Source: a virus. Taken from it: a stretch of DNA of 13,309 nt. Location: the UHGV virus genome UHGV-0315017; one strand, given 5' to 3'. The notes below the pieces were generated by a model, which was given only the letters and a program-made list of their open reading frames with translations, did not search any database and had not been told where the DNA came from. Of the stretch, positions 1 through 13,309 are shown piece by piece (within the stretch, counting starts at the first letter, position 1; the number at the start of each line of letters is the position of its first letter). The translations under genes and the position numbers were made by a program.

Positions 1-1
1 G

Positions 2-331
2 CCAGGCACGCCGGCGCAGCGTATTAATGCTCTGACTGATCATACCGATCTGATGACGACGCTGATGCAACGCCTGCTACATGTCAGCACACCTGCCAGC
101 GAATATTCGCAAGGTCAGGATTTGTTCAACCCTCAACGCCGCCATTACTGGGTTACCGCCGCGGATAACGATACGCTGGCAATTACCACCCCGAAAAAGA
201 CGCTGGTGCTGAACAATAACGGTAAATACCGCACTTACAACTTACGTGGTGAAAGAGTGAAAGATGAAAAACCACAGTTAAGTCTGTTATTGCAAGTACT
301 GACAGACGAGAAGCGTTTTATCGCTAACTGA
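2..331 (+). CDS. yejM: 3' end of upstream host gene, partial (open from window edge); probably inner-membrane protein YejM/PbgA C-terminus
   Basis: Reading frame is open from position 2 to TGA at 329-331 (ORF track starts it at Met 53). Lies directly upstream of tRNA-Pro, as yejM does in E. coli (synteny recalled, not searched). Confidence 0.5.
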   Translation, partial: PGTPAQRINALTDHTDLMTTLMQRLLHVSTPASEYSQGQDLFNPQRRHYWVTAADNDTLAITTPKKTLVLNNNGKYRTYNLRGERVKDEKPQLSLLLQVLTDEKRFIAN

Positions 332-350
332 TTAATTATAAATCAGTTAG
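324..350 (+). other. Stem-loop overlapping the stop codon of the upstream gene (10-bp arms CTAACTGATT / AATCAGTTAG, 7-nt loop)
   Basis: Perfect inverted repeat read directly. No U-tract follows, so more likely a processing or attenuation structure than an intrinsic terminator. Confidence 0.35.
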
Positions 351-405
351 CAAAATATCTTACTTGCAATCGGTGTGGAAAACGGTAGTATTAGTAGCCA
401 CGAGT

Positions 406-482
406 CGGCACGTAGCGCAGCCTGGTAGCGCACCGTCATGGGGTGTCGGGGGTCGGAGGTTCAAATCCTCTCGTGCCGACCA
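406..482 (+). tRNA. proL: tRNA-Pro, anticodon GGG
   Basis: 77-nt sequence CGGCACGTAGCGCAGCCTGGTAGCGCACCGTCATGGGGTGTCGGGGGTCGGAGGTTCAAATCCTCTCGTGCCGACCA; cloverleaf features (GTAGCGCAGCCTGGTAGCGC D-arm, GGTTCAAATCC T-arm, U-GGG-G anticodon loop, encoded CCA). Confidence 0.9.
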
Positions 483-487
483 AATCG
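461..487 (+). other. Putative attL core (3' end of tRNA-Pro), partner of a degenerate copy at 12004-12035
   Basis: TCAAATCCTCTCGTGCCGACCAAATC here versus TTAAACTACTCTCGTGGACCAAAAATC at the far end of the element (CTCTCGTG...GACCAAA shared). Confidence 0.5.
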
Positions 488-489
488 CC

Positions 490-507
490 CACCGGAAAGC
501 ACCGGAT
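490..507 (+). promoter_or_regulatory. Paired direct repeat CACCGGA-N3-CACCGGA (candidate recombination-directionality or regulator binding site)
   Basis: Same paired motif recurs at 564-580 and 2394-2410; read directly. Confidence 0.35.
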
Positions 508-520
508 AAGACAGGGATAA

Positions 521-551
521 CCCGCTAATCACTTGATTGGCGGGTTTTTTT
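521..551 (+). terminator. Rho-independent terminator downstream of tRNA-Pro
   Basis: CCCGCTAATC / GATTGGCGGG stem (one U-G wobble), 4-nt loop, followed by TTTTTTT. Confidence 0.7.
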
Positions 552-563
552 ATGTTTTTTAGT

Positions 564-580
564 CACCGAACATCACCGGA
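564..580 (+). promoter_or_regulatory. Paired direct repeat CACCGA-N5-CACCGGA (second copy of the CACCGGA motif pair)
   Basis: TCACCGAACATCACCGGATT resembles TCACCGGAATACACCGGATT at 2392-2412. Confidence 0.35.
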
Positions 581-603
581 TTTATAAGCTATCAGCCGGA
601 TTT

Positions 604-660
604 TTTAGTTATACGTTTAGTTATACGGGCTGGCGTATAACTAAAGCCGTATAACTAAAA
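604..660. repeat. Arm-type repeat cluster: two direct copies of TTAGTTATACG followed by two inverted copies CGTATAACTAA (candidate integrase arm sites)
   Basis: TTAGTTATACGTTTAGTTATACGG gctgg CGTATAACTAAAGCCGTATAACTAA read directly; the direct-copy half recurs at 11928-11952. Confidence 0.55.
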
Positions 661-690
661 CCCTGTTTTTTCGTGTGGAATCATAGACAT

Positions 691-1932
691 ATGGCGAGAA
701 AAACACACCCATTAACCACAGTGCAGATCAAAGCAGCCAGACCAGCGCAAAAGGAGTACACCCTGCAGGACGGCGGAGGGCTTTTTCTCCTGGTCAAACC
801 GTCTGGATCAAAACTCTGGAGATTTTCCTACTACCGACCATCGGACAAAAAAAGAATATTGCTGAGTTTTGGATCGCTTGAAGATGTTTCCCTGGCTGAT
901 GCCAGAAAACGCCGTAGCGAGTACAGGACGTTAATCAGTGCCGGAACTGACCCGCAGGACCACGAGAGGCAAAAAAGAGAGACAGAGGCCCGAAGACAAG
1001 GGAACACGTTCGAAAATGTGGCGGCGGCATGGTACCAGGTGAAAATCAGCCAGAATCTGGCCCCCAACACGATTAAAGACATCTGGCGTTCGCTGGATAA
1101 ATATGTATTCCCGTTCATCGGCAACACGCCAATAGATACCCTCACCGCCCGAAGGTTCGTTGAAGTGCTTACCCCCATCAAGGAGCGCGGCAACCTGGAA
1201 ACACTCAAGCGGGTTTTACAGCGCGTTAATGAGGTAATGGATTACGCCGCCAACAGTGGGCTGATTGATGCCAATCCGGCTATGAATGTGCGTAAGGCGT
1301 TTCCCTCACCTGTAAAAAAACATATGCCAACAATCCGCCCCGAACAGCTGCCGGAGCTTATGCAGGCTTTATCAGTATCGGCAACAGAACGGCAGACCAG
1401 ATTACTGATTGAATGGCAGTTACTGACCGTAACCCGTCCCGCCGAAGCGTCATCAACGCGGTGGGATGAAATCAACCTGGACGCGAAGCAATGGACGATA
1501 CCTGCCGGACGCATGAAGATGCGCAGGGATCACGTTATCCCGCTTTCCGGTCAGGCTATGGCGGTGCTGGAGGCCATGAAACCAATCAGCCACCACCGCA
1601 ATTACGTTTTCCCAAGTCTGAAAGACCCACAGCAGCCGATGAACAGCCAGACAGCTAACGCAGCATTGCGGCGTATGGGATTCGCTGGCGTGCTGGTGTC
1701 TCATGGATTACGCGCCATATTCAGCACAGCAGCGAACGAGGAAGGATTCGAGCCGGACGTAATAGAGGCGGCACTTGCCCACGTCGACACCAACGAAGTT
1801 AGACGGGCATACAACCGGAGCAACTACATAGAAAAACGCATCGTGCTGATGCGCTGGTGGGGCGAATTTGTCGAGGCTGCGGCGACGGGCGTAACCCTCG
1901 CCAGTGGTAAAAGGGGTATCCGAGCCGTGTAG
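691..1932 (+). CDS. int: Tyrosine recombinase / integrase, P4 type
   Basis: N-terminal region (LTTVQIKAARP...YTLQDGGGLFLLVKPSGSKLWRFSYY) typical of P4-family integrases; C-terminal catalytic region with HGLR and terminal Tyr motifs (VSHGLRAIFSTAA...AYNRSNY). ATG at 691 preferred over GTG at 673 from the ORF track. Confidence 0.9.
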   Translation: MARKTHPLTTVQIKAARPAQKEYTLQDGGGLFLLVKPSGSKLWRFSYYRPSDKKRILLSFGSLEDVSLADARKRRSEYRTLISAGTDPQDHERQKRETEARRQGNTFENVAAAWYQVKISQNLAPNTIKDIWRSLDKYVFPFIGNTPIDTLTARRFVEVLTPIKERGNLETLKRVLQRVNEVMDYAANSGLIDANPAMNVRKAFPSPVKKHMPTIRPEQLPELMQALSVSATERQTRLLIEWQLLTVTRPAEASSTRWDEINLDAKQWTIPAGRMKMRRDHVIPLSGQAMAVLEAMKPISHHRNYVFPSLKDPQQPMNSQTANAALRRMGFAGVLVSHGLRAIFSTAANEEGFEPDVIEAALAHVDTNEVRRAYNRSNYIEKRIVLMRWWGEFVEAAATGVTLASGKRGIRAV

Positions 1933-2009
1933 CTGTACAGAAAACCAGTAAAAACTACGAAAACCATGTAAAACCGTCGTATAATTGCATCAAATTTAAC
2001 GACAAGGCC

Positions 2010-2261
2010 GTGAAACATGAAACCGTTAAGATGCAAAAAAATATCAGATGCAATTGCGACGGGCTGCAACTGGCCCTGATGGTTCAGCATGAATTTTGGT
2101 CAACCTACGATCCGGAGGACAGGACGACGGCCCCATCAAAAAAACAGGTAGTAGATTTTCTGGTATCCCGTGGCGCTTCCAGAAATCTGGCGGTAAGTAT
2201 TGATAAGGTCGTACGTCCGGCATCTATGAAGATCGGAGGCAGGCCCAAAAAATGGCGGTAA
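2010..2261 (+). CDS. Hypothetical small protein (83 aa); weak call
   Basis: ORF without a convincing Shine-Dalgarno sequence; followed closely by a strong terminator; could instead be a non-coding leader. Confidence 0.3.
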   Translation: MKHETVKMQKNIRCNCDGLQLALMVQHEFWSTYDPEDRTTAPSKKQVVDFLVSRGASRNLAVSIDKVVRPASMKIGGRPKKWR

Positions 2262-2272
2262 CAATCCTGGAA

Positions 2273-2295
2273 GCGGCAGAAATGCCGCTTTTTTT
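2273..2295 (+). terminator. Rho-independent terminator
   Basis: GCGGCAGAAATGCCGC hairpin followed by TTTTTTT. Confidence 0.7.
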
Positions 2296-2393
2296 ATAAT
2301 TCCATTTCAAATCATCAATATAAAAAACGGTGTATACCGTTTAAAAACGGTGGGAACTGTTTTTACCCATATCCGATGATTTACCGTATTTGT

Positions 2394-2410
2394 CACCGGA
2401 ATACACCGGA
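2394..2410 (+). promoter_or_regulatory. Paired direct repeat CACCGGA-N3-CACCGGA just upstream of the AlpA-like gene
   Basis: GTCACCGGAATACACCGGATT 19-35 nt upstream of the ATG at 2429; same motif pair as near attL. Confidence 0.35.
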
Positions 2411-2428
2411 TTCACAAGGTAAATCACG

Positions 2429-2635
2429 ATGGAAGCAATCAGAAAAATTATCTTTCGCCAGGAAGTAAAAAAAATTATCCACATCAAGGCAGACAGCACG
2501 CTGCAAAGCATGATCAACGCCGGAGAATTTCCGCAGGGTTTTCGCGTTGGTTTACGCCGTCGCGGATGGTATGAGGATGATGTGTTGGCCTGGCAGAAAG
2601 AACGCGAACAGGAAGCACGCGGAACGGCTGCTTAA
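2429..2635 (+). CDS. alpA: AlpA-family (prophage regulatory / excisionase-like) helix-turn-helix protein
   Basis: 68 aa; spacing of conserved residues (STL..I..G.FP....LG.R..GW.E.DV..W) matches the AlpA/Xis-like family as recalled; position after int is typical for P4-like and PICI elements. Confidence 0.75.
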   Translation: MEAIRKIIFRQEVKKIIHIKADSTLQSMINAGEFPQGFRVGLRRRGWYEDDVLAWQKEREQEARGTAA

Positions 2636-2660
2636 CGGGTATCACAGATATGACAAACAC

Positions 2661-2688
2661 GAAAAAAGCGGCCCCGATATGGAGCCGC
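2661..2688 (-). terminator. Probable terminator for the leftward RHH operon
   Basis: GCGGC / GCCGC stem with 11-nt loop; on the minus strand it is followed by a T6 run (plus-strand CGAAAAAA at 2661-2667). Confidence 0.45.
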
Positions 2689-2783
2689 CTTTCTGAACAA
2701 TTAACCCGCTGCGCCTTATGTGTATGTGATCCCAAACATAAGCACGGGGATGATAGCCGCTATCAGGCTGGTGGGCAATGCAA

Positions 2784-2972
2784 TCAGTCTGGTTCAGTTC
2801 GTTGCCATACCTGCAATGAGCGCTTTTCCCTATACTCTTTAAGGAATTGCTCAAGGGCAAAAGCACATGGCGCGAATCTTTCTGATTCATGCTCTATCTT
2901 TCTGCGCCGTCTTTTCCGTGCCGGTGATAATGTTTTGGTCAATTCTTTATCAGTCATTGTGTTGTCCTGCAT
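2784..2972 (-). CDS. Hypothetical basic small protein, downstream partner of the RHH gene (alternative start at 2957 has a better SD)
   Basis: 62-aa ORF with KRRRRK basic patch; ATG at 2957 is preceded by AGGAC; convergent with alpA and ends before the terminator at 2661-2688. Confidence 0.4.
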   Translation of the reverse strand: MQDNTMTDKELTKTLSPARKRRRRKIEHESERFAPCAFALEQFLKEYREKRSLQVWQRTEPD

Positions 2973-3014
2973 AGCAATGCGCCGTAATACCTCACACCAC
3001 GGCGCTGATAGTGA

Positions 3015-3194
3015 TTATTCTGATTCTTTGGCCTTGCGGCGCTGGCGGCGTTTGATCTCGCCTTCAAGTGCCGAAACGATAAATTGCCCTGTACTTTCGC
3101 CATCTTCCTTTAAATTTTCTACAGCATCAGCTATTGCGTGAGGTACTCGAGCCTCAAGCTTTTTGGATTTTGCATTAACTGCTTTTGTTGCCAT
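3015..3194 (-). CDS. Ribbon-helix-helix (CopG/Arc-like) DNA-binding protein, candidate island repressor
   Basis: Internal start MATKAVNAKSKKLEARVPHAIADAVENLKEDGESTGQFIVSALEGEI: basic beta-strand then two helices; GAGGAA SD 7 nt upstream of the ATG at 3194. The ORF-track 5' extension to 3323 is rejected. Confidence 0.65.
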   Translation of the reverse strand: MATKAVNAKSKKLEARVPHAIADAVENLKEDGESTGQFIVSALEGEIKRRQRRKAKESE

Positions 3195-3363
3195 ATCTGA
3201 TTTCCTCGTTATTAGGTGGCTGACAGTATACACACAAGAAAACGGAAAAACACTATTGACGTGGCTGACACCTTTATCAAGGTAATCGATGAAAAGACAA
3301 AGCCCCGCAAGTGTCGTTACCACTCGCAGGGCTTCTAACCAACAACGTAAACTAGGAGCCGTT
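3195..3363. promoter_or_regulatory. Divergent promoter region with direct repeats GTGGCTGACA (3215-3224 and 3260-3269)
   Basis: One repeat overlaps a rightward TTGACG -35-like hexamer, the other lies beside a leftward TATACT -10-like hexamer. Confidence 0.5.
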
Positions 3364-3561
3364 ATGGTTGCTGTAAATCATATACCACACCTTGTACACA
3401 CACAAACGGCCTTTGTGTGGCGTTTTCTGGCACTGAGTGCCGGAGAATCTCAAATCATCCACGTAACCGCCTGGACGGAACGCGAAGCGCGTGGCCGTTG
3501 CCCGTCCGGTTGTGTTGCAGTATTCGCCGCCCGTATTCGTCAGGGGTCACATCATGCGTAA
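3364..3561 (+). CDS. Hypothetical small protein, paralog A (65 aa)
   Basis: AGGAG SD 7 nt upstream; shares FVWRF...TEREAR...ARIRQG motifs with the product of 3848-4015. Confidence 0.5.
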   Translation: MVAVNHIPHLVHTQTAFVWRFLALSAGESQIIHVTAWTEREARGRCPSGCVAVFAARIRQGSHHA

Positions 3562-3639
3562 AAACCGCTTGCAAAAAATTATAACGGGGCTGTATGCTTC
3601 CCCCGTCGCCCACATGGCGACCGGGTTTAGCAGCCTGAA

Positions 3640-3683
3640 TACTGTAGCGGACAGCCGCTTATATTCCGATATGCGGTTTTTTT
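3640..3683 (+). terminator. Hairpin plus T-run between the two paralog genes
   Basis: AGCGGACAGCCGCT and CCGC..ATAT/ATATGCGG stems followed by TTTTTTT (3677-3683). Confidence 0.4.
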
Positions 3684-3847
3684 GTGTCCGTAAGCCTACC
3701 CATACCCGCATTATGGCGGGGCGTAACGGGGGAGCCTTTGCGCTCGCTGGTTCCTACAGTGCCAGTCTGCTAACCCTGTTACGTCTCGCCACCCCGTTTA
3801 GCAGCGTAGTAGCGAGACTCCTTAAAATTACTGTAGGAGCCTTTCAC

Positions 3848-4015
3848 ATGGCTGTATCCGCACGCCCTTACTTTGTCTGGCGCTTTATGCAGTGCCAGGA
3901 AAAACAAACATCACTCTTTACCGTCACGGCAGCAACAGAACGCGAAGCCCGCGCCCAGCTGCCGCACGCACATCTGATTTTTGTCGCCCGTATTCGTCAG
4001 GGGGTAGGCTTATGA
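3848..4015 (+). CDS. Hypothetical small protein, paralog B (55 aa)
   Basis: AGGAGCC SD 9 nt upstream of ATG 3848; C-terminal 46 aa align with paralog A. The 174-aa ORF-track call from 3491 is rejected. Confidence 0.5.
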   Translation: MAVSARPYFVWRFMQCQEKQTSLFTVTAATEREARAQLPHAHLIFVARIRQGVGL

Positions 4016-4242
4016 GCCAGGAAATCACACTACAACAGGCAGCAGAACGCGCCCACCAAATCGAAGTTATTTGCGCACTGGCAGAGGATTACCCTGGCAT
4101 GATGACCGACAGCGAATCAGGGGCAATCATCGGCTTACTTAAACGCCTTAGCGGTGAGGTCTGCGTATTCCTGATCGATGAACAGGAAAGAAGAACGCTT
4201 ATTTCTAACGAAAAAAAATGCGGAGGGGTACATGTGCAATAA
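4012..4242 (+). CDS. Hypothetical protein (76 aa), translationally coupled to paralog B (ATGA overlap)
   Basis: Internal Met of ORF 3892-4242 with start overlapping the upstream stop; no recognisable motif. Confidence 0.45.
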   Translation: MSQEITLQQAAERAHQIEVICALAEDYPGMMTDSESGAIIGLLKRLSGEVCVFLIDEQERRTLISNEKKCGGVHVQ

Positions 4243-4462
4243 AACCACACCGGACGCAGCAGAAGAAGCAATGCAAATACTGATACGTGCGCTCGTTGAT
4301 GTTACCCACATGGTGGAGATTATGGAGAGAAAATCACAGTCGGAGCACGACAAAAGAAAACTTAAAACAATAAAAATAATTGCCAAAAACTCGCTGATAA
4401 AAGTTACAGACATCCTTAATGAGGACATTAAAAGAATAAGGGAGAAAATTTGTGATGCATAA
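4232..4462 (+). CDS. Hypothetical protein (76 aa) in AT-rich segment
   Basis: GGAGGGG SD 5-6 nt before ATG 4232; Lys/Ile/Glu-rich, predicted helical; composition visibly more AT-rich than flanks. Confidence 0.5.
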   Translation: MCNKTTPDAAEEAMQILIRALVDVTHMVEIMERKSQSEHDKRKLKTIKIIAKNSLIKVTDILNEDIKRIREKICDA

Positions 4463-4682
4463 AATCGATTTTGAAGTATTAATCCACTCTGAAAACGCAT
4501 TAATTAAAGCACGCGAAATGAATGCGTTGTTAATTAAATTAATTGAAGTGCCGGAAGGTGGCGAAGATCATTCATCATTAATGTTTGCCGCTGTTCAGAC
4601 ATTATTGACACCTGTTATTGATGAACTCAATAAGGCTATGGCAATTCACGAGAATAATAAAGCGCCCCACACCGGAGAATAA
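4455..4682 (+). CDS. Hypothetical protein (75 aa) in AT-rich segment, overlaps the previous gene
   Basis: GGAGAA SD 8 nt before ATG 4455; start overlaps the stop of 4232-4462. Confidence 0.5.
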   Translation: MHKIDFEVLIHSENALIKAREMNALLIKLIEVPEGGEDHSSLMFAAVQTLLTPVIDELNKAMAIHENNKAPHTGE

Positions 4683-4687
4683 AAATA

Positions 4688-4987
4688 ATGAAACTTAAAT
4701 ATTCTGGCTTAACTGCCAGTGGCAAAACTCGCACTAAATTCATGCGCGGTGATATTTACCGCGACCAGTACGGCGGCACGGTAATGATTAAGGGCGTGGA
4801 GGAACGGCGCATCACCTACCGTCGTGAAGGCTACGAATATGATTGCGTGATGCCTGTTTATCAGTTTCGGCGTGATTTTTCTCTGGTACAGGCAGCGCCC
4901 CGCAGTAAACCAACCAGCAGGGAGAAAGCACGCGCCAATATTCAGGAAATAAAAAAGATGCTTAACGTATTCAGGGGTAAAAAATGA
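4688..4987 (+). CDS. Hypothetical protein (99 aa) immediately upstream of and coupled to the primase gene
   Basis: GGAGAA SD; stop overlaps the primase start (ATGA at 4984-4987). Confidence 0.55.
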   Translation: MKLKYSGLTASGKTRTKFMRGDIYRDQYGGTVMIKGVEERRITYRREGYEYDCVMPVYQFRRDFSLVQAAPRSKPTSREKARANIQEIKKMLNVFRGKK

Positions 4988-6732
4988 AACTGGCACCGAA
5001 CGTAAAAAAACAACCACGCGGAATAAAACACAAAGACACAGAGGTAATTATTTTCGCGGGTAGTGATGCGTGGGCACATGCAAAACAGTGGCAGGAGCAG
5101 GACGGCCCCGCATCCGGCGATAATGTGCCGCCTGTGTGGCTTGGGCCAAATCAGCTTGCCGAACTTGATGCACTGAAAATTGTTCCGGATGGAAAAAAAC
5201 GCGTAAGGCTGTACCAGGCCGGAGAACTGGATTTGGTGGAGACCAAAAAGATTGGTCAGAAGCTGGCGGCGGCAGATATTCAGGACGCAAATTTTTACCA
5301 CGAAGGAATGCACGTCCAGAAGTGTGAAAACTGGCGGCGCTATCTGAATGCTGAGCGTGAAAATATTGCCGCAGGGCTTACCATGCCGGAGCAGAAAAAT
5401 ACGCAACTGGCACAAATGGCAGACAGTGAGCGCGCGCAGCTGCTTGCCGAGCGCTTTGATGGCGTTTGTGTGCATCAGGAAAGTGAAATCGTTCACGTAT
5501 GGCGCGGCGGGGTATGGTGTCCGGTCAGCACAATGGAACTTAGCCGCGAAATGGTGGCGATCTATTCAGAGCACAGGGCCACTTTCAGCAAGCGCGTAAT
5601 CAATAACGCCGTGGAAGCGTTAAAAGTTATTGCCGAACCAATGGGCGAGCCGTCCGGCGATTTGCTGCCGTTCGCCAATGGTGCGCTTGACCTGAAAACG
5701 GGGGAATTTTCCCCGCACACGCCGGAGAACTGGATCACCACGCACAACGGCATTGAGTACACGCCACCAGCACCTGGGGAGAACATCCGCGATAACGCGC
5801 CAAACTTTCATAAATGGCTTAAGCACGCAGCCGGAAAAGACCCGCGCAAGATGATGCGTATATGTGCCGCGCTGTACATGATTATGGCGAACCGGTACGA
5901 CTGGCAGATGTTTATTGAGGCCACCGGAGACGGCGGGAGCGGTAAAAGTACATTCACGCACATAGCCAGCCTTCTGGCAGGGAAACAGAACACGGTAAGC
6001 GCTGAAATGACATCGCTTGATGATGCTGGTGGACGTGCGCAGGTTGTCGGGAGTCGTCTTATCGTCCTGGCTGACCAGCCGAAATATACAGGCGAAGGAA
6101 CGGGCATCAAGAAAATCACGGGCGGTGACCCCGTGGAAATTAACCCGAAATACGAAAAGCGTTTCACGGCTGTAATCAGGGCGGTGGTGCTGGCGACCAA
6201 CAATAACCCGATGATATTCACCGAACGGGCCGGAGGTGTGGCACGTCGTCGCGTGATTTTCCGTTTCGACAATATCGTCAGTGAGGCCGAAAAAGACAGG
6301 GAGCTACCGGAAAAGATCGCGGCTGAAATCCCTGTCATTATCCGCCGATTGCTGGCGAACTTTACCGACCCTGAGAAGGCACGGGCTTTACTACTGGAAC
6401 AGCGTGACGGTGATGAAGCTCTGGCAATAAAGCAACAGACGGATCCGGTTATTGAGTTTTGCCAGTTCCTGAATTTTCTGGAGGAAGCACGCGGCCTGAT
6501 GATGGGCGGCGGTGGCGATTCAGTGAAGTACACGACCAGGAACAGCCTTTACCGCGTCTATCTGGCGTTTATGGCATACGCAGGCAGGAGCAAACCGCTA
6601 AACGTAAATGACTTTGGCAAGGCTATGAAGCCTGCCGCAAAAGTTTACGGACATGAATATATTACGCGGAAAGTTAAGGGGGTAACGCAGACTAACGCAA
6701 TAACAACAGACGAGTGCGACGCGTTTTTATAA
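4984..6732 (+). CDS. Replication initiator: primase / SF3 (D5-like) helicase, P4 alpha-like C-terminal region
   Basis: 582 aa with Walker A GDGGSGKST and downstream helicase-like motifs; size and position match the pri-rep genes of P4-like and PICI elements. Confidence 0.85.
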   Translation: MKLAPNVKKQPRGIKHKDTEVIIFAGSDAWAHAKQWQEQDGPASGDNVPPVWLGPNQLAELDALKIVPDGKKRVRLYQAGELDLVETKKIGQKLAAADIQDANFYHEGMHVQKCENWRRYLNAERENIAAGLTMPEQKNTQLAQMADSERAQLLAERFDGVCVHQESEIVHVWRGGVWCPVSTMELSREMVAIYSEHRATFSKRVINNAVEALKVIAEPMGEPSGDLLPFANGALDLKTGEFSPHTPENWITTHNGIEYTPPAPGENIRDNAPNFHKWLKHAAGKDPRKMMRICAALYMIMANRYDWQMFIEATGDGGSGKSTFTHIASLLAGKQNTVSAEMTSLDDAGGRAQVVGSRLIVLADQPKYTGEGTGIKKITGGDPVEINPKYEKRFTAVIRAVVLATNNNPMIFTERAGGVARRRVIFRFDNIVSEAEKDRELPEKIAAEIPVIIRRLLANFTDPEKARALLLEQRDGDEALAIKQQTDPVIEFCQFLNFLEEARGLMMGGGGDSVKYTTRNSLYRVYLAFMAYAGRSKPLNVNDFGKAMKPAAKVYGHEYITRKVKGVTQTNAITTDECDAFL

Positions 6733-6744
6733 TTTTTTGTAATT

Positions 6745-6972
6745 GCTGTCTACCCTGTCTACCCGAGTAAAGAAAAATACATTTAATTCAGTGCATTAAG
6801 TTAGGTAGATGGCCTTTTTTTACTGTCTACCCACTATCTACCCTCTCTACCTGATTTTACCTGAATCAGACAGGGAGGTAGACACGGGGTAGATACTGGA
6901 TAAAAGCACTCTACCCCGCTGAAAGCCGCGCCATTACTGGTATGAGGGCCACTAAGGTAGATAAGGTAGACA
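6745..6972. repeat. Iteron array (candidate replication origin): about 12 copies of TCTACC(C) / GGTAGA(C/T) in both orientations
   Basis: CTGTCTACCCTGTCTACCC, GGTAGATGG, CTGTCTACCCACTATCTACCCTCTCTACC, GAGGTAGACACGGGGTAGAT, CTCTACCCC, AAGGTAGATAAGGTAGAC; non-coding and immediately downstream of the primase-helicase gene. Confidence 0.65.
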
Positions 6973-7020
6973 AGGGGAGGCACAACTCAAAACTTTTTAA
7001 ACGAGGGGGTAAAAATAAAT

Positions 7021-7299
7021 ATGCACACTTCAGGGAAATTTAATAAATCACTCAAAAAACGCAGAGACAGAACAGAACCGAAATATCGCGCGTTAGACAT
7101 TACAGAGCACGCTTTAAAGGTGGCAATCAGAACGATAGACCGCCACGCGGGGGAAGGATACGCGAAAGCACATCCCGAACTGATAAGCGCATTCATGACC
7201 ACGACGGCGGCAAATTTTGCCACGCTGACAGAGCGGGAGATTGCCGAAGCGGAACAGGTAACAACCATCAACGTTAAAACCGGAGAGGTGGAATCATGA
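7021..7299 (+). CDS. Hypothetical protein (92 aa)
   Basis: GAGGGGG upstream of ATG; coupled to the ssb start (ATGA at 7296-7299). Confidence 0.55.
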   Translation: MHTSGKFNKSLKKRRDRTEPKYRALDITEHALKVAIRTIDRHAGEGYAKAHPELISAFMTTTAANFATLTEREIAEAEQVTTINVKTGEVES

Positions 7300-7706
7300 C
7301 AGCACAGATAGCCGCTTACGGGCGGCTAGTGGACGACCCGCAGGTAAAACAGACCAGCAAGGGCACACCGATGACGCTGGCGCGTATGGCGGTATCGTTG
7401 CCATGTAGTCAGGCGCAGGATGGGCAGGCGACGTTATGGCTATCGGTCATCGCATTTGGTAAGCAGGCCGACTTCCTGGCTAAACATCAAAAAGGCGACG
7501 TTGCCAGCGTATCCGGCACGATGCAGGTCAGCCAGTGGACCGGACAGAACGGGGAAACGCGGCAGGGTTATCAGGTTATTGCAGACAGCGTAATCAGTGC
7601 CCGTGCGGCACGTCCTGGCGGGAACAGACGCAAAACCACAGGCACACAGGGTAATCAGCCACCAGCGGGAGACGATGACCCCTACGGTGATGATATTCCG
7701 TTCTGA
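7296..7706 (+). CDS. ssb: Single-stranded DNA-binding protein (compact, 136 aa)
   Basis: OB-fold-like N-terminal region, Gly/Gln/Pro-rich linker and acidic C-terminal tail DDDPYGDDIPF matching the conserved SSB tail (...DDDIPF). Confidence 0.85.
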   Translation: MTAQIAAYGRLVDDPQVKQTSKGTPMTLARMAVSLPCSQAQDGQATLWLSVIAFGKQADFLAKHQKGDVASVSGTMQVSQWTGQNGETRQGYQVIADSVISARAARPGGNRRKTTGTQGNQPPAGDDDPYGDDIPF

Positions 7707-7714
7707 ACGCACAG

Positions 7715-7736
7715 GCCGGAGAAAATCCGGCTTTTT
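7715..7736 (+). terminator. Rho-independent terminator after ssb
   Basis: GCCGGA gaaaa TCCGGC hairpin plus TTTTT. Confidence 0.75.
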
Positions 7737-7742
7737 GTATCC

Positions 7743-7786
7743 AAAAAAAGCCCGATAAGTACAGGAGGAAGCTTATCGGGCTTTTG
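7743..7786. terminator. Second hairpin terminator (bidirectional: A-run upstream, T-run downstream)
   Basis: GCCCGATAAG ... CTTATCGGGC 10-bp stem, 12-nt loop, then TTTT. Confidence 0.6.
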
Positions 7787-7858
7787 CTTACGAGGTTAAC
7801 AGCATGGTGACTACTGTTGCCGTAAATCATTTCATAATTTGCAACGTAACTCAATTTC

Positions 7859-7908
7859 ATTGCGCAAAATGCAATCCTGATTATAATCAGGACTGGATGA
7901 ACATCCAG
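7859..7908 (+). promoter_or_regulatory. Candidate capsid-operon promoter (TTGCGC - 16 bp - TATAAT) embedded in an 18-bp perfect palindrome, followed by a second palindrome
   Basis: TCCTGATTATAATCAGGA (7875-7892) contains a consensus -10 hexamer; CTGGATGAACATCCAG (7893-7908) follows directly; about 35 nt upstream of the ATG at 7944. Confidence 0.5.
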
Positions 7909-7943
7909 TTATGATTTTTTAAGTCAAAGAGGAATTTCTTACT

Positions 7944-9206
7944 ATGGCTGAAGAGAAAAAAGGCGGTGTTTCGGTGTACATAAGCCCCGACATCGTGAAG
8001 GCGCTCAAGGAACGCCACCAGCAGAACGTAAAAGCAGGCATTGCGGCAGGACTTGACCCGCTGGCGATGGTTGAGCCGTCAACAGGCTGGCAGGTACGCG
8101 CCTATTTACGCGCGGCGCTGGGTATGAATCAGGTTCACGGGGGGGGAATAATGACAGTAAAAGCAATGGCACTTAACACTAACCAGCTTTTTGCGTACCT
8201 GAATCGCGAGGATATTGCGGAATTTAAATTCAGTCCGCTGTTTACCACGCTGTTTTTCCCGAACGTGGCGACATTCAGCACGCAAAACATCATGCTGGAT
8301 ACCCTGGACATTGAAGAAGTCACCATGTCGGCGTTTTGTTCGCCTATGGTGGGTAGCCAGGTTCAGCGCGATAAAGGGTACGAAACCAGCACAATCAAAC
8401 CTGGCTACATGAAGCCAAAGCACGAAATCGATCCAACGAAAACCATCATGCGCATGGCTGGAGAAGATCCGGCACAGCTTAACGACCCTACCTATCGCCG
8501 TATGCGCCTGATTACTGGCAATATGCGCCGCCAGATAAACGCCATAAAAGCGCGCGTGGAATGGCTGGCGGTAAATGCGGTAACGACCGGAAAAAACATC
8601 ATTGAGGGCGAAGGCATAGAGCGCTATGAAATCGACTGGAAGATACCGGAAAAAAACATCATAGAGCAGGCCGACGGTAAAAAATGGTCAGAGCAGGACA
8701 AAGAAATCCACGATCCAATCTATGATATCGAACTATACGCCGATCAGGCAGGTTGCCCCGCCAACGTCATGATTATGGGCGCTGAGGTATGGCGAACGTT
8801 ACGCAGCTTTAAAAAATTCCGTGAGCTGTACGATCTTTCCCGTGGTTCAGAGTCCGCCGCAGAGCTGGCATGTAAAAACCTGGGCGAAGTGGTGAGCTTT
8901 AAAGGCTATCTGGGCGATATTGCCCTTATCGTCTATTCCGGCAAATACGCCGACAGTGACGGCAGAGAAAAATATTTCCTTGAGCCTGATTTGCTTGTCC
9001 TGGGCAACACCAACAATAAAGGGCTGGTGGCCTATGGTGCGATTATGGATCAGGACGCAGTAAGAACGGGGGCAACGCAAAACATGTACTACCCGAAAAA
9101 CTGGATTGAGGACGGAGATCCGGCGATTGAGTACGTGCAGACACACAGTGCACCGCAGCCGGTACCGGCAGTTATTCGCAAATTTGTTACCGTCAAAATT
9201 GGTTAA
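7944..9206 (+). CDS. Major capsid protein, lambda gpE-like, with about 70-aa N-terminal extension
   Basis: Long blocks shared with lambda gpE as recalled: KFSPLF..LFF, PGYMKPKHE, EDPAQLNDPTYRRMR, SFKGYLGDIALIVYSGKY, LVLGNT, YPKNW..GDPA. AGAGGA SD before ATG 7944. Confidence 0.88.
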   Translation: MAEEKKGGVSVYISPDIVKALKERHQQNVKAGIAAGLDPLAMVEPSTGWQVRAYLRAALGMNQVHGGGIMTVKAMALNTNQLFAYLNREDIAEFKFSPLFTTLFFPNVATFSTQNIMLDTLDIEEVTMSAFCSPMVGSQVQRDKGYETSTIKPGYMKPKHEIDPTKTIMRMAGEDPAQLNDPTYRRMRLITGNMRRQINAIKARVEWLAVNAVTTGKNIIEGEGIERYEIDWKIPEKNIIEQADGKKWSEQDKEIHDPIYDIELYADQAGCPANVMIMGAEVWRTLRSFKKFRELYDLSRGSESAAELACKNLGEVVSFKGYLGDIALIVYSGKYADSDGREKYFLEPDLLVLGNTNNKGLVAYGAIMDQDAVRTGATQNMYYPKNWIEDGDPAIEYVQTHSAPQPVPAVIRKFVTVKIG

Positions 9207-9217
9207 CGGGGGATTCT

Positions 9218-9553
9218 ATGGACACTCCATACATTGAGTTATTTGCAGGCAGTCAGCAGGTCGCCACGACGCTGGTACATTTTGCCGCTGATGCTGGCTT
9301 TATTCAGGAATTTACCCCGCTGATGCTGGCGGACAATGGCGAGTTTAAGCCGTGGGATGGTAAGGAATCTGGCAAGGCTGTTTATCTGACCTCGTACCCT
9401 GTGGACACGTCAAAGCAGAAATCAGCACAGTGTTACAAGACGGGGATATTCAATATTGCCGCCGTTAACTGGCCTGAGAGCGTCGACACCGATGCGAAAA
9501 AATGCGCCGCCTTTGCGGGTTCCGGCGTATCCGTTCAGCCGCTGGCCCGATAA
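9218..9553 (+). CDS. Head decoration protein, lambda gpD-like
   Basis: 111 aa; TPLML, WDG, YKTGIF, WPE and KK.AAFAG blocks match lambda gpD (110 aa) as recalled; GGGGG SD. Confidence 0.85.
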   Translation: MDTPYIELFAGSQQVATTLVHFAADAGFIQEFTPLMLADNGEFKPWDGKESGKAVYLTSYPVDTSKQKSAQCYKTGIFNIAAVNWPESVDTDAKKCAAFAGSGVSVQPLAR

Positions 9554-9565
9554 GCAGGGGGAACG

Positions 9566-9979
9566 ATGGCAACGAATGAAAGCATCATGACGCTACCGCT
9601 GGCGAGTAAATTTAAAGCCGAAGCGCGGGCAATGGCTGACAGAGGTTTATCAACCTATGAGGCCGTATATCAACTAAACAAACTGGAAGAGCAGGACAAG
9701 CCGCGCGCTGATGCGATTATGGCGCTTCATGAGCATAAAGACTATCAGCCGCTGTTGCGTGCAATGGCAAACGTGCCTTGTATCGATGTTGGTACGGCTA
9801 AAAGCATCCTTAGCATGACCATAGAGCAGGAACGCCAGAAGGTTGCACCAGAGCTTACCGCAGCCTTTGAAAACTTTATGGACATGCACAGCCCGCAAGC
9901 CGTATCAGCTGGCATGGCATACGATGGCAGAAACCAGGGCGATGACGGCGACATCGATCGCATACTGAAAACCATCTGA
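9566..9979 (+). CDS. Hypothetical protein (137 aa) between the decoration gene and cos
   Basis: AGGGGGA SD; acidic C-terminus (QGDDGDIDRILKTI); no family recognised. Confidence 0.6.
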   Translation: MATNESIMTLPLASKFKAEARAMADRGLSTYEAVYQLNKLEEQDKPRADAIMALHEHKDYQPLLRAMANVPCIDVGTAKSILSMTIEQERQKVAPELTAAFENFMDMHSPQAVSAGMAYDGRNQGDDGDIDRILKTI

Positions 9980-9985
9980 GACAAG

Positions 9986-10009
9986 GCCGGAGAAATCCGG
10001 CTTTTTTTT
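9986..10009 (+). terminator. Rho-independent terminator (near-duplicate of the 7715-7736 hairpin)
   Basis: GCCGGA gaaa TCCGGC plus TTTTTTTT. Confidence 0.8.
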
Positions 10010-10010
10010 A

Positions 10011-10086
10011 CGGGTCCTTTCCGGCATATGGACCCGTTACGGGGCGGCGACCTCGCGGTTTTTCGCTATTTATGAGCTTTTTCAGG
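10011..10086 (+). other. Lambda-type cos site X (cosQ-like, cosN, I2-like); cohesive-end 12-mer at 10042-10053
   Basis: ACGGGTCCTTTCCGG...CCGTTACG|GGGCGGCGACCT|CGCGGTTTTTCGCTATTTATGA closely matches the lambda right-end/left-end junction as recalled (…CGGGTCCTTTCCGGTGATCCGACAGGTTACG | GGGCGGCGACCTCGCGGGTTTTCGCTATTTATGAAA). Confidence 0.8.
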
Positions 10087-10186
10087 GGGGTGGTGGTGGT
10101 TTTGTTGTTTGCTCTATCTTTATGAATGAAAAGGGAAAGATGCAAACAATACACCAACCTGAAGCAGTAATTAAGTTGGTGTATTA

Positions 10187-10729
10187 ATGAAATCGCACCT
10201 GATGAACAAAAAAAACATGGCGAAAAGCTGCCGTGTAAGTGCGACAGCGTTCGACAAGTGGGGAGTGACTCCCGTTGAACGTAAAGGCCGTGAGGCGTTT
10301 TACGATGTTGCCAGCGTGATAGACAATAGGGTTAACAATGCAATTAGCCAGCTTACAAACGACAAAGGCGATATTGATGATGATGAACTCTTACGAGTCA
10401 GGATCAGATTACTGACAGCACAGGCGGAGGCGCAGGAACTTAAAAACGAGCGCGATCGCGGTGACGTGATTGATACTGAGTTTTGCCTGTACGCGCTTTC
10501 AAAGCTGGCGAGTCAGATTTCATCAATCATGGACAGCCTCCCGCTTACTATGCAAAGGAGCTTCCCACAGATTACCCCCGCCATGCTGGATAGGCTTAAA
10601 AGGGAAGTGGTTAAAGCCTGTAATGCCAGTGCCAGAGTTGCCGACAACCTCCCACAGATACTGGCTGATTACTTGAAAGAAACAACCGGAAACGTACCGG
10701 AAAAGTTGCTACAGAAGAAAGGCGAGTAA
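10187..10729 (+). CDS. Terminase small subunit, lambda Nu1-like
   Basis: 180 aa (Nu1 is 181); N-terminal HTH region and central block LTAQAEAQELKNERDRGDVIDTEFCLYALSKLASQISSIMDSLPLTMQRSFP align with lambda Nu1 (LTRAQADAQELKNARDSAEVVETAFCTFVLSRIAGEIASILDGLPLSVQRRFP) as recalled. Confidence 0.85.
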   Translation: MKSHLMNKKNMAKSCRVSATAFDKWGVTPVERKGREAFYDVASVIDNRVNNAISQLTNDKGDIDDDELLRVRIRLLTAQAEAQELKNERDRGDVIDTEFCLYALSKLASQISSIMDSLPLTMQRSFPQITPAMLDRLKREVVKACNASARVADNLPQILADYLKETTGNVPEKLLQKKGE

Positions 10730-10753
10730 CAGACGCGCAATTATTGAACAAAA

Positions 10754-10868
10754 CTGAGAAACGACATGAAAGCGTCATAAATCGCCATTTTAGATGATTA
10801 CCGTGTCGTTTCTTTTTATTGTGTATCTATTTAAAAACAAATAGTTATGTTCGAGAAGTACCGACATG
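10754..10868 (-). promoter_or_regulatory. cosB-like region belonging to cos site Y: R1-like (10754-10768), R2-like (10801-10817), IHF/I1-like AT tract (10821-10844), R3-like (10852-10868)
   Basis: Read on the minus strand from cosN-Y the order is R3-like, I1-like, R2-like, R1-like, as in lambda cosB; cores GTCGTTTCT resemble lambda R sites but differ in their 3' halves. Confidence 0.6.
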
Positions 10869-10874
10869 CTTTTT

Positions 10875-10952
10875 CCAGAAAAATTTTCATAAACAGATAA
10901 AAACCGCGAGGTCGCCGCCCCGTAACGGGCCATAATTCCAGGAAGGACCCGA
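10875..10952 (-). other. Lambda-type cos site Y in inverted orientation; cohesive-end 12-mer at 10909-10920 (minus strand)
   Basis: Reverse complement reads CGGGTCCTTCCTGGAATTATGGCCCGTTACGGGGCGGCGACCTCGCGGTTTTTATCTGTTTATGAAAATTTTTCTGG, about 75 bp near-identical to site X and forming an inverted repeat with it. Confidence 0.8.
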
Positions 10953-10984
10953 CGACACCAGACTATCAGAGCGATGGGGGCACA

Positions 10985-11167
10985 ATGACAGAAGCCGAAA
11001 TACTGGGATTAATCCGCCGTGATGGTATCCAGCTTAATGGCGTGGATATGCGCAACATACGAACCAGAGTTCTTGAGTTGCTGGCCTACCGTCGCCGCGT
11101 TGAGATGTATCGGGAGAAGGAAAAAATTACGTACCACTGGAAGAAGCCGGAGCGGTTGCGGCGGTAA
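10985..11167 (+). CDS. Hypothetical small basic protein (60 aa)
   Basis: GGGGG SD 5 nt before the ATG; Arg-rich; no family recognised. Confidence 0.4.
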   Translation: MTEAEILGLIRRDGIQLNGVDMRNIRTRVLELLAYRRRVEMYREKEKITYHWKKPERLRR

Positions 11168-11231
11168 CTGGTTGATATTTTCGGAAACCTCAATTTGAGG
11201 AGGCCGGAAGCGTCACCCTTTAGATTCTGAA

Positions 11232-11246
11232 TGGTGATAATCACCA
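11232..11246. repeat. 15-bp palindrome TGGTGATAATCACCA (copy 1 of 3)
   Basis: Perfect palindrome; flanked CTGAA...CGCC. Confidence 0.6.
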
Positions 11247-11255
11247 CGCCCAATC

Positions 11256-11290
11256 GTGACGGAGAGTGACAGCCAGTGACACGCCGTGAC
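11256..11290 (+). repeat. Four direct GTGAC repeats at exact 10-bp spacing
   Basis: GTGACggaga GTGACagcca GTGACacgcc GTGAC; one helical turn per repeat. Confidence 0.5.
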
Positions 11291-11399
11291 AAAAGACGGT
11301 TTAACCGTTAATTAAAAATCGACGGGATTTTGTGTTTTCCGGACGACGTGGCCAACGTCATTTTTTAGCGAAAAATTCTGATTAAGGTCATTGTCTGAA

Positions 11400-11414
11400 T
11401 GGTCATAATGACCA
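11400..11414. repeat. 15-bp palindrome TGGTCATAATGACCA (copy 2 of 3)
   Basis: Perfect palindrome, preceded by CTGAA like copy 1. Confidence 0.6.
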
Positions 11415-11494
11415 CGCAGACCATCAAGGCAACCATAACGATTTTCGTTACGGTTGATGTGTGCCTTCGTCCGGCATTCGGACGATATAAGGGA

Positions 11495-11509
11495 TGGTCA
11501 TAATGACCA
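11495..11509. repeat. 15-bp palindrome TGGTCATAATGACCA (copy 3 of 3)
   Basis: Identical to copy 2. Confidence 0.6.
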
Positions 11510-11657
11510 CTCCTACAGAACAGGTAAAACCCACCAGCCTGATTAACAGTTAACCGGAAAAAAATCCGGCATGGGGGGGGAGTGGTTAGCCACGAACAAC
11601 GAATAAGCTGGACACCGCGCCCCCTCTCACGCAGAGAAAAAATTACCGTTTCGTAGT

Positions 11658-11790
11658 AGTTAACATGTTAACTGCCTGATGAAGCGTTGTTGTTGATTTT
11701 GTCTTTATGATTCATCTGGTTGCGAGCAAAAAATGTTAACTACCTTTTTGGTAAAAATGTTAACAGGGCAGAGGTTAACATTAACCTGGC
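11658..11790. repeat. Cluster of GTTAAC-containing motifs including the 16-bp palindrome AGTTAACATGTTAACT
   Basis: AGTTAACATGTTAACT, AATGTTAACTACC, AATGTTAACAGGG, GGTTAACATTAACC read directly in non-coding DNA. Confidence 0.4.
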
Positions 11791-11796
11791 GTAAAT

Positions 11797-11822
11797 CCCG
11801 ATATGGTGATCACCATATCGGG
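11797..11822. repeat. 26-bp perfect palindrome CCCGATATGGTGATCACCATATCGGG
   Basis: Read directly; equals its own reverse complement. Confidence 0.6.
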
Positions 11823-11927
11823 GAACATCCACCAGCTTAAAAACGAATGAGCGAAAAAAAATCCAGGTAGAATCATGGAAGTCGCTAGGGCAATCGCCGT
11901 TTAAATTGTGCATTTTTTCAGCAAATT

Positions 11928-11952
11928 ATTTTAGTTATACGTTTGGTTATAC
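11928..11952 (+). repeat. Arm-type direct repeat TTTTAGTTATACGTTTGGTTATACGG, partner of 604-628
   Basis: 24 of 25 positions identical to the left-end copy. Confidence 0.55.
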
Positions 11953-12003
11953 GGTTTAAAAGTTGAATCAATAATATTTATTAAAATCATGCGGTTACAC
12001 GCT

Positions 12004-12035
12004 AAATTAAACTACTCTCGTGGACCAAAAATCCC
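12004..12035 (+). other. Putative attR core: degenerate copy of the tRNA-Pro 3' end
   Basis: TAAATTAAACTACTCTCGTGGACCAAAAATCCC versus tRNA TTCAAATCCTCTCGTGCCGACCAAATCGCCC. Confidence 0.5.
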
Positions 12036-12068
12036 AAGAAAAAACCAACCTTCACGGTTGGTTTTTTT
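12036..12068. terminator. Bidirectional rho-independent terminator between the island end and the convergent autotransporter-like gene
   Basis: A-run, CCAACC ttcac GGTTGG hairpin, T-run (GTTTTTTT). Confidence 0.75.
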
Positions 12069-12129
12069 ATATCTGCATTTAATTCGATAAACAGACAGCG
12101 ACACATCACGGCCTGTTTATTTTCTGTTA

Positions 12130-13083
12130 TCAGAACGTCCAGACTACACCCGCCTGAGTTGTGCTGCTTTCTTCACGGGAGAAACGACTATCGATACCGA
12201 GCGTCAGCCCCGTCAATGTTTGCTCAAAGCCAGCGCCTGCATCAGTGGTCACGTCGTTGCGGCTGTTAATTGCCGAACTCCACATCGCCGTATCGTAATT
12301 AACGCCTTTTACGCTACCAAGACGCCCACGCACGGTGTCCAGTTCTGCATCAAATACCAGCGGTTGTGCTGCCGCCATATTCAGCACATCCGTGGTTGAA
12401 GGGGTCATTTGTGCGCGATTCTCTGCGAGACTCCAGCTATGGTTGCCATTATCCAGCAAGGTATATTCATACGTACTGATATCAACAACGCTTCCGGCAT
12501 TGCCCAACGTAAATGCAGCATCACCGCCGCCCGTTGTTACCAGTGTAAGGCTATCTCCTGCTGCCGGGCTGGCACCGGTGTCCGTCACGAATATTTTGAA
12601 ATCACCTGTTGCTTTAACCTCCAGTAGTCCTCCCTTTTCTATAACGGCAAAGACGGCAATCCCATCTTTTTCAACAATTAAGCGCCCGCCTTTAATCGTG
12701 GGATCATTCGCCGCGCCATAAACCTGTAGCACTCCATTATTGATCGTAGTCTGATTTACCGCGCCACCCATTTGAACAATTTGATAACCATCATTTAATA
12801 CTGCGTATTCTGCGGTGCCATTTATTTCAACGTACTGATATCCCCCGTTAATTTCAGTATTACTACTTACACCAAATTCTTATATATGCTGTTCTCCGCC
12901 AGGATTGATTTTCGTATTATTGGCGGTCCAATAAACCAGCTGGATATCTTTTTCCAGGACAACACCATCAACTGGCTCACCATACTCAACAGTTGATGCC
13001 AATGCTATGGGCGAATATAACGCTGTAGCCACCAGAACAGATATTGCGGAACGACAAAGAGAAACAGAACCAGATTGGTGCAT
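12130..13083 (-). pseudogene. Autotransporter/adhesin-like gene interrupted by an in-frame TAA (12880-12882); possibly a yejO-type locus
   Basis: ORFs 12880-13083 (signal-peptide-like N-terminus) and 12130-12771 (Gly/Thr-rich beta-helix-like repeats ending ...VVWTF) are in the same frame, separated by a single TAA. The total length is too short for a complete autotransporter. Confidence 0.5.
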
Positions 13084-13309
13084 TAAGCTTTCATCCTATG
13101 AAATTAATTGCTGTTAAAAGCATTGGGGACAGAAAATACCCATAGCTCCATACCCGGAGTCAGTTTTAAAAAACTGTTTAAAGAAATGCACAAGTATTGT
13201 GATTGATTTTTTAGTTGTTTTTCTTGATGAGAAGCTGATGCAAAATTCCGTCTTTATAATGAAAATGATGCCAAAGCGAACGACAAGGTTGTAGTTTTCA
13301 CTACATGTC

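Follow-up and report, generated by a model that had tools for sequence, protein, structure and literature searches.

The 3' end of the tRNA-Pro gene proL in the virus genome UHGV-0315017 raises the question of what kind of element is inserted there and whether its family has been described before. A preliminary description of the window (the whole stretch of 13,309 nucleotides analysed here) had proposed a self-contained integrative island at this site, and had taken its combination of a P4/PICI-like backbone with a lambda-like late module for an unrecognised satellite family. The island itself was borne out by our analysis, while its gene content indicates that the feature is very probably a classical Gram-negative PICI (GN-PICI) of the EcCICFT073 family, 11.5 kb in size and belonging to a proL-integrating lineage.

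The proL site and the island junctions

The elements that define the site, the two ends of the island and its integration functions are the following.

406-482, plus strand: proL, intact tRNA-Pro(GGG) and integration target (ARAGORN; Rfam tRNA, 54.9 bits)
468-484, plus strand: attL core CTCTCGTGCCGACCAAA; beyond 484 island-free genomes no longer match
519-551, plus strand: island-borne hairpin with T-run, replacing the native proL terminator (-21.8 kcal/mol, z = -7.0)
606-657, both orientations: four TAGTTATACG repeats in the probable P arm, two direct and two inverted (repeat count)
691-1932, plus strand: tyrosine integrase (Arm-DNA-bind_3, Phage_int_M and Phage_integrase; domain and homology searches)
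11170-12014, no strand: non-coding right arm, with palindromes at 11226-11249, 11394-11417, 11489-11512 and 11800-11819
11932-11953, no strand: two TAGTTATACG-type arm repeats in the right arm
12015-12029, plus strand: attR core CTCTCGTG--GACCAAA, the tRNA 3' fragment without CC
12038-12068, both strands: A-run, hairpin and T-run in host DNA, native bidirectional proL/yejO terminator (folding and empty site)

The island occupies about 11.5 kb (485-12014, or to 12029 if the attR core is counted) between yejM-proL and a yejO remnant. In the island-free K-12 allele CTCTCGTGCCGACCAAA is followed immediately by AATCCCAAGAAAAAACC, so that position 484 of the window is joined straight to position 12030. 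The island is absent from about 5,000 of the 5,426 complete E. coli genomes, and homology breaks exactly at the att points: in the sampled rows, the match of island-free genomes ends at 484 in the left-flank search and begins at 12015 in the right-flank search. The left-flank query was covered to at least 80% in 422 of the 5,426 genomes, which thus carry island-type sequence after proL, and the right-flank query to at least 80% in 304. This comparison defines the exact junctions and shows that island-free strains lack 485-12014, and that the right-end repeat lies precisely at the junction rather than forming part of an unrelated flank.

The tRNA 3'-end repeat at both ends, which had been placed correctly to within 1-2 bases, reads CTCTCGTGGACCAAA at 12015-12029, and the pattern CTCTCGTG-N(0-3)-GACCAAA has only two matches in the window (attL and attR) and none in 200 shuffles. 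Although the attR copy is indeed shortened, its earlier characterization as degenerate does not hold: the same 2-nt (CC) gap was present in all four proL islands examined, and deletions of the attR tRNA fragment have been described for PICIs at tRNA-Pro (PMC10111431), so that on these comparisons the shortening is not decay. Similarly, a terminator is present at each end as had been claimed, but only the left one belongs to the island; the right one, which folds on both strands (-16.0 and -15.3 kcal/mol), already exists in the empty site and is thus the native proL/yejO terminator. The host genes yejM (plus strand) and the yejO remnant (minus strand) converge on the island, as previously noted. 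The yejO copy beside the island is itself a decayed remnant.

The integrase ATG at 691 lies 209 bp past the tRNA end, in agreement with the spacing of about 200 bp reported before, and the same protein, at 100% identity, is found in the ATCC 25922/Nissle, S1-CAM and NCTC9112 islands. Six copies of TAGTTATACG occur in the window compared to 0.56 expected by chance, some 120 bp inward from attL and roughly 60-80 bp inward from attR. This motif has been published as the 'att site core' of the proL PICI lineage (PMC6092414 Table S1); since the repeats lie within the island, they probably represent arm-type Int binding sites.

Early and replication regions and their relatives

Downstream of the integrase, the island carries a regulatory region and a replication module.

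2010-2261, plus strand: conserved hypothetical ORF, followed by a terminator at 2269-2299
2429-2635, plus strand: AlpA-family regulator/excisionase (Pfam AlpA E = 0.0035, score under the curated cut-off; PHROG excisionase/regulator 5.5e-7)
2784-3323, minus strand: two small genes, a 62-aa ORF and a YlcI/YnfO-family protein
3289-4015, plus strand: Icd/Ash-like ('Bro zone') reading frames, mosaic among islands (PHROG 29966/1743; RefSeq names in relatives)
3592-3683, plus strand: a1b1/isrK-like RNA target element, P4 seqA-like (Rfam, just under gathering scores: a1b1 45.5 of 46.7 bits needed, isrK 35.7 of 50)
3709-3796, plus strand: C4/CI-type immunity antisense RNA (Rfam RF01695, 71.5 bits; gathering score 45)
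4012-4987, plus strand: four small conserved PICI ORFs, including a DUF4222 protein (4688-4987)
4984-6732, plus strand: Pri-Rep replication initiator (D5_N, DUF5906, Pox_D5; domain and homology searches)
6745-6975, no strand: replication origin with many (G/T)TCTACC iterons in both orientations (sequence read; inverted repeat)
7021-7706, plus strand: conserved 92-aa ORF and single-strand DNA-binding protein (SSB)

The closest relatives belong to the EcCIATCC25922/EcCIED1a.1 group, which shares the chromosomal site, a similar size (11.3-11.4 kb) and the same type of TAGTTATACG repeats. The ATCC 25922/Nissle 1917 island has the same gene order and 100% identical Int, AlpA and 180-aa TerS proteins, but the middle of the island is mosaic: the Icd/Ash/C4 zone (~3050-4650 of the window) differs, Pri and the origin are only 90% and SSB 72% identical, and the right arm (11200-11900) of the window island matches other strains instead. 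The window island differs further in two lesions, a poly-G fusion between an ORF and the capsid gene and the loss of 99 nt from the last ORF.

With EcCICFT073 the island shares the order int-alpA-(Icd zone)-DUF4222-pri-ori-ssb-68-aa ORF-capsid-decoration-orf137-cos1-[slot]-cos2-last ORF, with identities of 90-99% for the proteins encoded from Pri through orf137 (Pri-Rep 90%, compared to 98% with NCTC9112; SSB 98.5%). The origin iterons flank, on both sides, a stretch that is A+T-rich by eye, an organization described for GN-PICIs. EcCICFT073 differs in its integrase (only 24% identical), its att site (ycfD/roxA-phoQ) and its AlpA allele; moreover, the cosB beside cos1 is different, perC is absent from the window island, and the slot between cos1 and cos2 holds a 144-aa RppA in EcCICFT073 versus the 180-aa TerS here.

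Late region and alternative interpretations

7944-9206, plus strand: in-frame fusion of a 68-aa ORF (phrog_3255) with a lambda gpE-like major capsid gene
9218-9553, plus strand: lambda gpD-like head decoration protein
9566-9979, plus strand: orf137, conserved PICI protein
10011-10186, plus strand: cos1 (cosQ-like, cosN, island-type cosB)
10187-10729, plus strand: Nu1-family small terminase (TerS), full-length, 180 aa (Pfam Phage_Nu1 2.3e-23; phrog_57 3e-53)
10740-10951, minus strand: cos2, inverted relative to cos1 (72-nt arms, 82%)
10985-11167, plus strand: conserved last ORF

The capsid protein is 43% identical to lambda gpE and 94% to EcCICFT073 c1499, the decoration protein 36% to lambda gpD and 99% to c1500, and orf137 is 97% identical to its EcCICFT073 counterpart. 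In cos1 a cosQ-like ACGGGTCCTTTCCGG, cosN GGGCGGCGACCT (10042-10053) and an island-type cosB with a (GGT)n run and N15-like TTGTTGTTT follow one another, while cos2 has its cosN on the minus strand (10909-10920) and a lambdoid-type cosB resembling that of the CFT073 icd prophage. In the five islands compared, the inverted cos1/cos2 pair lies on either side of the rpp/terS slot, which is occupied in four, that of the window among them, and empty in the fifth.

TerS is 46% identical to N15 gp1 and 38% to lambda Nu1 and aligns with both over its full length, including a C-terminal ...P..L.(D/E)Y(L/I) segment not found in RppA, which is shorter; PMC9026076 discusses the absence from Rpp proteins of the C-terminal region that binds TerL. 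No similarity between TerS and RppA was detectable. The Nu1/N15-like type is commoner than rppA in E. coli, and a cassette swap is seen in an O157:H7 island that sits at the att site of EcCICFT073 and has this TerS where CFT073 has rppA. Across 50,697 phage records TerS identity does not exceed 46%, which leaves no phage to be named as the helper.

The fusion of the 68-aa ORF to the capsid gene results from one additional G in a G8 run (8139-8146), a homopolymer difference that could be a sequencing error, and the last ORF has lost 99 nt in frame relative to 93-aa homologues. Because of these two lesions the window copy may be partly impaired. A PICI by descent that is now a defective, immobile remnant would be further consistent with the decay of the adjoining yejO and with the absence of this exact mosaic from all complete E. 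coli genomes (best match, 87% of the window at 94% identity). However, we consider this unlikely, as Int, AlpA and TerS match copies from other strains at 100% identity, Pri and the origin iterons are intact, as are the two cos sites and the two att cores, and the capsid ATG (8151) and its G-rich ribosome-binding site outlast the frameshift. The capsid gene is also dispensable for transfer of EcCICFT073, in which deletion of c1499 or c1500 failed to restore helper plaque formation and left transfer unchanged (PMC6092414).

Several features of the island recall P4, including the tRNA-targeting, P4-type integrase, the AlpA/Vis-like regulator, the D5_N primase-helicase replicon, the C4/CI-type immunity RNA and a cos site matched to a helper. 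Nevertheless, a P4-like satellite dependent on a P2-type helper is highly improbable: homologues of sid, psu, delta and eps were not found and no unassigned ORF is big enough, cosN has the lambda sequence GGGCGGCGACCT and cos1 includes a lambda-like cosQ, and the late genes are of the lambda gpE/gpD/Nu1 and not of the P2 type. In line with this, a published comparison found only distant Int, AlpA and Pri homology between P4 and E. coli PICIs, which it treats as independent lineages (PMC6092414).

Likewise, the island's own major capsid protein, decoration protein and TerS, together with a weak match of orf137 to the C-terminal part of a head maturation protease PHROG, might suggest a cf-PICI that builds its own small heads and takes only tails from its helper. 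EcCIEDL933, a cf-PICI, and 11capE, a helper-embedded PICI, have the int, alpA and pri genes of the GN-PICI backbone in common with the window island, and 11capE also has a gpE-family capsid gene and a cos region. In contrast to the complete HK97-type head and packaging module of cf-PICIs, however, the defining portal, protease, head-tail connector, TerL and HNH genes are absent among the island ORFs, orf137 showed no similarity to lambda Nu3, and packaging of the homologous EcCICFT073 yields phage-sized DNA only (PMC6092414), making this reading very hard to sustain; unlike HE-PICIs, the window island is not integrated within helper late genes. Equally implausible is a decayed lambdoid prophage rather than a satellite, despite cos sites of the lambda type and lambda-like genes for capsid, decoration protein and Nu1, since capsid and TerS are at most 47% and 46% identical to any of the 50,697 phage records, indicating old PICI-specific lineages and not recent debris, this compact arrangement of genes is found again at other att sites and with other integrases, and the island has its own primase-type replicon and lacks lambdoid immunity, replication, lysis and tail genes.

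Proposed life cycle and place in the family

For the GN-PICI interpretation, experiments with EcCICFT073 suggest that a lambdoid helper phage would turn on alpA, that AlpA would activate the rightward operon, that Int would excise the island, and that Pri-Rep would replicate it from the iteron origin into concatemers, whose cosN would be cut by helper terminase for packaging into helper-made, phage-sized heads. For the window island we further infer that strand exchange would occur within the 7-bp GACCAAA common to attL, attR and attB, the only position consistent with CC being kept in attL but missing from attR, with the TAGTTATACG repeats serving as arm-type Int sites. Packaging specificity would come from the full-length TerS instead of an Rpp-TerS heterodimer, TerS binding the N15-like cosB beside cos1 and recruiting helper TerL, and the helper-like cosB of cos2 might also allow direct use by helper terminase. 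A satellite-encoded TerS that recognises the satellite packaging site and borrows helper TerL would resemble SaPI1 and SaPIbov1, although these Gram-positive islands are pac-type, sequence-unrelated and form small capsids, whereas the window island is cos-type with a Nu1-family TerS.

PICIs at yejM-luxR/aidA include EcCIATCC25922, EcCIED1a.1, EcCI11128, EcCI11368.1, SdCI1012 and SbCISb227 (PMC6092414 Table S1, Fillol-Salom et al. 2018); the islands assayed in the ISME J paper were those of CFT073, IHE3034, 042 and 18098, a proL island not being among them. EcCICFT073 has a lambda gpE-like capsid gene (c1499), a gpD-like decoration gene (c1500) and two cos sites; its induction depends on AlpA, and it is packaged in phage-sized heads (PMC6092414). 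Of the 29 reference GN-PICIs, 21 have capsid genes (PMC10111431). In this family, genes resembling lambda gpE and gpD, a pair of cos sites, an iteron origin, C4/CI-like RNAs and a shortened tRNA fragment in attR have all been documented. Since the supposedly novel combination of backbone and late module is the published Gram-negative PICI architecture (PMC6092414, PMC10111431), and PICIs are listed at this very site, the proposal of an undescribed family is incorrect; the island is real, and rather than a new kind of satellite it is an ordinary member of a described E. coli satellite family.

Gene content and family membership

Judged by its sequence, the island at proL belongs to a published lineage of classical Gram-negative PICIs (GN-PICIs), of which it is another mosaic copy. 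It measures 11.5 kb (PICI range, approximately 8-15 kb), and every assigned gene except two small ones lies on the plus strand. The gene order listed below was obtained from Pfam and PHROG scans together with the ORF list.

Features of the island and its insertion site (window coordinates)
406-482: tRNA-Pro(GGG), proL, the only tRNA called (ARAGORN)
691-1932, plus: tyrosine integrase (int) with arm-binding, central and catalytic domains, at the left end and adjoining the att site
between int and the AlpA gene: small conserved ORF
2429-2635, plus, downstream of int and in the same direction: AlpA-family regulator (E = 0.0035 to Pfam AlpA, which falls short of the cut-off; E = 5e-7 to PHROG 66/2790)
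after the AlpA gene, minus: two small genes, one of the YlcI/YnfO family
after the minus-strand genes: mosaic Icd/Ash-like zone
3592-3683, in the Icd/Ash zone, upstream of the C4/CI-type RNA: a1b1/isrK-like target, slightly under the Rfam gathering scores
3709-3796: C4/CI-type antisense RNA (Rfam 71.5 bits; the gathering score is 45)
before pri: a number of small conserved ORFs, one of them for a DUF4222 protein
4984-6732, plus: Pri, primase-type initiator (D5_N/DUF5906/Pox_D5)
6745-6975, directly after pri: iteron origin of about 230 bp, densely filled with (G/T)TCTACC iterons that point either way
after the origin, plus: conserved 92-aa ORF, then SSB
after SSB, plus: capsid gene (lambda gpE family), then decoration gene (gpD family)
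9566-9979, after the decoration gene: orf137, a conserved 137-aa PICI ORF
10042-10053, plus: cosN of cos1
10187-10729, plus: terS, Nu1-family small terminase
10909-10920, minus: cosN of cos2, inverted relative to cos1
10985-11167, plus: last small ORF

The iterons flank both sides of a stretch judged A+T-rich by eye, and this layout, in which Pri is followed by two iteron sets around such a stretch, agrees with the described GN-PICI organisation. Neither the ORF list nor the Pfam and PHROG scans of the window yielded portal, protease, TerL, tail or lysis genes. In PHROG, orf137 weakly matched a head-maturation-protease family over the C-terminal portion of that family (E = 6e-9), and a PDB sequence search returned no relative; the possibility that it is a Nu3-type scaffold was dropped after BLASTP against lambda Nu3 gave no similarity. 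The 840-bp non-coding right arm contains the palindrome TGAATGGT(G/C)ATAAT(C/G)ACCAC three times and a fourth palindrome, GATATGGTGATCACCATATC (11226-11249, 11394-11417, 11489-11512 and 11800-11819), which look like candidate operators for a dimeric DNA-binding protein.

Compared with EcCICFT073, the experimentally characterised prototype, protein identities were 90% for Pri, 98.5% for SSB, 94% for the capsid, 99% for the decoration protein, 97% for orf137 and 85% for the DUF4222 protein, but only 24% for the integrase, which fits the different att site of EcCICFT073 (roxA-phoQ). At proL itself, the ATCC 25922 island, which served as the named reference, and that of Nissle 1917 share 99.99% identity with one another and encode Int, AlpA and TerS 100% identical to those of the window. 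In ATCC 25922 the int-alpA module as a whole is 99% identical to that of the window, and the AlpA gene, at the same position, is identical. In the right arm and in the Icd/C4 zone the window matches the proL islands of S1-CAM and NCTC9112, and the relatives share 90-94% identity with it over Pri and the origin. None of the complete E. coli genomes contains the exact mosaic of the window; the closest match covers 87% of it at 94% identity.

In the preliminary description the P4/PICI-like backbone with its lambda-like late module was a combination not recognised as a described satellite family. This view has to be given up, as the architecture is that of a classical GN-PICI, a described and not a new family, and the same site, yejM-luxR/aidA, is listed for EcCIATCC25922 (the ATCC 25922 island), EcCIED1a.1, EcCI11128, EcCI11368.1, SdCI1012 and SbCISb227 (Fillol-Salom et al., 2018; PMC6092414 Table S1). 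EcCIED1a has been termed a prototypical classical PICI, and of 29 reference GN-PICIs 21 possess capsid genes (PMC10111431). EcCICFT073 itself carries a capsid gene (c1499), a decoration gene (c1500) and two cos sites, its induction depends on AlpA and on a helper, and it is packaged as phage-sized DNA (PMC6092414); helper-phage-dependent induction, packaging, high-frequency transfer and interference have been demonstrated for EcCICFT073 only. Thus each trait that seems unusual is already known for the family: the P4-like backbone with lambda-like capsid and decoration genes, the pair of cos sites, the C4-type RNA and the shortened tRNA fragment at attR.

The C4/CI-type RNA also occurs in the islands of S1-CAM (two copies) and NCTC9112. 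The idea that it represents an unnoticed PICI repressor was abandoned, since such RNAs have already been reported in GN-PICIs and since no match at the gathering score was obtained in the EcCICFT073 or Nissle islands. The RNA is a mosaic accessory and not a family-wide trait.

With regard to mobility, the island could be a PICI by descent that is now immobile in its source strain. Two features of this copy set it apart from its relatives. A run of eight G at 8139-8146, which stands in place of the GGGGGTG of four related islands and is one base longer, joins an upstream 68-aa ORF (phrog_3255) and the gpE-like capsid gene into one reading frame (ORF 7944-9206). The ATG at 8151 with which the capsid gene itself starts is unaffected. 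The fusion could represent a genuine allele or an error of homopolymer sequencing, and an exact-match scan of GTDB species-representative genomes gave no second copy of its junction. In addition, the last small ORF has a 99-nt in-frame deletion, located between short CGCCGTG repeats, relative to the 93-aa homologues of Nissle and CFT073. However, int, alpA, pri, the origin, both cos sites, terS and both att cores all look intact, and we regard loss of mobility as improbable. The remaining alternatives can be dismissed: a prophage remnant, because the late genes represent diverged PICI lineages, the same compact order occurs at other att sites and the island has its own replicon; a cf-PICI, because portal, prohead protease, head-tail connectors, TerL and HNH are lacking; and a P4-like satellite, because sid, psu, delta and eps are lacking (no match and no spare ORF of fitting size) and cosN is of the lambda type, not that of P2.

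Insertion at proL and the att sites

The locus has the E. coli order yejM-proL-yejO-narP. The 3' end of proL, CTCTCGTGCCGACCAAA, lies at 468-484 and recurs as a shortened copy, CTCTCGTGGACCAAA, at 12015-12029; the pattern CTCTCGTG-N(0-3)-GACCAAA has only these two matches in the whole window and none in 200 shuffles. The preliminary description had located this bounding repeat (given there as 467-487 and 12015-12035) to within one or two bases. In an empty site of the K-12 type, the tRNA end continues without interruption (...CTCTCGTGCCGACCAAA|AATCCCAAGAAAAAACCAACC...), so that window position 484 abuts 12030, and the comparison with an island-free allele proposed earlier thereby sets the exact junctions. 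The left flank was matched in all 5,426 complete E. coli genomes, and among the matches listed those without island-type sequence lost the match at 484, while in the right-flank search the match of island-free genomes, again among those listed, began at 12015. The island-free genomes listed thus do not contain the 500-12000 region, and the right-end repeat sits at the junction and not in unrelated flanking sequence. The left-flank query was covered to at least 80% in 422 of the 5,426 genomes, which indicates island-type sequence after proL in these, and the right-flank query to at least 80% in 304; together, both searches identify 485-12014 as an insertion present in approximately 6-8% of genomes.

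Several further elements of the preliminary description were borne out. The integrase, placed about 200 bp beyond the tRNA, begins with an ATG at 691, 209 bp from the tRNA end. Each end of the island has a terminator, of which the left one, a hairpin with a T-run at 519-551 (-21.8 kcal/mol, z = -7.0), is island-borne; the right one, a hairpin at 12038-12068 that folds on both strands, is the native proL/yejO terminator, since it occurs in the empty site as well. The host genes converge on the island as described, yejM (plus) and a yejO remnant (minus) pointing toward it from either side. This remnant of an autotransporter gene (12130-13083, minus) lacks two internal segments of full-length alleles, of about 630 and about 1,000 bp.

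The right-end repeat had been called degenerate. The attR sequence (...AATTAAACTACTCTCGTG--GACCAAA|AATCCC) was, however, identical in all four proL islands examined (window, Nissle/ATCC 25922, S1-CAM and NCTC9112), indicating that the missing CC is a feature of the lineage and not decay of the window copy. A shortened tRNA fragment at attR has been described previously and may debilitate the tRNA upon excision, acting as an addiction device (Tommasini et al., 2023; PMC10111431), and the window island is a clean instance of this arrangement. Since the CC is present in attL and absent from attR, strand exchange would be placed within the 7-bp GACCAAA that attL, attR and attB share, in which case excision would give back an intact proL.

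The 'att site core' published for the PICI lineage at proL (yejM-luxR), TTTGTAGTTATACGTTTGTAGTTATACGG, corresponds to TAGTTATACG repeats internal to the island. Four of these lie at 606-657, approximately 120 bp inward of attL, and two at 11932-11953, approximately 60-80 bp inward of attR (six in total against 0.56 expected by chance), and none is present in the empty site. Their position inside the island and their absence from the empty site make them probable arm-type integrase binding sites. PICIs at proL actually join the chromosome at the 3' end of that gene, consistent with the remapping of at least 15 reference PICIs to tRNA genes, by which a true tRNA junction was already implied (Tommasini et al., 2023), and the published core now appears as an internal pair of probable arm sites.

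The cos sites and the terS cassette

The two cos sites flank terS and match a 72-nt inverted repeat of the window. Both cosN sequences (GGGCGGCGACCT) are identical to that of lambda, and cos1 also has a cosQ-like ACGGGTCCTTTCCGG equal to lambda's. At cos1 the cosB comprises a GGTGGTGGTGG run followed by TTGTTGTTTG and resembles the N15 R3 region GGTTGTTGTTT, shifted by about 9-10 bp; at cos2 it is lambdoid and closely similar to the cosB of the CFT073 icd prophage, whose lineage is the known helper of EcCICFT073. The GGTGGTGGTGG motif was located at 10089-10111, and at cos1 of EcCICFT073 its reverse complement, CCACCACCACC, lies at a similar distance from cosN, the motif thus being oppositely oriented in TerS-type and Rpp-type islands.

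The segment between the inverted cos sites (the slot) spans 10011-10951 in the window, 15559-16309 in the CFT073 sequence, and 11714-12249 and 11001-11543 in the compared loci L002 and L011, respectively. In EcCICFT073 it holds rppA (144 aa), whose product binds the helper TerS and redirects it to the island cosB (PMC6739421). The 180-aa slot protein of the window, in contrast, aligns over its full length with N15 gp1 (46% identity) and lambda Nu1 (38%) and retains the C-terminal stretch missing from the shorter RppA. It is therefore not of the Rpp type (approximately 144-153 aa, with a TerS-like DNA-binding domain and without the TerL-binding tail) but a full-length Nu1 homologue, and its interpretation as a long Rpp was dropped, as BLASTP detected no similarity to RppA (E = 1.4). 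A PDB sequence search with the slot protein gave no meaningful match, including to RppC and the Nu1 DNA-binding domain. Among 50,697 phage records the best identities were 46% for TerS and 47% for the capsid, which argues for old PICI-specific lineages and against recent captures.

The content of the slot varies among islands: those of the window, Nissle, NCTC9112 and O157:H7 have terS, that of CFT073 has rppA, and that of S1-CAM is without a gene there and shows the TerS-type cosB in the opposite orientation. In the O157:H7 island, which occupies the att site of EcCICFT073, terS (97.6% nucleotide identity) replaces rppA. At the sequence level the slot thus behaves as an exchangeable cassette, and this variation suggests exchange or inversion by way of the inverted cos repeats. 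Within the 5,426 complete E. coli genomes terS was present in 768, and rppA, counted at a minimum of 80% nucleotide identity and hence without RppC-type genes, in 97.

The island adds a mosaic copy to an E. coli PICI lineage that is already catalogued and is of small value for discovery, and its TerS-type cassette, commoner than rppA, is the sole loose end of some interest. No functional study of this cassette was found in the literature, and the published mechanistic work that we found concerns Rpp only. We tentatively propose, as a possibility we consider slightly short of an even chance, that TerS-type GN-PICIs may have a third way to hijack cos packaging, in which they employ a complete TerS of their own instead of an Rpp that retargets the helper TerS. 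Such a role would be the counterpart of that of the TerS of SaPIs, but in cos packaging. In this mechanism, the likeliest one in our view, the Nu1/N15-gp1-like island TerS would bind the N15-like, single-site cosB beside cos1 and would then recruit the helper TerL directly.

Follow-up and report, generated by a model that had tools for sequence, protein, structure and literature searches.

Conserved, helically phased CACCGGA repeats at attL and upstream of alpA are putative protein-binding sites of an Escherichia coli satellite island

The window analysed here, the whole 13,309-nucleotide stretch of UHGV virus genome UHGV-0315017, contains an EcCICFT073-like PICI integrated at the 3' end of the E. 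coli tRNA-Pro(GGG) gene, proL (406-482, + strand; ARAGORN). The flanks of proL are yejM and a yejO remnant, matching annotated E. coli genomes. Alignment of attB, attL and attR places the island limits at 485 and ~12014. The attL crossover core, CTCTCGTGCCGACCAAA (468-484, + strand), is common to attL and attB; the attR version lacks CC and survives as a core remnant, CTCTCGTGGACCAAA (12015-12029, + strand), directly 3' of which lies the original host terminator of proL. At the empty attB, ACCAAA is followed directly by the host terminator, and host identity stops at window position ~484 in all 5,426 complete E. coli genomes, island carriers excepted. Some 370 E. coli genomes bear the island. 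An earlier note on this DNA had asked whether positions 490-580 might be host sequence present in island-free alleles; the segment proved to be island DNA, missing from the empty sites of these genomes. The terminator hairpin of proL is now supplied by the island (519-553, + strand; terminator scan), and its stem carries compensatory changes between island classes.

The island is ~11.5 kb long, has a specific att site, and carries int, alpA, pri-rep, ssb and morphogenesis/packaging genes in that order, as expected of a PICI; the gene set was established from Pfam matches and by comparison with the annotated EcCICFT073 region. The P4-like tyrosine integrase (691-1932, + strand; Pfam Phage_integrase, Phage_int_M and Arm-DNA-bind_3) is 34% identical to P4 Int. 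Arm-type integrase sites, TTAGTTATACG, were found by repeat search at 604-660 (+ strand), as two direct (604-627) and two inverted (634-660) copies, and are also present in the sequence of the attR (P) arm at 11931-11954 (+ strand). Between int and alpA there is a 76-aa ORF (2031-2261), which is kept beside int in two of the island classes described below (A and B) and to which no family was assigned in Pfam, NCBIfam or PHROG. The terminator scan also detected a hairpin at 2662-2694, downstream of alpA.

The alpA gene (2429-2635, + strand) encodes a 68-aa helix-turn-helix protein of the AlpA/Vis type, a putative recombination directionality factor (RDF) and regulator. It is homologous both to P4 Vis (BLASTP; 31% over 49 aa, E 3e-8) and to phage excisionase/regulator families, matching PHROG 66 (E 5.5e-7) and 2790 (E 3e-6), 'excisionase and transcriptional regulator'. 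The protein fell below the threshold for Pfam Phage_AlpA (PF05930; cut-off 21 bits, score 17.6 bits, E 0.0035) and had no match in NCBIfam. A conserved motif, G-FP...GW...V.AW, is common to this and other alleles. The AF2 model was poor (pLDDT 65, pTM 0.43), with the order strand-helix-helix-wing-helix; the best Foldseek matches to this weak model were the GIsul2 excisionase 8c3t, Pukovnik Xis, MerR N-domains and BldC, all with E > 0.2, and phmmer compared the protein with 8c3t at E 0.48. These fold matches are suggestive only, because the model is of low confidence.

The earlier note had drawn attention to paired CACCGGA direct repeats at three places, and had proposed that an excisionase-like factor binds them both at attL and at its own promoter. 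Exact copies of CACCGGA number eight on the + strand and none on the - strand, against an expectation of 1.50 +/- 1.31 (0 of 200 shuffles reached eight), and the pattern CACCGGANNNCACCGGA, with up to two mismatches allowed, has three matches where 0.07 are expected (0 of 200 shuffles reached three). The three pairs lie where the note had placed them, at 490-506 (its own end point was 507), 564-580 and 2394-2410, and the start-to-start distance within each is 10 bp, in agreement with the spacing of about one helical turn that it had described. This two-copy 10-bp design is found in intergenic DNA only, always on the + strand. The one other near-phased pair, with one mismatch per unit, has a spacing of 11 and lies inside the terS coding sequence. 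Isolated copies of CACCGGA inside genes at 4248, 4670 and 5922 were treated as chance, because 1.5 copies are expected. On the attR arm, a heptamer scan that allowed one mismatch found no CACCGGA units.

Two of the pairs had been placed between the att core and the integrase arm sites, which begin at 604, and this is where they are. Box I (CACCGGAaagCACCGGA; 490-506, + strand), two CACCGGA units 10 bp apart, begins 5 bp past the crossover core, and its units are candidate AlpA/RDF sites adjoining the core. Box II (564-600, + strand) consists of CACCGAAcatCACCGGA at 564-580 and later slots, and abuts the arm-type Int sites; its slots, in 10-bp register, read CACCGAA (564), CACCGGA (574), a non-matching sequence (584) and AGCCGGA (594). 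The last of these is a fifth unit (594-600), 20 bp or two turns past the unit at 574, and was missed in the first reading of the sequence, as was the distance of 74 bp (~7 turns) between the first units of Box I and Box II. Pattern matching also identified an IHF consensus on the - strand (526-538), at the centre of the hairpin at 519-553 and midway between Box I and Box II; with the fifth unit, this site between the blocks completes the typical arm layout of an excisive intasome.

The third pair (CACCGGAataCACCGGA; 2394-2410, + strand), again two CACCGGA units 10 bp apart, is a putative autoregulatory operator. As claimed, it lies just upstream of the AlpA-like ORF: its end is 18 nt from the ATG at 2429, such that the box spans 19-35 bp upstream of the start codon. 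A consensus scan found no sigma-70 promoter near the attL boxes or the alpA box, and inspection by eye yielded only weak candidates. Being so near the start codon, the alpA box must overlap or follow the transcription start, and its position suits repression. Further upstream, a repeat search found two 16-bp palindromes, AACGGT-N4-ACYGTT, 20 bp apart (2326-2361, + strand), which are kept between class A and class B promoters and are a candidate site for another, perhaps helper-responsive, regulator.

We compared unit positions in 11 islands belonging to three sequence classes (A, B and C). Units occur at +12, +22, (+32), +85/86, +95/96 and +115/116 from the core, and the intervening DNA is diverged; the 3-nt spacers and flanks vary, whereas the heptamers and their positions are constant. 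For example, in an island that is 96% identical (L002), both attL pairs keep their heptamers, the spacers have changed from aag to tat and from cat to tat, and there is a 10-bp indel beside the pairs. The arrays differ in length by exactly one 10-bp unit, at attL as well as upstream of alpA: Box I has three units in L004, L005 and L075, and the alpA box has three in L010 and L053. All four slots of Box II are filled in L076 (CACCGGA/AACCGGA/AAACGGT/AACCGGA). The units occur more often than chance predicts and in island DNA alone, and their sequence, their position and the rule by which their number changes by +/- 10 bp are conserved across diverged islands.

Identical heptamer pairs at attL and upstream of alpA, as a dual function would require, are found in both class A and class B islands. 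In the class C islands (L001 and L012), the attL boxes are of a CATCGTT type, and we found no box upstream of alpA, where the promoter region is non-homologous, so the dual arrangement does not extend to this class. Two recombinants (L075 and L077) combine class A attL boxes with a class B AlpA (98.5% identical to class B), and strict co-variation of AlpA and boxes between classes A and B was rejected on these grounds. The AlpA proteins of classes A and B probably share one binding specificity, since the class B promoter box is itself CACCGGA/CGCCGGA.

Taken together, the sequence comparisons argue that the CACCGGA words are real, conserved and helically phased putative protein-binding sites of the satellite island. 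They also support the reading in the earlier note of an excisionase-like factor acting at attL and at its own promoter; indeed, each computational test capable of refuting this idea instead supported it. Direct repeats spaced by one helix turn, frequently with a second use at a promoter, are the published design of RDF operators (PMC7498355). The island repeats share these properties, being arranged head-to-tail about one helical turn apart and all on one strand, and are located in the att arm between the core and the arm-type Int sites, in DNA that is missing from the empty site. We propose that AlpA is probably a bifunctional protein, a recombination directionality factor and an autoregulator, that binds the CACCGGA units. 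AlpA monomers would occupy units spaced by one helical turn, in head-to-tail order. The int-proximal arm would offer them two blocks, Box I with two or three units and Box II with three or four slots, ~7 helical turns apart and with the IHF site between them. Once filled, the blocks would bend the arm, allowing Int on its TTAGTTATACG arm sites to reach the core and the excisive complex to assemble; AlpA, by bending DNA and promoting excision, would thereby act as the recombination directionality factor. At the two (or three) units upstream of its gene, AlpA would feed back on its own transcription, and the alpA-proximal box may either activate or repress.

Vis (ORF88) of satellite phage P4, which also acts at the late promoter PLL, is reported by Cali et al. 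(2004) to recognise 'Box I and Box II', located between int and the core. Our own scan of P4 found, in the interval from the annotated attP core to the arm repeats, two groups of three phased (A/T/G)TCC(G/A)NN units at an offset of 73 bp; there are four phased pairs of this word against 0.21 expected and none elsewhere in the P4 genome, and phased CCGRA-like units also occur upstream of vis. P4 and the island are alike in having a P4-type integrase beside a tRNA core, arm-type repeats beside int, two blocks of 10-bp phased units in the same orientation with a shared CCGRA core, the same distance between blocks (73 bp in P4, 73-74 bp in the island), and more phased units just upstream of a small wHTH gene. 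They differ in the word itself (WTCCGRN in P4, CACCGGA in the island), in the number of units (3+3 in P4, 2+3 in the window), in gene order, with alpA directly after int in the island and vis 5 kb away in the late operon of P4, and in helper and induction logic (lambdoid helpers for PICIs, P2 for P4). Binding of Vis to P4 attP has been demonstrated by EMSA and footprint (PMC2603039), and P4 excision depends on Vis, which also represses Pint (PMC2603039, PMC7286903).

Similar designs have been described in other elements. In KplE1, whose attL is at argW, TorI recognises five attL sites grouped in two blocks and acts as a repressor of PintS (PMC2951348); as in the island, five RDF-type units lie in two blocks between a tRNA core and int. 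KplE1 is similar, too, in its int promoter, which overlaps attL, and in the separate transcription of its RDF gene (PMC2951348). By contrast, TorI recognises the words GTTCG, GATCG and GTCCG, which are spaced differently, the integrase belongs to a different clade, and action of TorI on its own promoter is not reported, unlike what we propose for AlpA. Apl of coliphage 186 and Cox of P2 are dual-purpose RDFs that use the same direct repeats at att and in a promoter region, as proposed here; these repeats are spaced 10-11 bp apart, and binding is cooperative, with bending (PMC7498355). Unlike the island, however, 186 and P2 have promoter arrays of 5-7 units that repress the promoters of a lysis-lysogeny switch, and the proteins are unrelated in sequence to AlpA. 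The design is one already known rather than a new kind of system.

Among PICIs, excision depends on AlpA, which also activates its own promoter (PMC6092414, PMC11773190). AlpA of EcCICFT073 is reported to activate PalpA and to leave Pint unaffected (PMC6092414), whereas the position of the alpA box in the island would suit repression. EcCICFT073 and EcCIMP1 resemble the island in element type and in the order int, alpA, pri-rep, ssb, capsid-E-like, gpD-like. EcCICFT073 follows the same logic with a different word, GRMACAA, whose phased units occur at each att arm, downstream of int and 52 bp before alpA (six phased pairs against 0.01 expected). It differs from the island in an AlpA that is 26% identical, in the word GRMACAA, in its integrase, in an att site next to roxA, and in having units on both arms, whereas the attR arm of the island has none.

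We considered who else might read the repeats. The heptamers could be extra Int sites, either accessory arm-type or extended core-type, with the copy upstream of alpA letting Int control alpA, although we think this unlikely. Box I does start just 5 bp from the core, P4 Int autoregulates through sites in the corresponding region (PMC2951348; PMC7286903), in L075 and L077 the boxes are inherited together with the Int N-terminal/attL segment, and Int, including its arm-binding domain, differs between box classes. Indeed, because Int differs between classes too (82% identical overall, 76-81% in the arm domain), co-variation alone cannot tell Int from AlpA, and no instance of the same alpA with a different integrase family, which would separate them, was found; the copy in Nissle 1917, next to roxA, has a truncated int and lacks the attL arm. 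Nonetheless, each arm carries a different and clear arm-type repeat, TTAGTTATACG, which hardly varies across all island classes while the heptamers differ, so the heptamers are not the arm-type sites; moreover, the attR arm has no heptamer pair, head-to-tail 10-bp units in two blocks are the RDF signature of KplE1, 186 and lambda (PMC2951348, PMC7498355), and box divergence tracks the identity of AlpA (100/77/65%) rather than that of Int (100/83/83%). A binder other than Int or AlpA seems improbable. The product of the small ORF at 2031-2261 would be one candidate, given its conservation beside int in classes A and B and its lack of an assigned family, yet class C islands are without this ORF and have boxes at the same positions. 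A host DNA-binding protein, the other candidate, would not account for class-specific box sequences at fixed positions. E. coli is not known to have a regulator that recognises directly repeated CACCGGA.

It is also very improbable that AlpA, once loaded at the promoter through the alpA-proximal site, acts as an antiterminator of the Q-like kind, in the manner of Pseudomonas aeruginosa AlpA, rather than as a classical operator-bound regulator. This would fit the location of the box at or just past the likely transcription start, the hairpin after alpA, and the requirement for PICI AlpA in downstream gene expression (PMC6092414). P. aeruginosa AlpA, however, recognises just one 6-bp element, located between -35 and -10, and is of a multi-helix type with an N-terminal ring and a C-terminal HTH (PMC9371919), whereas the protein here has 68 residues and one HTH, resembles Vis/Xis, and is associated with a direct-repeat pair near the start codon. 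Lastly, neutral replication slippage of a functionless 10-bp tandem repeat would produce copy number changes by whole units, but we give it almost no credence: one heptamer recurs at three separate places with differing spacers, the distances from the core are fixed over diverged sequence, the 74-bp offset is as in P4, and three pairs are present where 0.07 are expected. We therefore favour AlpA, rather than Int or another factor, as the predicted binder.

In E. coli PICIs, island induction is tied to the helper phage through AlpA, which acts as the switch, and we found no PICI with mapped AlpA operators in the literature searched. We tentatively raise a broader possibility, about which we are more doubtful than about AlpA binding itself, that PICI AlpA, the 'master activator', is also an RDF with an operator of phased CACCGGA units, and that the attL layout, with blocks ~73 bp apart on either side of an IHF site, is positionally homologous to the Vis boxes of P4. 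If so, the recombination-regulation modules of P4 and PICIs would descend from a common ancestor, excision and induction thresholds would be tuned between strains by the addition or removal of single 10-bp units at attL and PalpA, and the palindromes at 2326-2361 would be the place, long sought, at which the helper-phage signal enters. The operator word, with its natural two- and three-unit variants and three classes, provides a handle for EMSA and footprinting, and could help to separate the roles of AlpA in excision and transcription and to test cross-talk between co-resident islands; beyond the operator word, the finding mainly confirms the standard P4/KplE1 architecture.

A scan of IMG/VR with the alpA-box word returned 53 loci; nearly all of the contigs begin at the int ATG and therefore lack attL. 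These loci served only to reveal int/alpA recombinants, which were then recovered from complete genomes; box invariance in the IMG/VR set reflects ascertainment and was left out of the evidence. A single-protein scan of species-representative genomes found no AlpA relatives, and an alignment scan of the same set found eight, only one of them close (E. albertii, class C), such that the AlpA family looks largely confined to Escherichia.

The CACCGGA feature is real, almost certainly has a function and is an ordinary case, in a phage-inducible chromosomal island (PICI), of the recombination-module design of P4 and KplE1. The exact heptamer occurs eight times in the window, only on the + strand, against 1.5 expected, and the paired pattern occurs three times against 0.07 expected; when one mismatch per unit is allowed, the sole further near-phased pair has a spacing of 11 and lies within terS. 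All three pairs described in the earlier note are found in the sequence, in Box I (490-506), Box II (564-600) and a box just upstream of alpA (2394-2410). The island of ~11.5 kb that carries them lies between the tRNA-Pro(GGG) gene proL (406-482), with the end of yejM upstream, and a yejO autotransporter remnant from 12130 onward. It encodes a P4-like tyrosine integrase with an arm-binding domain (691-1932), a 76-aa ORF, a 68-aa AlpA-like protein (2429-2635), a D5/primase-helicase (4984-6732), an SSB (7296-7706, assigned from position and the RefSeq annotation of relatives), a capsid-E-like protein, a gpD-like protein and a Nu1-like small terminase, a gene order that matches that of EcCICFT073, the reference E. 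coli PICI. Positions 380-2700 are found over at least 80% of their length in 286 of 5,426 complete E. coli genomes, and alpA with its upstream region in 374 E. coli genomes.

Two of the pairs had been placed between the att core and the integrase arm sites, in agreement with a crossover core (CTCTCGTGCCGACCAAA) at 468-484 and arm-type repeats (TTAGTTATACG) at 604-660; the latter recur at 11931-11954. In the empty site ACCAAA joins the host terminator directly, and in all island-free genomes identity to the window ends at ~484; the 490-580 segment, which could have been host sequence present in island-free alleles, therefore belongs to the island. The attR core (12015-12029) is without the CC of the tRNA copy (CTCTCGTG--GACCAAA), which fits a crossover inside GACCAAA and could also lower excision.

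The attL arm holds a fifth unit, AGCCGGA (594-600), that the earlier description lacked, two turns past the unit at 574. In a related island (L076) the vacant slot between the equivalents of 574 and 594 is occupied, giving four Box II units in register (CACCGGA, AACCGGA, AAACGGT and AACCGGA). The start of Box II is 74 bp, or ~7 helical turns, from that of Box I, and the two boxes are separated by a proL terminator hairpin (519-553) whose stem carries compensatory changes from one island class to another. Since the island swaps in this terminator as its own, Box I would be transcribed within the tRNA 3' trailer. With an IHF consensus on the - strand at the centre of the hairpin (526-538), the order along the arm is core, Box I, IHF, Box II, arm-type sites, int.

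We compared this arm with attL arms at proL from twelve other genomes, and unit positions were readable in 11 arms. Counted from the G of GACCAAA, units fall at +12, +22, (+32), +85/86, +95/96 and mostly +115/116, and these positions hold while the surrounding DNA, including the terminator, diverges. The unit word is CACCGGA/CACCGAA in class A, to which the window belongs, NRYCGGW in class B (such as TATCGGA, CATCGGT, CGCCGGA, AATCGGT and AACCGGA) and CATCGTT/CATAGTT/CGACGKT in class C; within class A the heptamers are constant and the 3-nt spacers vary (aag/tat/tac/aat; cat/tat). Arm-type repeats are nearly constant across the three classes, which argues that they and the heptamers are distinct kinds of site. 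Depending on the island, Box I contains two or three units; at the alpA-proximal box most islands have two, and L010 and L053 have three. Expansion by exactly one helical turn at both boxes is consistent with head-to-tail protein arrays.

Arrangements of this kind are familiar. Operators of recombination directionality factors (RDFs) consist of direct repeats, spaced by about one helical turn, that are bound cooperatively and bent, and Apl, Cox and Vis use them again at promoters (PMC7498355). In KplE1, two blocks in attL, between the tRNA core and intS, contain five TorI sites, and TorI represses PintS (PMC2951348); P4 Vis was shown by EMSA and footprinting to bind attP (PMC2603039), and it is a repressor of Pint (PMC7286903). 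We inspected the P4 sequence record directly and found its attP to be a close match to the window arm: the stretch from the annotated core at 4078-4097 to the arm repeats nearest int (3942-3965) has 3+3 phased units (TTCCAAG/ATCCGAG/GTCCAAA and TTCCGAG/GTCCGTT/ATCCGGA), with an IHF-like ATCAA motif between the blocks, whose starts, 73 bp apart, have the same offset as in the window. A further set, ACCCGAA/GGACGGA/ATCCGGT, lies upstream of vis. P4 has four such phased pairs and no others, against 0.21 expected for a pattern defined post hoc. EcCICFT073 uses another word, GRMACAA, which recurs in phase on the two att arms, behind int and 52 bp ahead of alpA; six phased pairs occur where 0.01 would be expected. 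Its excision requires AlpA, which activates PalpA and not Pint (PMC6092414), and alpA is likewise needed for excision of EcCIMP1 (PMC11773190). A literature search found no published mapping of AlpA operators in any PICI; the feature is useful mainly in supplying a ready-made hypothesis for the operator of PICI AlpA.

The AlpA-like protein is the obvious candidate to bind the units. It matches phage families annotated 'excisionase and transcriptional regulator', is 31% identical to P4 Vis and has the G-FP...GW...V-AW signature of other PICI AlpA alleles; its score against Pfam Phage_AlpA is under threshold, and the best matches of a weak structure model are excisionases and MerR-like direct-repeat binders. 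Across classes A, B and C, box divergence tracks AlpA identity (100, 77 and 65%) more closely than that of Int (100, 83 and 83%). This argument is soft because the recombinants L075 and L077 pair a class-B AlpA with class-A boxes and a class-A Int N-terminus. As the class-B alpA box itself reads CACCGGA/CGCCGGA, classes A and B are probably one specificity group. The class-C alpA promoter, unrelated in sequence, has no box, and attL boxes are kept, so that one word serves both attL and alpA only in classes A and B. Overall, the earlier proposal of an excisionase-like AlpA acting on attL and its own promoter is the best interpretation.

A Vis/TorI-type mechanism is most likely: AlpA would occupy Box I and Box II and, with IHF, bend the P' arm, steering Int to excision, and would additionally bind its own promoter region. 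Between the alpA box and the ATG are 18 nt, which include a Shine-Dalgarno sequence, and a 10-bp expansion of the box is tolerated (L010), so the core promoter must be located farther upstream, which places the box at or downstream of the start of transcription; a sigma-70 scan assigned no convincing promoter. Such a position usually implies repression, as exerted by Apl and Cox; Vis represses at PLL. The one experimental result, for a distant allele, is activation. Upstream of the box lie two 16-bp palindromes, AACGGT-N4-ACYGTT, 20 bp apart (2326-2341 and 2346-2361), conserved between class A and class B islands amid diverging DNA, and an invariant TTTACCGTATTT (2381-2392). Together these point to further regulators, possibly the helper-dependent input, the palindromes being a candidate site for a dimeric regulator, perhaps a helper-phage-dependent alpA inducer.

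Elsewhere, Nissle 1917 (L003 3420-4350) carries this alpA and promoter, 99.7% identical, at the EcCICFT073 site beside roxA; the copy is joined to a 3' fragment of a proL-type int and is without an attL arm, making it a rearranged hybrid island that is probably immobile. Right after the int stop codon, every island type carries a distinct array of short repeats, phased at ~10 bp: GWAAAAC x4 in the window (1940-1975), RRAACAA x6 in EcCICFT073 (L008 17187-17245) and GGAGCCAATTT x4 in class C (L012 3710-3755). A dense field of GTCTACC/GGTAGA iterons at 6740-6980, directly 3' of the primase-helicase gene, is probably the island replication origin. The capsid-E-like protein (7944-9206) carries an extension (420 aa against 351 aa in its EcCICFT073 counterpart), and a 137-aa ORF (9566-9979) weakly matches head-maturation proteases (PHROG 53) in their C-terminal part. 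The small-terminase gene (10187-10729) is surrounded by the arms of a 72-nt inverted repeat (10011-10082 and 10880-10951, 82% complementary), each holding a lambda-cos-like GGGCGGCGACCTCGCGG, hence two cos-like sites in opposite orientation. Palindromes TGGTSATAATSACCA (and TGGTGATCACCA) recur at 11226-11249, 11394-11417, 11489-11512 and ~11804, within non-coding DNA at the island's right end, and resemble operators of a dimeric protein. Finally, GTGGCTGACA occurs twice, 46 bp apart (~3214 and ~3260), in the divergent region between a YlcI/YnfO-like gene (3015-3323, - strand) and the rightward genes.

What the first reader, a model, noticed from the sequence alone, without database searches (positions are those of the whole stretch)
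604..660. Arm-type repeats: a fwd-fwd-rev-rev cluster at the left end and a fwd-fwd copy at the right end
The 11-bp motif TTAGTTATACG occurs twice directly and twice inverted at 607-658. The direct pair recurs almost exactly at 11928-11952 (one mismatch), about 60 bp inside the putative attR core. This matches arm-type integrase binding sites split between attL and attR after integration.
Basis: partly seen in the sequence, partly recalled or inferred. Interest (0 to 1): 0.4.

Follow-up and report, generated by a model that had tools for sequence, protein, structure and literature searches.

The report
Integrase arm-binding sites of a satellite island
The repeated 12-base motif at both ends of this E. 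coli island is almost certainly the set of accessory ("arm-type") docking sites for the island's own integrase. The layout matches the one annotated in phage P4, so it is a well-supported but ordinary feature.

Summary
TTAGTTATACG occurs exactly at 605-615(+), 617-627(+), 634-644(-), 648-658(-) and 11931-11941(+), and with one mismatch at 11943-11953(+). That is 6 hits against 0.18 expected.

The window holds an ~11.5 kb phage-satellite island inserted in tRNA-Pro(GGG) (proL) between yejM and yejO. Strains with an empty site lack the motif. The integrase has an N-terminal arm-DNA-binding domain.

The layout matches the "attP arm sequence repeats" annotated in phage P4. Two tandem 12-mers lie ~60 bp from the core on one arm. 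On the int-side arm, two tandem 12-mers lie ~120 bp from the core, followed by inverted copies just upstream of int.

In relatives from six other genera the layout is kept but the motif changes. Where both arms could be read, it changes in both together. The change tracks divergence of the integrase arm-binding domain only, not the rest of Int and not AlpA. A metagenome contig carries the predicted attP junction of a sibling island.

Verdict: arm-type Int sites, probably also the operator for int autorepression. This is a new member of a known kind, of low-to-moderate interest.

The parts
406..482 (+). tRNA-Pro(GGG) gene (proL), the integration target
   Evidence: ARAGORN. Annotated as tRNA-Pro between yejM and yejO in E. 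coli genomes.
468..484 (+). attL core CTCTCGTGCCGACCAAA, identical to attB and to the attP of a sibling island
   Evidence: Comparison of the empty site L001, the window and the attP contig L031.
519..553 (+). Island-borne terminator in the P' arm that replaces the host proL terminator. Any dedicated int promoter must lie between it and the int ATG.
   Evidence: Terminator scan. Conserved in related loci.
604..615 (+). P'1 arm-type site TTTAGTTATACG
616..627 (+). P'2 arm-type site TTTAGTTATACG, tandem with P'1 at a 12-bp period
634..645 (-). P'3 arm-type site, inverted copy
648..659 (-). P'4 arm-type site, inverted copy, ending 31 bp before the int ATG
691..1932 (+). P4-family tyrosine integrase of 413 aa. 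Arm-binding domain at residues 8-95 (nt 712-975), central domain at 107-203, catalytic domain at 215-379.
   Evidence: Pfam PF13356, PF22022 and PF00589. PDB 3ju0 and 3jtz. 34% identity to P4 Int.
2429..2635 (+). AlpA/Vis-like small helix-turn-helix protein. Candidate excision directionality factor, not the predicted binder of the 12-mers.
   Evidence: Weak AlpA Pfam hit, below Pfam's own cut-off. PHROG excisionase families. No covariation with the motif.
11930..11941 (+). P1 arm-type site TTTAGTTATACG
11942..11953 (+). P2 arm-type site TTTGGTTATACG, tandem with P1, ending 61 bp before the attR core
12015..12029 (+). attR core CTCTCGTG--GACCAAA. It lacks 2 nt compared with attB, attL and attP.

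Best explanation
The six 12-mers are the arm-type binding sites of the island's P4-family integrase.

In the excised circular form the two ends join into one attP of about 390 bp. Sites P1 and P2 lie about 60 bp left of the 17-bp core. Sites P'1 and P'2 (direct) and P'3 and P'4 (inverted) lie 119-175 bp right of the core, just upstream of int.

Each Int protomer is inferred to bind a core site with its central and catalytic domains and an arm site with its N-terminal domain. This would bridge and bend the DNA into the complex that recombines with the 3' end of proL. Integration then splits the sites between attL (four sites) and attR (two sites). Both ends are needed again for excision.

The four P' sites fill most of the 137 bp between the P'-arm terminator and the int start codon. 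Int bound there most likely also represses its own promoter, as reported for P4 Int and KplE1 IntS.

Shown here: the sites, their layout, their presence only with the island, their covariation with the arm-binding domain, and the attP junction in a sibling island. Inferred: physical binding, the bridging geometry and autorepression.
For: - **Non-random motif.** 6 hits against 0.18 expected.
- **Island-specific.** The empty site L001 has no copy.
- **Domain present.** Int carries the arm-DNA-binding domain PF13356 (E=4.6e-23). It aligns to the solved arm-binding domains 3ju0 (E=3e-20) and 3jtz.
- **P4 homology.** Record X51522 annotates 12-bp 'attP arm sequence repeats'. Two tandem copies lie 53 bp from the core. 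Two tandem copies lie 112 bp from the core on the int side. One inverted copy overlaps the int ATG. The window has 61 bp, 119 bp and inverted copies ending 31 bp before the ATG, with the same relative orientations. P4 Int is 34% identical over its full length.
- **Conserved layout, changing motif.** Relatives from Phytobacter, Pantoea, Edwardsiella, Erwinia, Brenneria and Rosenbergiella, and one contig from a bin labelled Paenochrobactrum, keep the forward-forward-reverse-reverse layout next to int. Only the 3' half of the motif changes: GTTATACG, GCTAYACG, GGACTAG or GGCATA.
- **Both arms change together.** The distal P-arm pair carries the same variant in L006/L007, L012 and L013.
- **Covariation with the N-domain only.** Motif distance correlates with Int N-domain distance (Spearman 0.80) but not with central-domain distance (-0.04). 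Partial Mantel r=0.94, p=0.0002. All 6 fixed substitutions between the GTTATA/GCTAYA group and the GGACTAG class fall in the N-domain, and 0 of 331 positions elsewhere.
- **Mosaic block.** DNA identity between L010 and L013 falls to 45-60% only across the repeats plus codons 1-93, and is 75-88% on both sides.
- **Natural attP junction.** Contig L031 joins P arm, full core, P' arm and int for a sibling island.
- **Autoregulation precedent.** PMC2951348 reports it for integrase promoters that overlap attL, and cites Piazzolla 2006 for P4. A P4 promoter-like site, TTGAAA-18-CATAAT, overlaps the P4 P' repeats.
Against: - There are no binding data for this Int.
- No sigma-70 match of 9/12 or better lies between the terminator and int. 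Only weak candidates were found, so the promoter overlap is inferred from position.
- The window's attR core lacks 2 nt compared with attL. This copy may no longer excise efficiently, in which case the sites would be inherited rather than in current use.
- The covariation rests on about three independent motif changes among 10 lineages.
- The role of the two inverted P' copies is unknown. P4 has one.
Confidence: 0.85

Rival explanations
1. The 12-mers are operators for another island protein that controls int expression or excision. Candidates are the AlpA/Vis-like helix-turn-helix protein (2429-2635) and a small repressor (orf83, YlcI-like).
For: Directionality factors do bind att arms as tandem direct repeats, for example TorI on attL (PMC2951348). 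The sites lie in the int upstream region. An AlpA-like gene is present in most related islands.
Against: AlpA distance does not correlate with motif distance (rho 0.007). L010 and L013 have 75% identical AlpA proteins with nearly the same helix-turn-helix region, yet unrelated motif 3' halves. The orf83 and YlcI-like genes are absent from many loci that keep the repeats. A different motif, tandem CACCGGA at 10-bp spacing, sits next to the core and just upstream of alpA. It is the better candidate AlpA site.
Confidence: 0.06
2. The left cluster works as a nucleic-acid structure rather than a protein-binding site: a long hairpin in the int leader RNA, or a DNA cruciform.
For: The forward-forward-reverse-reverse cluster folds into a 25-bp stem. 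The minimum free energy is -35.7 kcal/mol and the z-score is -4.3.
Against: The fold follows automatically from having inverted copies. The right-end pair has no inverted partner. P4 has only one inverted copy. In relatives the inverted copies are not better matched to their pairing partners than to the family consensus. No T-run follows the stem, so it is not an intrinsic terminator. A secondary effect on int translation is not excluded.
Confidence: 0.04
3. In this particular copy the repeats are relics. The island is locked in place by the damaged attR core, and the sites no longer take part in recombination.
For: The attR core lacks 2 nt compared with attL, attB and attP. Other E. coli islands at proL have a 4-nt deletion at the same place.
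Against: All six sites are intact, five exact and one with a single mismatch, and int is full length and identical in several strains. This reading concerns current activity, not what the sites are. Autoregulation at attL would still operate.
Confidence: 0.05

Closest known systems
Phage P4 attP arm repeats and P4 Int (record X51522; Pierson & Kahn 1987, cited in PMC7286903; Piazzolla 2006, cited in PMC2951348)
   Same: 12-bp units. A tandem direct pair on the arm distal to int, 53 bp (P4) against 61 bp (window) from the core. A tandem direct pair on the int-side arm, 112 against 119 bp from the core. Inverted copy or copies at the int start. The same relative orientations. A tRNA 3'-end core. 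Int with a DUF4102/PF13356 arm-binding domain, 34% identical.
   Different: The motif is TTTAGTTATACG here and TTGGGGGCAT in P4. There are two inverted copies here and one in P4. The last copy ends 31 bp before the ATG here and overlaps it in P4. P4 annotates a further copy inside int that is not seen here. The target is proL here; the P4 target was not examined here. The cargo is a lambda-type capsid and terminase satellite, not the sid/delta/psu genes annotated in the P4 record.
KplE1 (CPS-53) IntS/TorI attL-promoter paradigm (PMC2951348)
   Same: int lies next to the tRNA. Its upstream region lies inside attL and holds arm-type sites. This predicts negative autoregulation.
   Different: A different integrase lineage, motif and number of sites. 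Regulation has not been tested here, and no clear promoter was identified.
Lambda Int arm-type sites P1, P2 and P'1-3
   Same: A two-specificity integrase with accessory sites on both arms of attP that differ from the core sequence.
   Different: An unrelated arm-binding domain family according to PMC8138268: the DUF4102 type has an extra strand and helix. The number and orientation of sites differ. int is not adjacent to attL in the same way.
HPI and HAI7 island integrase arm-binding domains (PDB 3jtz, 3ju0)
   Same: Residues 8-106 of this Int align to them at E=3e-20 and E=1e-11.
   Different: Only the protein domains are solved. No DNA complex is available to show which residues read the motif.

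Membership tests
Arm-type binding sites of a two-specificity (heterobivalent) tyrosine integrase | A repeated motif, different from the core sequence, on both arms of attP (split between attL and attR after integration) | tested here: met
   Four copies at 604-659 and two at 11930-11953. The core is CTCTCGTGCCGACCAAA.
Arm-type binding sites of a two-specificity (heterobivalent) tyrosine integrase | The cognate integrase has an N-terminal arm-DNA-binding domain | tested here: met
   PF13356, E=4.6e-23. PDB 3ju0 and 3jtz.
Arm-type binding sites of a two-specificity (heterobivalent) tyrosine integrase | The sites belong to the mobile element and are absent from the unoccupied attB locus | tested here: met
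   The empty proL site in L001 has no copy.
Arm-type binding sites of a two-specificity (heterobivalent) tyrosine integrase | The two arms are contiguous around one core in the excised attP | tested here: met
   Shown for a sibling island (about 78% nucleotide identity to the window over this region, same motif) in metagenome contig L031. Not shown for the window's own island.
Arm-type binding sites of a two-specificity (heterobivalent) tyrosine integrase | Site sequence co-evolves with the arm-binding domain | tested here: met
   Spearman 0.80 with the N-domain and -0.04 with the central domain. Partial Mantel p=0.0002. Mosaic block in L010 vs L013.
Arm-type binding sites of a two-specificity (heterobivalent) tyrosine integrase | Direct, sequence-specific binding by the Int N-domain, and a requirement for recombination | not testable with these tools
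   Needs gel-shift or footprinting assays and recombination assays.
P4-type attP architecture | 12-bp units: a tandem pair on each arm plus inverted copy or copies at the int start, at distances comparable to P4 | tested here: met
   P4: 53 bp, 112 bp, overlap with the ATG. Window: 61 bp, 119 bp, 31 bp.
int genes autoregulated through an attL-promoter overlap (KplE1/P4 paradigm) | The int promoter physically overlaps the Int arm sites | tested here: inconclusive
   The sites fill most of the 137-bp gap between the terminator and the ATG. No sigma-70 match of 9/12 or better was found, only weak candidates. The P4 promoter-like site does overlap its repeats.
int genes autoregulated through an attL-promoter overlap (KplE1/P4 paradigm) | Int represses its own transcription | not testable with these tools
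   Needs a reporter fusion with and without Int.

The most novel reading that the evidence does not exclude
Satellites that compete for the same attB (tRNA-Pro GGG) have repeatedly exchanged or rapidly evolved a compact cassette. It consists of both sets of arm sites plus the first ~93 codons of int. At least four arm-site specificities now share one core specificity.

This would keep rival islands from excising or repressing one another. It would also provide a natural recognition code for the DUF4102 arm-binding domain, with Int positions 40, 44 and 45 against motif positions 6-11.
Probability: 0.3. Interest if true: 0.5.

Novelty: new member of a known kind. Interest (0 to 1): 0.3.

Why it matters
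The result pins down the full attachment-site anatomy of an integrase module carried by about 8% of complete E. coli genomes (452 of 5426). The carriers include a Nissle 1917 derivative and enterohaemorrhagic lineages. That anatomy is useful for annotating island boundaries, predicting whether an island can still move, and building integration vectors.

The comparison across genera also gives a clean set of paired changes between arm-site motif and arm-binding domain. These could guide re-targeting of P4-family integrases. Conceptually it confirms a known design and does not reveal a new one.

Tried and rejected
- **AlpA as the binder.** Tested by covariation and rejected.
- **orf83 and YlcI-like proteins as binders.** Rejected because they are missing from many loci that keep the repeats.
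- **Hairpin or terminator reading.** The fold is strong but is a by-product of the inverted sites, and no T-run follows.
- **IHF consensus scan.** The only hit in the arms (526-538) lies inside the terminator loop and is not conserved in relatives. It was not used.
- **Promoter.** The strict sigma-70 scan found nothing. The relaxed scan gave inconsistent weak candidates across loci.
- **attP junction in viral contigs.** 0 hits. The metagenome scan gave 1 true hit and 7 unrelated chance matches, L032-L038.
- **Distal P-arm pairs.** For L010, L014-L016 and L018 none could be found within the 10 kb of flank held.
- **Literature.** The search for 'proL' was swamped by 'proliferation'.
- **Second integrase after the L013 attR.** None is present.

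Full report
**What is in the window**

The window runs from the 3' end of yejM through tRNA-Pro(GGG) (406-482) and an ~11.5 kb insertion to the yejO autotransporter gene. This is the E. coli proL locus.

The insertion encodes:
- a tyrosine integrase (691-1932);
- an AlpA-like helix-turn-helix protein (2429-2635);
- a D5-type primase (4984-6732);
- a single-strand DNA-binding protein;
- a lambda gpE-like major capsid protein;
- a gpD-like decoration protein;
- a Nu1-like small terminase.

It is therefore a phage-satellite type island. All 5426 complete E. coli genomes match the flanks. Only 66 carry 80% or more of the whole window. The int-proximal module (483-1000) is found in 452 genomes, always on the chromosome.

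**Checking the observation**

TTAGTTATACG is exact at 605-615(+), 617-627(+), 634-644(-), 648-658(-) and 11931-11941(+). TTGGTTATACG lies at 11943-11953(+). With up to 1 mismatch there are 6 matches against 0.18 expected, and no shuffle reached 6.

The natural unit is the 12-mer TTTAGTTATACG. It is tandem at a 12-bp period at 604-627 and 11930-11953, and inverted at 634-645 and 648-659.

**Attachment-site anatomy**

An unoccupied site (L001) reads ...CTCTCGTGCCGACCAAAAATCCC... and has no copy of the motif.

| Feature | Sequence or position |
|---|---|
| attL core | CTCTCGTGCCGACCAAA, 468-484, followed by island DNA |
| attR core | CTCTCGTG--GACCAAA, 12015-12029, followed by the host sequence AATCCCAAG |
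| P-arm pair to attR core | 61 bp |
| attL core to P' cluster | 119 bp |
| P' cluster to int ATG | 31 bp |

An island-borne terminator (519-553) separates the tRNA from the P' cluster.

**The integrase**

Int has the arm-DNA-binding domain PF13356 (residues 8-95, E=4.6e-23), the phage integrase central domain and the catalytic domain. Residues 8-106 align with the solved arm-type binding domains 3ju0 (E=3e-20) and 3jtz. PMC8138268 places DUF4102-bearing integrases, including P4 Int, in the arm-binding IntSXT subgroup.

**Comparison with P4**

The P4 record X51522 annotates 12-bp 'attP arm sequence repeats'. The window has the same order, orientation and distances, with two inverted copies instead of one.

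| Element | P4 position | P4 distance | Window distance |
|---|---|---|---|
| Tandem pair, arm distal to int | 4174-4151 | 53 bp from core (4097-4078) | 61 bp from core |
| Tandem pair, int-side arm | 3965-3942 | 112 bp from core | 119 bp from core |
| Inverted copy or copies | 3926-3915 (one) | overlaps the int ATG | two copies, ending 31 bp before the ATG |

P4 Int is 34% identical over its full length (E=7e-81).

**Comparative evidence within E. coli**

Islands with different cargo share the int/att module:
- L004 has a RepA helicase and an HK97-type capsid.
- L005 has a DUF927 primase with ProQ and PerC.
- L006 has an S-type pyocin and a PAAR protein.

L006 and L007, whose int region is about 70% identical at the nucleotide level, carry TTAGCTAYACG instead of TTAGTTATACG. 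They do so in both the P' cluster and the distal P pair.

**Comparative evidence across genera**

Ten further loci came from Phytobacter, Pantoea, Edwardsiella, Erwinia, Brenneria and Rosenbergiella, plus one contig from a bin labelled Paenochrobactrum (Int 67-78% identical). The nine examined keep the layout of two direct plus two inverted copies, ending 0-35 bp before int. The constant 5' half, TTTRG, is followed by one of four 3' halves: GTTATACG, GCTAYACG, GGACTAG or GGCATA.

The far end of the island was readable in two of these loci:
- In Erwinia psidii (L013) the P pair reads TTTGGGACTATG TTTGGGACTACA, about 62 bp from a full core. This matches its own P' variant.
- In Edwardsiella (L012) the P pair matches its own variant even though the core is a different, non-tRNA sequence.

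**Which protein tracks the motif**

- Int N-terminal identity to the window is 72-81% in the lineages with GTTATA or GCTAYA motifs that have intact int. The truncated L018 int is 61%. It is 49-55% in the GGACTAG and GGCATA classes.
- The rest of Int stays at 72-85% in all lineages with an intact int.
- Across 10 lineages, motif distance correlates with N-domain distance (Spearman 0.80) and not with central-domain distance (-0.04). Partial Mantel r=0.94, p=0.0002.
- All six substitutions fixed between the GTTATA/GCTAYA group and the GGACTAG class are in the N-domain: S40V, R44Q, F45L, S59T, Y78A and I82L. None of 331 positions elsewhere is fixed.
- DNA identity between L010 and L013 is 75-87% upstream. 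It drops to 45-60% from -80 to +278 relative to the int ATG, which covers the repeats plus codons 1-93. It returns to 78-88% afterwards.
- AlpA distance does not correlate with motif distance (rho 0.007). L010 and L013 share 75% identical AlpA proteins but have unrelated motifs.
- The other small ORFs are not universally present.

A caveat applies. Only about three independent motif changes underlie these statistics.

**A natural attP**

A metagenome scan for the predicted junction of P arm, core and P' arm returned contig L031 (2136 bp). Its left 1.3 kb is 95% identical to the right end of the L005 island. Next come the P pair, the full core CTCTCGTGCCGACCAAA, the P' arm with its four sites, and int.

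This is the excised circle or a tandem junction of a sibling island. Either way, the two arms do meet around one 17-bp core as the model requires. The other seven hits were unrelated chance matches.

**Mechanism**

Shown: the sites, their layout, their linkage to the arm-binding domain, and the attP junction in a sibling island.

Inferred from the P4, lambda and KplE1 paradigms: Int bridges arm and core sites to assemble the recombination complex. The P' cluster doubles as the operator through which Int represses its own gene.

PMC2951348 reports such autorepression for attL-overlapping integrase promoters and cites it for P4. In P4 a promoter-like site, TTGAAA-18-CATAAT, overlaps the P' repeats.

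In the window no good sigma-70 match exists. Weak candidates are TAGTCA-17-TATAAG (560-588) and CTATCA-17-TACGTT (589-617, my own reading of the sequence), which occupies the position corresponding to the P4 site. Promoter overlap therefore remains an inference.

**Rivals**

- An AlpA or repressor operator is disfavoured by the covariation and gene-presence tests.
- The hairpin (-35.7 kcal/mol) is a by-product of the inverted sites.
- A relic status for this copy is possible, because attR lacks 2 nt of the core. That would not change what the sites are.

**Verdict**

This is a new member of the well-known P4-type arm-site architecture. The most interesting by-product is the evidence that arm sites and arm-binding domain evolve or are exchanged as one cassette among satellites that share the same tRNA target.

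Noticed in passing
window 12015-12029; L004-L007 attR; L008; L031: The attR core is damaged in different ways in different E. coli islands at proL. The window, L002 and L003 lack 2 nt (GTG--GACC). L004-L007 lack 4 nt (GTGCC----AAA). The L008 remnant, Erwinia L013 and the attP contig L031 have the full 17-bp core. Recurrent small deletions at one spot could be scars of aberrant Int cleavage that lock islands in place.
   Followed up: partly
window 490-506, 574-580, 2394-2410: A second motif, CACCGGA, occurs 8 times against 1.5 expected. Tandem pairs at 10-bp spacing lie just after the attL core and just upstream of alpA. Similar ACCGGA/ATCGGA pairs occur at both places in several relatives. These are candidate binding sites for the AlpA/Vis-like directionality factor. 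L002-L004 have a third copy from an 11-bp insertion.
   Followed up: partly
window 10011-10082 and 10880-10951: A 72-nt inverted repeat (82% complementary) flanks the Nu1-like small terminase gene. By my own recollection of the lambda sequence (not tested here), each arm contains a lambda-type cos sequence (GGGCGGCGACCTCGCGG...TTTTCGCTATTTATGA). That would mean two cos-like sites in opposite orientation about 800 bp apart.
   Followed up: no
window 11226-11249, 11394-11417, 11489-11512 (also about 11800-11825): Three copies of a 24-nt element that contains the palindrome GGTGATAATCACC, plus a related palindrome near 11805. All lie downstream of the terminase gene. They could be terminase or regulator binding sites.
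   Followed up: no
window 11985-11997 and the same position in L003-L008, L031: A conserved AAATCA-N5-GTTA element lies between the P-arm pair and the core. It resembles an IHF half-consensus with one mismatch. In E. coli L006 it matches the consensus (A-ATCAA-TTAG-TT-A), although I first read this stretch as a possible arm-like site.
   Followed up: no
L003-L007: The same int/att module carries very different cargo in different strains. One has a lambda-type capsid, decoration protein and Nu1 (including a Nissle 1917 derivative). Others have an HK97-type capsid with a RepA helicase, DUF927 with ProQ and PerC, or an S-type pyocin, immunity protein and PAAR. L008 keeps only attL, an int fragment and attR.
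   Followed up: partly
window 559-591 and 2389-2421: A 33-nt stretch just upstream of the P' arm sites is repeated (76% identity) just upstream of alpA. This suggests shared regulatory input to int and alpA.
   Followed up: no

Follow-up and report, generated by a model that had tools for sequence, protein, structure and literature searches.

The immI region of phage P22 comprises two ribbon-helix-helix (RHH) repressors, Mnt and Arc, the divergent promoters P_ant and P_mnt, and the sar antisense RNA. In the RHH superfamily (MetJ/Arc/CopG), the dimer puts a two-stranded sheet into the major groove at repeated sites. To our knowledge, deletion studies of the model Gram-negative PICI, EcCICFT073, never pointed to its RHH gene. 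Control of the Gram-negative PICIs, which spread virulence and defence genes, has so far been described as activator-only (AlpA), and the existence of a repressor has been called 'unclear'. In EcCICFT073, the helper induces alpA, and over-expression of AlpA alone sets off replication (PMC6092414).

In this study, a stretch of 13,309 nucleotides (UHGV virus genome UHGV-0315017; the whole stretch is hereafter called the window) was analysed. The window encodes an integrase, an AlpA-like HTH protein (a weak match), a D5-type primase and an SSB, and its late genes encode a lambda E-like capsid protein, a D-like decoration protein and a Nu1-like TerS; its att repeats adjoin tRNA-Pro. The element is a Gram-negative PICI of the EcCICFT073 type. 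Its genes follow the order int, alpA-like gene, RHH gene and a rightward operon that runs from an icd-like gene to the primase gene, and EcCICFT073 has the same gene order and the same RHH module. The divergent arrangement of the RHH gene and the rightward operon, which had been proposed from the letters of the window (the sequence-only reading), was confirmed. The features are listed in Table 1.

Table 1 Features of the RHH locus and its surroundings; positions are those of the window.
Feature	Position	Strand	Remarks
att repeats	592-628 and 11918-11954
int	673-1932	+	integrase
alpA-like gene	2429-2635	+
Terminator-like hairpin + T6	2662-2694	-	would end the leftward RHH-ORF transcript; weak rightward
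Small basic ORF downstream of the RHH gene	2784-2972	-	62 aa, or 57 aa from ATG 2957
ylcI-like RHH gene	3015-3194	-	59-aa ribbon-helix-helix DNA-binding protein
Shine-Dalgarno GAGGAA of the RHH gene	3202-3207	-	direct sequence reading
Putative operator box C, CTGTCAGCCAC	3216-3226	-	offset -32 from ATG, about 60 loci; locus-specific core
P_L -10 TATACT (RHH gene promoter)	3225-3230	-	position conserved in relatives
P_R -35 TTGACG (icd-like to primase operon)	3256-3261	+	position conserved in relatives
Putative operator box B, GTGGCTGACAC	3261-3271	+	fills the P_R spacer; junction of the 25-bp deletion
Predicted cis-antisense RNA (SL1 + SL2)	about 3370 to 3291	-	~80 nt
SL2, leftward intrinsic terminator	3299-3335	-	15-bp GC-rich hairpin, then T-run 3290-3298
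SL1 hairpin	3337-3369	-	loop complementary to icd1 Shine-Dalgarno AGGAG, 3354-3358
icd1, first gene of the rightward operon	3364-3561	+	Icd-like, 65 aa; NCBIfam NF033153, 62.6 bits
Candidate -10 TATGAT of the antisense RNA	3377-3382	-	inside icd1 codons 5-7
a1/b1 target-like sequences of C4 RNA	3592-3641	+	Rfam RF03163, 45.5 bits, just below the gathering score of 46.7; E 5.7e-9
C4-type antisense immunity RNA (P1 C4 / P4 CI class)	3709-3796	+	Rfam RF01695, 71.5 bits, gathering score 45; E 1.2e-12
C4 target b2, CGTTTAGCAG	3795-3804	+	complementarity to C4 loops
C4 target a2, ACTGTAGGAGCC	3830-3841	+	complementarity to C4 loops; spans icd2 Shine-Dalgarno
icd2	3848-4015	+	ATG 3848; Icd-like domain

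The leftward gene had been read as encoding an RHH protein, and a family model match, the fold and a G-x-S turn bear this out. NCBIfam model NF041551 matched residues 9-50 with 60.6 bits (cut-off 30), which identified the product as a member of the uncharacterised YlcI/YnfO family. The beta-alpha-alpha fold extends over about 45 residues; the beta-strand consists of residues 11-17 (KKLEARV), and the turn between the helices, G32-E33-S34, is invariant or nearly so among 45 homologues. The C-terminus is only a basic tail. The phage records searched gave neither a DNA nor a protein match. In the literature on YlcI/YnfO, no report naming YlcI a regulator and no function for K-12 YlcI or YnfO was found, and searches for a PICI repressor, for RHH proteins in satellites and for PICI antisense RNA returned nothing relevant. 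In some RefSeq genomes, the annotation shows a long but spurious ORF of the other strand in place of the RHH gene.

The RHH gene had been regarded as the first of two genes in a leftward operon, followed by a small basic ORF. The likely start of this ORF is the second ATG, which matches the RefSeq annotation in CFT073 (WP_000130015.1). In a codon-level strand test of positions 2766-3014, the E. coli copies were 97.5-98.8% identical, and in one divergent copy one frame of the plus strand stayed open as well as the minus frame, each with about 66% amino-acid identity. The minus strand was assigned as the coding strand because the core motif ERFAPCAFxLExFLKEY is conserved, with an in-frame indel, in five divergent minus-strand versions from E. 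coli. The ORF is real, but it is an E. coli-specific add-on outside the conserved module: it was missing from each of the 67 loci retrieved from other species and genera, and in such loci the RHH gene is usually monocistronic. Hence, the second gene of the proposed operon exists, but only in E. coli.

These observations also bear on the idea of a type II toxin-antitoxin or addiction pair made up of the two genes, in which the RHH protein is an antitoxin that autoregulates via the repeats. Such a pair would be expected to have the RHH gene first, the small gene second and an operator at the RHH gene's own promoter, as is the case here. However, in addition to its absence from those 67 loci, the second ORF matched no family in Pfam or NCBIfam, the RHH protein lacks a C-terminal toxin-binding extension, and the divergent promoter carries two boxes. 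No conserved, co-inherited toxin gene lies directly downstream of the RHH gene. We consider a toxin-antitoxin pair very improbable.

Subsequently, the shared promoter region is considered, for which direct repeats and promoter hexamers had been proposed. Indeed, exact copies of GTGGCTGACA were present at 3216-3225 and 3261-3270, one over the rightward -35 hexamer and the other beside the leftward -10 hexamer, and both hexamers were found as described. The 10-mer forms part of an 11-nt functional unit, GTGGCTGACAC in box B and GTGGCTGACAG in box C, and the boxes are pseudo-palindromic (GTG...CAC). When up to one mismatch was allowed, the window alone contained three repeat matches where 0.68 were expected, and a count of three was attained in 3 of 200 shuffles; the window alone excludes a chance origin only moderately. 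Outside the locus, four two-mismatch matches were observed in the window against 3.1 in total per shuffled window, which is the chance level. This modest excess could be explained if the two 10-mers were a chance repeat in an intergenic region of mixed AT/GC composition, but the comparative data refuted the explanation, as locus-specific repeats occur at the same positions in about 60 loci. Conservation and covariation over these loci place the repeats far beyond chance, and we give a chance repeat practically no weight.

The promoter elements were compared in 61 distinct upstream regions. At the offset of the P_L -10, TATACT was found in 45 and TAnnnT in 56 of them; the P_L -35 is weak, T-rich and not recognisable. 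The offset of the P_R -35 is fixed: TTGAnn stands there in 57 regions, and in about 55 regions TAnnnT follows after 16-18 nt. Another leftward promoter suggested by a promoter scan, TTGATA-17-AATAGT (3280..3252), was rejected because it is unconserved among relatives.

The same layout, with two or three GTG-N5-CAC boxes at fixed offsets from the ATG (-32, -77 and about -102), was found in about 60 islands of enterobacteria that belong to more than 15 genera, including EcCICFT073; about 1400 E. coli genomes matched, with up to 5 matching places in one genome. The 5-nt core of the boxes is uniform inside one locus and varies from locus to locus, the core distance being 0.36/5 within a locus versus 3.30/5 between loci with different beta-strands. 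When residues 11-17 of the RHH protein were the same, the cores were identical in 123 of 135 pairs, versus 37 of 1191 pairs when these residues differed. Those of the latter identical-core pairs that were inspected have near-identical strands. Part of the covariation is co-inheritance, since the RHH gene and the boxes lie less than 100 bp apart, but concerted core identity within a locus and mosaic breakpoints indicate that co-inheritance is not the whole explanation. Between the window and EcCICFT073, the identity was 96-100% across the orf62 region, 100% across the hairpin, but 53-76% across the N-terminal part of the RHH gene and the boxes; the RHH protein of the CFT073 type has QALKARV where that of the window has KKLEARV. 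Furthermore, the same slot of the EDL933 island holds an unrelated Arc-like RHH gene with its own GGTGGTCACC repeats.

The repeats adjoin the replication operon, and AlpA binds DNA and activates island genes; hence, the boxes might instead be bound by AlpA, by the Icd-like protein or by a replication initiator, for which they would be iterons. However, the core follows residues 11-17 of the RHH protein and not AlpA, integrase or replication protein. E. coli 042 has an RHH protein and boxes identical to those of the window, whereas its AlpA, its integrase (25% identity) and its replication protein (a RepA helicase) differ, and the N-terminus of the Icd-like protein is conserved among loci with differing boxes. 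Binding by any of these other proteins is therefore highly unlikely. The designation of the repeats as candidate operators gains support from their location on the P_R spacer and the P_L -10/+1 and from the covariation of their core with the RHH beta-strand.

The usual module has three operators, and the window has two. Through a deletion of 25 bp that runs between boxes A and B, the window has lost box A and the P_R -10; at the box B junction, E. coli 042 and 2011C-3911 have CCGTTACTAATATAGTGGCTGACAC, which contains the P_R -10 (TAATAT) and box A. No acceptable P_R -10 was found in the window, the best remaining hexamer being CAAGGT (2/6). The window is a rare derivative of the three-box module, with a rightward promoter that is probably crippled. 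Because P_R has no -10, its repression in the window may be moot. The two repeat copies of the sequence-only reading stand, but the third operator and the loss of the P_R -10 had been overlooked. Its regulatory picture was also incomplete in that two RNA controls on the rightward operon, a predicted cis-antisense RNA and a C4 RNA, had been missed.

The first gene after P_R encodes an Icd-like protein in most related loci in which the first ORF was read in frame. Two hairpins, SL1 and SL2, were found at the start of this gene. In SL2, 11 of 14 pairs showed compensatory changes and the leftward orientation was more stable in 52 of 53 loci; in SL1, 96.9% of the cells were paired leftward versus 77.4% rightward. 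For both hairpins together, compensatory changes were seen in 15 of 24 pairs, 96.1% of the cells paired leftward versus 81.2% rightward, and none of 500 shuffles reached the observed values. The window folds with -35.5 kcal/mol leftward (z -4.9) and -22.1 kcal/mol rightward (z -1.6). The hairpins are predicted to form a cis-antisense RNA directed against the icd1 ribosome site. The promoter evidence for this RNA is its candidate -10, whose T-A-n-n-n-T positions either do not vary or are conserved to at least 90% over three different coding contexts (columns 2-7 of alignment A2); a good -35 is absent. The RNA matched no family in Rfam.

The C4 RNA sits inside the rightward operon. The window is like P1 C4 / P4 CI immunity (RF01695, RF03163) in that a C4 RNA is accompanied by a1b1 and a2/b2 targets before an icd-like gene; it differs in that C4 is a separate, optional layer, independent of the RHH protein and the boxes. 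C4 was rejected as a conserved partner of the RHH protein, being present in 0 of 14 other loci scanned. Matches to C4 and isrK in Gram-negative PICIs have already been reported (PMC10111431).

Together, these observations suggest that the RHH protein is a YlcI/YnfO-family repressor acting on the GTG-N5-CAC boxes, with additional RNA layers and with relief via AlpA; we put the probability of this reading at about two in three. The comparisons of sequences support well the part concerning a repressor with operators. The RHH protein would recognise the 11-bp boxes, in the window GTGTCAGCCAC. In the normal module, three boxes would lie over two back-to-back promoters, with box A on the P_R -10/+1, box B in the P_R spacer and box C on the P_L -10/+1. 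Box C extends over the predicted start site as well as the final 2 nt of the P_L -10 and is thus the predicted site of autoregulation. P_R would drive the replication operon of the satellite (icd-like gene, small ORFs, DUF4222 and primase). Since the boxes cover P_R and P_L, this operon would be kept off and RHH synthesis would be self-limited. The variable beta-strand and its matching core would define at least 15 'immunity types', swapped between islands as a cassette. The leftward ~80-nt RNA, with its anti-Shine-Dalgarno loop and terminator, may act post-transcriptionally at the first P_R gene, and the C4-type RNA, in the window island only, may target the icd2 ribosome site.

Alternatively, the RHH protein might be merely a minor autoregulator or an Arc/Cro-like modulator, with silencing due to C4, the antisense RNA and the absence of AlpA. 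This would agree with the finding that induction requires AlpA and that AlpA over-expression suffices for it, with the complete C4 module of the window and with the antisense RNA element, which is as conserved as the boxes. However, the RHH gene and the boxes are always there, including the 14 loci that lack C4; two of the three boxes are on P_R (spacer and -10/+1), not on P_L; and at least 15 specificity classes are typical for immunity repressors. A minor role is hence unlikely.

For the RHH protein as repressor, we infer that relief would proceed via AlpA, the helper-induced activator. Possible routes are convergent transcription over the RHH gene or Bro-N/Ant-type proteins, which are encoded between alpA and the RHH gene in relatives. 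The Stl-style relief by a helper signal that had been proposed finds no support, the published helper-responsive step being alpA induction (PMC6092414), and direct binding of a helper protein to the repressor is not indicated. Because AlpA over-expression suffices for replication, any repression by the RHH protein must be overridden downstream of AlpA; because it alone induces both EcCICFT073 and EcCIEDL933, which bear RHH genes, the RHH protein is not an unconditional lock. A bolder proposal, tentative and rather doubtful as a whole, is that YlcI-family RHH proteins are the long-sought immunity or maintenance repressors of enterobacterial PICIs and cf-PICIs, with at least 15 hetero-immune cassette types and a hitherto unrecognised ~80-nt cis-antisense RNA that masks the ribosome site of the first early gene, and that AlpA overrides this double lock by convergent transcription or Bro-N/Ant-type antirepressors.

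Among candidates so far for the "missing" repressor of phage-inducible islands in Gram-negative hosts, the RHH protein is the best. The cassette in EcCICFT073, the readable specificity code and the candidate antisense RNA make the repressor question directly testable. If true, this reading would explain the coexistence of several related islands in one genome and would give the YlcI/YnfO family its first function.

Compared with known proteins, the RHH protein is like E. coli K-12 YlcI (DLP12) and YnfO (Qin) in its NF041551 N-terminal domain, its small size and its prophage or island location. However, K-12 ylcI and nohD diverge on either side of the cos region, ylcI has neither the GTG-N5-CAC triplet nor an icd-like gene nor the hairpin, and it was rejected as a model of the module on account of this different context. 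As with Stl/Rpr of SaPIs and Gram-positive PICIs (PMC6092414), the RHH gene lies between the integration and replication modules, on the int-proximal side and divergent from an xis/pri-rep-type (excision/replication) operon, would hold the satellite quiescent and has many allelic specificities. In contrast, Stl/Rpr are larger helix-turn-helix proteins co-oriented with int, whereas int and alpA (+) converge on the oppositely oriented RHH gene; and Stl is inactivated by a helper protein that binds it directly, whereas the step known to respond to the helper in EcCICFT073-type islands is the transcription of alpA. Between the RHH protein of the window and the P22 immI repressors, no sequence similarity was detectable. 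P22 is a phage with one 17-21-bp operator and a controlled operon for the antirepressor, whereas the element of the window is a satellite, whose type of module has three 11-bp boxes and an operon for Icd-like proteins and primase. The layout is nevertheless like that of immI: a small RHH gene is divergent from the controlled operon, the operators overlap back-to-back promoters, and a short antisense RNA, in the window a predicted one, is directed against the ribosome site of one of the genes under control.

The window contains an approximately 11.3-kb E. coli satellite, a phage-inducible chromosomal island (PICI) of the EcCICFT073 type. Its gene order is that of E. coli 042 and of the model island EcCICFT073 itself. 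In addition to the genes listed in the table below, the island encodes SSB, a lambda-E-like capsid protein, a D-like decoration protein, and a Nu1-like small terminase. Between int and alpA, five related islands (loci L021, L026, L040, L045, and L061) carry the Rfam int-alpA RNA motif (RF02996), which was not detected in the window (E up to 1).

Features of the island and its surroundings (positions in the window)
Feature	Position	Remarks
tRNA-Pro(GGG)	406-482	adjoins the island
Imperfect 37-nt direct repeats	592-628; 11918-11954	84% identical; bound the island beside the tRNA; probable attL and attR
Tyrosine integrase	673-1932	
AlpA/HTH_17 protein	2429-2635	weak match
Terminator	2662-2694	strong leftward only
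Small ORF	2784-2972 (-)	start probably at 2957
RHH gene	3015-3194 (-)	
Hairpin	3299-3335	scored as a minus-strand terminator
C4 immunity module	3592-4015	complete
a1b1 targets of C4	3592-3641	Rfam 45.5 bits (gathering score 46.7)
C4-type RNA	3709-3796	Rfam 71.5 bits (gathering score 45)
b2 site	3795-3804	by complementarity
a2 site	3830-3841	by complementarity; covers Shine-Dalgarno of second icd-like gene
Second icd-like gene	3848-4015	
D5-type primase	4984-6732	
Terminator-like hairpins AGGCCGGAGAAAATCCGGCTTTTT	7713-7739; 9984-10010	near-identical; after the SSB gene and after ORF 9566-9979
17-nt palindrome ATGGTCATAATGACCAC	11231-11247; 11399-11415; 11494-11510	near right end; possibly a protein-binding site or of cos- or ori-related function
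Pertactin-domain fragment of yejO autotransporter	12130-12771 (-)	beyond right end

The product of the leftward gene, which the sequence-only reading had taken for a ribbon-helix-helix (RHH) protein, is indeed one, of 59 aa. It scored 60.6 bits against NCBIfam YlcI_YnfO_N (cut-off 30); a Pfam search of the ORF gave no match. In 45 homologues, the N-terminal segment has an alternating basic pattern, the G-E-S turn is invariant, and the second helix is amphipathic. When 185,579 species genomes were searched by pattern, 67 loci with a relative of RHH emerged, from Escherichia, Xenorhabdus, Pectobacterium, Yersinia, Serratia, Proteus, Klebsiella, Enterobacter, Kosakonia, Edwardsiella, and others. 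The subfamily was narrow (97 representatives among 1.84 billion clusters), and none of its members occurred in 50,697 phage records. The K-12 namesakes YlcI and YnfO belong to the same family but differ in context, adjoining cos and nohD. The papers found do not present RHH as a regulator, and a 2026 survey names it only "prophage-associated protein". In three related loci (L075, 1115-2035; L081, the EDL933 island, 1411-2154; L070, CFT073, 6767-8053), a long plus-strand ORF is open across the antisense of the RHH gene, of the operator region, and of the small ORF. RefSeq omits the RHH gene where such an ORF is annotated (306 aa, "Icd-like", in L075; 247 aa, "hypothetical", in L081); in CFT073, the open 428-aa frame is unannotated and the RHH gene is annotated.

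The repeat proposed from the sequence as a candidate operator, GTGGCTGACA, had exact copies at 3216-3225 and 3261-3270. Judged within the window alone, it was only moderately unusual, with 3 matches at up to one mismatch against 0.68 expected (3 of 200 shuffles as high). Nearly all related loci had the upstream layout in common, which in the direction of the RHH gene runs from the start of the divergent small gene through a GC-rich hairpin and its T-run, then box A, box B-GTCAA, a T-rich stretch, TATACT-G-box C, and a Shine-Dalgarno sequence to the RHH ATG. GTCAA after box B corresponds to TTGAC, the -35 of the divergent promoter. The boxes have the form GTG-N5-CAC, and their positions relative to the ATG are fixed, at about -102, -77, and -32. 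Their N5 core was identical in the two or three copies of one locus and different between loci; the mean core distance was 0.36 of 5 inside a locus and 3.30 of 5 when loci differing in RHH residues 11-17 were compared. These residues form the beta-strand, which is the DNA-reading element in the RHH superfamily, and they mapped one-to-one onto the core. Cores were identical in 123 of 135 locus pairs with identical heptads and in 37 of 1191 pairs with different ones; those inspected among the 37 differed at one or two strand residues.

Correspondence between RHH residues 11-17 and the boxes
Residues 11-17	Box	Loci
KKLEARV	GTGTCAGCCAC	E. coli, ten Xenorhabdus loci, Pectobacterium polonicum
KRFDVRV	GTGTC(G/C)GACAC	
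QMTTVRI	GTGAAATACAC	20 loci, nine genera
QQLNARF	GTGAATCGCAC	
LQVSVRL	GTGAACACCAC	
QS(V/I)T(A/V)R(I/V)	GTGTCTTACAC	
QT(I/L/V)AARV	GTGTTGAACAC	
QALKARV	GTGTGGCCCAC	EcCICFT073

Because the gene and its boxes are closely linked, co-inheritance contributes to this covariation. Three facts exceed linkage. First, all box copies of one locus change in concert. Second, a cassette has been exchanged at mosaic breakpoints: the window and EcCICFT073 were 96-100% identical over the small downstream ORF and had no differences (100% identity) in the hairpin or the C-terminal tail of RHH, whereas the identity was only 53-76% over the RHH N-terminal part and the boxes. Third, RHH and the boxes of E. coli 042 are identical to those of the window, whereas its AlpA is different, its integrase is 25% identical, and a RepA helicase replaces the D5 primase; AlpA, Int, and Rep (iterons) were accordingly excluded as readers of the boxes.

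In the EDL933 island (L081, 1854-2100), the flanks comprising the small ORF, the hairpin, and the icd-like gene are kept, and the slot holds an unannotated gene for an unrelated Arc-like RHH protein of 63 aa with two copies of its own repeat, GGTGGTCACC. Both RHH kinds occur in tandem in another related locus (L078, 1569-1742).

Both promoter hexamers of the sequence-only reading were also located, TTGACG at 3256-3261 and TATACT at 3230..3225. TTGAnn lay at the same offset in 57 of 61 distinct upstream regions, with TAnnnT 16-18 nt onward in about 55; these conserved offsets place box B in the spacer of the rightward promoter P_R and box A on its -10/+1. The leftward -10 was TATACT in 45 of the 61 regions, and box C overlaps its last bases and the predicted RHH transcription start. 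Such a geometry fits repression of P_R together with negative autoregulation: RHH would bind the boxes and repress both P_R and its own gene. The RHH types may confer hetero-immunity. The first ORF after P_R encoded an Icd-like small protein in most loci where it was read in frame, and in many loci DUF4222 was detected farther downstream along with a primase or helicase.

In E. coli 042 and in strain 2011C-3911, the RHH type is that of the window, and it is accompanied by three boxes and a good P_R (TTGACG, 17 nt, TAATAT, then box A directly). Relative to them, the window is without exactly 25 bp, CCGTTACTAATATAGTGGCTGACAC, at 3261-3272, as would be expected from recombination between the direct repeats A and B. 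Hence the earlier count of two copies was right for the window but describes a derived state. The loss takes away box A, the third operator, together with the P_R -10, and the best hexamer left is CAAGGT; the early promoter of the window is probably weak or dead. The two-box form was rare (3 E. coli genomes at >=99% identity), and the sampled full-length E. coli matches (H44-H49) had the three-box form, 25 bp longer. A Xenorhabdus locus (L006) showed the same kind of loss, independently.

The hairpin RNA was more stable in the leftward direction in 52 of 53 loci (mean -23.8 vs -16.5 kcal/mol). The consensus from an alignment of 51 loci comprises two stem-loops and 24 pairs, 15 of which showed compensatory double changes. 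The leftward RNA paired in 96.1% of cells; shuffling gave 86.1%, with none of 500 shuffles reaching the observed value, and slid controls gave 32-50%, whereas the rightward reading paired in only 81.2%, the gap being almost wholly G-U pairs turned into A-C mismatches. For the window, the folding energy was -35.5 kcal/mol (z -4.9) for the leftward 84-mer and -22.1 (z -1.6) for the rightward strand. The loop of stem-loop 1 is complementary to the Shine-Dalgarno sequence of the gene that comes first after P_R, and the stem to the start codon; a conserved T-run follows stem-loop 2. Furthermore, a T-A-n-n-n-T hexamer 7-9 bases upstream of stem 1 (TATGAT, 3382..3377, in the window) is invariant or at least 90% conserved despite three coding contexts of the Icd-like N-terminus. 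From the strand-specific structure, the anti-Shine-Dalgarno loop, the T-run, and the conserved hexamer, we predict a cis-antisense RNA of about 80 nt (approximately 3370 to 3291, minus strand) that would prevent the first early gene from being translated. It would be expressed from a putative promoter with a poor -35, and it matched no Rfam family.

The small ORF that had been proposed beyond the RHH gene was found and is annotated in CFT073. A core, ERFAPCAFxLExFLKEY, is common to five divergent E. coli versions, which vary at their ends and show an in-frame indel, and the ORF is probably a real gene. It matched no Pfam or NCBIfam family. The two genes could also be read as a toxin-antitoxin system; this is disfavoured because the ORF was missing in every one of the 67 loci retrieved from other species and genera, in which RHH is usually monocistronic.

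The C4-type RNA module of the window, a third and island-specific layer, has the P1 immI / P4 CI arrangement, and such RNA in Gram-negative PICIs was noted earlier (PMC10111431). C4 RNA was ruled out as a conserved partner of RHH, since a scan of 14 related loci detected it in none. Related RefSeq records name ORF 3554-4015 "ash family protein"; this ORF probably results from translating across the C4 RNA.

As stated, the proposal that a helper signal relieves repression by RHH as a master repressor was not supported. In EcCICFT073, which carries the same RHH module, the helper induces alpA, induction and transfer require AlpA, and over-expressed AlpA alone causes uncontrolled replication (PMC6092414); AlpA over-expression was likewise used with EcCIEDL933. 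If RHH is such a repressor, AlpA must override it. Two routes are conceivable. Rightward transcription from P_alpA may run antisense through the RHH operon; the terminator at 2662-2694 is strong in the leftward direction only. Alternatively, Bro-N or AntA/AntB genes situated between alpA and the RHH gene in relatives may override RHH. Such "antirepressor" genes, converging on the RHH gene, were found in three loci (L073, 1-1074; L076, 1-720; L074, 1499-1754), and only a remnant occupies this space in the window (approximately 2650-2766).

The RHH module bears on an open question in satellite biology, and the comparative data supply a ready-made candidate for an RHH-box specificity code. RHH is a putative immunity repressor with operators. 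Its position and presumed role recall Stl/Rpr of Gram-positive PICIs, from which it differs in orientation and fold. Without detectable sequence relationship to the module of the window, the P22 immI region is its closest functional analogue, having RHH repressors at divergent promoters and the sar antisense RNA.

What the first reader, a model, noticed from the sequence alone, without database searches (positions are those of the whole stretch)
3364..4015. Two diverged paralogous small genes separated by a structured spacer
Products of 3364-3561 and 3848-4015 share FVWRF, TEREAR and ARIRQG blocks, while the DNA has diverged at many codon positions, which favours real protein-coding paralogs. 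The 290-bp spacer between them contains a hairpin plus T7 terminator and three copies of GTTTAGCAG or its complement (about 3636, 3770 and 3795). That layout could be an attenuator or small-RNA element controlling read-through into the second paralog and the downstream operon, loosely analogous to RNA-based immunity in P4.
Basis: partly seen in the sequence, partly recalled or inferred. Interest (0 to 1): 0.5.

Follow-up and report, generated by a model that had tools for sequence, protein, structure and literature searches.

The report
Antisense-RNA immunity cassette in a phage satellite
The "structured spacer" between the two small genes encodes a well-known type of phage regulatory RNA (the C4/CI antisense RNA of phages P1, P7 and P4), together with its two target sites. 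It most likely keeps this E. coli phage-satellite island silent, so the feature is real and neatly organised but of a known kind.

Summary
ORFs 3364-3561 and 3848-4015 are true paralogs (45% identity). Both belong to the Icd-like cell-division-inhibitor family (NF033153).

The spacer is not anonymous. Rfam places a C4 antisense RNA at 3709-3796 (71.5 bits, gathering score 45). About 190 bp are roughly 80% identical to the immI region of P1 and P7.

A second trio, the a sites, was missed: ACTGTAG at 3641-3647, its complement in the C4 loop at 3749-3760, and ACTGTAGGAGCC at 3830-3841. The last one covers the ribosome-binding site of the second paralog.

Across related E. coli islands the a sites and b sites change together at all three places. 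There are at least 10 a codes and 2 b codes, with 98-99% pairing. This strongly supports antisense pairing.

An ORF from 3554 to 4015 reads through the RNA gene, in frame with the second paralog. Its ATG overlaps the stop codon of the first paralog. This is the eta/kil layout of P4.

The system is a new member of a known kind, and Rfam C4/isrK hits in Gram-negative PICIs have already been published.

The parts
3364..3561 (+). icd1: upstream Icd-like paralog (65 aa). Its Shine-Dalgarno sequence AGGAG is at 3354-3358. It is not a C4 target.
   Evidence: NF033153 E 2.6e-17. RefSeq annotates the same ORF in the sister island L001. Its ribosome-binding site does not change when the a' loop changes. 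It belongs to a clade distinct from icd2, at 35-44% identity.
3554..4015 (+). Long 'eta-like' ORF (153 aa). It reads through the leader and the C4 gene, in frame with icd2. Its ATG at 3554-3556 overlaps the icd1 stop at 3559-3561 (ATGCGTAA).
   Evidence: There are 0 stops in this frame against 7 and 6 in the other two, and only 0.6% of 5000 dinucleotide shuffles stay open. The ATGNNTAA junction lies exactly 294 nt upstream of the icd2 ATG in 30 of 31 complete related loci. PGAP calls this ORF in L001, L104, L105, L107 and L109. The frame is closed in P1, P7 and L108.
3569..3598 (+). Promoter-like site internal to the long ORF: TTGCAA (3569-3574), an 18-nt spacer, then TATGCT (3593-3598). The predicted transcription start is about 3605.
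   Evidence: It aligns with TTGACC-17-TATAGT upstream of a1b1 in P7 (read by eye). In the -10 hexamer, T, A, T and the final T are invariant in 9 islands. It scores 8 of 12, below the scan's threshold.
3605..3683 (+). a1b1 / IsrK-type leader. It has hairpin 3605-3621, a hairpin at 3622-3637 presenting b1 in its loop, single-stranded a1, and then the terminator-like hairpin with U7 (3653-3683).
   Evidence: Rfam c4-a1b1 RF03163 at 3592-3641: 45.5 bits (gathering score 46.7), E 3.4e-10. Rfam isrK RF01394 at 3605-3683: 35.7 bits (gathering score 50), E 5.9e-6. P4 has the same pair of matches.
3625..3633 (+). b1 site, GTTTAGCAG.
   Evidence: Exact match. It co-changes with b' and b2 (TTAGCAG versus TTGACAG alleles).
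3641..3647 (+). a1 site, ACTGTAG.
   Evidence: Complement of C4 loop positions 3754-3760. It co-varies with that loop in 9 of 9 islands.
3715..3793 (+). Predicted mature C4 antisense RNA, about 79 nt (Rfam match 3709-3796). It contains the a' loop (3749-3760), the b' segment (3767-3775) and a GCCACC 3' tail.
   Evidence: RF01695: 71.5 bits, gathering score 45, E 1.2e-12. The ends are transferred from the c4 misc_RNA annotated in P7. Fold energy is -44.9 kcal/mol, z -5.4.
3796..3804 (+). b2 site, GTTTAGCAG, 3 nt after the predicted C4 3' end.
3830..3841 (+). a2 site, ACTGTAGGAGCC. It can form 12 pairs with the C4 loop (3749-3760). It contains the icd2 Shine-Dalgarno sequence AGGAG (3835-3839).
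   Evidence: Inverted repeat I4. Pairing is 99.4% across 9 islands, with 33 double-change cells.
3848..4015 (+). icd2: downstream Icd-like paralog (55 aa). It is nested in the long ORF, occupies the position of P1/P7 icd, and corresponds to P4 kil.
   Evidence: NF033153 E 2.6e-15. It is 43% identical to P7 Icd in a pairwise comparison over aligned residues. It occupies the same position relative to c4. The C-terminus of P4 Eta (Kil) matches the same family at E 1.4e-20.
4012..4242 (+). First gene after icd2 (76 aa, function unknown). Its ATG at 4012-4014 overlaps the icd2 stop at 4013-4015 (ATGA). It heads the operon that runs to the primase gene (4984-6732).
   Evidence: Sequence, ORF list, phrog_1478 and primase phrog_864.

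Best explanation
The region is the RNA-based immunity module of a phage-satellite island (PICI-like, inserted next to tRNA-Pro). It is built like the immunity region of satellite phage P4, and its RNA part is closest in sequence to the immI region of phages P1 and P7.

**Quiescent state.**
1. A weak internal promoter (about 3569-3598) makes a transcript that starts near 3605.
2. The transcript carries the b1 and a1 sites, a terminator-like hairpin with U7 (to 3683), and then the C4 RNA (about 3715-3793).
3. C4 is cut out of this transcript. In P1/P7 RNase P does this.
4. C4's hairpin loop (a') and adjacent single strand (b') pair with b2 and a2 (3796-3841). This covers the Shine-Dalgarno sequence of icd2.
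5. Without icd2 translation, the translationally coupled downstream operon stays off. That operon comprises small ORFs and the primase. In P1 and P4 the block works through Rho-dependent termination.
6. Pairing of C4 with b1/a1 is expected to favour early termination at the U7 hairpin, as seqA does in P4.

**Induced state.** Transcripts that start upstream of icd1 are translated through icd1. Ribosomes then restart at ATG 3554 (ATGCGTAA overlap). They translate the long ORF straight across the leader, the C4 gene and the target sites. This would make those transcripts insensitive to the RNA, as translation of P4 eta does.

**Shown here.** The families; the complementarities and their covariation; the nested, coupled ORF layout and its conservation.

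**Inferred from P1, P7 and P4 experiments.** RNA processing, translational block, Rho polarity and the translation-dependent bypass.
For: **RNA identity**
- C4 family match above the gathering score.
- a1b1 and isrK leader matches just below their gathering scores, with the same trio found in P4 itself.
- Window 3617-3806 is about 80% identical to P1, P7, SJ46, RCS47 and D6. P7 annotates c4, icd and ant there.

**Base pairing**
- In 9 E. coli islands, C4 against b2/a2 is 99.4% paired, with 33 cells changed on both sides. No shuffle out of 500 reaches this, and slid controls stay at or below 50%.
- b1/a1 against C4 is 98.4% paired with 31 such cells.
- Every island has its own a code. There are two b alleles.
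- The same three-way match holds in P1, P7, Pseudomonas, Acinetobacter and Neisseriaceae loci, and in 32 PICI-type loci.
- Cognate duplexes are on average about 9-10 kcal/mol better than non-cognate ones (a rough measure).
- a2 contains the icd2 Shine-Dalgarno sequence.

**ORF layout**
- The long frame is open (0.6% of shuffles by chance) and is conserved with the ATGNNTAA junction.
- Indels in long-ORF loci are either multiples of three or +1/-1 pairs compensated within about 21 nt.
- The same DNA in P1 and P7 has stops in that frame.
- P4 Eta/Kil is Icd-like. P4 carries CI and seqA inside eta.
- The P4 mechanism is summarised in PMC10111431.

**Downstream coupling**
- ATGA overlap at 4012-4015.
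Against: - No expression data exist for this island. Processing, the translational block, Rho dependence and the bypass are all inferred.
- The internal promoter matches only 8 of 12 consensus positions.
- The a1b1 and isrK matches are below Rfam's gathering scores.
- The related islands used for the ORF-conservation count are close relatives, so the 30 of 31 loci are not independent. One locus (L139) has a stop.
- The long ORF shows no BLASTP similarity to P4 Eta.
- The promoter upstream of icd1 looks damaged in this window. Compared with L001, 25 bp are missing, including L001's TAATAT -10. The bypass route may therefore be weak or differently driven here.
- Every transcript that carries the targets also carries C4, so how induction outruns the RNA is not settled.
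Confidence: 0.85

Rival explanations
1. The spacer is simply protein-coding. A single 153-174 aa 'Icd-like' protein (as PGAP annotates) is made from 3491/3554-4015, and the repeats and hairpins have no RNA function.
For: The frame is open and is called as a CDS in several RefSeq genomes. Openness is unlikely by chance.
Against: - The same DNA matches the C4 covariance model at 71.5 bits.
- It is about 80% identical to the non-coding c4 region of P1 and P7, where the frame is closed.
- Variation among islands is confined to three short sites that always stay mutually complementary. Selection on a protein cannot explain this.
- The N-terminal 98 residues match no family.
Confidence: 0.03
2. The cassette is an inert relic, picked up by recombination with a P1-like phage-plasmid and no longer regulating anything. 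The two icd genes are expressed independently of it.
For: There is high DNA identity to P1/P7 immI. Here the cassette controls no antirepressor, unlike in P1. The internal promoter is weak.
Against: - A relic would not keep three sites complementary through at least 10 different a codes and 2 b alleles, in otherwise near-identical islands.
- C4 stems, the GCCACC tail, the U7 run and the TATnnT -10 are invariant.
- The same layout occurs in functional P4.
Confidence: 0.05
3. The C4 RNA mainly acts in trans on another element. It might silence the icd/ant operon of a P1-like or other helper phage, or of competing satellites, rather than regulating its own operon.
For: b' is identical to that of P1 and P7. 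Antisense immunity RNAs act in trans by nature. Hypervariable a codes suggest conflict between elements.
Against: - The a' loop differs from those of P1 and P7.
- A scan of 2.9 million viral contigs for this b2...a2 code found only copies of the same island family.
- The cognate targets sit in cis on both sides of the gene.
Confidence: 0.07

Closest known systems
Satellite phage P4 immunity region (PLE - seqA - cI/CI RNA - seqC - kil nested in eta; left operon ending in the alpha primase)
   Same: - A C4-family RNA preceded by an a1b1/IsrK-type leader with a terminator hairpin. All of this lies inside a long ORF whose C-terminal nested gene is Icd-like (P4 Kil, 65 aa; here icd2, 55 aa).
- The long ORF starts by overlapping the end of the upstream gene.
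- A primase operon lies downstream.
- (mechanism as summarised in PMC10111431.)
   Different: - The gene coupled upstream is a second Icd-like paralog, not the vis/alpA homolog.
- The long ORF has no detectable sequence similarity to P4 Eta.
- The RNA sequence is much closer to P1/P7 than to P4.
- The island is PICI-like (AlpA, major head protein, decoration protein, small terminase subunit), not P4-like (no sid, psu or delta).
Phage P1/P7 immI operon (P51 - a1 b1 - c4 - b2 a2 - icd - ant1/2)
   Same: - About 80% DNA identity from the promoter-proximal leader through b2.
- The same order and spacing of b1, a1, hairpin/T-run, c4, b2 and a2.
- a2 lies over the ribosome-binding site of an Icd-family gene, whose stop overlaps the next start codon.
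- The a-site differences are of the same kind as the a-site differences seen between P1 and P7 in the alignment.
   Different: - There is no antirepressor and no C1 operator.
- The controlled genes are satellite replication genes.
- An extra icd paralog and a through-reading ORF are present here. P1 and P7 lack both.
Salmonella Gifsy-1 IsrK - STnc1160 - orf45 - anrP locus
   Same: A leader RNA ending at a Rho-independent terminator (IsrK; sub-threshold Rfam match at 3605-3683) is followed by a processed C4-like RNA and a small ORF that gates a downstream gene (PMC4825925).
   Different: The isrK match is weak (35.7 bits against a gathering score of 50). In Gifsy-1, IsrK activates translation of orf45/anrP. 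There is no evidence for such activation here.

Membership tests
Rfam RF01695 C4 antisense RNA (P1/P7 c4, P4 CI) | Match to the covariance model at or above the curated gathering score (45 bits), full length. | tested here: met
   3709-3796 on the + strand: 71.5 bits, E 1.2e-12, model positions 1-87 of 87. P4 CI scores 74.9 in the same test.
Rfam RF01695 C4 antisense RNA (P1/P7 c4, P4 CI) | Two exposed segments (a' and b') complementary to sites on both sides of the gene. | tested here: met
   Inverted repeats I2 and I4. Covariation with both target sets.
Rfam RF01695 C4 antisense RNA (P1/P7 c4, P4 CI) | A stable RNA of about 77 nt is released from a longer transcript (by RNase P at the 5' end). 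| not testable with these tools
   Only the tRNA-like closing stem and the GCCACC tail are seen; both are conserved.
Rfam RF03163 c4-a1b1 / RF01394 isrK leader | Match at the gathering score. | tested here: inconclusive
   c4-a1b1 scores 45.5 against a gathering score of 46.7 (E 3.4e-10). isrK scores 35.7 against 50 (E 5.9e-6). P4's own c4-a1b1 match is also just below, at 44.1.
NCBIfam NF033153 Icd-like host cell division inhibitor | HMM score above the curated cut-off (25 bits). | tested here: met
   icd1 scores 62.6 bits and icd2 scores 56.2 bits. P7 Icd scores 52.7 and the P4 Eta C-terminus 73.1.
NCBIfam NF033153 Icd-like host cell division inhibitor | Inhibits cell division by acting on FtsZ (shown for P1 Icd). 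| not testable with these tools
   Known only for P1 Icd (PMC11897509, abstract).
P4-type immunity (eta/kil/CI) | A short gene (kil) forms the terminal part of a longer ORF (eta) that begins upstream of the constitutive promoter and spans the RNA gene. | tested here: met
   3554-4015 contains 3848-4015 in frame. The promoter-like site at 3569-3598 and C4 lie inside it.
P4-type immunity (eta/kil/CI) | [quoted passage not shown] | tested here: met
   An ATGNNTAA overlap with the icd1 stop is conserved in three different junction sequences. Coupling itself is inferred from the overlap.
P4-type immunity (eta/kil/CI) | Constitutive promoter internal to the long ORF. | tested here: inconclusive
   TTGCAA-18-TATGCT matches 8 of 12 consensus positions and was missed by the scan. 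TATnnT is invariant, and the site aligns with the P7 promoter-like site.
P4-type immunity (eta/kil/CI) | Rho-dependent terminator (timm) within kil, suppressed by translation. | not testable with these tools
   No sequence signature is available.
P1/P7 immI operon | The gene controlled through icd is the antirepressor ant1/2. | tested here: not met
   The gene after icd2 is a 76-aa protein of unknown function (phrog_1478), followed by small ORFs and a primase. The cassette works like immI but is not an immI operon.

The most novel reading that the evidence does not exclude
PICI-type satellites of E. coli, usually described as lacking a repressor and being switched on through AlpA, carry a P4-style RNA immunity switch.

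- Its specificity would be a modular two-part code (at least 10 a variants and 2 b variants). The parts are reassorted among near-identical islands and always rewritten at three sites at once. This would define satellite 'immunity groups' under diversifying selection.
- The concerted three-site change might be generated by template switching between the inverted a1/a'/a2 copies.
- The extra icd1 paralog would serve as the translational on-ramp that lets induced transcripts override the RNA.
Probability: 0.4. Interest if true: 0.5.

Novelty: new member of a known kind. Interest (0 to 1): 0.3.

Why it matters
**Annotation.** RefSeq currently describes the spacer only as part of a long 'Icd-like' CDS, with no RNA gene. 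This work gives it a concrete annotation.

**Control of the island.** This family of E. coli satellite islands carries a complete c4/CI-type antisense switch in front of its replication genes. That bears on how such islands stay silent and how they are induced.

**Natural test of specificity.** The related islands offer a clean series. Sequences are nearly identical and differ almost only in matched triplets of 5-7 nt sites. This would be a ready-made system for testing antisense specificity and exclusion between satellites.

**Limits.** None of this changes the known principle, established for P1, P7 and P4 in the 1990s. Rfam C4/isrK hits in Gram-negative PICIs have already been reported (PMC10111431).

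Tried and rejected
- **tblastn of icd2 against 50,697 phage records** found nothing at E 1e-3. The query is too short and divergent. The link to P1/P7 came from DNA and from the HMM.
- **Exact 16-mer scan of the species-genome collection** returned 99 loci, about half of them chance hits. Only those with a b1 site within 170 nt were used.
- **Is icd1 also a C4 target?** Rejected. Its ribosome-binding site resembles a2 in this window, but it is unchanged in L001, whose a' loop differs, and it is unrelated in L103-L106.
- **Does a helper phage share this a/b code?** The scan of viral contigs found only the same island family, plus chance hits in unrelated genes.
- **Protein similarity between the long ORF and P4 Eta:** none by BLASTP, although it is 61% identical to the long ORF of a P4-like E. 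coli element.
- **Simple promoter/terminator scan:** it flagged neither the internal promoter nor the U7 hairpin. Both rest on alignment and Rfam evidence instead.
- **3560-3568 / 3673-3681 complementarity** (a possible anti-terminator) and the **3783-3792 / 3809-3818 hairpin** were noted but not pursued far enough to claim a role.
- **Original P1 and P4 papers** (PMC523184, PMC94026, PMC176756) are not held. P4 details are taken from the summary in PMC10111431. Details on RNase P, Rho and the 65-aa Kil come partly from my own knowledge of Citron and Schuster 1990, Biere et al. 1992, Hartmann et al. 1995 and Forti et al. 1999.

Full report
**Setting**

The window is an E. coli chromosomal island inserted next to tRNA-Pro(GGG) at 406-482. 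Its genes are as follows.

| Coordinates | Feature |
|---|---|
| 673-1932 | integrase |
| 2429-2635 | weak AlpA-family match |
| 3015-3197, minus strand | divergent YlcI/YnfO gene |
| 3364-4015 | the region in question |
| 4012-4987 | chain of small ORFs |
| 4984-6732 | primase |
| 7296-7706 | SSB |
| 7944-9206 | major head protein |
| 9218-9553 | head decoration protein |
| 10187-10729 | small terminase subunit |

This is the layout of a Gram-negative phage-inducible chromosomal island (PICI). An identical copy of the spacer occurs in E. coli EH41.

**Checking the observation**

The two ORFs are real paralogs.
- They share 45% identity over 51 residues, E 3e-13.
- Both match NCBIfam NF033153 'host cell division inhibitor Icd-like' well above its cut-off.
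- RefSeq names both in this way in more than a thousand E. coli genomes.
- No third copy exists in the window.

- GTTTAGCAG is exact at 3625-3633 and at 3796-3804.
- Its complement, with one mismatch, lies at 3767-3775.
- Counted over the whole window this 9-mer is not significantly enriched. The motif alone proves little.

The hairpin and T7 run are present at 3653-3683.

**What the spacer is**

Rfam places a full-length C4 antisense RNA at 3709-3796: 71.5 bits against a gathering score of 45, E 1.2e-12.

A more permissive scan adds two matches upstream:
- the curated 'a1, b1 targets of C4' family at 3592-3641 (45.5 bits against a gathering score of 46.7);
- isrK at 3605-3683 (35.7 bits against 50).

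Window 3617-3806 is about 80% identical in DNA to P1, P7, SJ46, RCS47 and D6, and to hundreds of P1-like plasmids. In the P7 record this stretch is annotated as the c4 antisense RNA, followed by icd and ant1/2. Transferring the P7 ends through the alignment gives a mature RNA of about 3715-3793. That segment folds into the family structure at -44.9 kcal/mol, z -5.4.

icd2 sits exactly where P1/P7 icd sits. The multiple alignment gives 35% identity between P7 Icd and icd1. A pairwise comparison over aligned residues gives 43% between P7 Icd and icd2.

**Evidence that the RNA pairs with the flanking sites**

In the alignment with P1 and P7, the three genomes differ in the C4 hairpin loop. They show matching differences at a1 and a2:

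| Genome | a code |
|---|---|
| window | ACTGTAG |
| P1 | ACTTACG |
| P7 | GATTGTG |

I then aligned nine E. coli islands: the window, L001 and L103-L109.
- Each has its own a code, changed coherently at a1, a' and a2.
- There are two b alleles (TTAGCAG and TTGACAG), changed coherently at b1, b' and b2.
- Almost everything else is invariant.

| Pairing tested | Cells paired | Cells changed on both sides | Shuffles reaching this | Slid controls |
|---|---|---|---|---|
| C4 with b2/a2 | 99.4% | 33 | 0 of 500 | at or below 50% |
| b1/a1 with C4 | 98.4% | 31 | 0 of 500 | below 45% |

The same three-way match is seen in loci from Pseudomonas, Acinetobacter, Neisseriaceae and others. In 32 PICI-type loci the a and b alleles occur in different combinations. 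Cognate duplexes are on average about 9-10 kcal/mol more stable than non-cognate ones, by a crude duplex calculation.

The a2 site includes AGGAG at 3835-3839, the Shine-Dalgarno sequence of icd2. The icd2 stop overlaps the next start codon (ATGA at 4012-4015).

The ribosome-binding site of icd1 does not follow the a' loop, so icd1 is not a target.

**The long ORF**

It does not.

- From ATG 3554, which overlaps the icd1 stop as ATGCGTAA, an ORF runs through the leader, C4 and the target sites. It continues in frame into icd2.
- The 98 codons before icd2 contain no stop. The other two frames have 7 and 6.
- Only 0.6% of dinucleotide shuffles are open.
- The ATG lies exactly 294 nt before the icd2 ATG, with an ATGNNTAA junction, in 30 of 31 complete related loci. 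This includes three different junction sequences.
- Indels in loci that have the long ORF are either multiples of three or +1/-1 pairs within about 21 nt. L108, which lacks the ORF, has scattered single-base indels.
- P1, P7 and the loci from other genera have no open frame that runs from upstream of the b1 site through to icd.

P4 has the same arrangement. The isrK/a1b1 matches and CI (C4, 74.9 bits) lie inside a 214-codon ORF that starts at the end of the vis gene. The last 65 residues of that ORF are Icd-like (E 1.4e-20).

PMC10111431 summarises the P4 mechanism:
- a constitutive promoter lies inside eta;
- its transcript is terminated early through CI and seqA, and is processed to give CI;
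- Kil is the truncated form of Eta;
[quoted passage not shown] The window has a counterpart for each sequence-level element of this scheme. This includes a promoter-like TTGCAA-18-TATGCT at 3569-3598, whose TATnnT is invariant among the islands. It aligns with TTGACC-17-TATAGT of P7.

**Most likely mechanism**

1. In the resting island, the internal promoter makes leader-plus-C4 transcripts.
2. C4 is processed out.
3. C4 pairs with b2/a2 and blocks icd2 translation, and hence the coupled replication operon.
4. C4 pairs with b1/a1 and favours stopping at the U7 hairpin.
5. On induction, transcripts from upstream of icd1 are translated through icd1 and then through the long ORF. This keeps the RNA sites and terminators occupied by ribosomes.

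The identities, complementarities and ORF layout are shown here. Processing, translational block, Rho polarity and the bypass are inferred from P1, P7 and P4.

Weak points:
- the modest promoter;
- the sub-threshold leader matches;
- the relatedness of the islands counted;
- a 25-bp deletion in this window relative to L001, which removes L001's good -10 upstream of icd1.

**Rival explanations**

- A purely coding spacer cannot explain three short sites that vary only in concert, or the homology to a non-coding phage region.
- An inert relic would not have kept complementarity through at least 10 codes.
- A mainly trans-acting role against a helper phage finds no support. No phage in 2.9 million viral contigs carries this code.

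**Comparison with what is known, and novelty**

- The C4 and c4-a1b1 motifs were described in 2010 (PMC2864571).
- That Rfam's C4 and isrK profiles hit several Gram-negative PICIs, suggesting immunity functions, was stated in 2023 (PMC10111431).
- Icd-like genes are listed as present in most P4-like and PICI elements (PMC13612085).

This locus is therefore a new member of a known kind.

Features I did not find described:
- a second, anciently diverged Icd paralog (35-44% identity to the icd2 clade) serving as the gene coupled to the through-reading ORF;
- the extent and modularity of the a/b specificity codes among near-identical islands.

**Verdict**

The feature is real. Interest is modest, at 0.3.

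Noticed in passing
window 3299-3335: A strong 15-bp hairpin lies just upstream of icd1. It is conserved with compensatory changes in related islands (L105, L106) and is followed by an invariant CTAACCA(A/C)CAACG. The scan reads it as a terminator on the minus strand, facing the YlcI promoter region. On the plus strand it would lie in the icd1 5' leader. Its role is unknown.
   Followed up: partly
window 3216-3225 and 3261-3270: GTGGCTGACA is repeated directly, 45 bp apart, in the YlcI/icd1 intergenic region, so it may be an operator. Compared with L001, the window lacks 25 bp between two GTGGCTGACAC copies. The deletion removes L001's TTGACG-17-TAATAT promoter -10. The promoter upstream of icd1 may therefore be impaired in this island.
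   Followed up: partly
window 3783-3792 / 3809-3818, and 3560-3568 / 3673-3681: Two alternative pairings were seen. (1) The 3' strand of the C4 closing stem can pair downstream instead, presenting b2 in a hairpin loop; P7 has compensating changes. (2) AAAAACCGC, just after the icd1 stop, is complementary to the 3' half of the U7 hairpin, so it may act as an anti-terminator. In the minimum-energy fold of the whole precursor, b1/a1 pairs in cis with a'/b'.
   Followed up: partly
L103 645-924, L105 477-924, L106 1344-1475: Some sister islands carry a third, partial Icd-like pseudogene between alpA and the YlcI gene. In L106 the upstream copy is a truncated icd2-type gene. This suggests repeated recombination among icd copies.
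   Followed up: no
L139 (IMG/VR), long-ORF region: This is the only one of 31 complete PICI-type loci in which the through-reading frame is interrupted (open for only 174 nt upstream of the icd2 ATG). The C4 RNA and its sites are intact.
   Followed up: no
L121, L135 versus window; L120, L129 versus L103: The same a code occurs with either b allele in otherwise near-identical islands. The two parts of the specificity code therefore reassort, or arise repeatedly. How three sites change in concert is unexplained.
   Followed up: partly
L108 (E. coli ABWA45) 1440-2788: A C4 cassette with its own a code sits in front of a short icd gene, followed directly by a tyrosine recombinase. There is no through-reading ORF. 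This looks like a different kind of element using the same RNA switch.
   Followed up: no
window 4012-4987: A chain of small ORFs runs from icd2 to the primase gene. The first (4012-4242) begins with an ATGA overlap of the icd2 stop, and in the ORF list most neighbouring ORFs in the chain, including the last one and the primase gene, overlap by a few bases. Only the icd2/4012 junction was checked in the sequence. This is consistent with one translationally coupled operon gated at icd2.
   Followed up: no

Follow-up and report, generated by a model that had tools for sequence, protein, structure and literature searches.

Do the two small, overlapping genes at positions 4232-4682 of this phage satellite represent recently acquired cargo, or do they belong to the regular early program of the element? 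The question arises from their base composition, which the initial annotation took as a sign of recent acquisition, noting that small cargo genes at this position often mediate helper interference or counter host defense. The two ORFs of 76 and 75 codons, here designated ORF1 and ORF2 and each preceded by a Shine-Dalgarno (SD) sequence, had been placed and framed correctly, and the same two CDSs are called by RefSeq/PGAP in a near-identical island. They are ordinary satellite genes in an informative context.

The Island and Its Early Operon

The window, the whole stretch of 13,309 nucleotides that was analyzed, contains an 11.3-kb EcCICFT073-type PICI, a phage satellite of E. coli (Table 1). 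A PICI was defined by an integrase, AlpA, and a primase or replicase followed by an iteron origin, by a length of about 10-15 kb and att repeats, and by an incomplete complement of phage structural and lysis genes. The island shows all of these features and is colinear with EcCICFT073. The likeness extends over int, AlpA, YlcI(-), the icd-like ORF, ORF0, the small-ORF array, DUF4222, the primase, SSB, the capsid gene, and the decoration gene, and ORF0, an optional member of the array, encodes a protein identical to WP_000076671.1 of EcCICFT073. Genes for SSB, a gpE-like capsid protein, a decoration protein, and a Nu1-like TerS were identified in the island with Pfam, PHROG, and NCBIfam.

Table 1. 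Features of the Island and of the Chain That Contains ORF1 and ORF2
Feature	Position	Strand	Basis or remark
att-like repeats flanking the island	592-628 and 11918-11954
int	673-1932		ORF, Pfam, PHROG
AlpA regulator	2429-2635		ORF, Pfam, PHROG
Second icd-like ORF	3365-3561
C4-family antisense RNA	3709-3796	+	Rfam RF01695, 71.5 bits
C4 target site	3830-3839	+	overlaps SD TAGGAG (3834-3839) of the icd-like ORF
icd-like leader ORF, 55 aa	3849-4015	+	NCBIfam NF033153, E 5e-14, C-terminal 48 aa; tblastn hits
ORF0, 76 aa, acidic	4012-4242	+	PHROG 1478
ORF1, 76 aa	4232-4462	+	PHROG 5146, E 4.5e-8
ORF2, 75 aa	4455-4682	+	PHROG 2196, E 2.6e-9
DUF4222/RgdR-like protein	4688-4987	+	Pfam PF13973, E 6e-24
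P4/D5-type primase-helicase	4984-6732	+	Pfam D5_N, DUF5906, Pox_D5; PHROG 864
Iteron origin, after the primase	6740-6977

ORF1 and ORF2 lie within a chain of six ORFs that begins with the icd-like ORF, continues through ORF0, ORF1, ORF2, and DUF4222, and ends with the primase. Its junctions are overlaps of 4-11 nt or a gap of 5 nt. The start of ORF0 overlaps the icd-like stop codon (ATGA), ORF0 overlaps ORF1 by 11 nt, and the primase is coupled to DUF4222 via another ATGA overlap. The two genes are coupled by overlap, in line with their earlier description as a translationally coupled pair, but they are not an isolated pair: a third ORF of 76 aa, ORF0, overlaps ORF1 in the same chain.

In related arrays, the interval between the icd-like ORF and DUF4222 is a variable slot that holds 1-5 small ORFs in 221-1864 nt. 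The EcCICFT073 array differs from the present one in reading F0-F1c-F4d-F2b, where F0, F1, F2, and F4d denote array families. Its genes C_RS06965, C_RS06970, and C_RS06975 precede c1493, which encodes an RgdR homologue, and the primase; C_RS06965 belongs to the F1 family (E 3e-42) and C_RS06975 to the F2 family (HMM E 4.5e-41). No paralogy was detectable among ORF0, F1, F4d, F2, and F4c by BLASTP or hhalign (probabilities of at most 3.3%). Many relatives carry an in-frame fusion of the F1b/c and F4d hairpin genes that encodes about 150 aa. DNA matching the slot region, mostly the DUF4222 gene and its flanks, is found in 1,066 of 5,426 complete E. coli genomes, and the whole arrangement at 3900-4990 in only 3 of the 5,426. 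The related elements are mosaic, and the F2 allele tracks neither the replicase type nor the DUF4222 allele.

Base Composition of the Gene Pair

The AT-richness noticed at the outset is borne out on measurement. The GC content of the 451-bp span is 0.375, whereas nonoverlapping windows average 0.492 (sd 0.044); this corresponds to z = -2.7. GC as low as this occurs in 2.3% of sliding windows, the sole lower stretch being located at the right end of the island, and ORF1 and ORF2 together form the most AT-rich coding stretch of the island. Their third codon positions carry G or C in 56 of 153 cases (0.366) versus 1319 of 2331 (0.566) in the remaining genes of the island (Fisher p = 2e-6). Relative to what each gene's amino acids and the codon usage of the island predict, the deficit at third positions amounts to z = -2.3 for ORF1 and z = -4.0 for ORF2. 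A replication origin was considered as the source of the AT-richness and rejected; the iteron origin lies elsewhere (Table 1), and 4150-4750 contains short chance repeats only. An Rfam search detected no hidden RNA in the AT-rich stretch, and promoter-like sites are no more frequent there than expected by chance.

ORF2 Is an Allele of a Core Gene

ORF2 runs from the ATG at 4455 (alternatively GTG at 4452) to the TAA at 4680-4682, with GGGAG at 4440-4444, and it overlaps ORF1 by 8 nt, or by 11 nt if the GTG is the start. It is the W-type allele of the F2 family. Its match to PHROG 2196 covers residues 1-69 of 75, and the F2 profile retrieves 690 database relatives at E ≤ 0.01. ORF2 is present in 189 of the 5,426 E. 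coli genomes at 60-99% identity. An F2 gene stands directly upstream of DUF4222 in 112 of 113 nonredundant arrays, EcCICFT073 included, and the adjacency holds at 84 of 84 loci found from ORF2 and at 80 of 80 found independently from DUF4222. The sole exception, an O157:H7 island, has a divergent 80-aa F2 copy in the same place (HMM E 2e-6, GC 0.39); this island carries a DUF927 replicase, and F2 alleles do not sort by type of replicase. The ORF2 family is a core gene, present in essentially every related island whatever its replicase type.

Low GC is equally constant in this family. All 79 sampled F2 copies have a GC content of 0.36-0.42, and the median pairwise dS among W-type ORF2 alleles is 0.70. 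Because the family is universal, uniformly AT-rich, and deeply diverged in dS, the low GC of ORF2 is an old and stable family trait of a core gene and no sign of recent arrival.

The F2 alleles share an invariant TLLxPVIxEL, which is far from either junction, and a C-terminal HTGE. ORF2 is acidic, with a net charge of about -6.5 (-6.5 to -7.4 in the family). Its AlphaFold2 model is a two-helix hairpin with helices at residues 6-30 and 38-69 (pLDDT 81.6), and similar folds are predicted with confidence across F2 alleles that are only 32-38% identical. EcCICFT073-type F2b alleles share only about 32-38% identity with ORF2. Both ORF1 and ORF2 are under purifying selection. The dN/dS of ORF2 is 0.20 versus 0.9-2.1 in shifted frames, and that of ORF1 is 0.40 in frame; shifted-frame controls across both ORFs give 0.56-2.1. 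These values, the PGAP calls, the PHROG matches, and the confident hairpin models show that the genes are real; they are also translationally coupled and part of the early operon of a satellite.

ORF1 Is a Rare Allele of an Optional Slot

ORF1 extends from the ATG at 4232 to the TAA at 4460-4462, with GGAGG at 4222-4226, 5 nt before the ATG, and its product is mildly basic (pI 8.8). The AlphaFold2 model is again a two-helix hairpin (helices 7-34 and 38-75, pLDDT 87.5), so that the description of both proteins as helical was apt. ORF1 represents the W type in the optional F1 slot, and its match to PHROG 5146 spans 70 of 76 residues. Its identity to the F1b/c alleles of the EcCICFT073 type is about 31%, with the F1b allele of the related array L004 matching at E 2e-10. 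The N-terminus MCNKTTPDAA is common to ORF1 and F1b/c, and the N-terminal helix pattern PDAAxEA..L..AL.D is shared.

The distribution of ORF1 is narrow. It occurs in 43 of the 5,426 complete genomes, at ≥99% identity in 35 of these, and it has only 3 matching clusters among 1.84 billion representative proteins. ORF1 is a near-ORFan and a rare, nearly clonal allele. It is found in 22 of 41 arrays with W-type ORF2 versus 0 of 72 others (p = 1.7e-12), and near-identical ORF1 copies adjoin ORF2 alleles that are 76-99% identical. The co-occurrence of ORF1 with W-type ORF2 could reflect physical linkage alone.

Recent acquisition, proposed from composition for both genes, is thus plausible for ORF1 only. 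Deviant composition combined with a patchy, shallow distribution, as expected of foreign cargo, was found for ORF1 and not for ORF2. That the pair is recently acquired accessory cargo, with products directed against the helper phage or a host defense system, is an unlikely reading. Small acidic helical proteins are typical inhibitors, and the deviation in composition, the variability of the slot, the scarcity of the full arrangement, and the near-ORFan status of ORF1 all speak for this reading. The genes behind the interference of EcCICFT073 with lambda have not all been identified (PMC6092414), which also leaves room for it. However, the ORF2 family has the universality, age, and uniform AT-richness of a core gene. 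Neither ORF1 nor ORF2 has a tblastn match in 50,697 phage records, no PADLOC family for antiphage defense or antidefense was matched, and no fold match to a known antidefense or interference protein was found.

Searches for Function

The initial annotation held that no motif identifies a function, and our searches concur. ORF0, ORF1, and ORF2 have no match in Pfam (E ≤ 0.1), NCBIfam, or PADLOC, and member-by-member Pfam scans at E ≤ 5 returned scattered noise only. PDB sequence profile searches yielded only designed proteins and FlgL, at E > 1e-4. Foldseek searches of both models against PDB, and of ORF2 against BFVD, gave nothing at E ≤ 0.001; all matches were generic hairpins or designed proteins at E > 0.1. 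HK446 Rip1 appeared as a possible fold relative of ORF1 with a Foldseek probability of 0.23 and was disregarded. A hairpin modeled as a monomer gives no specific clue to function. PHROG 2196 and PHROG 5146 carry no functional annotation, and their members presumably come from prophage-like (satellite) regions, since no deposited phage genome has a homologue. No experiment on these genes or on their EcCICFT073 counterparts is reported in the literature searched. The initial annotation had tied its reading to conservation in related elements, and both ORFs are conserved there.

A C4 RNA Ahead of the Operon

The C4-family RNA upstream of the chain exceeds the Rfam gathering score of 45 (Table 1) and has a fold z score of -4.9. 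Its 9-nt loop (3752-3760) is a perfect complement of 3830-3838, a segment that overlaps the icd-like SD. In this copy, the C4 RNA likely gates translation of the operon. At the gathering score, the RNA is absent from EcCICFT073 and six other relatives; gating of this kind would be confined to this copy and some of the related islands and would not be a property of the family at large. We found no mention of a C4-RNA gate in PICIs in the literature searched.

The arrangement resembles that of immI in P1 and P7. In P1, the c4 RNA acts at the icd ribosome-binding site, and the downstream genes are translationally coupled to icd; here too, a C4 RNA loop matches, as its complement, the ribosome-binding site of the icd-like ORF at the head of a coupled chain. 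What follows is different: P1 immI has the Ant antirepressor (ant1/ant2) downstream, whereas this island has the small hairpin ORFs, DUF4222, and the primase, and Pfam and NCBIfam searches detected no Ant, KilA, or BRO domains in ORF0, ORF1, or ORF2.

The left operon of P4 offers a second comparison. Its order is AlpA-like ORF88/Vis, the CI/C4 RNA, epsilon, orf151 (with an 8-nt overlap), cnr, and the alpha primase; the island likewise has an AlpA-like gene, then a C4-family RNA, small ORFs with an 8-nt overlap, and a P4-family primase. Both are immunity-controlled early operons of satellites, but P4 lacks the icd-like ORF and DUF4222. Kinship of ORF1 and ORF2 with P4 epsilon, orf151, or cnr (DUF5375) was rejected on the basis of hhalign probabilities below 1% (0.4% for epsilon). 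A weak signal between DUF4222 and orf151 (E 0.011) was not confirmed by Pfam.

One of the hairpins could, by this analogy, be an antirepressor that binds the repressor of the helper prophage and so induces the helper, as epsilon does for P4. The position equivalent to that of epsilon, the C4 RNA, and the P4-family primase invite the comparison, and high allelic diversity would fit diverse helper repressors. We nevertheless consider it very unlikely. P4 epsilon matches PF25738 (Derepression) at E 9e-51, whereas ORF1 and ORF2 give no match at E ≤ 0.1; the invariant TLLxPVIxEL argues for a conserved target over a diverse one. In addition, EcCICFT073-type islands are described as being induced by the helper and not as inducing it (PMC6092414).

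A further alternative assigns the function to translation itself. Serving mainly as translated spacers, the ORFs would pass ribosomes on from the C4-gated icd-like ORF toward DUF4222 and the primase, their AT-richness would keep the mRNA unstructured, and the peptides themselves would have little function. The overlap chain is unbroken, and the SD of DUF4222 (GGAGA, 4674-4678) sits within the final ORF2 codons, conserved as HTGE in all alleles. The number of array ORFs varies from 1 to 5 with the downstream genes kept throughout, and low GC3 persists after long residence. We find this reading very doubtful, because dN/dS values of 0.2-0.4 contrast with 0.56-2.1 in shifted frames, the invariant motif lies inside ORF2 at a distance from both junctions, and confident similar folds persist at 32-38% allele identity. 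At least one F2 gene is always kept, although direct coupling of icd to DUF4222 would suffice.

A toxin-antitoxin-like or abortive-infection pair, with a basic, active ORF1 and an acidic, neutralizing ORF2, would suit small overlapping genes of opposite net charge in which ORF1 never occurs without W-type ORF2 and ORF2 often occurs alone, but it is highly improbable: Pfam, NCBIfam, and PADLOC return no TA or defense family, the F1b/c homologues of ORF1 are acidic, and, because the ORF2 family is present in all islands irrespective of ORF1, neutralizing ORF1 cannot be the primary role of ORF2.

Proposed Role of the Hairpin Proteins

Our best inference is that ORF1 and ORF2 are small protein-binding modules, encoded by two genuine genes in the early (replication) operon of the PICI. 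Translational coupling would relay expression from the icd-like ORF to ORF1 and ORF2, and the C4 RNA would thereby silence both genes before induction of the island, in the manner of P1 immI. With neither an enzymatic nor a DNA-binding motif, the proteins would act purely through protein-protein binding. As hairpins, they may assemble into four-helix bundles, either two copies of ORF2 or, in arrays that have ORF1, ORF2 together with ORF1, and ORF2 would use its conserved face to bind a partner that is itself conserved. This partner would most likely be the strongly basic RgdR-like protein or the replication machinery encoded on the same transcript, and ORF2 would modulate it early in the island cycle. 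The variable faces and the swappable ORF1 might tune or add specificity toward helper or host proteins. We judge this account of a C4-gated relay and binding hairpins, taken as a whole, to be about evenly balanced between right and wrong.

Several observations favor binding. F1b/c and F4d occur as fusions, and the acidic F2 family faces a DUF4222 protein that is basic (pI about 10, net charge about +12) and has an RGD at residues 20-22. RgdR, a regulator of EHEC type III secretion (RgdR/C1493 biology: PMC3378721, PMC10877973), binds DNA nonspecifically (PMC3378721). Against this stands the free swapping of F2 alleles against identical DUF4222 proteins, as in arrays L004 and L005; there is thus no allele-specific covariation, and the adjacency could reflect operon history alone.

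In a more specific form of the binding account, the F2 hairpin, translated from the same coupled message as the RgdR-like DUF4222 protein, would be dedicated to that protein as its partner, antagonist, or chaperone; ORF1 and the F1/F4d alleles would join F2 in hetero four-helix bundles and act as interchangeable subunits that set specificity. We regard this form as quite unlikely. If true, induction of these satellites would be tied to what RgdR is known to do in EHEC and UPEC, where it affects motility and LEE type III secretion, and small regulator-modulators encoded by satellites would emerge as a new family.

Implications

EcCICFT073-type islands, which carry RgdR, are common in E. coli. 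ORF2 corrects a common inference, namely, that an AT-rich gene is a recently acquired one; it is a core gene with long-lived low GC. Some of these PICIs likely have a P1/P4-type C4-RNA gate ahead of the replication operon. The gene for a small acidic hairpin that is a constant companion of rgdR and the replicase offers a concrete and cheap experimental target.

The island and its early operon

ORF1 and ORF2 are early-operon genes of a phage-inducible chromosomal island (PICI) of the EcCICFT073 type. The island spans 11.3 kb, and its gene order is colinear with that of the experimentally studied EcCICFT073. Its edges are att-like repeats (a 37-nt direct repeat, 84% identical, with the core TTTTAGTTATACGTTT(A/G)GTTATACGG). 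A near-identical island in NZ_CM128588.1 is inserted in tqsA rather than at the tRNA-Pro site; different integrases and att sites thus serve one and the same cargo. In the window one ORF of 420 aa makes up the gpE-like capsid gene, whereas in EcCICFT073 and most relatives the region holds two ORFs, one of 207 nt and a capsid ORF of 1056 nt, that overlap by 4 nt. The palindrome repeated towards the right edge of the island is a possible site of protein binding or packaging. Beyond the right repeat, a glycine/threonine-rich, repeat-like ORF with strongly negative GC skew may encode part of a surface or autotransporter-like protein.

Features of the island and its flanks
Feature	Position	Strand	Remarks
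tRNA-Pro(GGG)	406-482		just 5' of integrase; island adjoins
Left att-like repeat	592-628		
Integrase	673-1932		
AlpA	2429-2635		
YlcI/YnfO-like gene		-	
icd-like ORF	3365-3561	+	probable extent
174-aa ORF	3491-4015	+	pipeline label "Icd-like"
C4 RNA	3709-3796	+	
C4 second-hairpin loop	3752-3760		UCCUACAGU
C4 target	3830-3838		ACTGTAGGA
icd-like ORF	3849-4015	+	probable extent; heads operon
ORF0	4012-4242	+	first of three ~76-aa ORFs
ORF1	4232-4462	+	76 aa; ATG to TAA; GGAGG 5 nt before start
ORF2	4455-4682	+	75 aa; ATG to TAA; alternative GTG at 4452; GGGAG at 4440-4444
DUF4222 protein	4688-4987	+	RGD motif at residues 20-22; homologue of RgdR (ECs1581) and of CFT073 C1493
P4/D5-type primase	4984-6732		
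Iterons, replication-origin-like	6740-6977		at least 10 copies of TGTCTACC/GGTAGACA, both orientations, around A/T-rich run; directly 3' of primase gene
SSB, lambda gpE-like capsid, gpD-like decoration, Nu1-like small terminase			3' of iterons
gpE-like capsid gene	7944-9206	+	
17-nt palindrome ATGGTCATAATGACCAC	11231-11247, 11399-11415, 11494-11510		3' of Nu1-like small terminase gene
Right att-like repeat	11918-11954		
213-aa ORF	12130-12771	-	

The initial annotation described ORF1 and ORF2 as an AT-rich, translationally coupled pair of overlapping 76- and 75-codon ORFs, each with a Shine-Dalgarno (SD) sequence, encoding helical proteins. The ORFs overlap by 8 nt and have the SDs GGAGG and GGGAG, and PGAP calls the identical two CDSs in a 97%-identical island. 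Their span is the lowest-GC coding stretch of the island, with a GC of 0.375 versus 0.492 +/- 0.044 elsewhere (z = -2.7). The GC3 of the pair is 0.366 versus 0.566 (Fisher p = 2e-6), and it remains low when conditioned on amino-acid content (z = -2.3 for ORF1 and -4.0 for ORF2). AlphaFold2 predicts two-helix hairpins for both proteins, with helices at residues 7-34 and 38-75 of ORF1 (pLDDT 87.5) and 6-30 and 38-69 of ORF2 (pLDDT 81.6). Among homologues, dN/dS is 0.40 for ORF1 and 0.20 for ORF2, as compared to 0.56-2.1 for shifted-frame readings of the same DNA. These data confirm that ORF1 and ORF2 are real genes; we consider it improbable that they are translated spacers with little peptide function. 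The pair needs one correction: it does not stand alone, as ORF0 overlaps ORF1 by 11 nt, making the two ORFs part of a coupled chain. ATGA overlaps join the icd-like ORF to ORF0 and the DUF4222 gene to the primase gene, and a 5-nt gap separates ORF2 from the DUF4222 gene, whose SD lies within the last codons of ORF2.

A C4 antisense RNA (Rfam RF01695, 71.5 bits, where the gathering score is 45; fold z = -4.9) precedes this chain. In this copy, the loop of its second hairpin is exactly complementary to a target overlapping TAGGAG, the SD of the icd-like first ORF of the operon. The immI operon of P1 comprises c4 RNA, icd and ant, and has the same logic as the C4 RNA, icd-like ORF and coupled genes of the window. 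The P4 left operon, which carries an RF01695 match of 74.9 bits, also shares this logic; its annotated order is ORF88, CI RNA, epsilon, orf151 (8-nt overlap), cnr and alpha primase. A role for ORF1 and ORF2 in helper derepression, like that of P4 epsilon, has a low probability in our estimate. The C4 RNA is a likely gate of the P1 immI/P4 CI type before the PICI replication operon. It is not universal across the island family: no C4 RNA was found at the gathering score in EcCICFT073 and six other relatives, and one related locus (L005) has two, plus an isrK match. The 174-aa ORF runs through the C4 RNA gene and matches the Icd-like model in its last ~48 residues only, and thus looks over-called; the true icd-like ORFs are probably the two shorter ones.

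ORF2 as a core gene and ORF1 as an optional one

The initial annotation took the AT-rich composition as a sign of recent acquisition. This was examined in arrays, the small ORFs between the icd-like ORF and the DUF4222 gene. Loci were collected from ORF2 (79 from IMG/VR) and independently from DUF4222 (82; 80 from IMG/VR and two genomic), and E. coli genome loci were added, including CFT073 and the O157:H7 island; removal of redundancy left 113 complete arrays. A gene of the ORF2 family (F2) immediately abuts DUF4222 in 112 of these. The sole exception is the O157:H7 island, where the F2 HMM detects a divergent 80-aa allele (E 2e-6). Window-like (W-type) alleles share 72-99% identity and have a median dS of 0.70; intermediate and EcCICFT073-like (F2b) alleles are 57-66% and 32-38% identical, respectively, to ORF2 of the window. 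All F2 alleles retain A15, L16, M22, L26, TLLxPVIxEL and a C-terminal HTGE, the codons of which supply the DUF4222 SD. The GC content of F2 is 0.36-0.42 in all 79 sampled copies (mean GC3 0.35), compared with 0.49 for DUF4222. This near-universal adjacency, deep divergence and uniformly low GC show that ORF2 is an old core gene, with AT-richness a family trait, rather than a recent acquisition. Across arrays, no tie was found between the F2 allele and the replicase type (P4-type primase, RepA helicase or DUF927), and DUF4222 is coupled to each of these replicases by an ATGA overlap. The DUF4222 allele is also untied to F2, as identical DUF4222 proteins are encoded beside F2b (L004) and W-type F2 (L005).

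For ORF1, recent spread of the cassette is plausible. As an allele of the optional slot F1, ORF1 is exchangeable and rare. It is found in 43 of the 5,426 complete E. coli genomes, with at least 99% nucleotide identity in 35 of the 43, and phmmer, run exhaustively against 1.84 billion representative proteins, gave only three matching clusters. Of the 5,426 genomes, 189 have W-type ORF2, which spans 60-99% identity; near-identical ORF1 copies adjoin ORF2 alleles of 76%, 88% and 99% identity. ORF1 is limited to W-type arrays: 22 of 41 carry it, against 0 of the 72 whose F2 allele is of another type (Fisher p = 1.7e-12). That the ORFs, chiefly ORF1, are recently acquired interference or anti-defence cargo is unlikely in our view. 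The F1b/c alleles of EcCICFT073-type arrays are ~31% identical to ORF1 and begin, like it, with MCNKTTPDAA; the first helix is shared as well. With a pI of 8.8, ORF1 is mildly basic. F1b/c, F4d (another hairpin of the alternative array type), ORF0 and F2 are all acidic, with net charges of -5 to -7, and DUF4222 is strongly basic at about +12. F1b/c and F4d are two separate genes in EcCICFT073 and other relatives but are often fused in frame (~150 aa) in the alternative array type (L052, L055, L058, L059, L064, L067, L069, L074, L075, L077, L078, L080-L082, L084). This frequent fusion suggests physical association of array members. One protein, P0187, is a recombinant with an F1c N-terminus and an F4d C-terminus, joined at a common NIL motif.

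Function and proposed mechanism

As the initial annotation had stated, no motif identifies a function for either protein. ORF1 and ORF2 have no match in Pfam, NCBIfam or PADLOC, no PDB sequence match of value, and no Foldseek match to their models at E<=0.001 (PDB or BFVD); none of 50,697 deposited phage genomes holds a homologue. P4 epsilon, orf151 and cnr were rejected as relatives, no relation being found by comparison, and no paralogy was detected among array families. That ORF1 and ORF2 form a TA-like pair is very unlikely. With no function assigned by any search, the sole functional anchor is the DUF4222 neighbour. RgdR (99 aa, pI 10) acts through Ler to activate LEE type III secretion; it is also a repressor of motility and a non-specific DNA binder, and the sequence directly 5' of rgdR varies between O157 lineages, according to the authors (PMC3378721, PMC10877973). 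We read this lineage difference as F2 allelic variation.

Our studies lead to the following proposal, to which, as a whole, we give about an even chance. Expression of ORF1 and ORF2 would be relayed from the icd-like ORF by translational coupling, and until induction the C4 RNA would block it. Both proteins would work solely through protein-protein binding, with the hairpins building four-helix bundles. The invariant ORF2 motif would touch a partner that is itself conserved, for which the basic RgdR-like protein and the replication machinery are the most plausible candidates, and variable surfaces and ORF1 would add specificity. Any one specific partner of ORF2 is much less probable than the proposal itself.

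The element is of a known kind, as is the position among the small coupled ORFs of a satellite's early operon, and ORF2 and ORF1 are uncharacterised members of existing families of unknown function (PHROG 2196 and 5146, respectively). The useful results are contextual: this PICI bears a probable P1/P4-type C4 gate, low GC in the ORF2 family does not mark recent arrival, and F2 is an unstudied companion of rgdR in essentially all arrays compared. The significance would be greater if ORF2 were a dedicated modulator of RgdR.

Follow-up and report, generated by a model that had tools for sequence, protein, structure and literature searches.

Iteron array downstream of the initiator gene

The DNA analysed here (the window; 13,309 nt, UHGV virus genome UHGV-0315017) contains a chromosomal island located at tRNA-Pro(GGG) (406-482) between yejM and yejO. 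The island genes are all on the + strand and include int (673-1932) and genes for DUF4222, Pri-Rep, SSB, a Phage_cap_E homologue and a Nu1-like TerS; lambda-type capsid and decoration homologues are also present. This is the organisation of a PICI: an integrase at one end, rightward genes, an initiator and then a packaging/interference module. The segment 6733-7020, which separates the initiator ORF (582 aa, 4984-6732) from a 92-aa ORF starting at 7021, is intergenic and is also annotated as intergenic in related E. coli genomes. It harbors a dense array of the hexamer TCTACC (GGTAGA on the opposite strand), the first copy of which is 17 nt past the initiator stop codon (6730-6732). The features of the locus are as follows.

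4984..6732, + strand: Pri-Rep initiator gene, 582 aa; N-terminal domain (aa 1-150), D5_N, SF3 helicase (DUF5906/TIGR01613) and predicted C-terminal origin-binding domain (Pfam, NCBIfam and 7OLA matches)
6439..6714, + strand: coding part for the C-terminal origin-binding domain (aa 486-577), the presumed iteron reader (1KA8 match)
6749..6763, + strand: left outer iteron pair, two direct copies of TGTCTACC 9 bp apart; positions invariant in seven aligned loci
6764..6803, no strand: AT-rich 40-bp spacer, 25% G+C, candidate DNA-unwinding element (GC windows; AT-richness kept among alleles)
6804..6809, - strand: single inverted iteron; position conserved
6826..6851, + strand: three direct iterons (6826, 6837, 6846), spaced 11 and 9 bp apart
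6852..6876, no strand: dyad centre, axis 6859/6860, with TTTACC at 6856-6861 and a short inverted repeat (6842-6856 / 6864-6878)
6877..6893, - strand: two inverted iterons (6877, 6888), 11 bp apart
6910..6915, + strand: single direct iteron, mirror partner of 6804
6919..6940, + strand: conserved non-iteron block CTGAAAGCCGCGCCATTACTGG in the right 40-bp spacer; resembles the G4 DnaG primer start; CTG at 6937-6939
6956..6970, - strand: right outer iteron pair, two inverted copies 9 bp apart, mirror of 6749-6763
6989..7020, + strand: leader and ribosome-binding region of the next gene, AAAACTTTTTAAACGAGGGGGTAAAAATAAAT; invariant in the alignment and inside the published 'ori' deletion
7021..7299, + strand: 92-aa ORF, PHROG 1231 (unknown function), first gene 3' of the array; hypothetical in relatives
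7296..7706, + strand: island SSB, likely replication accessory (Pfam SSB, 4e-17; TIGR00621, 1e-15)

On both strands together, the 13.3-kb window has 12 copies of TCTACC, 11 of them within 6749-6970: six on the + strand (6749, 6758, 6826, 6837, 6846, 6910) and five on the - strand (6804, 6877, 6888, 6956, 6965). A scan of the whole window revealed no second cluster; the only copy outside the array is at 11866. A degenerate copy with one mismatch, TTTACC, occupies the array centre (6856-6861). Because this copy adds to the 11 exact ones, the first-pass annotation was fair in describing about twelve copies in ~230 bp of non-coding DNA right after the replication gene. In 200 dinucleotide shuffles of the whole window, TCTACC occurred 3.4 times on average and 9 times at most, and no shuffle (0/200) reached 12. 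About 0.06 copies are expected per 222-bp stretch, vs. the 11 seen.

The iterons are spaced 9, 46, 22, 11, 9, 31, 11, 22, 46 and 9 bp apart (start to start). Ten of the 11 form five nested inverted pairs around a single exact centre, 6859/6860 (6859.5). A common centre for five pairs was obtained in none of 50,000 random placements, and in 7% of trials when only the orientations were shuffled. The left arm aligned with the reverse-complemented right arm at z=9.3, and the single-stranded fold of the array region was better than that of shuffles (z=-2.95). The mirror-image 40-bp spacers are unlike: the left one is AT-rich (25% G+C; 0.20-0.27 in 30-bp windows within 6764-6803), whereas the right one contains the G+C-rich conserved block. 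Six further loci, some of them only ~75% identical over the region, retain the iteron positions and orientations. In the resulting alignment of seven loci the hexamer is invariant at nearly all sites, and drift is seen in the spacers and in the two bases preceding the core; the left spacer retains its AT-richness among alleles as its sequence drifts. The conserved iteron unit is the 6-mer, with a flank consensus of yrTCTACCy and TGTCTACC as its most frequent form. Neither a + strand sigma-70-like promoter nor an intrinsic terminator was predicted in 6600-7100. Rfam revealed no RNA family in the region, only sub-threshold miRNA-hairpin matches reflecting the dyad.

Pri-Rep and comparison with EcCICFT073 and P4

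Pri-Rep matched D5_N (5e-15), DUF5906 (5e-10) and Pox_D5 (7.5e-5) in Pfam and primase_Cterm/TIGR01613 in NCBIfam, and its aa 188-430 matched the SaPI Rep helicase structure 7OLA (E=1e-14). The SF3 helicase is 43% identical to that of P4 alpha over 322 aa (alpha residues 345-666). At the C-terminus, aa 486-577 aligned with residues 2-92 of the P4 alpha origin-binding domain 1KA8 (32% identity, phmmer E=7e-7); by sequence, this part of Pri-Rep matches a P4 alpha-type winged-helix origin-binding domain, of which it is the putative homologue. In contrast to these parts, aa 1-150 showed no catalytic primase domain in Pfam or NCBIfam, and PHROGs returned PHROG 2850, of unknown function. BLASTP of the N-terminus against P4 alpha residues 1-345 gave E=0.07 over 31 residues. 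Foldseek matches of a single-sequence AF2 model of this domain (pLDDT 61) were generic Rossmann-like (E>=0.025), and the model hints at a beta-alpha repeat fold with low confidence. The gene had been called a primase-helicase gene. The SF3 helicase, D5_N and origin-binding parts bear this out; the primase part does not, because the N-terminal portion has no detectable primase signature and the label is a name inherited from the P4-family C-terminal region.

A protein 100% identical to Pri-Rep exists in E. coli, and a search for homologous proteins yielded only proteins at least 98% identical. The helicase and C-terminal domain hardly vary across six E. coli alleles, whose differences fall within the first ~145 residues. 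In strain TO73, identity of the N-terminus (window 4984-5433) falls to roughly 45%.

Distant initiators were obtained from a scan with one genome per species, which gave 34 loci with initiators 41-52% identical. Alleles with origin-binding domains at least 90% identical all have TCTACC. Relatives with C-terminal domains 29-46% identical have other cores: TGTTCAT (11 copies) in Morganella, TTCACC (9 copies) in Pectobacterium and GGCACTG in Aeromonas. The arrays of Morganella morganii (about 3854-4150 of L010) and Pectobacterium jejuense (about 4271-4520 of L011) lie downstream of the initiator and show the same layout: a tandem pair, a 41-46-bp AT-rich spacer, an inverted copy, a direct run, an inverted run and an outer inverted pair. 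The initial proposal that iteron sequence sets replicon specificity is thus supported insofar as the core covaries with binding-domain identity, which is a correlation rather than proof. In Pectobacterium jejuense, an initiator of PICI length is paired with P4-type TTCACC iterons.

In Gram-negative PICIs, the origin is the region that directly follows the initiator gene on its 3' side (Fillol-Salom et al. 2018, ISME J, PMC6092414). In EcCICFT073 the iterons have already been drawn, as sets that flank an AT-rich region (Fig. 2a, PMC6092414). A thermosensitive plasmid carrying EcCICFT073 pri-rep and ori grows at 44 C, the restrictive temperature, and the pri-delta-ori and delta-pri-ori plasmids differ from pri-ori (adjusted p<0.0001) (Fig. 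2b, PMC6092414). The delta-rep plasmid gave no colonies, and deletion of ori significantly reduced colony numbers without abolishing them; delta-pri-rep cuts EcCICFT073 transfer ~10^3-10^4 (PMC6092414). We mapped the supplementary primers of that study. The deleted 'ori' corresponds to 9038-9345 of the CFT073 locus (L002) and to ~6737-7044 of the window. The delta-ori construct stops 4 nt beyond the stop codon of pri-rep, and the ori-plus construct extends into the next ORF by ~24 nt; because these ends bracket it, the published deletion comprises the whole intergenic segment. The conserved block was removed with it, as was the leader of the downstream gene, and the effect is therefore that of the whole segment, with the iterons a candidate essential part.

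The window ori is 94.4% identical to that of EcCICFT073 over 320 bp, with the same 11 iteron positions and orientations. The AT-rich region described in the Fig. 2a legend of PMC6092414 has its counterpart here: two iterons, the 40-bp spacer of 25% G+C, then more iterons. Also common to the two islands are the conserved block, the placement of ori 3' of Pri-Rep (91% identical), and the 92-aa ORF and SSB that follow. They differ by point substitutions in spacers and iteron flanks, in the N-terminal Pri-Rep allele, in the integrase and in the attachment site: tRNA-Pro near yejM/yejO for the window vs. roxA/phoQ for EcCICFT073, which in CFT073 lies between those two genes, upstream of the capsid/decoration genes c1499 and c1500. 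Unlike EcCICFT073, the window has a Nu1-like TerS gene in its packaging module. Together with the published test and the anatomy of the array, these comparisons indicate, with a probability of about 0.93, that the array serves an EcCICFT073-family PICI of E. coli as its vegetative origin (ori). The origin was published and functionally tested in EcCICFT073 in 2018, and is re-identified here. The details added are the exact dyad, the iteron positions conserved despite spacer drift, the P4-type binding domain, the changed cores in relatives and the lack of a detectable primase domain. As a published element found again, present in ~9% of complete E. coli genomes, the origin itself is of little consequence. 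The added anatomy offers a concrete model of SF3-helicase initiator loading, and the covariation of iteron core with binding domain is a basis for predicting incompatibility of co-resident islands.

The SaPI Rep system of Gram-positive hosts has the same position and general plan, and its helicase core is matched by Pri-Rep (7OLA/7OM0, E=1e-14). It differs in that its iterons are unrelated and the DNA-binding parts of its initiator are different.

The similarity to P4 is closer. Both P4 and the PICI have an iteron array immediately downstream of the initiator gene, short iterons (6-8 bp) in either orientation, and two tandem copies 9 bp apart beside an AT-rich spacer of 43-46 bp. They differ in iteron sequence (TGTTCACC in P4, NC_001609, vs. 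the TCTACC core), in cluster number (two clusters 4.5 kb apart in P4, one in the PICI) and in the form of duplication (crr is a direct 120-bp duplication, whereas the PICI array is an inverted one). P4 alpha has ~345 residues N-terminal to its helicase region, vs. 150 in Pri-Rep of the window; the primase of P4 alpha lies within those residues. The conserved 22-bp block was not found in P4. Of the features that define a P4-type replicon, the SF3 helicase and C-terminal domain are present, no primase domain is detectable, and the TGTTCACC iteron and the bipartite ori1/crr arrangement are absent. Judged from these features, the PICI origin would work like a P4-family origin, yet it is not a P4 replicon by its iteron, bipartite and direct-repeat features. 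Placing an origin here had been justified by the expected position in both P4-like and PICI replicons. This holds for PICIs, given the identity to the EcCICFT073 ori; in P4, however, alpha is followed directly by crr, and ori1 lies at a distance of ~4.5 kb.

P4 is the closest studied relative and its origin is bipartite (ori/crr), so an array downstream of the initiator need not be the start site. The array might instead be a crr-like cis enhancer, with synthesis starting at a second iteron cluster elsewhere. Its layout resembles the start of the crr repeat, in which a tandem pair 9 bp apart is followed by a 43-bp AT-rich spacer and an inverted copy. However, the sole other TCTACC in the window is the isolated copy at 11866, and in EcCICFT073 pri-rep plus a single segment is enough for plasmid maintenance. 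Homology of the PICI arm to the crr repeat was also rejected: global alignment against shuffles gave insignificant similarity (z 0-1.3), and the resemblance is architectural. We therefore regard an enhancer role with a remote start site as very improbable.

Plasmid iterons commonly double as copy-control sites, and by this usual double role the repeats could serve chiefly in copy control or incompatibility, or as operators, regulating the operon downstream or titrating the initiator. Transcription probably crosses the array, because co-directional genes flank it with no predicted terminator between them. On the other hand, no + strand promoter of the sigma-70 type was predicted around the array, deletion of the segment lowered replication rather than raising expression (PMC6092414), and an AT-rich spacer combined with dyad symmetry is the layout of an origin. 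Such a role is compatible with an origin role; as the main function of the repeats it has a very slim chance. A chance or decaying cluster, or a packaging (cos/pac) site, has nothing in its favor beyond the presence of the repeats. No shuffle reached the observed count, iteron positions are conserved over diverged alleles, the cos sites of EcCICFT073 were identified and tested separately from the pri-rep/ori segment, and Rfam found no RNA family. This explanation, to which we attach almost no probability, is already refuted by the conservation and the published deletion test.

Conserved block and proposed initiation at the origin

The block CTGAAAGCCGCGCCATTACTGG (22 bp) is near-invariant in seven aligned alleles, and is the one unexpected item of an otherwise ordinary, known origin. 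With up to two mismatches it adjoins, or falls between, the iterons of at least 23 or so iteron systems with unrelated initiators among the IMG/VR matches listed, so that counts of its contexts are samples. The contexts comprise PICI Pri-Rep, lambda-type O/P and O/DnaB-like phages, Prim-Pol satellites, P4-type GTTCAC arrays and plasmids. Inside lambda-type O genes the block is at the centre of the iteron set, with P or a DnaB-like helicase alongside; phages of this kind include HK75, HK106, mEp234, HK629, IME10, CUS-3 and many Stx2a phages. In another context it lies beside a Prim-Pol/PriCT gene. RepB-family plasmids of ~110 kb have it between DnaA-box/AGATCC iterons and repB. A ColE2-like plasmid of 5 kb carries it ~35 bp from a sequence resembling the ColE2 origin. 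The flanks, which were not fixed by the searches, read CTGnAA-[16-mer]-nTT. Among the matches listed, the most AT-rich segment was 5' of the block in 16 types vs. 7. In O genes the block reads as SNGAA. Retention merely as coding sequence was rejected: the variation is not codon-structured, variants at codon positions 1 and 2 being as frequent as those at position 3.

The block resembles the complementary-strand origin of phage G4. Both have GAAAGCCGC, then 5-6 nt, then TACTG (AAGCCGC-N5-6-TACTG). In G4 this string runs exactly up to the annotated primer start: the primer template has GAAAGCCGCCGTCCCTACTG at its end, and the G of CTG (3996-3998) marks the origin. The window block reads GAAAGCCGCGCCATTACTG. 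The strict shared pattern A-GCCGC...TACTG occurred in 12 of 3000 shuffled G4 genomes. At the equivalent place alpha3, phiK and St-1 have a variant, A-GCCGCC...CCTG, and phiX174 has none. The two sites differ in the sequence 3' of CTG and in their setting: the G4 site acts on SSB-coated single-stranded DNA, whereas the window block is in a duplex origin. G4 requires Hairpin I with a GCGAAAGC mini-hairpin (GCGNNAGC) abutting the start site (PMC13037366). A G4-like hairpin beside the block was rejected, since no stable hairpin is present at the window block and hairpins are not enriched across 23 contexts. The GGTAGA-type (PICI) representative of the block gave 0.0 kcal/mol for the folded 18 nt, in which it is 1 base off the window; folds of -1 kcal/mol or lower were found in 43% of the 23 contexts vs. 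30% of local controls, and values for G4 and alpha3 were -7.6 and -7.7.

On the basis of these comparisons, we tentatively propose that the block is an initiator-independent origin module, a preferred host-primase start that would fix the first leftward leading-strand primer (pppAGUAAUGGCGCGG..., opposite T6938). This is possible, although we consider it the less likely outcome. G4-type primase-dependent priming signals are an established concept, as far as Masai et al. (1990) is presented in PMC3640518. No description of the block sequence was found in the searchable literature, a scope outside which older subscription papers on G4-type ssi fall. Should the block serve as a start for host primase, or as the site of another host factor, enterobacterial phage, satellite and plasmid origins would have in it a common component independent of the initiator, and it would account for the first primer of an initiator with no recognisable primase domain.

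Two other matches to the block were considered. Its identity as a P2 gpA nick site was rejected, since the match is ~200 codons upstream of the annotated P2 nick. The 15-mer GCCGCGCCATTACTG is found within the replication gene A of the P2 family (L045, L048, L052), just past the HUH motif; its occurrence in P2-like gpA probably reflects chance at the coding level, made conspicuous by how abundant P2-like prophages are. A 12-nt match, CGCCATTACTGG at window 136-151, was attributed to chance; it lies inside the 3' end of host yejM, outside the island.

Initiation at the PICI origin could proceed as follows. After helper-phage induction and excision, Pri-Rep would act on the island and bind the TCTACC iterons via its C-terminal winged-helix domain. 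Neighboring iterons are 9-11 bp apart, about one helical turn, and bound domains would therefore be on one DNA face. The nested dyad of ten iterons would allow head-to-head assembly of two SF3-helicase hexamers. The putative melting site, from which bidirectional synthesis would start, is the spacer of 25% G+C at 6764-6803. Because no primase catalytic domain is detectable in Pri-Rep, host DnaG may provide priming, possibly at the block. From a primer placed on the + strand at CTG 6937-6939, synthesis would run leftward across the AT-rich spacer, the geometry expected of the first leading-strand primer of the leftward fork. Later replication would produce concatemers for cos packaging. The only step that has been demonstrated, in EcCICFT073, is that initiator and segment are both needed for plasmid maintenance and together suffice for it.

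Distribution and variation of the island

A 321-bp ori query matched 507 of 5426 complete E. coli genomes (~9%), on the chromosome in every case. NZ_AP045178.1 (7279-17273) shares the replication module with window 4984-10729, with 99.4% identity in ori, and has another packaging module, which is capsid-forming: HK97-type capsid, protease, portal, HNH and TerS/TerL. The junction between shared and different modules is downstream of the SSB/PerC genes.

The capsid homologue of the window (7944-9206) is a single 420-aa ORF with the Phage_cap_E domain from residue 95. The equivalent stretch of CFT073 contains a 68-aa ORF and a 351-aa major capsid protein, overlapping in different frames, and is 1262 nt long vs. 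1263 nt in the window. A one-base difference could have fused the two CFT073 ORFs into the 420-aa ORF. Between tRNA-Pro and the integrase start, window 596-660 contains direct and inverted TAGTTATACG / CGTATAACTA repeats, which could be arm-type integrase or excision-factor sites.

Follow-up and report, generated by a model that had tools for sequence, protein, structure and literature searches.

The window analysed here is the whole 13,309-nucleotide stretch of DNA, and its insert is an E. coli phage satellite, a PICI of the EcCICFT073 type. Alignment to the K-12 proL-yejO region assigns positions 1-484 and 12007 onward to the chromosome, and about 11.5 kb between attL and attR is missing from the K-12 proL-yejO site. 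The integration target of the island is a tRNA-Pro (GGG) gene at 406-482, recognized by ARAGORN and Rfam tRNA and corresponding to proL of K-12; this gene and all features described below lie on the plus strand, except for the candidate origin, to which no strand is assigned. The attL core CTCTCGTGCCGACCAAA (468-484) lies at the 3' end of the tRNA, and the alignment to the empty K-12 site breaks at 484. At 12015-12029, shortly after the K-12 alignment resumes at 12007, the 3' end of the tRNA is repeated imperfectly as the attR core CTCTCGTGGACCAAA; both cores were located by pattern search. The flanks of the window are matched in 5426 of 5426 complete E. coli genomes, while at least 80% of the window is covered in only 66.

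The main island genes are all transcribed rightward. At the left end, a tyrosine integrase (673-1932) has P4-type arm-binding, central and catalytic domains (Pfam Arm-DNA-bind_3, Phage_int_M and Phage_integrase). It is followed by an AlpA-like helix-turn-helix regulator (2429-2635), for which the Pfam Phage_AlpA match is weak (E 0.0035; 17.6 bits, under the cut-off of 21); in relatives, including EcCICFT073, the syntenic genes carry the annotation "helix-turn-helix transcriptional regulator". A C4 antisense RNA of the P1/P4-type immunity RNA family at 3709-3796 scores 71.5 bits against Rfam RF01695 (gathering score 45), and a gene for a DUF4222 protein (4688-4987; Pfam PF13973, E 6e-24) overlaps the start of the primase gene. 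The right part of the island encodes homologues of the lambda gpE-type major capsid protein (7944-9206; Pfam Phage_cap_E, E 8e-50) and the lambda gpD-type head decoration protein (9218-9553; Pfam HDPD, E 1e-16), a 137-aa protein resembling the C-terminal part of a head maturation protease/scaffold (9566-9979; phrog_1999 and positions 495-567 of phrog_53), and a homologue of the Nu1-type small terminase (10187-10729; Pfam Phage_Nu1, E 2e-23). These gpE-like, gpD-like, scaffold-like and Nu1-like genes are the only virion-type genes that Pfam and PHROG detect in the window; there is no tail, lysis or complete virion set. Because of an extra G in a G run, the gpE-type reading frame at 7944-9206 continues in frame from a small ORF that precedes it.

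The insert thus has the general build of a PICI: it is a discrete island of about 11.5 kb, as in the 10-15 kb type, that is integrated at a specific att site and has the integrase gene at its end, and it has its own primase/initiator followed by an iteron-bearing origin. EcCICFT073 presents DUF4222, primase, small ORF, SSB, gpE-like capsid, gpD-like decoration and 137-aa ORF in the same order, and its DNA is 91-96% identical to the window over 4657-10083. The element had been called a satellite in the preliminary description, and the att sites, the EcCICFT073-type gene order and this level of DNA identity bear that out. The two islands differ in several respects. The attachment site is tRNA-Pro/yejO in the window and roxA/phoQ in CFT073; a PerC gene lies 3' of the SSB gene in EcCICFT073, with none there in the window; the Nu1-like small terminase gene of the window is replaced by a 435-nt ORF at that place in CFT073; and the integrase and early-region alleles of the window are unlike those of EcCICFT073. 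Helper-phage induction and packaging have been shown for EcCICFT073 itself (PMC6092414).

The center of the island is a compact replication block. The initiator is a P4-family primase/helicase (4984-6732) with Pfam D5_N, DUF5906 and Pox_D5 matches, and it reaches 109 bits (cut-off 108.7) against NCBIfam TIGR01613, "phage/plasmid primase, P4 family". Immediately downstream lies a candidate replication origin (6746-6977), in which 11 TCTACC cores (TGTCTACC / GGTAGAYA) are arranged in both orientations around A+T-rich stretches. Eleven of the 12 TCTACC sites of the whole window fall inside 6749-6970; 3.4 sites are expected per window, and 12 were reached in 0 of 200 shuffles. The PICI ori has been described as lying directly 3' of rep and consisting of an A+T-rich region with iterons on its flanks (PMC6092414), and the succession of primase and iteron cluster in the window has the same layout. 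The capsid-forming PICI (cf-PICI) of E. coli O26, which has a different primase allele, carries TGTTCACC repeats at the equivalent position; the origin repeats co-vary with the initiator, as iterons would. A clone of the EcCICFT073 "rep gene and putative ori" is reported to replicate a plasmid (PMC6092414). If this clone did not include the SSB gene, host SSB would suffice for basal replication.

Between the candidate origin and the SSB gene lies a conserved ORF of 92 aa (7021-7299), which belongs to phrog_1231 (PHROG 1231, E 8e-51) and has no match in Pfam, NCBIfam or PDB. Its homologues form 166 protein clusters, and the 120 listed are almost all from Escherichia/Shigella, with only "hypothetical protein" entries. 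The C-terminal half is nearly invariant, and AF2 predicts, with low confidence, a hairpin of two helices (pLDDT 63, pTM 0.38). The stop codon of this ORF overlaps the start codon of the SSB gene in the sequence ATGA at 7296-7299, an arrangement of translational coupling. Downstream of the SSB gene, a terminator scan finds an intrinsic-terminator-like hairpin followed by a T run (7713-7743), which closes the replication block; sister islands also keep it behind the final gene of their block, and a second copy of this hairpin is present at 9984-10010. Given the order of the block and its terminator, the SSB gene is the last gene of a unit made of initiator, origin, small ORF and SSB.

The SSB gene (7296-7706) begins with ATG at 7296, ends with TGA at 7704-7706 and encodes 136 aa ending in ...DDDPYGDDIPF. 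A purine-rich, Shine-Dalgarno-like sequence, GGAGAGGTGG, is found at 7282-7291, 4-8 nt before the start. The preliminary description held that the island carries its own 136-aa SSB, and this is confirmed. The protein matches Pfam PF00436 (E 4.2e-17; 62.5 bits, cut-off 26) over residues 5-99, NCBIfam TIGR00621 (58.4 bits, cut-off 53.95) and, with E 1e-40, PHROG 44 ("single strand DNA binding protein"). A sequence search of the PDB matches the SSB of E. coli at E 2.4e-6 and 26 SSB sequences in all. An AlphaFold2 model built with 17 homologues shows a beta-barrel and one helix over residues 1-102 (block pLDDT 83-93), while residues 103-136 are modelled as disordered (pLDDT < 50). Foldseek comparison of the model to the PDB returns bacterial SSBs for 50 of the best 50 matches, each with probability 1.00.

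The protein is divided into three parts: the OB-fold domain (aa 1-102; 7296-7601), supported by Pfam SSB, AF2 and Foldseek; a disordered linker (aa 103-125; 7602-7670), RAARPGGNRRKTTGTQGNQPPAG, with a net charge of +5 by charge count and pLDDT < 50; and an acidic C-terminal tip, DDDPYGDDIPF, which with the stop codon occupies 7671-7706. Two features of the SSB family can be read directly from the sequence: three of the four stacking aromatics are kept (W48, F54 and W81, with the W40 equivalent absent), and a disordered linker leads to an acidic tip of the form D-D-(I/L)-P-F. Among 109 close full-length homologues, the C-terminal end is DDIPF in 68 and DNIPF in 26, and the length of the linker differs among SSB alleles of 136, 140, 141 and 149 aa. 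Purifying selection acts on the reading frame, as comparison of the OB domain with diverged alleles gives a dN/dS of 0.11-0.21. The gene at 7296-7706 is thus a genuine, intact bacterial-type SSB gene of a PICI replication module, and its product is predicted to bind ssDNA. A chance ORF or a gene read on the wrong strand was considered as well; both are ruled out by the profile matches, the fold model and the dN/dS of 0.11-0.21.

The chromosomal SSB of E. coli (178 aa; PDB 1EYG and 1EQQ) has the same architecture, with an OB fold, a disordered linker and a C-terminal DDIPF, and its W54, F60 and W88 align with W48, F54 and W81 of the island SSB. The two proteins are 29% identical, and their last five residues are identical, which confirms the host-like, DDIPF-type tail noted earlier. 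The description of the island SSB as "compact" also holds: it is 136 aa long, whereas the E. coli protein reaches 178, its L23 loop is shortened where the W40 position would fall, and its linker has about 23 residues with a net charge of +5, whereas the linker of E. coli SSB has 56 residues and is near-neutral. The tetramer-interface residue His55 of E. coli SSB is replaced by Leu49; since this replacement is accompanied by the absence of a W40 equivalent, the binding mode and the oligomeric state of the island SSB may differ from those of E. coli SSB. A recent copy of the host ssb gene is ruled out as the source of the island gene by the identity of only 29%.

Other mobile elements also carry SSB genes. 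The Ssb proteins of F-type conjugative plasmids and of phage P1 likewise have a conserved tip and are the products of accessory, non-essential genes, and both are able to replace host SSB. They are, however, close relatives of host SSB, and the island SSB lineage is distant from both. With respect to phage SSBs, the island protein fits the family profile of PHROG 44 (E 1e-40), but the best match in a search of 50,697 phage genomes is 35% identical, and Escherichia phages do not appear among the matching records. On these grounds a loan from a known phage is ruled out. The closest known relatives are found in satellites. The SSB of EcCICFT073 (E. coli CFT073, WP_000126698.1) shares 134 of 136 residues with the island SSB, and the SSB gene of the cf-PICI of E. 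coli O26:H11 11368 (WP_000126691.1) is 99.3% identical in DNA, with an identical translated protein. A whole-library search brings up a broad clade of SSBs that measure about 125-150 aa and mostly have a D-D/E-x-P-F tip.

The SSB DNA is common in E. coli. Of 5426 complete genomes searched by megablast, 1021 contain it, with 1285 locations in total; in 898 of these genomes a match covers at least 80% of the gene, and among the matches listed every E. coli match is annotated "single-stranded DNA-binding protein" by the NCBI pipeline. We examined nine E. coli contexts, the prototype included, and 9 of 9 are EcCICFT073-type PICIs or capsid-forming PICIs with the SSB gene directly after the small ORF. 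The initiators upstream are of different kinds, annotated "DNA primase family", DUF927 or "helicase RepA family". Beyond E. coli, a scan of one genome per species shows relatives with 48-72% identity across Enterobacterales, and at about 32 of about 43 of these loci the SSB gene comes right after the end of a gene for a D5_N-type or DUF927 primase. In four of the exceptions that we inspected (L025, L027, L031 and L033), the SSB gene is preceded by a large primase-like ORF, a truncated primase or an integrase, and a fifth, L034, adjoins prophage-like structural genes. The tips of satellite SSBs in these other Enterobacterales are DDEAPF, DDQIPF, NDEPEF and similar sequences. A prophage as the usual setting of the gene, instead of a satellite, is ruled out by the nine E. 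coli contexts (9/9 PICI or cf-PICI) and by the satellite-type primase upstream in most Enterobacterales loci.

Comparison of the islands indicates that the SSB gene behaves as an exchangeable and optional cassette. The SSB allele of the window is 99.3% identical in DNA to the alleles of the O26 and O157 cf-PICIs and only about 80% identical to the SSB gene of near-identical islands at the yejO site (AVS0530), and according to the alignment recombination took place within the small ORF, in its conserved 3' half. The cf-PICI of O26:H11 11368 keeps the order of primase, small ORF and SSB found in the window; it differs in its complete HK97-type module for head and terminase and in its ori, where TGTTCACC repeats replace TGTCTACC. 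Since a near-identical SSB gene is present in a cf-PICI with another head module and other ori repeats, the SSB module has been exchanged between satellite types. Three arrangements are seen after the origin: small ORF-SSB-PerC in EcCICFT073 and the capsid-forming PICIs, small ORF-SSB in the window and AVS0530, and small ORF-PerC without SSB in the NCTC9112 island, which occupies the same att site as the window. Matches to the conserved part of the small ORF number 1679 in 1300 genomes, and those to the SSB 1285 in 1021; as a megablast estimate and not a census, this suggests that roughly three quarters of such satellites carry the SSB gene. Because about one quarter of the sister islands do without it, the island SSB is probably not essential.

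Considering this setting, we propose that the island SSB probably acts as an accessory replication SSB, which would coat the DNA unwound at the island origin while its tail recruits host replisome proteins. The preliminary description suggested that the protein could serve island replication, and this part of it finds its support in genomic context: the SSB gene follows the primase/helicase and the iteron origin, is translationally coupled to the small ORF, is closed off by a terminator and holds this place beside several unrelated types of initiator, both in E. coli and throughout Enterobacterales. In the proposed process, a helper phage would switch the island on and rightward transcription would yield the primase/helicase, the protein of ORF 7021-7299 and the SSB. 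The primase/helicase would bind the TGTCTACC iterons at 6746-6977 and open the neighbouring A+T-rich DNA, and the island SSB, presumably as a homotetramer, would then cover the exposed strands. The DDIPF tip may dock host SSB-interacting proteins, above all chi of the Pol III clamp loader, and this docking would allow the host polymerase to extend primers made by the island primase.

Such a process would agree with what is known of related replicons and of the host protein. In vitro, P4 replication driven by the alpha protein relies on SSB and Pol III holoenzyme of the host and is not known to need DnaA, DnaB, DnaC or DnaG, and the known partners of the SSB tip include chi, PriA, RecQ, ExoI and others. 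To our knowledge, lambda and the lambdoid helpers encode no SSB; the benefit of the island gene may thus be an added supply of SSB while helper and island replicate together, the helpers bringing none of their own. We think it likely that the protein is an accessory booster and not a strict requirement. A search of the literature, with thin coverage of subscription journals, found no published functional test of a PICI SSB. A more specialized role is also conceivable, although we consider it unlikely: the SSB lineage, which in Enterobacterales was met only beside satellite replication initiators and which finds nothing more than 35% identical in 50,697 phage genomes, could be a satellite-specific replication factor, whose unusually short basic linker and host-type tip would hand Pol III to satellite primase/helicases over the helper replisome. 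If this were true, a satellite-specific SSB would add to the competitive advantage of the satellite over its helper, beyond topping up SSB.

Other functions can be proposed for the same protein. The island SSB could outcompete host SSB on helper ssDNA, or soak up host partners through its DDIPF tip, thus slowing helper replication or recombination to the advantage of the island; this is the titration or mimicry offered as a second function in the preliminary description. Interference with helpers is a known property of PICIs (PMC6092414), and it would be compatible with a tip identical to that of the host on an OB domain only 29% identical, with the absence from 50,697 phage genomes of any relative that exceeds 35% identity, and with the satellite nature of 9 of 9 E. 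coli contexts examined. However, the SSB gene sits in the replication block by the ori, outside the packaging/interference region; bacterial SSBs in general share a conserved tip; and DDEAPF, DDQIPF and NDEPEF in Enterobacterales satellites mean that an exact copy of the host tip is not maintained. We regard interference as quite improbable. The same fold and tail would serve equally well if the extra SSB mainly barred RecA, nucleases or ssDNA-sensing systems from island ssDNA, damping the SOS response or recombination, and a similar shielding role has been proposed for SSBs in the leading regions of conjugative plasmids. The dispensability of the SSB in about a quarter of sister islands also fits a protective accessory gene. 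PICI DNA, unlike the ssDNA of conjugation, arrives double-stranded in phage capsids, and no psiB-like or anti-restriction partner genes lie nearby; shielding is a doubtful primary function, even though sequence by itself fits shielding and the accessory replication role alike.

An interplay with immunity is far less probable still. It supposes that a non-host SSB triggers or decoys SSB-sensing defences and so alters the outcome of helper infection; Retron-Eco8, AbpAB, Hna and DARNA are reportedly activated by foreign SSBs. Abortive infection, however, would kill the very cell that hosts island replication, no defence gene is adjacent, and the SSB gene is linked to replication initiators and not to defence cargo; the idea is purely speculative. 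The reading of the SSB gene as a non-functional passenger or a decaying gene is strongly disfavoured. It could draw on the absence of the gene from some sister islands, but the DNA is present in 1021 complete E. coli genomes and annotated as SSB in every match among those listed, the OB domain shows a dN/dS of 0.11-0.21, and the start context, the translational coupling and the tail motif are conserved.

The accessory replication role that we prefer concerns a protein that, judged by its sequence, is already known and annotated. "Primase, SSB and DUF5906" make up the replication category of Gram-negative PICIs in PMC10111431, the NCBI pipeline annotates the gene as SSB, and with 134 of 136 residues shared with the SSB of EcCICFT073 the island protein is nearly that of the prototype. 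The preliminary description mentions neither this prior knowledge nor that the gene is probably dispensable. What is added here is the exact placement of the gene by the iteron origin, its behaviour as a cassette, its non-universality and the lack of close relatives in sequenced phages. The replication modules of E. coli PICIs and cf-PICIs commonly include an SSB gene beside the initiator and the origin, and this gene moves as an exchangeable cassette between satellite types and initiator types. Two questions follow, namely whether the supply of SSB limits satellite replication, and whether satellite SSBs are sensed by defences directed at foreign SSBs. Neither is long-standing or specific to the present window, whose SSB gene contributes little more than a tidy annotation.

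Two minor observations concern the wider surroundings of the gene. An IS66-family element lies between the initiator and the small ORF in one E. coli locus. Among the plasmid matches, 3 of the 15 listed show 99% identity, and they are annotated as SSB together with a neighbouring hypothetical protein.

The linker of the island SSB, the 136-residue single-stranded-DNA-binding protein encoded at the end of the replication block, is disordered, short and strongly basic (residues 103-125, window 7602-7670), with a net charge of +5 over 23 residues, whereas the linker of E. coli SSB spans 56 residues and is nearly neutral. This basic stretch adjoins a tip with a net charge of -5, and the length of the linker differs between the SSB alleles of 136, 140, 141 and 149 aa.

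Upstream of the SSB is a 92-aa ORF (window 7021-7299; phrog_1231) of unassigned function, which is translationally coupled to the SSB and, in islands that have no SSB, to PerC. It has no match in Pfam, NCBIfam or PDB; its homologues come from Escherichia or Shigella in almost all of the matches listed, and its C-terminal half is nearly invariant. AF2 models the protein, with low confidence, as a two-helix hairpin. The block takes another form in the capsid-forming PICI of E. coli JNE21-003 (L089), where an IS66-family element separates the RepA-type helicase from the small ORF, and a gene annotated as ProQ/FinO-family (L089 7463-8005) lies 3' of the SSB in place of PerC.

The origin repeats vary with the initiator allele: those of the window island (6746-6977) read TGTCTACC, whereas those of the O26 capsid-forming PICI (L001, about 8480-8720) read TGTTCACC, a sequence that we take to be the phage P4 type I iteron. 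The replication block is closed by a terminator-like hairpin, AGGCCGGAGAAA(A)TCCGGCTTTTT (window 7713-7739), and the same hairpin is present a second time at the end of the capsid block (9984-10010).

Within the capsid block, the gpE-like capsid gene usually starts at the ATG at 8151; here, an extra base in a G run joins a 68-aa upstream ORF to it in frame, giving a fused ORF of 420 aa (window 7944-9206). The run, of eight G, lies in CACGGGGGGGGAATAATG (8132-8150) and takes the place of GGGGGTG in the sister islands; the fusion could be genuine or could be a homopolymer sequencing error. Further along, a 180-aa Nu1-type small terminase homologue (window 10187-10729) occupies the position at which EcCICFT073, the prototype Gram-negative PICI, has a 435-nt ORF (L086 13660-14094); in a BLASTN comparison of the two islands, the Nu1-type gene had no forward-strand match in EcCICFT073. 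A 17-nt palindrome, ATGGTCATAATGACCAC, is present in three copies 3' of this gene (window 11231-11247, 11399-11415 and 11494-11510), and these are candidate sites that could be terminase-binding (cosB-like) or operator sequences.

Just within both island ends lies a 37-nt direct repeat (window 592-628 and 11918-11954), each copy with TTAGTTATACG two times; these repeats are plausibly arm-type binding sites of the integrase. In the early region, a C4 antisense RNA is encoded on the + strand (window 3709-3796; Rfam RF01695, 71.5 bits), in likeness to the P1/P4 immunity systems, and a 24-nt repeat lies on either side of it (3523-3546 and 3980-4003).

Follow-up and report, generated by a model that had tools for sequence, protein, structure and literature searches.

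The segment 7860–7910 of the stretch of DNA analysed here (UHGV-0315017, 13,309 nucleotides from a virus; hereafter the window) is probably a σ70 promoter repressed by the host LexA protein, analogous to operon I of the SaPIs, and the evidence suggests that the head genes of a phage satellite would be switched on by DNA damage. This reading draws on the sequence elements present, on their conservation and on a statistical match to LexA boxes, from which the transcription start, the binding of LexA and the SOS inducibility are predicted. An earlier, sequence-only reading had proposed that a dimeric protein gates this promoter, and this is indeed the most likely logic, a dyad-symmetric operator being found to adjoin the −10 hexamer.

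The satellite and its capsid operon

The window is an E. coli PICI (phage satellite) of the EcCICFT073 family, a family assignment made because its gene set matches that of the prototype EcCICFT073. The genes preceding the head genes are:

673–1932: tyrosine integrase
2429–2635: AlpA/HTH_17 protein (weak match)
4984–6732: D5-type primase
7296–7706: SSB

Located 3′ of the SSB gene are those for a λ gpE-like major capsid protein, a gpD-like decoration protein, a 137-aa protein and a Nu1-like homologue of the small terminase (Rpp). EcCICFT073 is the prototype Gram-negative PICI, in which c1499 is the capsid homologue, c1500 the decoration protein and Rpp a TerS homologue; published work accounts for the switch-on of this family by AlpA and for its redirection of packaging through Rpp. 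EcCICFT073 itself, retrieved from CFT073, carries the same region and the same capsid-operon promoter. The 7700–8160 region was found by megablast in 597 of 5,426 complete E. coli genomes (~11%) with 80–95% identity and, according to the RefSeq annotation of the relatives, the related islands occupy differing chromosomal insertion sites.

The capsid operon, delimited with the help of Pfam, PHROGs and the RefSeq annotation of relatives, and the terminators on its two sides are laid out as follows:

7713–7733, plus strand: terminator 1, 3′ of the SSB gene; stem GGCCGGAG...CTCCGGCT, then a T-run (terminator scan)
7746–7785, unstranded: terminator 2; A-run, 14-bp perfect arms (7746–7759 and 7772–7785), T-run
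7928–7946, plus strand: Shine–Dalgarno AGAGGA (7928–7933) and ATG (7944) of the operon's first gene
7944–9979, plus strand: capsid operon
8151 (ATG) to 9206 (end), plus strand: λ gpE-like major capsid protein (Pfam Phage_cap_E, 8e-50)
9218–9553, plus strand: gpD-like decoration protein (Pfam HDPD, 1e-16)
9566–9979, plus strand: 137-aa protein, phrog_1999
9983–10004: operon-end terminator (terminator scan)

The morphogenesis module is its own transcription unit, with terminators detected by the scan both upstream (7713–7785) and downstream (9983–10004). The two upstream terminators had already been noticed in the sequence-only reading, and both are present and conserved in relatives; the second is bidirectional in form, as judged by the inverted-repeat and terminator scans. 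The promoter is insulated from the early operon by the two terminators, as had been surmised. The GAGGA of the Shine–Dalgarno sequence forms invariant columns in the alignment of relatives (alignment A3). The first ORF encodes 68 aa in relatives and is, in the window, joined in frame to the capsid protein; an RHH fold was not confirmed for the product of this gene. Profiles of head-maturation proteases match the 137-aa protein weakly (6e-09) in their C-terminal part; this region of the profiles corresponds to the λ Nu3 scaffold, so that the protein may be scaffold-like.

As to the fusion, a run of eight G within 8139–8153 joins the 68-aa ORF to the major capsid protein to yield a product of 420 aa, while relatives read GGGGGTGAATAATG at this place, with a TAA stop overlapping the ATG. 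The exact fused 420-aa protein is on record in 16 contigs from several sources, which makes the fusion a genuine allele, as opposed to an isolated sequencing error.

A conserved promoter in front of the head genes

The core elements of the promoter are:

7860–7865, plus strand: predicted −35, TTGCGC (three of six matches to TTGACA; TTG kept)
7882–7887, plus strand: predicted −10, TATAAT, consensus, ~57 nt upstream of ATG 7944

TTGCGC, the 16-bp spacer and TATAAT are all present as originally described, save that the description began one base early, at 7859. The site was missed by a generic promoter scan because its −35 matches TTGACA at just three of the six positions. The conservation of these elements was followed in 117 related loci from E. 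coli, Salmonella, Pluralibacter and metagenomes, gathered without using the palindromes as bait; the collection comprises 68 IMG/VR contigs retrieved through the start of the first ORF, contigs with diverged first-ORF homologues (from Salmonella, Pluralibacter and unassigned read assemblies), metagenome contigs and RefSeq loci. All 117 loci have the TTGC of the −35 and a spacer of 16 bp, the −10 reading TATAAT in 108, TAAAAT in eight and TGTAAT in one. The conservation of −35, spacer and −10, together with that of the AGAGGA–ATG located ~45 nt downstream of the promoter, supports the existence of a real σ70 promoter belonging to the capsid operon itself, so that the separate promoter proposed in the sequence-only reading finds its counterpart across the relatives; the predicted transcription start lies at ~7894–7896. 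An extended −10 was considered and discarded, the TG being one base too far upstream. On the minus strand, a promoter making use of the palindromic TATAAT would have a −35 with just three of six matches and has no evident product.

The palindrome downstream of the −10 resembles a LexA operator

The element placed immediately after the −10 is:

7891–7910, unstranded: putative LexA operator (SOS box) GACTGGATGAACATCCAGTT, whose CTG-N10-CAG core is palindrome 2 (7893–7908)

Palindrome 2, CTGGATGAACATCCAG, consists of 7-bp arms (CTGGATG and CATCCAG) around a 2-nt centre (AA) and is thus not a perfect 16-mer; as had been observed, it directly abuts the palindrome over the −10 (palindrome 1), starting at 7893 where the latter ends at 7892. 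The contention that the site is not a LexA box had been based on the absence of CTGT-N8-ACAG, a pattern that proves too strict, since the E. coli box is CTG-N10-CAG, to which palindrome 2 conforms. Eighteen LexA boxes are documented upstream of UV-induced genes, including those of ruvA (CGCTGGATATCTATCCAGCA) and cho (CACTGGATAGATAACCAGCA) (PMC3009722, Table 4), and half-sites of the CTGG...CCAG type occur in both the ruvA and the cho box (PMC3009722). Indeed, the outer 6 + 6 bases of palindrome 2 are those of the ruvA box.

The likeness was quantified with a Lewis-type heterology index whose matrix was derived from these documented boxes and hence from just 18 sites (PMC3009722, Table 4). The index of GACTGGATGAACATCCAGTT is 8.08 on the plus and 8.53 on the minus strand, while the 18 documented boxes range from 0.27 to 9.29 (up to 12.8 in leave-one-out), with dinB (8.29), ftsK (8.39), polB (8.51) and dinG (9.29) having values near 8.08. 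None of 200 Markov-1 random sequences of 13.3 kb reaches 8.08, their minimum being 8.67. Furthermore, across ~80 related loci an index ≤10.5 occurs in essentially two places, namely palindrome 2 and the int–alpA intergenic region, and the box of EcCICFT073 (AACTGGATGAACATCCAGTT, index 6.98) is the sole site below 10 in 49 kb of CFT073 comprising chromosome and lambdoid prophage; in λ there is no LexA-like site below 10.2.

The position of the putative box is likewise what would be expected of a repressor site, in that it begins 5 bp after the −10 and spans the predicted transcription start, an overlap with the promoter start being a usual position for LexA operators. CTG-N10-CAG is found at the position of palindrome 2 in 109 of the 117 loci, CTG and CAG being invariant in all 109. 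The natural variants are instructive. A form with CATACAG (five loci) has a broken stem pair and a restored consensus ACAG, with an index of 5.95; in the variant GATAAAC the innermost pair is broken and the index is 5.2–6.3; and in the Salmonella form, CTGGATAAATATCCAG, stem pairs are broken, the centre is more A/T-rich and the index is lower. Because these stem-breaking variants move towards the LexA consensus, a LexA site is favoured over a mere hairpin.

On the other hand, several observations count against LexA. Both half-sites of palindrome 2 are of the rarer CTGG/CCAG form, and the box is missing from one lineage of eight loci (L079-type), in which the promoter and palindrome 1 persist. 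The Pluralibacter box is displaced by 13 bp in the downstream direction, with T6 immediately behind it, as in a terminator. Finally, the G-U-compatible substitutions found in three loci (L076, L083 and L002) and the changes on both sides at 7890/7911 (T-A, C-G and G-C) would fit an RNA hairpin as well.

The induction of alpA is reported to need a helper and not SOS, so that SOS does not act as the island's master switch. The one SOS RNA-seq found, that of O157:H7 PA20 (PMC5931665), was considered as a source of evidence and set aside; the element found there at the same attachment site is Sakai Sp7 (ECs1574–1599), a cf-PICI with an unrelated capsid promoter and upstream region. Since Sp7 is a different satellite, the lack of induction in that study (PMC5931665) is uninformative with respect to an EcCICFT073-type promoter.

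A second LexA-like box, AGCTGTACAGAAAACCAGTA (1931–1950, index 7.66), is located directly after the stop codon of the integrase; ~35 bp further on there is a TATAAT, in front of a 76-aa ORF (2031–2261). The LexA-like sequences in the int–alpA intergenic region of relatives differ from it, an example being AACTGTACAAAAAACCAGTA (4.68), and some have CAC in place of CAG.

The palindrome over the −10 and the dyad over the −35

Two further symmetric elements accompany the promoter:

7859–7875, unstranded: −35 dyad ATTGCG-N5-TGCAAT (ATTGCA in most relatives; TTGC, GC and AT invariant in alignment A3)
7875–7892, unstranded: palindrome 1, TCCTGATTATAATCAGGA, perfect over 18 bp; conserved core TGATTATAATCA at 7878–7889

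The perfect 18-bp palindrome described around TATAAT does exist; its centre falls at 7883/7884, and the hexamer is thus one base off the exact centre at which it had been placed. Perfect palindromes with arms of at least 9 occur in 6.3% of Markov-1 random windows of equal size, so that the 18-mer by itself is only mildly unusual and constitutes weak evidence; indeed, the window also holds a longer palindrome, centred at 11809. Among the 117 loci the palindrome is perfect over 18 bp in two, over 14 bp in 60 and over 12 bp in 43, its usual conserved form being the 12–14 bp core TGATTATAATCA, while in the Salmonella lineage it is broken, its left arm being lost. An argument founded on the perfect 18 bp, as the sequence-only reading had made it, cannot be maintained, this form being restricted to the window and one other locus. 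At the pair 7877/7890, 47 unique sequences display A-T in 18 cases, C-G in 14 and no pairing in 14. Palindrome 1 is mainly the −10 hexamer within a conserved symmetric surround of 12–14 bp, and it may be a second operator, for another factor. A Fur box was tried and rejected, the 12 of 19 matching positions being equalled at 29 other sites of the window.

These elements bear on the possibility, which we hold to be quite unlikely, that the promoter is governed by a dimeric regulator encoded by the island or by its helper (the product of the first gene, AlpA, PerC or a late regulator of the helper) acting on palindrome 1 and perhaps on the −35 dyad. In keeping with such a regulator, E. coli, Pluralibacter and the L079 lineage all retain the 12–14 bp core of palindrome 1, including loci with TAAAAT as the −10 and loci without a LexA-like box; given TATAAT, a 12-bp palindrome calls for four further matched pairs, which by calculation would arise by chance about once in 256. 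The dyad, read as ATTGCA-N5-TGCAAT, is kept over the −35 in every lineage, those that lost palindrome 1 or 2 included, and no other symmetric element of the region is as widely conserved; a TTGCAAC is also found 21 bp upstream of it, at 7839–7845. In addition, a gene for a PerC-family regulator is located just upstream in many relatives. However, the window has no perC and still keeps the site, no candidate protein could be tied to palindrome 1, the Salmonella lineage has done away with the left arm, all combinations occur at the outer positions (7876/7891 and 7877/7890) and, with a spacing of only ~7 bp, the centres of the half-sites are too near each other for a classical HTH dimer. AlpA was specifically considered and dismissed as the ligand, the alpA promoter region having AAAACGGT repeats and no motif in common with the region of the capsid promoter.

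The link to a helper-encoded activator, which had been put forward together with that to a specific repressor, received no support: neither palindrome is present in λ or in 37 kb of the lambdoid prophage of CFT073 located beside EcCICFT073, and a pattern search likewise showed the −35 dyad to be absent from both. The search of helper genomes that had been recommended, carried out by blastn of 7800–7945 against 50,697 phage records, yielded chance matches only; as to the scans of genome contigs, the protein-based one confirmed nothing and that with the DNA pattern gave three chance matches only.

Hairpins, termination and antitermination

Palindrome 2 forms part of a longer inverted repeat that ends in a T-run:

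7885–7920, plus strand: extended hairpin AATCAGGACTGGATG / CATCCAGTTATGATT; stem 7885–7916 running into T6 (7915–7920), the left arm overlapping the −10 and palindrome 1

An explanation that dispenses with LexA, and that appears unlikely, holds that this hairpin and its U-run are a third intrinsic terminator directed against read-through from the early operon, with palindrome 1 as the anti-terminator hairpin, a role assigned to it since its right arm doubles as the left arm of the terminator. The two hairpins are indeed mutually exclusive, and the site at 7885–7920 is listed by the terminator scan. The fold of the window sequence has −13.4 kcal/mol (z −3.4) and that of the EcCICFT073-type variant, with a perfect 15-bp stem, −19.8 kcal/mol (z −5.4); the cells of the stem are paired in 90.7% of cases against 28–41% in slid controls, and changes on both sides are seen at four pairs, 7890/7911 occurring as U-A, G-C, C-G, G-U and U-G. 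In Pluralibacter T6 follows directly upon the hairpin and everything lies within the predicted transcript. The covariation score of the stem is 0.096 versus 0.083 in shuffles, a value reached by four of 500, and it is to be read with the pair 7890/7911 being unpaired in 22 of the 47 unique sequences, the window included.

Nevertheless, the left arm of the hairpin begins inside the −10 and is thus absent from the RNA made from the capsid promoter, so that the hairpin would act solely on transcripts coming from upstream; for an RNA beginning at 7895 no significant structure is predicted (z −0.3). Two strong terminators are already in place 100–180 bp upstream of the hairpin, and neither sequence reading nor the promoter scan found a convincing upstream promoter that would feed an attenuator. 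In the window, the stem 7885–7916 has few G-C pairs and one mismatch, and the minimum-energy fold consists of two short hairpins with no stem beside the U-run, palindrome 1 competing. Furthermore, the stem-breaking variants shift towards the LexA consensus and the L079 lineage lacks any hairpin. Rfam has no family at 7790–7940. The terminator reading is, for the rest, compatible with that of a LexA operator; a secondary insulating role of the hairpin, as distinct from a conserved function, is plausible.

A terminator placed so close to a promoter also recalls the pR′–tR′ region of λ, where a promoter is followed by a hairpin and a U-run ahead of morphogenesis genes of the same type. Accordingly, one may conceive of a constitutive promoter followed by a terminator that is read through when the Q protein of the helper or a factor of the island modifies RNA polymerase (Q- or AlpA-type antitermination). 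We consider this very improbable. The hairpin and its T-run do lie within 35 nt of a consensus −10, in Pluralibacter the whole terminator is inside the predicted transcript, and a dyad is located within the −35/−10 spacer, comparable to the Q site of λ, the Q protein of which binds in the −35/−10 spacer. In addition, GCAAAATGCAATCCNGA (window 7864–7880) matches at 16 of 17 nt the left arm of λ tR′, downstream of pR′ (44712–44728 in the λ record, L085). Yet in the window and in most relatives the stem of the terminator needs bases upstream of the start site and overlaps the promoter itself, unlike in λ; the homology is confined to the 17-nt match, with no similarity to the pR′ region beyond it. 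Neither a recognisable Q-binding element nor a promoter-proximal, pause-inducing element shared with the late promoter of a helper was found. The tR′ match has a borderline score of 29, the best shuffle reaching 28, and most relatives have a shorter one; it was set aside as probably due to chance. A CII site of λ (TTGC-N6-TTGC) was likewise rejected, the second repeat being out of register.

A model for the LexA-gated promoter and its likeness to known systems

Returning to the preferred reading, that of a promoter under LexA control, the following sequence of events can be envisaged. RNA polymerase with σ70 would use TTGCGC, the 16-bp spacer and TATAAT and start near 7894–7896; in undamaged cells a LexA dimer sitting on palindrome 2, across the start site, would block the promoter. 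Upon DNA damage the activation of RecA would lead to self-cleavage of LexA and hence to expression of the capsid, decoration and scaffold-like genes, and the same signal would induce lambdoid helper prophages. The two upstream terminators would halt read-through from the AlpA-driven early operon and, in many variants, so would the long hairpin with a T-run into which the LexA dyad extends; since read-through would be stopped in this way, expression would depend on the capsid promoter alone.

A more elaborate version of this scheme sees in the 50 bp a module with three inputs, in which the LexA box would double, at the RNA level, as the stem of a terminator against read-through from the early operon and would share its left arm with a LexA-independent operator for a factor of the island or the helper; this operator would be palindrome 1, with a third copy of ATGATT at 7911–7916, and the capsid operon would fire only upon the coincidence of DNA damage and that second signal. 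This is a long shot; if true, it would represent a new regulatory architecture for the satellites of Gram-negative phages.

Among E. coli SOS boxes, those of ruvAB and cho are the closest in kind, having the same 16-bp CTG-N10-CAG framework, CTGG...CCAG half-sites and a heterology score in the same range. They differ in that the four central bases are GAAC in palindrome 2 and ATCT in ruvA, and in that palindrome 2 is a putative site belonging to a phage satellite and not to a DNA-repair gene.

Genes of temperate phages that are controlled by LexA include tum of 186, rstA of CTXφ and the antirepressors of N15 and Gifsy. With these the present case would share a host LexA box on the promoter of a mobile element and a coupling to DNA damage that does without a cleavable phage repressor. 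These phage boxes, however, control small regulators (antirepressors), whereas the putative box of the window fronts structural genes, even if the first ORF is a small protein of 68 aa.

The packaging operon (operon I) of the SaPIs, the pathogenicity islands of Staphylococcus aureus, is LexA-controlled according to Ubeda et al. (2007, Mol Microbiol 65:41), as cited in PMC6092414 and PMC6739421. As there, the morphogenesis/packaging genes of the satellite constitute a separate transcription unit; in the SaPIs it is governed by the SOS repressor of the host, the remaining parts of the island responding to the helper, and here LexA control is predicted. Unlike the SaPIs, the EcCICFT073 family has a Gram-negative host, a different LexA consensus and an activator, AlpA, in place of the repressor Stl; furthermore, the operon of the window encodes λ E/D-like head proteins and the Rpp gene lies beyond its terminator and the cos site. 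Deletion of the capsid homologue c1499 of EcCICFT073 gave no phenotype.

No description of a LexA site in Gram-negative PICIs was found in the literature on EcCICFT073, PICIs, LexA and the SOS box, nor was anything found on the control of the capsid/decoration operon in that on the EcCICFT073-family PICIs; three EcCICFT073 papers contain the word LexA, once each, and in two of these the mention is the entry for Ubeda 2007 in the reference list. If the LexA operator is real, these islands would obey a SaPI-like two-signal logic, in which the helper triggers excision and replication and the morphogenesis genes answer to SOS, and a LexA-gated capsid operon would represent a wiring convergent with that of the SaPIs. 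Since ~11% of complete E. coli genomes carry the region, SOS-inducing antibiotics would then be predicted to induce these capsid genes widely.

Other features of the window and of related islands

A tRNA gene (406–479; Rfam, 54.9 bits) is located just upstream of the integrase and is presumably the attachment site. A C4 antisense RNA is found at 3709–3796 (Rfam, 71.5 bits) with its a1/b1 target at 3592–3641; RNA and target adjoin ORFs named Icd-like by RefSeq, a P1/P7-type immI-like module being thus lodged within a satellite.

The λ-type cosN CGGGGCGGCGACCTCG is present twice, in inverted orientation (10040–10055 on the plus and 10907–10922 on the minus strand), the two copies flanking the Nu1-like rpp gene and having flanks identical over ~30 nt; among the related loci with any cosN, 55 have one copy per orientation. 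Further downstream, four or five repeats of the ATGTTAAC/GTTAAC type occupy 11660–11790, and 3′ of them lies a perfect 26-bp palindrome, CCCGATATGGTGATCACCATATCGGG, centred at 11809, which is the longest of the window.

The attachment site between roxA and phoQ is occupied by different satellites in different strains. In O157:H7 Sakai it harbours Sp7 (L087, 14712–30172), a capsid-forming PICI with an HK97-type capsid, a protease, a portal and TerS/TerL, while in O157:H7 G5295 (L086) and O55:H7 CB9615 the same site holds an island of the λ E/D type. DUF4222, SSB and PerC genes are similarly annotated upstream in both Sakai Sp7 and the E/D-type islands, which suggests that the morphogenesis module is swapped as a cassette downstream of perC.

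Follow-up and report, generated by a model that had tools for sequence, protein, structure and literature searches.

A capsid, decoration and scaffold-domain module in a Gram-negative cos-type PICI, and an apparent one-base fusion in its capsid reading frame

A capsid gene and a decoration gene of lambda kinship within a satellite raise the question of whether such an element builds a shell of its own. In the window, by which we mean the whole stretch of 13,309 nucleotides analysed here (UHGV virus genome UHGV-0315017), an initial annotation had proposed that the island makes its own smaller decorated shell, with about 70 extra N-terminal residues of the capsid protein serving as a built-in scaffold or size determinant. 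We consider it highly probable that 7944-9979 holds the late, capsid-encoding module of an ordinary PICI of the Gram-negative cos type. For this island family, the genes for the capsid and decoration proteins had already been published in 2018, and the one part that looked new, the N-terminal extension, is a one-base homopolymer fusion.

The element is a satellite, namely a Gram-negative cos-type PICI of the EcCICFT073 family, located at tRNA-Pro between yejM and yejO. The yejM-proL surroundings of the tRNA are identical in context to E. coli genomes. The att cores at 468 and 12015 delimit about 11.55 kb, which agrees with the 11.6 kb first estimated. The island features outside the late module and packaging region are as follows.

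406..484, + strand: tRNA-Pro (GGG) with the attL core CTCTCGTG at 468-484 (ARAGORN, Rfam tRNA, att core repeat)
673..1932, + strand: tyrosine integrase (Pfam Phage_integrase, Phage_int_M, Arm-DNA-bind_3)
2429..2635, + strand: AlpA-like HTH regulator (weak Pfam Phage_AlpA match)
3709..3796, + strand: C4 / P4-CI-type antisense immunity RNA (Rfam RF01695, 71.5 bits, gathering score 45)
4688-4987: DUF4222 gene, preceding the primase-helicase
4984..6732, + strand: P4/D5-type primase-helicase (Pfam D5_N, DUF5906, Pox_D5; phrog_864, E 1.7e-170)
7296..7706, + strand: SSB (Pfam SSB, E 4.2e-17)
7713..7785, + strand: two hairpin terminators at the end of the replication operon, 5' of the capsid module (terminator scan, inverted repeats)
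10985..11167, + strand: phrog_1561 gene (PHROG match), shortened in the window by an in-frame 99-bp deletion
12015..12031, + strand: attR core (att core repeat)

The product of 2429..2635 matched Phage_AlpA at E 0.0035 with 17.6 bits, under the 21-bit cut-off; its counterpart in relatives is annotated as an HTH regulator, and its position is consistent with AlpA. Compared with the SatelliteFinder core set for Gram-negative PICIs (PMC10085698), the island carries an integrase at one end adjoining att, a primase-replicase module (D5_N, DUF5906, Pox_D5, phrog_864), and a capsid-morphogenesis gene with a small terminase, and it has no further structural or lysis genes. The integrase, primase, and capsid genes are the only + strand ORFs longer than 200 aa in the window. 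None of the window ORFs encodes a portal, protease, or large terminase, in accordance with the first description of gpE-like and gpD-like genes that lack portal and protease.

The capsid module comprises four co-oriented genes between terminators, encoding the 68-aa, capsid, decoration, and 137-aa proteins, and is followed by cos and the Nu1-type terminase.

7944..8150, + strand: satellite-specific 68-aa gene, which in the window reads through into the capsid gene (phrog_3255, E 1.7e-34)
8139..8146, + strand: G8 homopolymer, whose extra G relative to the G7 allele causes the fusion; in relatives the tract, GGGGGTGA, doubles as the putative capsid Shine-Dalgarno (junction alignments)
8151..9206, + strand: capsid gene proper, for a 351-aa lambda gpE-family (HK97-fold) major capsid protein (Pfam PF03864)
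9218..9553, + strand: gpD/SHP-family head decoration protein, 111 aa, c1500 orthologue (Pfam PF02924, HDPD)
9566..9979, + strand: 137-aa "mini-Nu3", homologue of the lambdoid gpC/Nu3 C-terminal domain (phrog_1999, E 3.8e-66)
9983..10012, + strand: intrinsic terminator at the end of the capsid module (terminator scan)
10030..10130, + strand: cos1, in which an exact lambda cosN (10042-10053) precedes a G-rich cosB specific to the island (lambda cosN match)
10187..10729, + strand: Nu1-type small terminase (TerS), at the position of RppA in EcCICFT073 (Pfam Phage_Nu1, E 2.3e-23)
10740..10926, - strand: cos2, inverted, with an exact lambda cosN at 10909-10920 and a lambda-like cosB (lambda cosN match)

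The product of 8151..9206 matched Phage_cap_E at E 7.9e-50 over profile positions 14-328 of 329 and was collinear with lambda gpE (43% identity over 328 residues, E 8e-92). The full-length profile and gpE matches place it in the gpE family, as the initial annotation had claimed. In profile comparison with the PDB, E was 2.5e-233 for 3BQW and 1.3e-81 for lambda gpE (7VI9), and the protein is 97% identical to c1499 of EcCICFT073. Judged by these matches, it is the orthologue of c1499 and of 3BQW. The latter entry, a crystal structure described as a "putative capsid protein of prophage", has 351 aa and no N-terminal extension; its first Met corresponds to window position 8151, and the best match spans residues 1-350. 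About ten substitutions separate it from the window protein, and the ten differences found in its sequence are the same ones as in the CFT073 genome copy. The dN/dS values of the capsid gene were between 0.13 and 0.20 against every relative but the near-identical L006.

The decoration gene follows the capsid gene, so that the reported order of E then D holds for the window. Its assignment as a gpD homologue was likewise borne out by the HDPD profile, which was matched at E 1.1e-16 with 61.5 bits against a cut-off of 29.1, in agreement with membership in the gpD/phage 21 SHP family. Identity is 36% with lambda gpD (76 residues aligned) and 99% with c1500 of EcCICFT073. The best PDB matches were 1TD0 and 1TD3 (E 9e-13), with lambda gpD at 4e-9.

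The ORF at 7944-9206 is open in the window and encodes 420 aa, of which residues 95-418 correspond to Phage_cap_E. For comparison, the junction was fetched from five E. coli relatives (Nissle 1917, NCTC9112, NCTC86, strain 300709, and CFT073). All five annotate the 68-aa gene as a CDS of its own, its stop codon overlapping the capsid start as TAATG. In the alignment at 8139-8146, the window has G8; strain 300709 has G7, and the other relatives read GGGGGTG. Across the coding part of the module, comparison with four relatives showed no indel besides the extra G. The 420-aa ORF is a fusion, in which one extra G (G7 to G8) brings the 68-aa gene in frame with the capsid gene. The G8 allele occurred in none of 52 complete E. 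coli genomes matching the junction, and the extension in none of 86 capsid-homologue clusters; the 20 closest full-length clusters measure 347-352 aa and cover 81-84% of the query. Scanning genome and metagenome contigs for exact patterns detected no fused form, and nine metagenome contigs carried unfused alleles.

The extra G, to judge from this distribution, reflects either an error of sequencing or assembly or a mutation private to this sequence, and not a designed extension. The small gene was separate in all relatives that we examined, and the protein family as a whole has no such extension. The described N-terminal extension of about 70 residues stood only as an open frame in the window, and in relatives it is a separate 68-aa gene belonging to phrog_3255. 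The suggestion that it acts as a built-in scaffold or size determinant is not supported, given its origin in a single-base homopolymer insertion, absent from the genomes, clusters, and contigs above. Normally the capsid protein begins at the internal Met (8151) and not at the start of the 420-aa frame, which is essentially the case that the initial annotation had named as speaking against its reading. This ATG and the G-rich, Shine-Dalgarno-like tract are kept, and the normal 351-aa protein could still be made.

We also considered whether the 420-aa fusion might be genuine and functional, arising from a change in G-tract length, or in relatives from a -1 ribosomal slip on this tract, and providing an N-terminal scaffold like the HK97 delta-domain. 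The joining of an N-terminal scaffold domain to the capsid protein is well established for HK97; moreover, the ORF is open in the window, and the slippage-capable G7 allele of strain 300709 exists in nature. However, a delta-domain-type scaffold would be part of the capsid protein throughout the family, and here the window alone is fused, with the fusion seen nowhere else among the clusters, the 52 genomes, and the genome and metagenome scans. In most relatives, GGGGGTG is not a homopolymer, the small gene keeps its own conserved stop in a position suited to translational coupling (TAATG), and 3BQW was solved as a 351-aa protein. The model of the 68-aa protein, a small two-helix unit of moderate confidence, gave no significant structural match, and the protein matched none of the scaffold families. 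A functional fusion is accordingly very improbable. Programmed frameshifting in particular was rejected because a slippery homopolymer is missing from most alleles and fused products are not known.

What remains of the extension is the small gene itself, which is probably c1498 of EcCICFT073. All 31 clusters of homologues of the small protein are stand-alone, with 52-105 aa, and its dN/dS was 0.16-0.31 in the three comparisons having any amino-acid change. A tblastn search with the 68-aa protein gave no match in 50,697 phage records, and a profile search against the PDB returned nothing. Structure prediction of the extension, which the initial annotation had suggested, gave an AlphaFold (AF2) model with two short helices at pLDDT 70 that bears no resemblance to a scaffold; nor did the extension match any entry in Pfam, NCBIfam, or the PDB profiles, or any structure by Foldseek at E <1. 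A ribbon-helix-helix fold, suggested by the pattern VSVYIS...helix...helix, is compatible with the AF2 model but unproven, as Foldseek against the PDB yielded no match at E <1. The weak Foldseek matches in the PDB include TraM and NikA, which we take to be RHH-type proteins. Scans of NCBIfam and Pfam assigned no family to the 68-aa, 137-aa, and 93-aa proteins.

The fourth gene of the module altered the initial picture in another respect. It had been stated that the island has no scaffold gene, whereas the gene next to the decoration gene encodes a homologue of the gpC/Nu3 C-terminal domain, as profile and sequence comparisons show. Its family, phrog_1999, also takes in parts of two scaffold proteins, matching gpC of the CFT073 helper prophage at residues 365-501 with E 1.5e-68 and lambda Nu3 at residues 117-200 with E 2.7e-26. 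By BLASTP, the 137-aa protein is 36% identical to CFT073-type gpC (E 2e-9), and by tblastn it matches annotated Nu3. Direct BLASTP against lambda gpC was not significant, the link running via CFT073-type gpC and the PHROG profile only. The protein consists of the C-terminal part of a scaffold and a distinct 48-residue N-terminus. An exhaustive HMMER search with it returned eight matches, indicating a narrow family. It is 97% identical to its EcCICFT073 counterpart, and the gene is probably c1501. We found no experiment on c1501 function in the literature searched, and the literature consulted on EcCICFT073-type PICIs does not mention a scaffold-domain homologue in the module.

Downstream of the module, TerS aligns with lambda Nu1 along its entire length at 35% identity and shows no similarity to RppA. 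With a Nu1-type TerS in place of an Rpp protein, the details of packaging may differ from those of EcCICFT073. The island TerS would bind cos1 and recruit a gpA-type large terminase of the helper. Four island copies (4 x 11.55 kb = 46.2 kb, 95% of lambda) would fill a normal T=7 head. The capsid protein E, the decoration protein D, and mini-Nu3 show purifying selection and have full length by comparison with those of lambda; most likely they are competent for assembly and would join proheads nucleated on the portal and protease of the helper. Such participation would bring an advantage with natural helpers that laboratory assays missed.

The closest experimentally studied relative is EcCICFT073, the prototype Gram-negative cos PICI, which has two lambda-type cosN sites and a similar gene span (PMC6092414; PMC6739421). 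Both islands carry the integrase, alpA (putative in the window), Bro/icd zone, DUF4222, primase, SSB, 68-aa, capsid, decoration, and 137-aa genes in the same order. EcCICFT073 differs in lying between roxA and phoQ, in encoding the 144-aa RppA where our island has a full-length Nu1-type TerS, and in having a PerC gene. In addition, it lacks the +1 G that fuses the small ORF and the capsid gene in the window. Helper-dependent induction, packaging, and transfer were demonstrated for EcCICFT073, and its packaged DNA was phage-sized, with two cos sites (PMC6092414). With lambda, it was packaged in normal-sized capsids (PMC6893505), and upon induction in CFT073 a band of the PICI monomer was absent (PMC6092414). 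Deletion of c1499 or c1500 left transfer and lambda interference unchanged (PMC6092414), and delivery still worked after c1498-c1501 had been replaced by cas9 (PMC10530653). Furthermore, EcCICFT073 has to match in size an exact fraction of its helper's genome (PMC10530653). The terminase of the helper packages EcCICFT073 from the island's own cos into heads of phage size, and with EcCICFT073 as a proxy the same would hold for the window island.

These results argue against the proposed shell of smaller size, since the proxy, whose corresponding proteins are 97%, 99%, and 97% identical, packaged phage-sized DNA and its c1499 and c1500 deletions were silent (PMC6092414). The helper-sized particles of the proxy point the same way, in experiments whose marked islands, as far as the text names them, carried either cat in place of c1499 or a tetA cassette at c1501 (PMC6092414). 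A test with the intact module may therefore never have been reported.

Two broader alternatives were weighed against the reading of an ordinary cos-type PICI. The lambdoid origin shared by the E, D, Nu3-like, and Nu1-like genes and the lambda cosN would fit a remnant of an ordinary lambdoid prophage head operon. However, the gene order is unlike that of lambda, and the genes are intact and under purifying selection. The layout is that of a full PICI (integrase, AlpA-like gene, C4 RNA, P4-type primase, SSB), with tRNA att repeats and a size that is conserved at about 11.5 kb. The 3.6-kb module also recurs, at 80% or more of its length, in 492 of 5426 complete E. coli genomes (about 9%), and parts of it in about 37% of complete E. 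coli genomes. On this architecture and recurrence, we rejected the remnant reading, to which we give next to no probability, and the satellite status first proposed was upheld.

The other alternative is a partially capsid-forming satellite, in which E, D, and mini-Nu3, perhaps with the 68-aa protein, form an island shell, possibly a smaller one, on the helper portal when the right natural helper is present. The SaPI1 protein CpmB is a competing internal scaffold, and mini-Nu3 could act likewise while TerS sends island DNA into the shell; this mechanism we regard as unlikely, like the shell itself. In its favour, the capsid protein is full-length, collinear with gpE, and accompanied by its own cognate decoration protein, both genes showing purifying selection across E. 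coli and Salmonella islands (dN/dS 0.11-0.30), and mini-Nu3 has the scaffold C-terminal domain. The island length of 11.55 kb is near the capacity of a T=3 shell, estimated by simple volume scaling from lambda. PmCI172, a Gram-negative PICI with a capsid homologue, makes small capsids, and the markers of the published negative tests lay in c1499 or at c1501 (PMC6092414). Against it stand the phage-sized DNA, and nothing else, of EcCICFT073 with lambda and the missing monomer band in CFT073 (PMC6092414), the undiminished transfer after c1499 or c1500 deletion or c1498-c1501 replacement (PMC6092414, PMC10530653), and the finding that the island behaves in size like an exact fraction of its helper (PMC10530653), four copies of 11.55 kb making up 95% of lambda. 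Moreover, a related lineage lacks mini-Nu3 and the 68-aa gene. It is correspondingly doubtful that EcCICFT073-type PICIs are "semi-capsid-forming" on a stolen portal and protease, with the published negatives being artefacts of the markers or of the choice of lambda or phi80 as helper. The ordinary-PICI reading itself leaves a puzzle: the module is under purifying selection and widespread and includes a scaffold-domain homologue, yet it is dispensable in every laboratory assay reported, as regards the capsid gene, the decoration gene, and c1498-c1501 in EcCICFT073.

Comparison with other systems sets this module among known satellites. The head genes and cos resemble those of lambda, with identities of 43% (gpE), 36% (gpD), and 35% (Nu1), the same PHROG for the Nu3 C-terminal domain, and an identical cosN. 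Lambda has the order cos, Nu1, A, W, B, C/Nu3, D, E, whereas the island has E, D, Nu3-like, cos, Nu1 and is devoid of A, W, B, the C protease domain, FI, and FII; its Nu3-like protein retains the C-terminal part only, behind the distinct N-terminus, and the cosB of cos1 is unlike that of lambda. SaPIbov5 is likewise a cos-packaged satellite encoding a homologue of the helper major capsid protein, Ccm (PMC6893505), and the literature had already drawn the comparison with this staphylococcal cos island that the initial annotation made (PMC6092414, PMC6893505). Ccm leads to small isometric capsids and strong interference, whereas the near-identical EcCICFT073 capsid gene does neither (PMC6092414), and unlike Ccm the window capsid homologue is accompanied by a decoration protein and part of a scaffold, both encoded by the island.

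Capsid-forming PICIs such as EcCIEDL933 (bioRxiv 10.1101/2022.09.08.507074) have the same backbone of integrase, alpA (putative in the window), and primase and likewise encode a small terminase and a capsid protein of the HK97 fold. They add portal, protease, head-tail connectors, HNH, and large terminase genes and demonstrably build small capsids, whereas the window ORFs include none of these additions. The P4-like capsid-hijacking genes sid, psu, and delta were found among none of the 13 scanned ORFs, and what the island has in common with P4 is limited to the primase type and the C4 RNA. Helper-embedded PICIs of the 11capE type (PMC10111431) belong to the same family; one example, L009, encodes its own E, D, and Nu1-type TerS but lies inside the E gene of a prophage and not at a tRNA gene, and its lineage has a capsid protein only 54% identical to that of the window and is without the 68-aa and 137-aa genes. 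That this distant lineage has E, D, and TerS without these two genes implies that they are not obligatory capsid partners. A capsid gene is present in 21 of 29 reference Gram-negative PICIs (PMC10111431), and capsid and terS are core PICI components (PMC10085698).

The gpE-like capsid gene and the gpD-like decoration gene recognized in the initial annotation are real and had been correctly identified, as ORFs 7944-9206 (420 aa) and 9218-9553 (111 aa). Residues 95-418 of the 420-aa product match Pfam Phage_cap_E (E 7.9e-50), and the product shares 43% identity with lambda gpE (E 8e-92), with which the capsid protein is collinear save for a few short indels. The 111-aa product has a gpD-family match (E 1.1e-16) and shares 36% identity with lambda gpD itself; among solved structures, its best relatives are the head decoration proteins 1TD0 and 1TD3. 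The gene order, E then D, was also as described, and no ORF in the window fits a portal, protease or large terminase, in agreement with the reported lack of the first two.

The N-terminal extension of about 70 residues, however, had been taken for a feature of the capsid protein and turned out to be a one-base fusion unique to the window sequence. PHROGs splits the 420-aa product, assigning residues 1-67 to phrog_3255 (E 1.7e-34), a family of proteins of roughly 79 aa with function unassigned, and the remainder to major head proteins. Two separate genes are annotated in the E. coli strains Nissle 1917, NCTC9112, NCTC86, 300709, CFT073 and MS 21-1, where a 68-aa gene precedes a 351-aa capsid gene, with the TAA of the first and the ATG of the second overlapping (TAATG). 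In the alignments, the junction reads CAC-GGGGGTG-AATAATG in most relatives, CAC-GGGGGGG-AATAATG (G7) in strain 300709 and CAC-GGGGGGGG-AATAATG in the window, where a G8 run occupies 8139-8146; the additional G places the small gene and the capsid gene in frame. This insertion is the sole indel in the module coding sequence against four relatives, all other differences being substitutions. The G8 allele occurred in none of the 52 complete genomes matching the junction, and exact-pattern scans of genome and metagenome contigs gave no match to the G8 junction; unfused alleles are present in nine metagenome contigs. None of the 86 clusters of capsid homologues has the extension. The 20 closest full-length capsid clusters measure 347-352 aa (81-84% query coverage), and the small-protein clusters are 52-105 aa long (31 of 31). 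The fusion arose by homopolymer error or private mutation. Because the G tract of the relatives, GGGGGTGA, approximates the Shine-Dalgarno consensus five bases 5' of the capsid ATG, the extension represents a separate, translationally coupled upstream gene. Another G8 homopolymer lies at 11573-11580, outside coding sequence in the island's right arm. In P0030, a 463-aa representative of a capsid-homologue cluster from a related PICI lineage (3.2-kb contig), PF03864 and PF02924 share a single ORF; this capsid-decoration fusion, too, is probably artefactual, produced by read-through or a frameshift where the intergenic gap is short.

The 68-aa protein is satellite-specific, and tblastn against 50,697 phage records gave no match to it. 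Its gene is under purifying selection (dN/dS 0.16-0.31 in comparisons with any amino-acid change). The AlphaFold model consists of an extended N-terminus and two helices (pLDDT 70), and structural and profile searches with the protein gave no significant match. Just 5' of the ribosome-binding site of the small gene, overlapping inverted repeats (ATGCAATCCTGATTA / TAATCAGGACTGGAT / CATCCAGTTATGATT) at 7869-7916 may serve the capsid module as an operator or activator site. A search of 7786-7943 for a sigma-70 consensus promoter was negative.

The initial annotation had also found no scaffold, which must be revised. The decoration gene is followed by an ORF at 9566-9979, whose 137-aa product is assigned to phrog_1999 (E 3.8e-66). 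Three scaffold-type proteins match this profile as well: the gpC homologue encoded by the CFT073 icd prophage (residues 365-501, full profile, E 1.5e-68), lambda Nu3 (residues 117-200, E 2.7e-26) and a 195-aa Nu3-like protein. The 137-aa protein is 36% identical to the gpC C-terminus by BLASTP (E 2e-9), and tblastn matches a phage gene annotated Nu3; thus, the island carries a mini-Nu3, in which the scaffold's C-terminal domain follows a different N-terminus of 48 residues. We found no description of this gene as a gpC/Nu3 C-terminal-domain homologue in the literature searched. It is probably c1501 of EcCICFT073, the prototype Gram-negative cos PICI, and the site of the 2018 tetA marker.

The element belongs to a satellite family that is already published and is an ordinary representative of it. 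The left end of the window holds the 3' end of yejM and tRNA-Pro(GGG) at 406-482, and the right end a degraded yejO autotransporter gene; between these flanks lies an element of 11.55 kb, both ends marked by the repeat CTCTCGTG... at 468 and 12015. Its main features are listed below.

Features of the island
Gene order, + strand: tyrosine integrase, weak AlpA-like HTH gene, C4 RNA, DUF4222, P4/D5-type primase, SSB, capsid-module genes, Nu1-type small terminase
3709-3796, + strand: C4/P4-CI-type antisense immunity RNA (Rfam RF01695, 71.5 bits), between alpA and primase
7713-7785 and 9983-10004: terminators flanking the four-gene block
10042-10053, + strand: cos1, exact lambda cosN with a G-rich, non-lambda cosB
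10909-10920, - strand: cos2, exact lambda cosN with a lambda-like cosB bearing inverted GAAACGACA/TGTCGTTTC elements

Just within each island end, at 592-628 and 11918-11954, is the repeat TTTTAGTTATACGTTT(A/G)GTTATACGG, with more CGTATAACTAAA copies at 634-661; these repeats are probably arm-type sites for the integrase. The phrog_1561 gene (10985-11167) has an in-frame 99-bp deletion at about 11014, between short CGCCGTG repeats, and its product is 60 aa long in the window; Nissle 1917 and NCTC9112 encode one of 93 aa.

The two cosN copies stand in opposite orientation, one on each side of terS, an arrangement mirrored in EcCICFT073. Both islands share the four-gene block, with 97% identity for the capsid protein (from the internal Met at 8151), 99% for the decoration protein and 97% for the 137-aa protein. 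PDB 3BQW is the crystal structure of this capsid protein; it has 351 aa, starts at the equivalent of Met 8151, and differs from the window protein at exactly the sites where the CFT073 genome copy does. The islands differ beyond the block: EcCICFT073 has the 144-aa RppA where the window island has a 180-aa Nu1-type TerS, which is unrelated to RppA and 35% identical to lambda Nu1 over its full length.

The capsid and decoration genes and the idea of size redirection have already been published for this family. In EcCICFT073, c1499 was named a capsid gene and c1500 a decoration gene, and they were likened to SaPIbov5 Ccm (Fillol-Salom et al., 2018, PMC6092414). A capsid gene occurs in 21 of 29 reference Gram-negative PICIs (PMC10111431) and is a core component in SatelliteFinder (PMC10085698). 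Direct evidence on the near-identical EcCICFT073 proteins speaks against the proposal that the module makes a smaller shell. Deletion of c1499 or c1500 left lambda interference and transfer unaltered, and the packaged DNA was entirely phage-sized (PMC6092414). Of the genes 3' of ori expressed one by one, only c1503 (rppA) inhibited lambda (PMC6739421), and island delivery persisted when c1498-c1501 were swapped for cas9 (Ibarra-Chavez et al., 2020, PMC10530653). EcCICFT073 has a capsid homologue, yet its packaging with lambda is of normal size (review by Dokland, PMC6893505). On the other side, the markers that the 2018 text names are located in c1499 or at c1501 (PMC6092414), lambda and phi80 are perhaps not the relevant helpers, and the shortened scaffold may be likened to SaPI1 CpmB. 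Given the direct evidence, we therefore consider a smaller shell quite improbable.

By analogy with EcCICFT073, multimer packaging in helper-size heads is our preferred reading: a lambdoid helper would mobilize the island, which would be cut at its own cos. The genome of a cos island must stay an exact fraction of that of its helper (PMC10530653); four island copies amount to 46.2 kb, or 95% of lambda, which fits multimer packaging into full-size heads. The island TerS would read cos1 and recruit the large terminase of the helper, and E, D and mini-Nu3 could join proheads nucleated by the helper portal and protease. In EcCICFT073, the capsid module is dispensable for packaging and transfer in the laboratory (PMC6092414, PMC10530653).

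The points that retain value are the module's unexplained conservation and the adjacent Nu3-domain gene. Against E. coli and Salmonella relatives, dN/dS was 0.13-0.20 for the capsid gene (dS up to 2.3; 0.42 against the near-identical relative L006, where dS is just 0.009), 0.11-0.30 for the decoration gene, 0.22-0.38 for mini-Nu3 and 0.10-0.38 for TerS. All four are working genes rather than decaying captures. Of 5426 complete E. coli genomes, 2700 have DNA that matches some portion of the island, and 492 contain at least 80% of the 3.6-kb capsid-plus-terminase stretch. Another PICI lineage of E. coli, more distantly related and with a capsid protein 54% identical to that of the window, retains E, D and TerS and lacks both the 68-aa gene and mini-Nu3. 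In L009 (ENA metagenome scaffold, 1-13100), a helper-embedded PICI of this lineage, equipped with E, D and a Nu1-type TerS of its own, is inserted in the E (major capsid) gene of a lambdoid prophage, splitting it into pieces of 91 and 254 aa. A Salmonella island retains the small gene, E, D and TerS, with no called homologue of the 137-aa gene between D and TerS. Since the 68-aa gene or mini-Nu3 is missing in other lineages, E and D form the constant core of the module.
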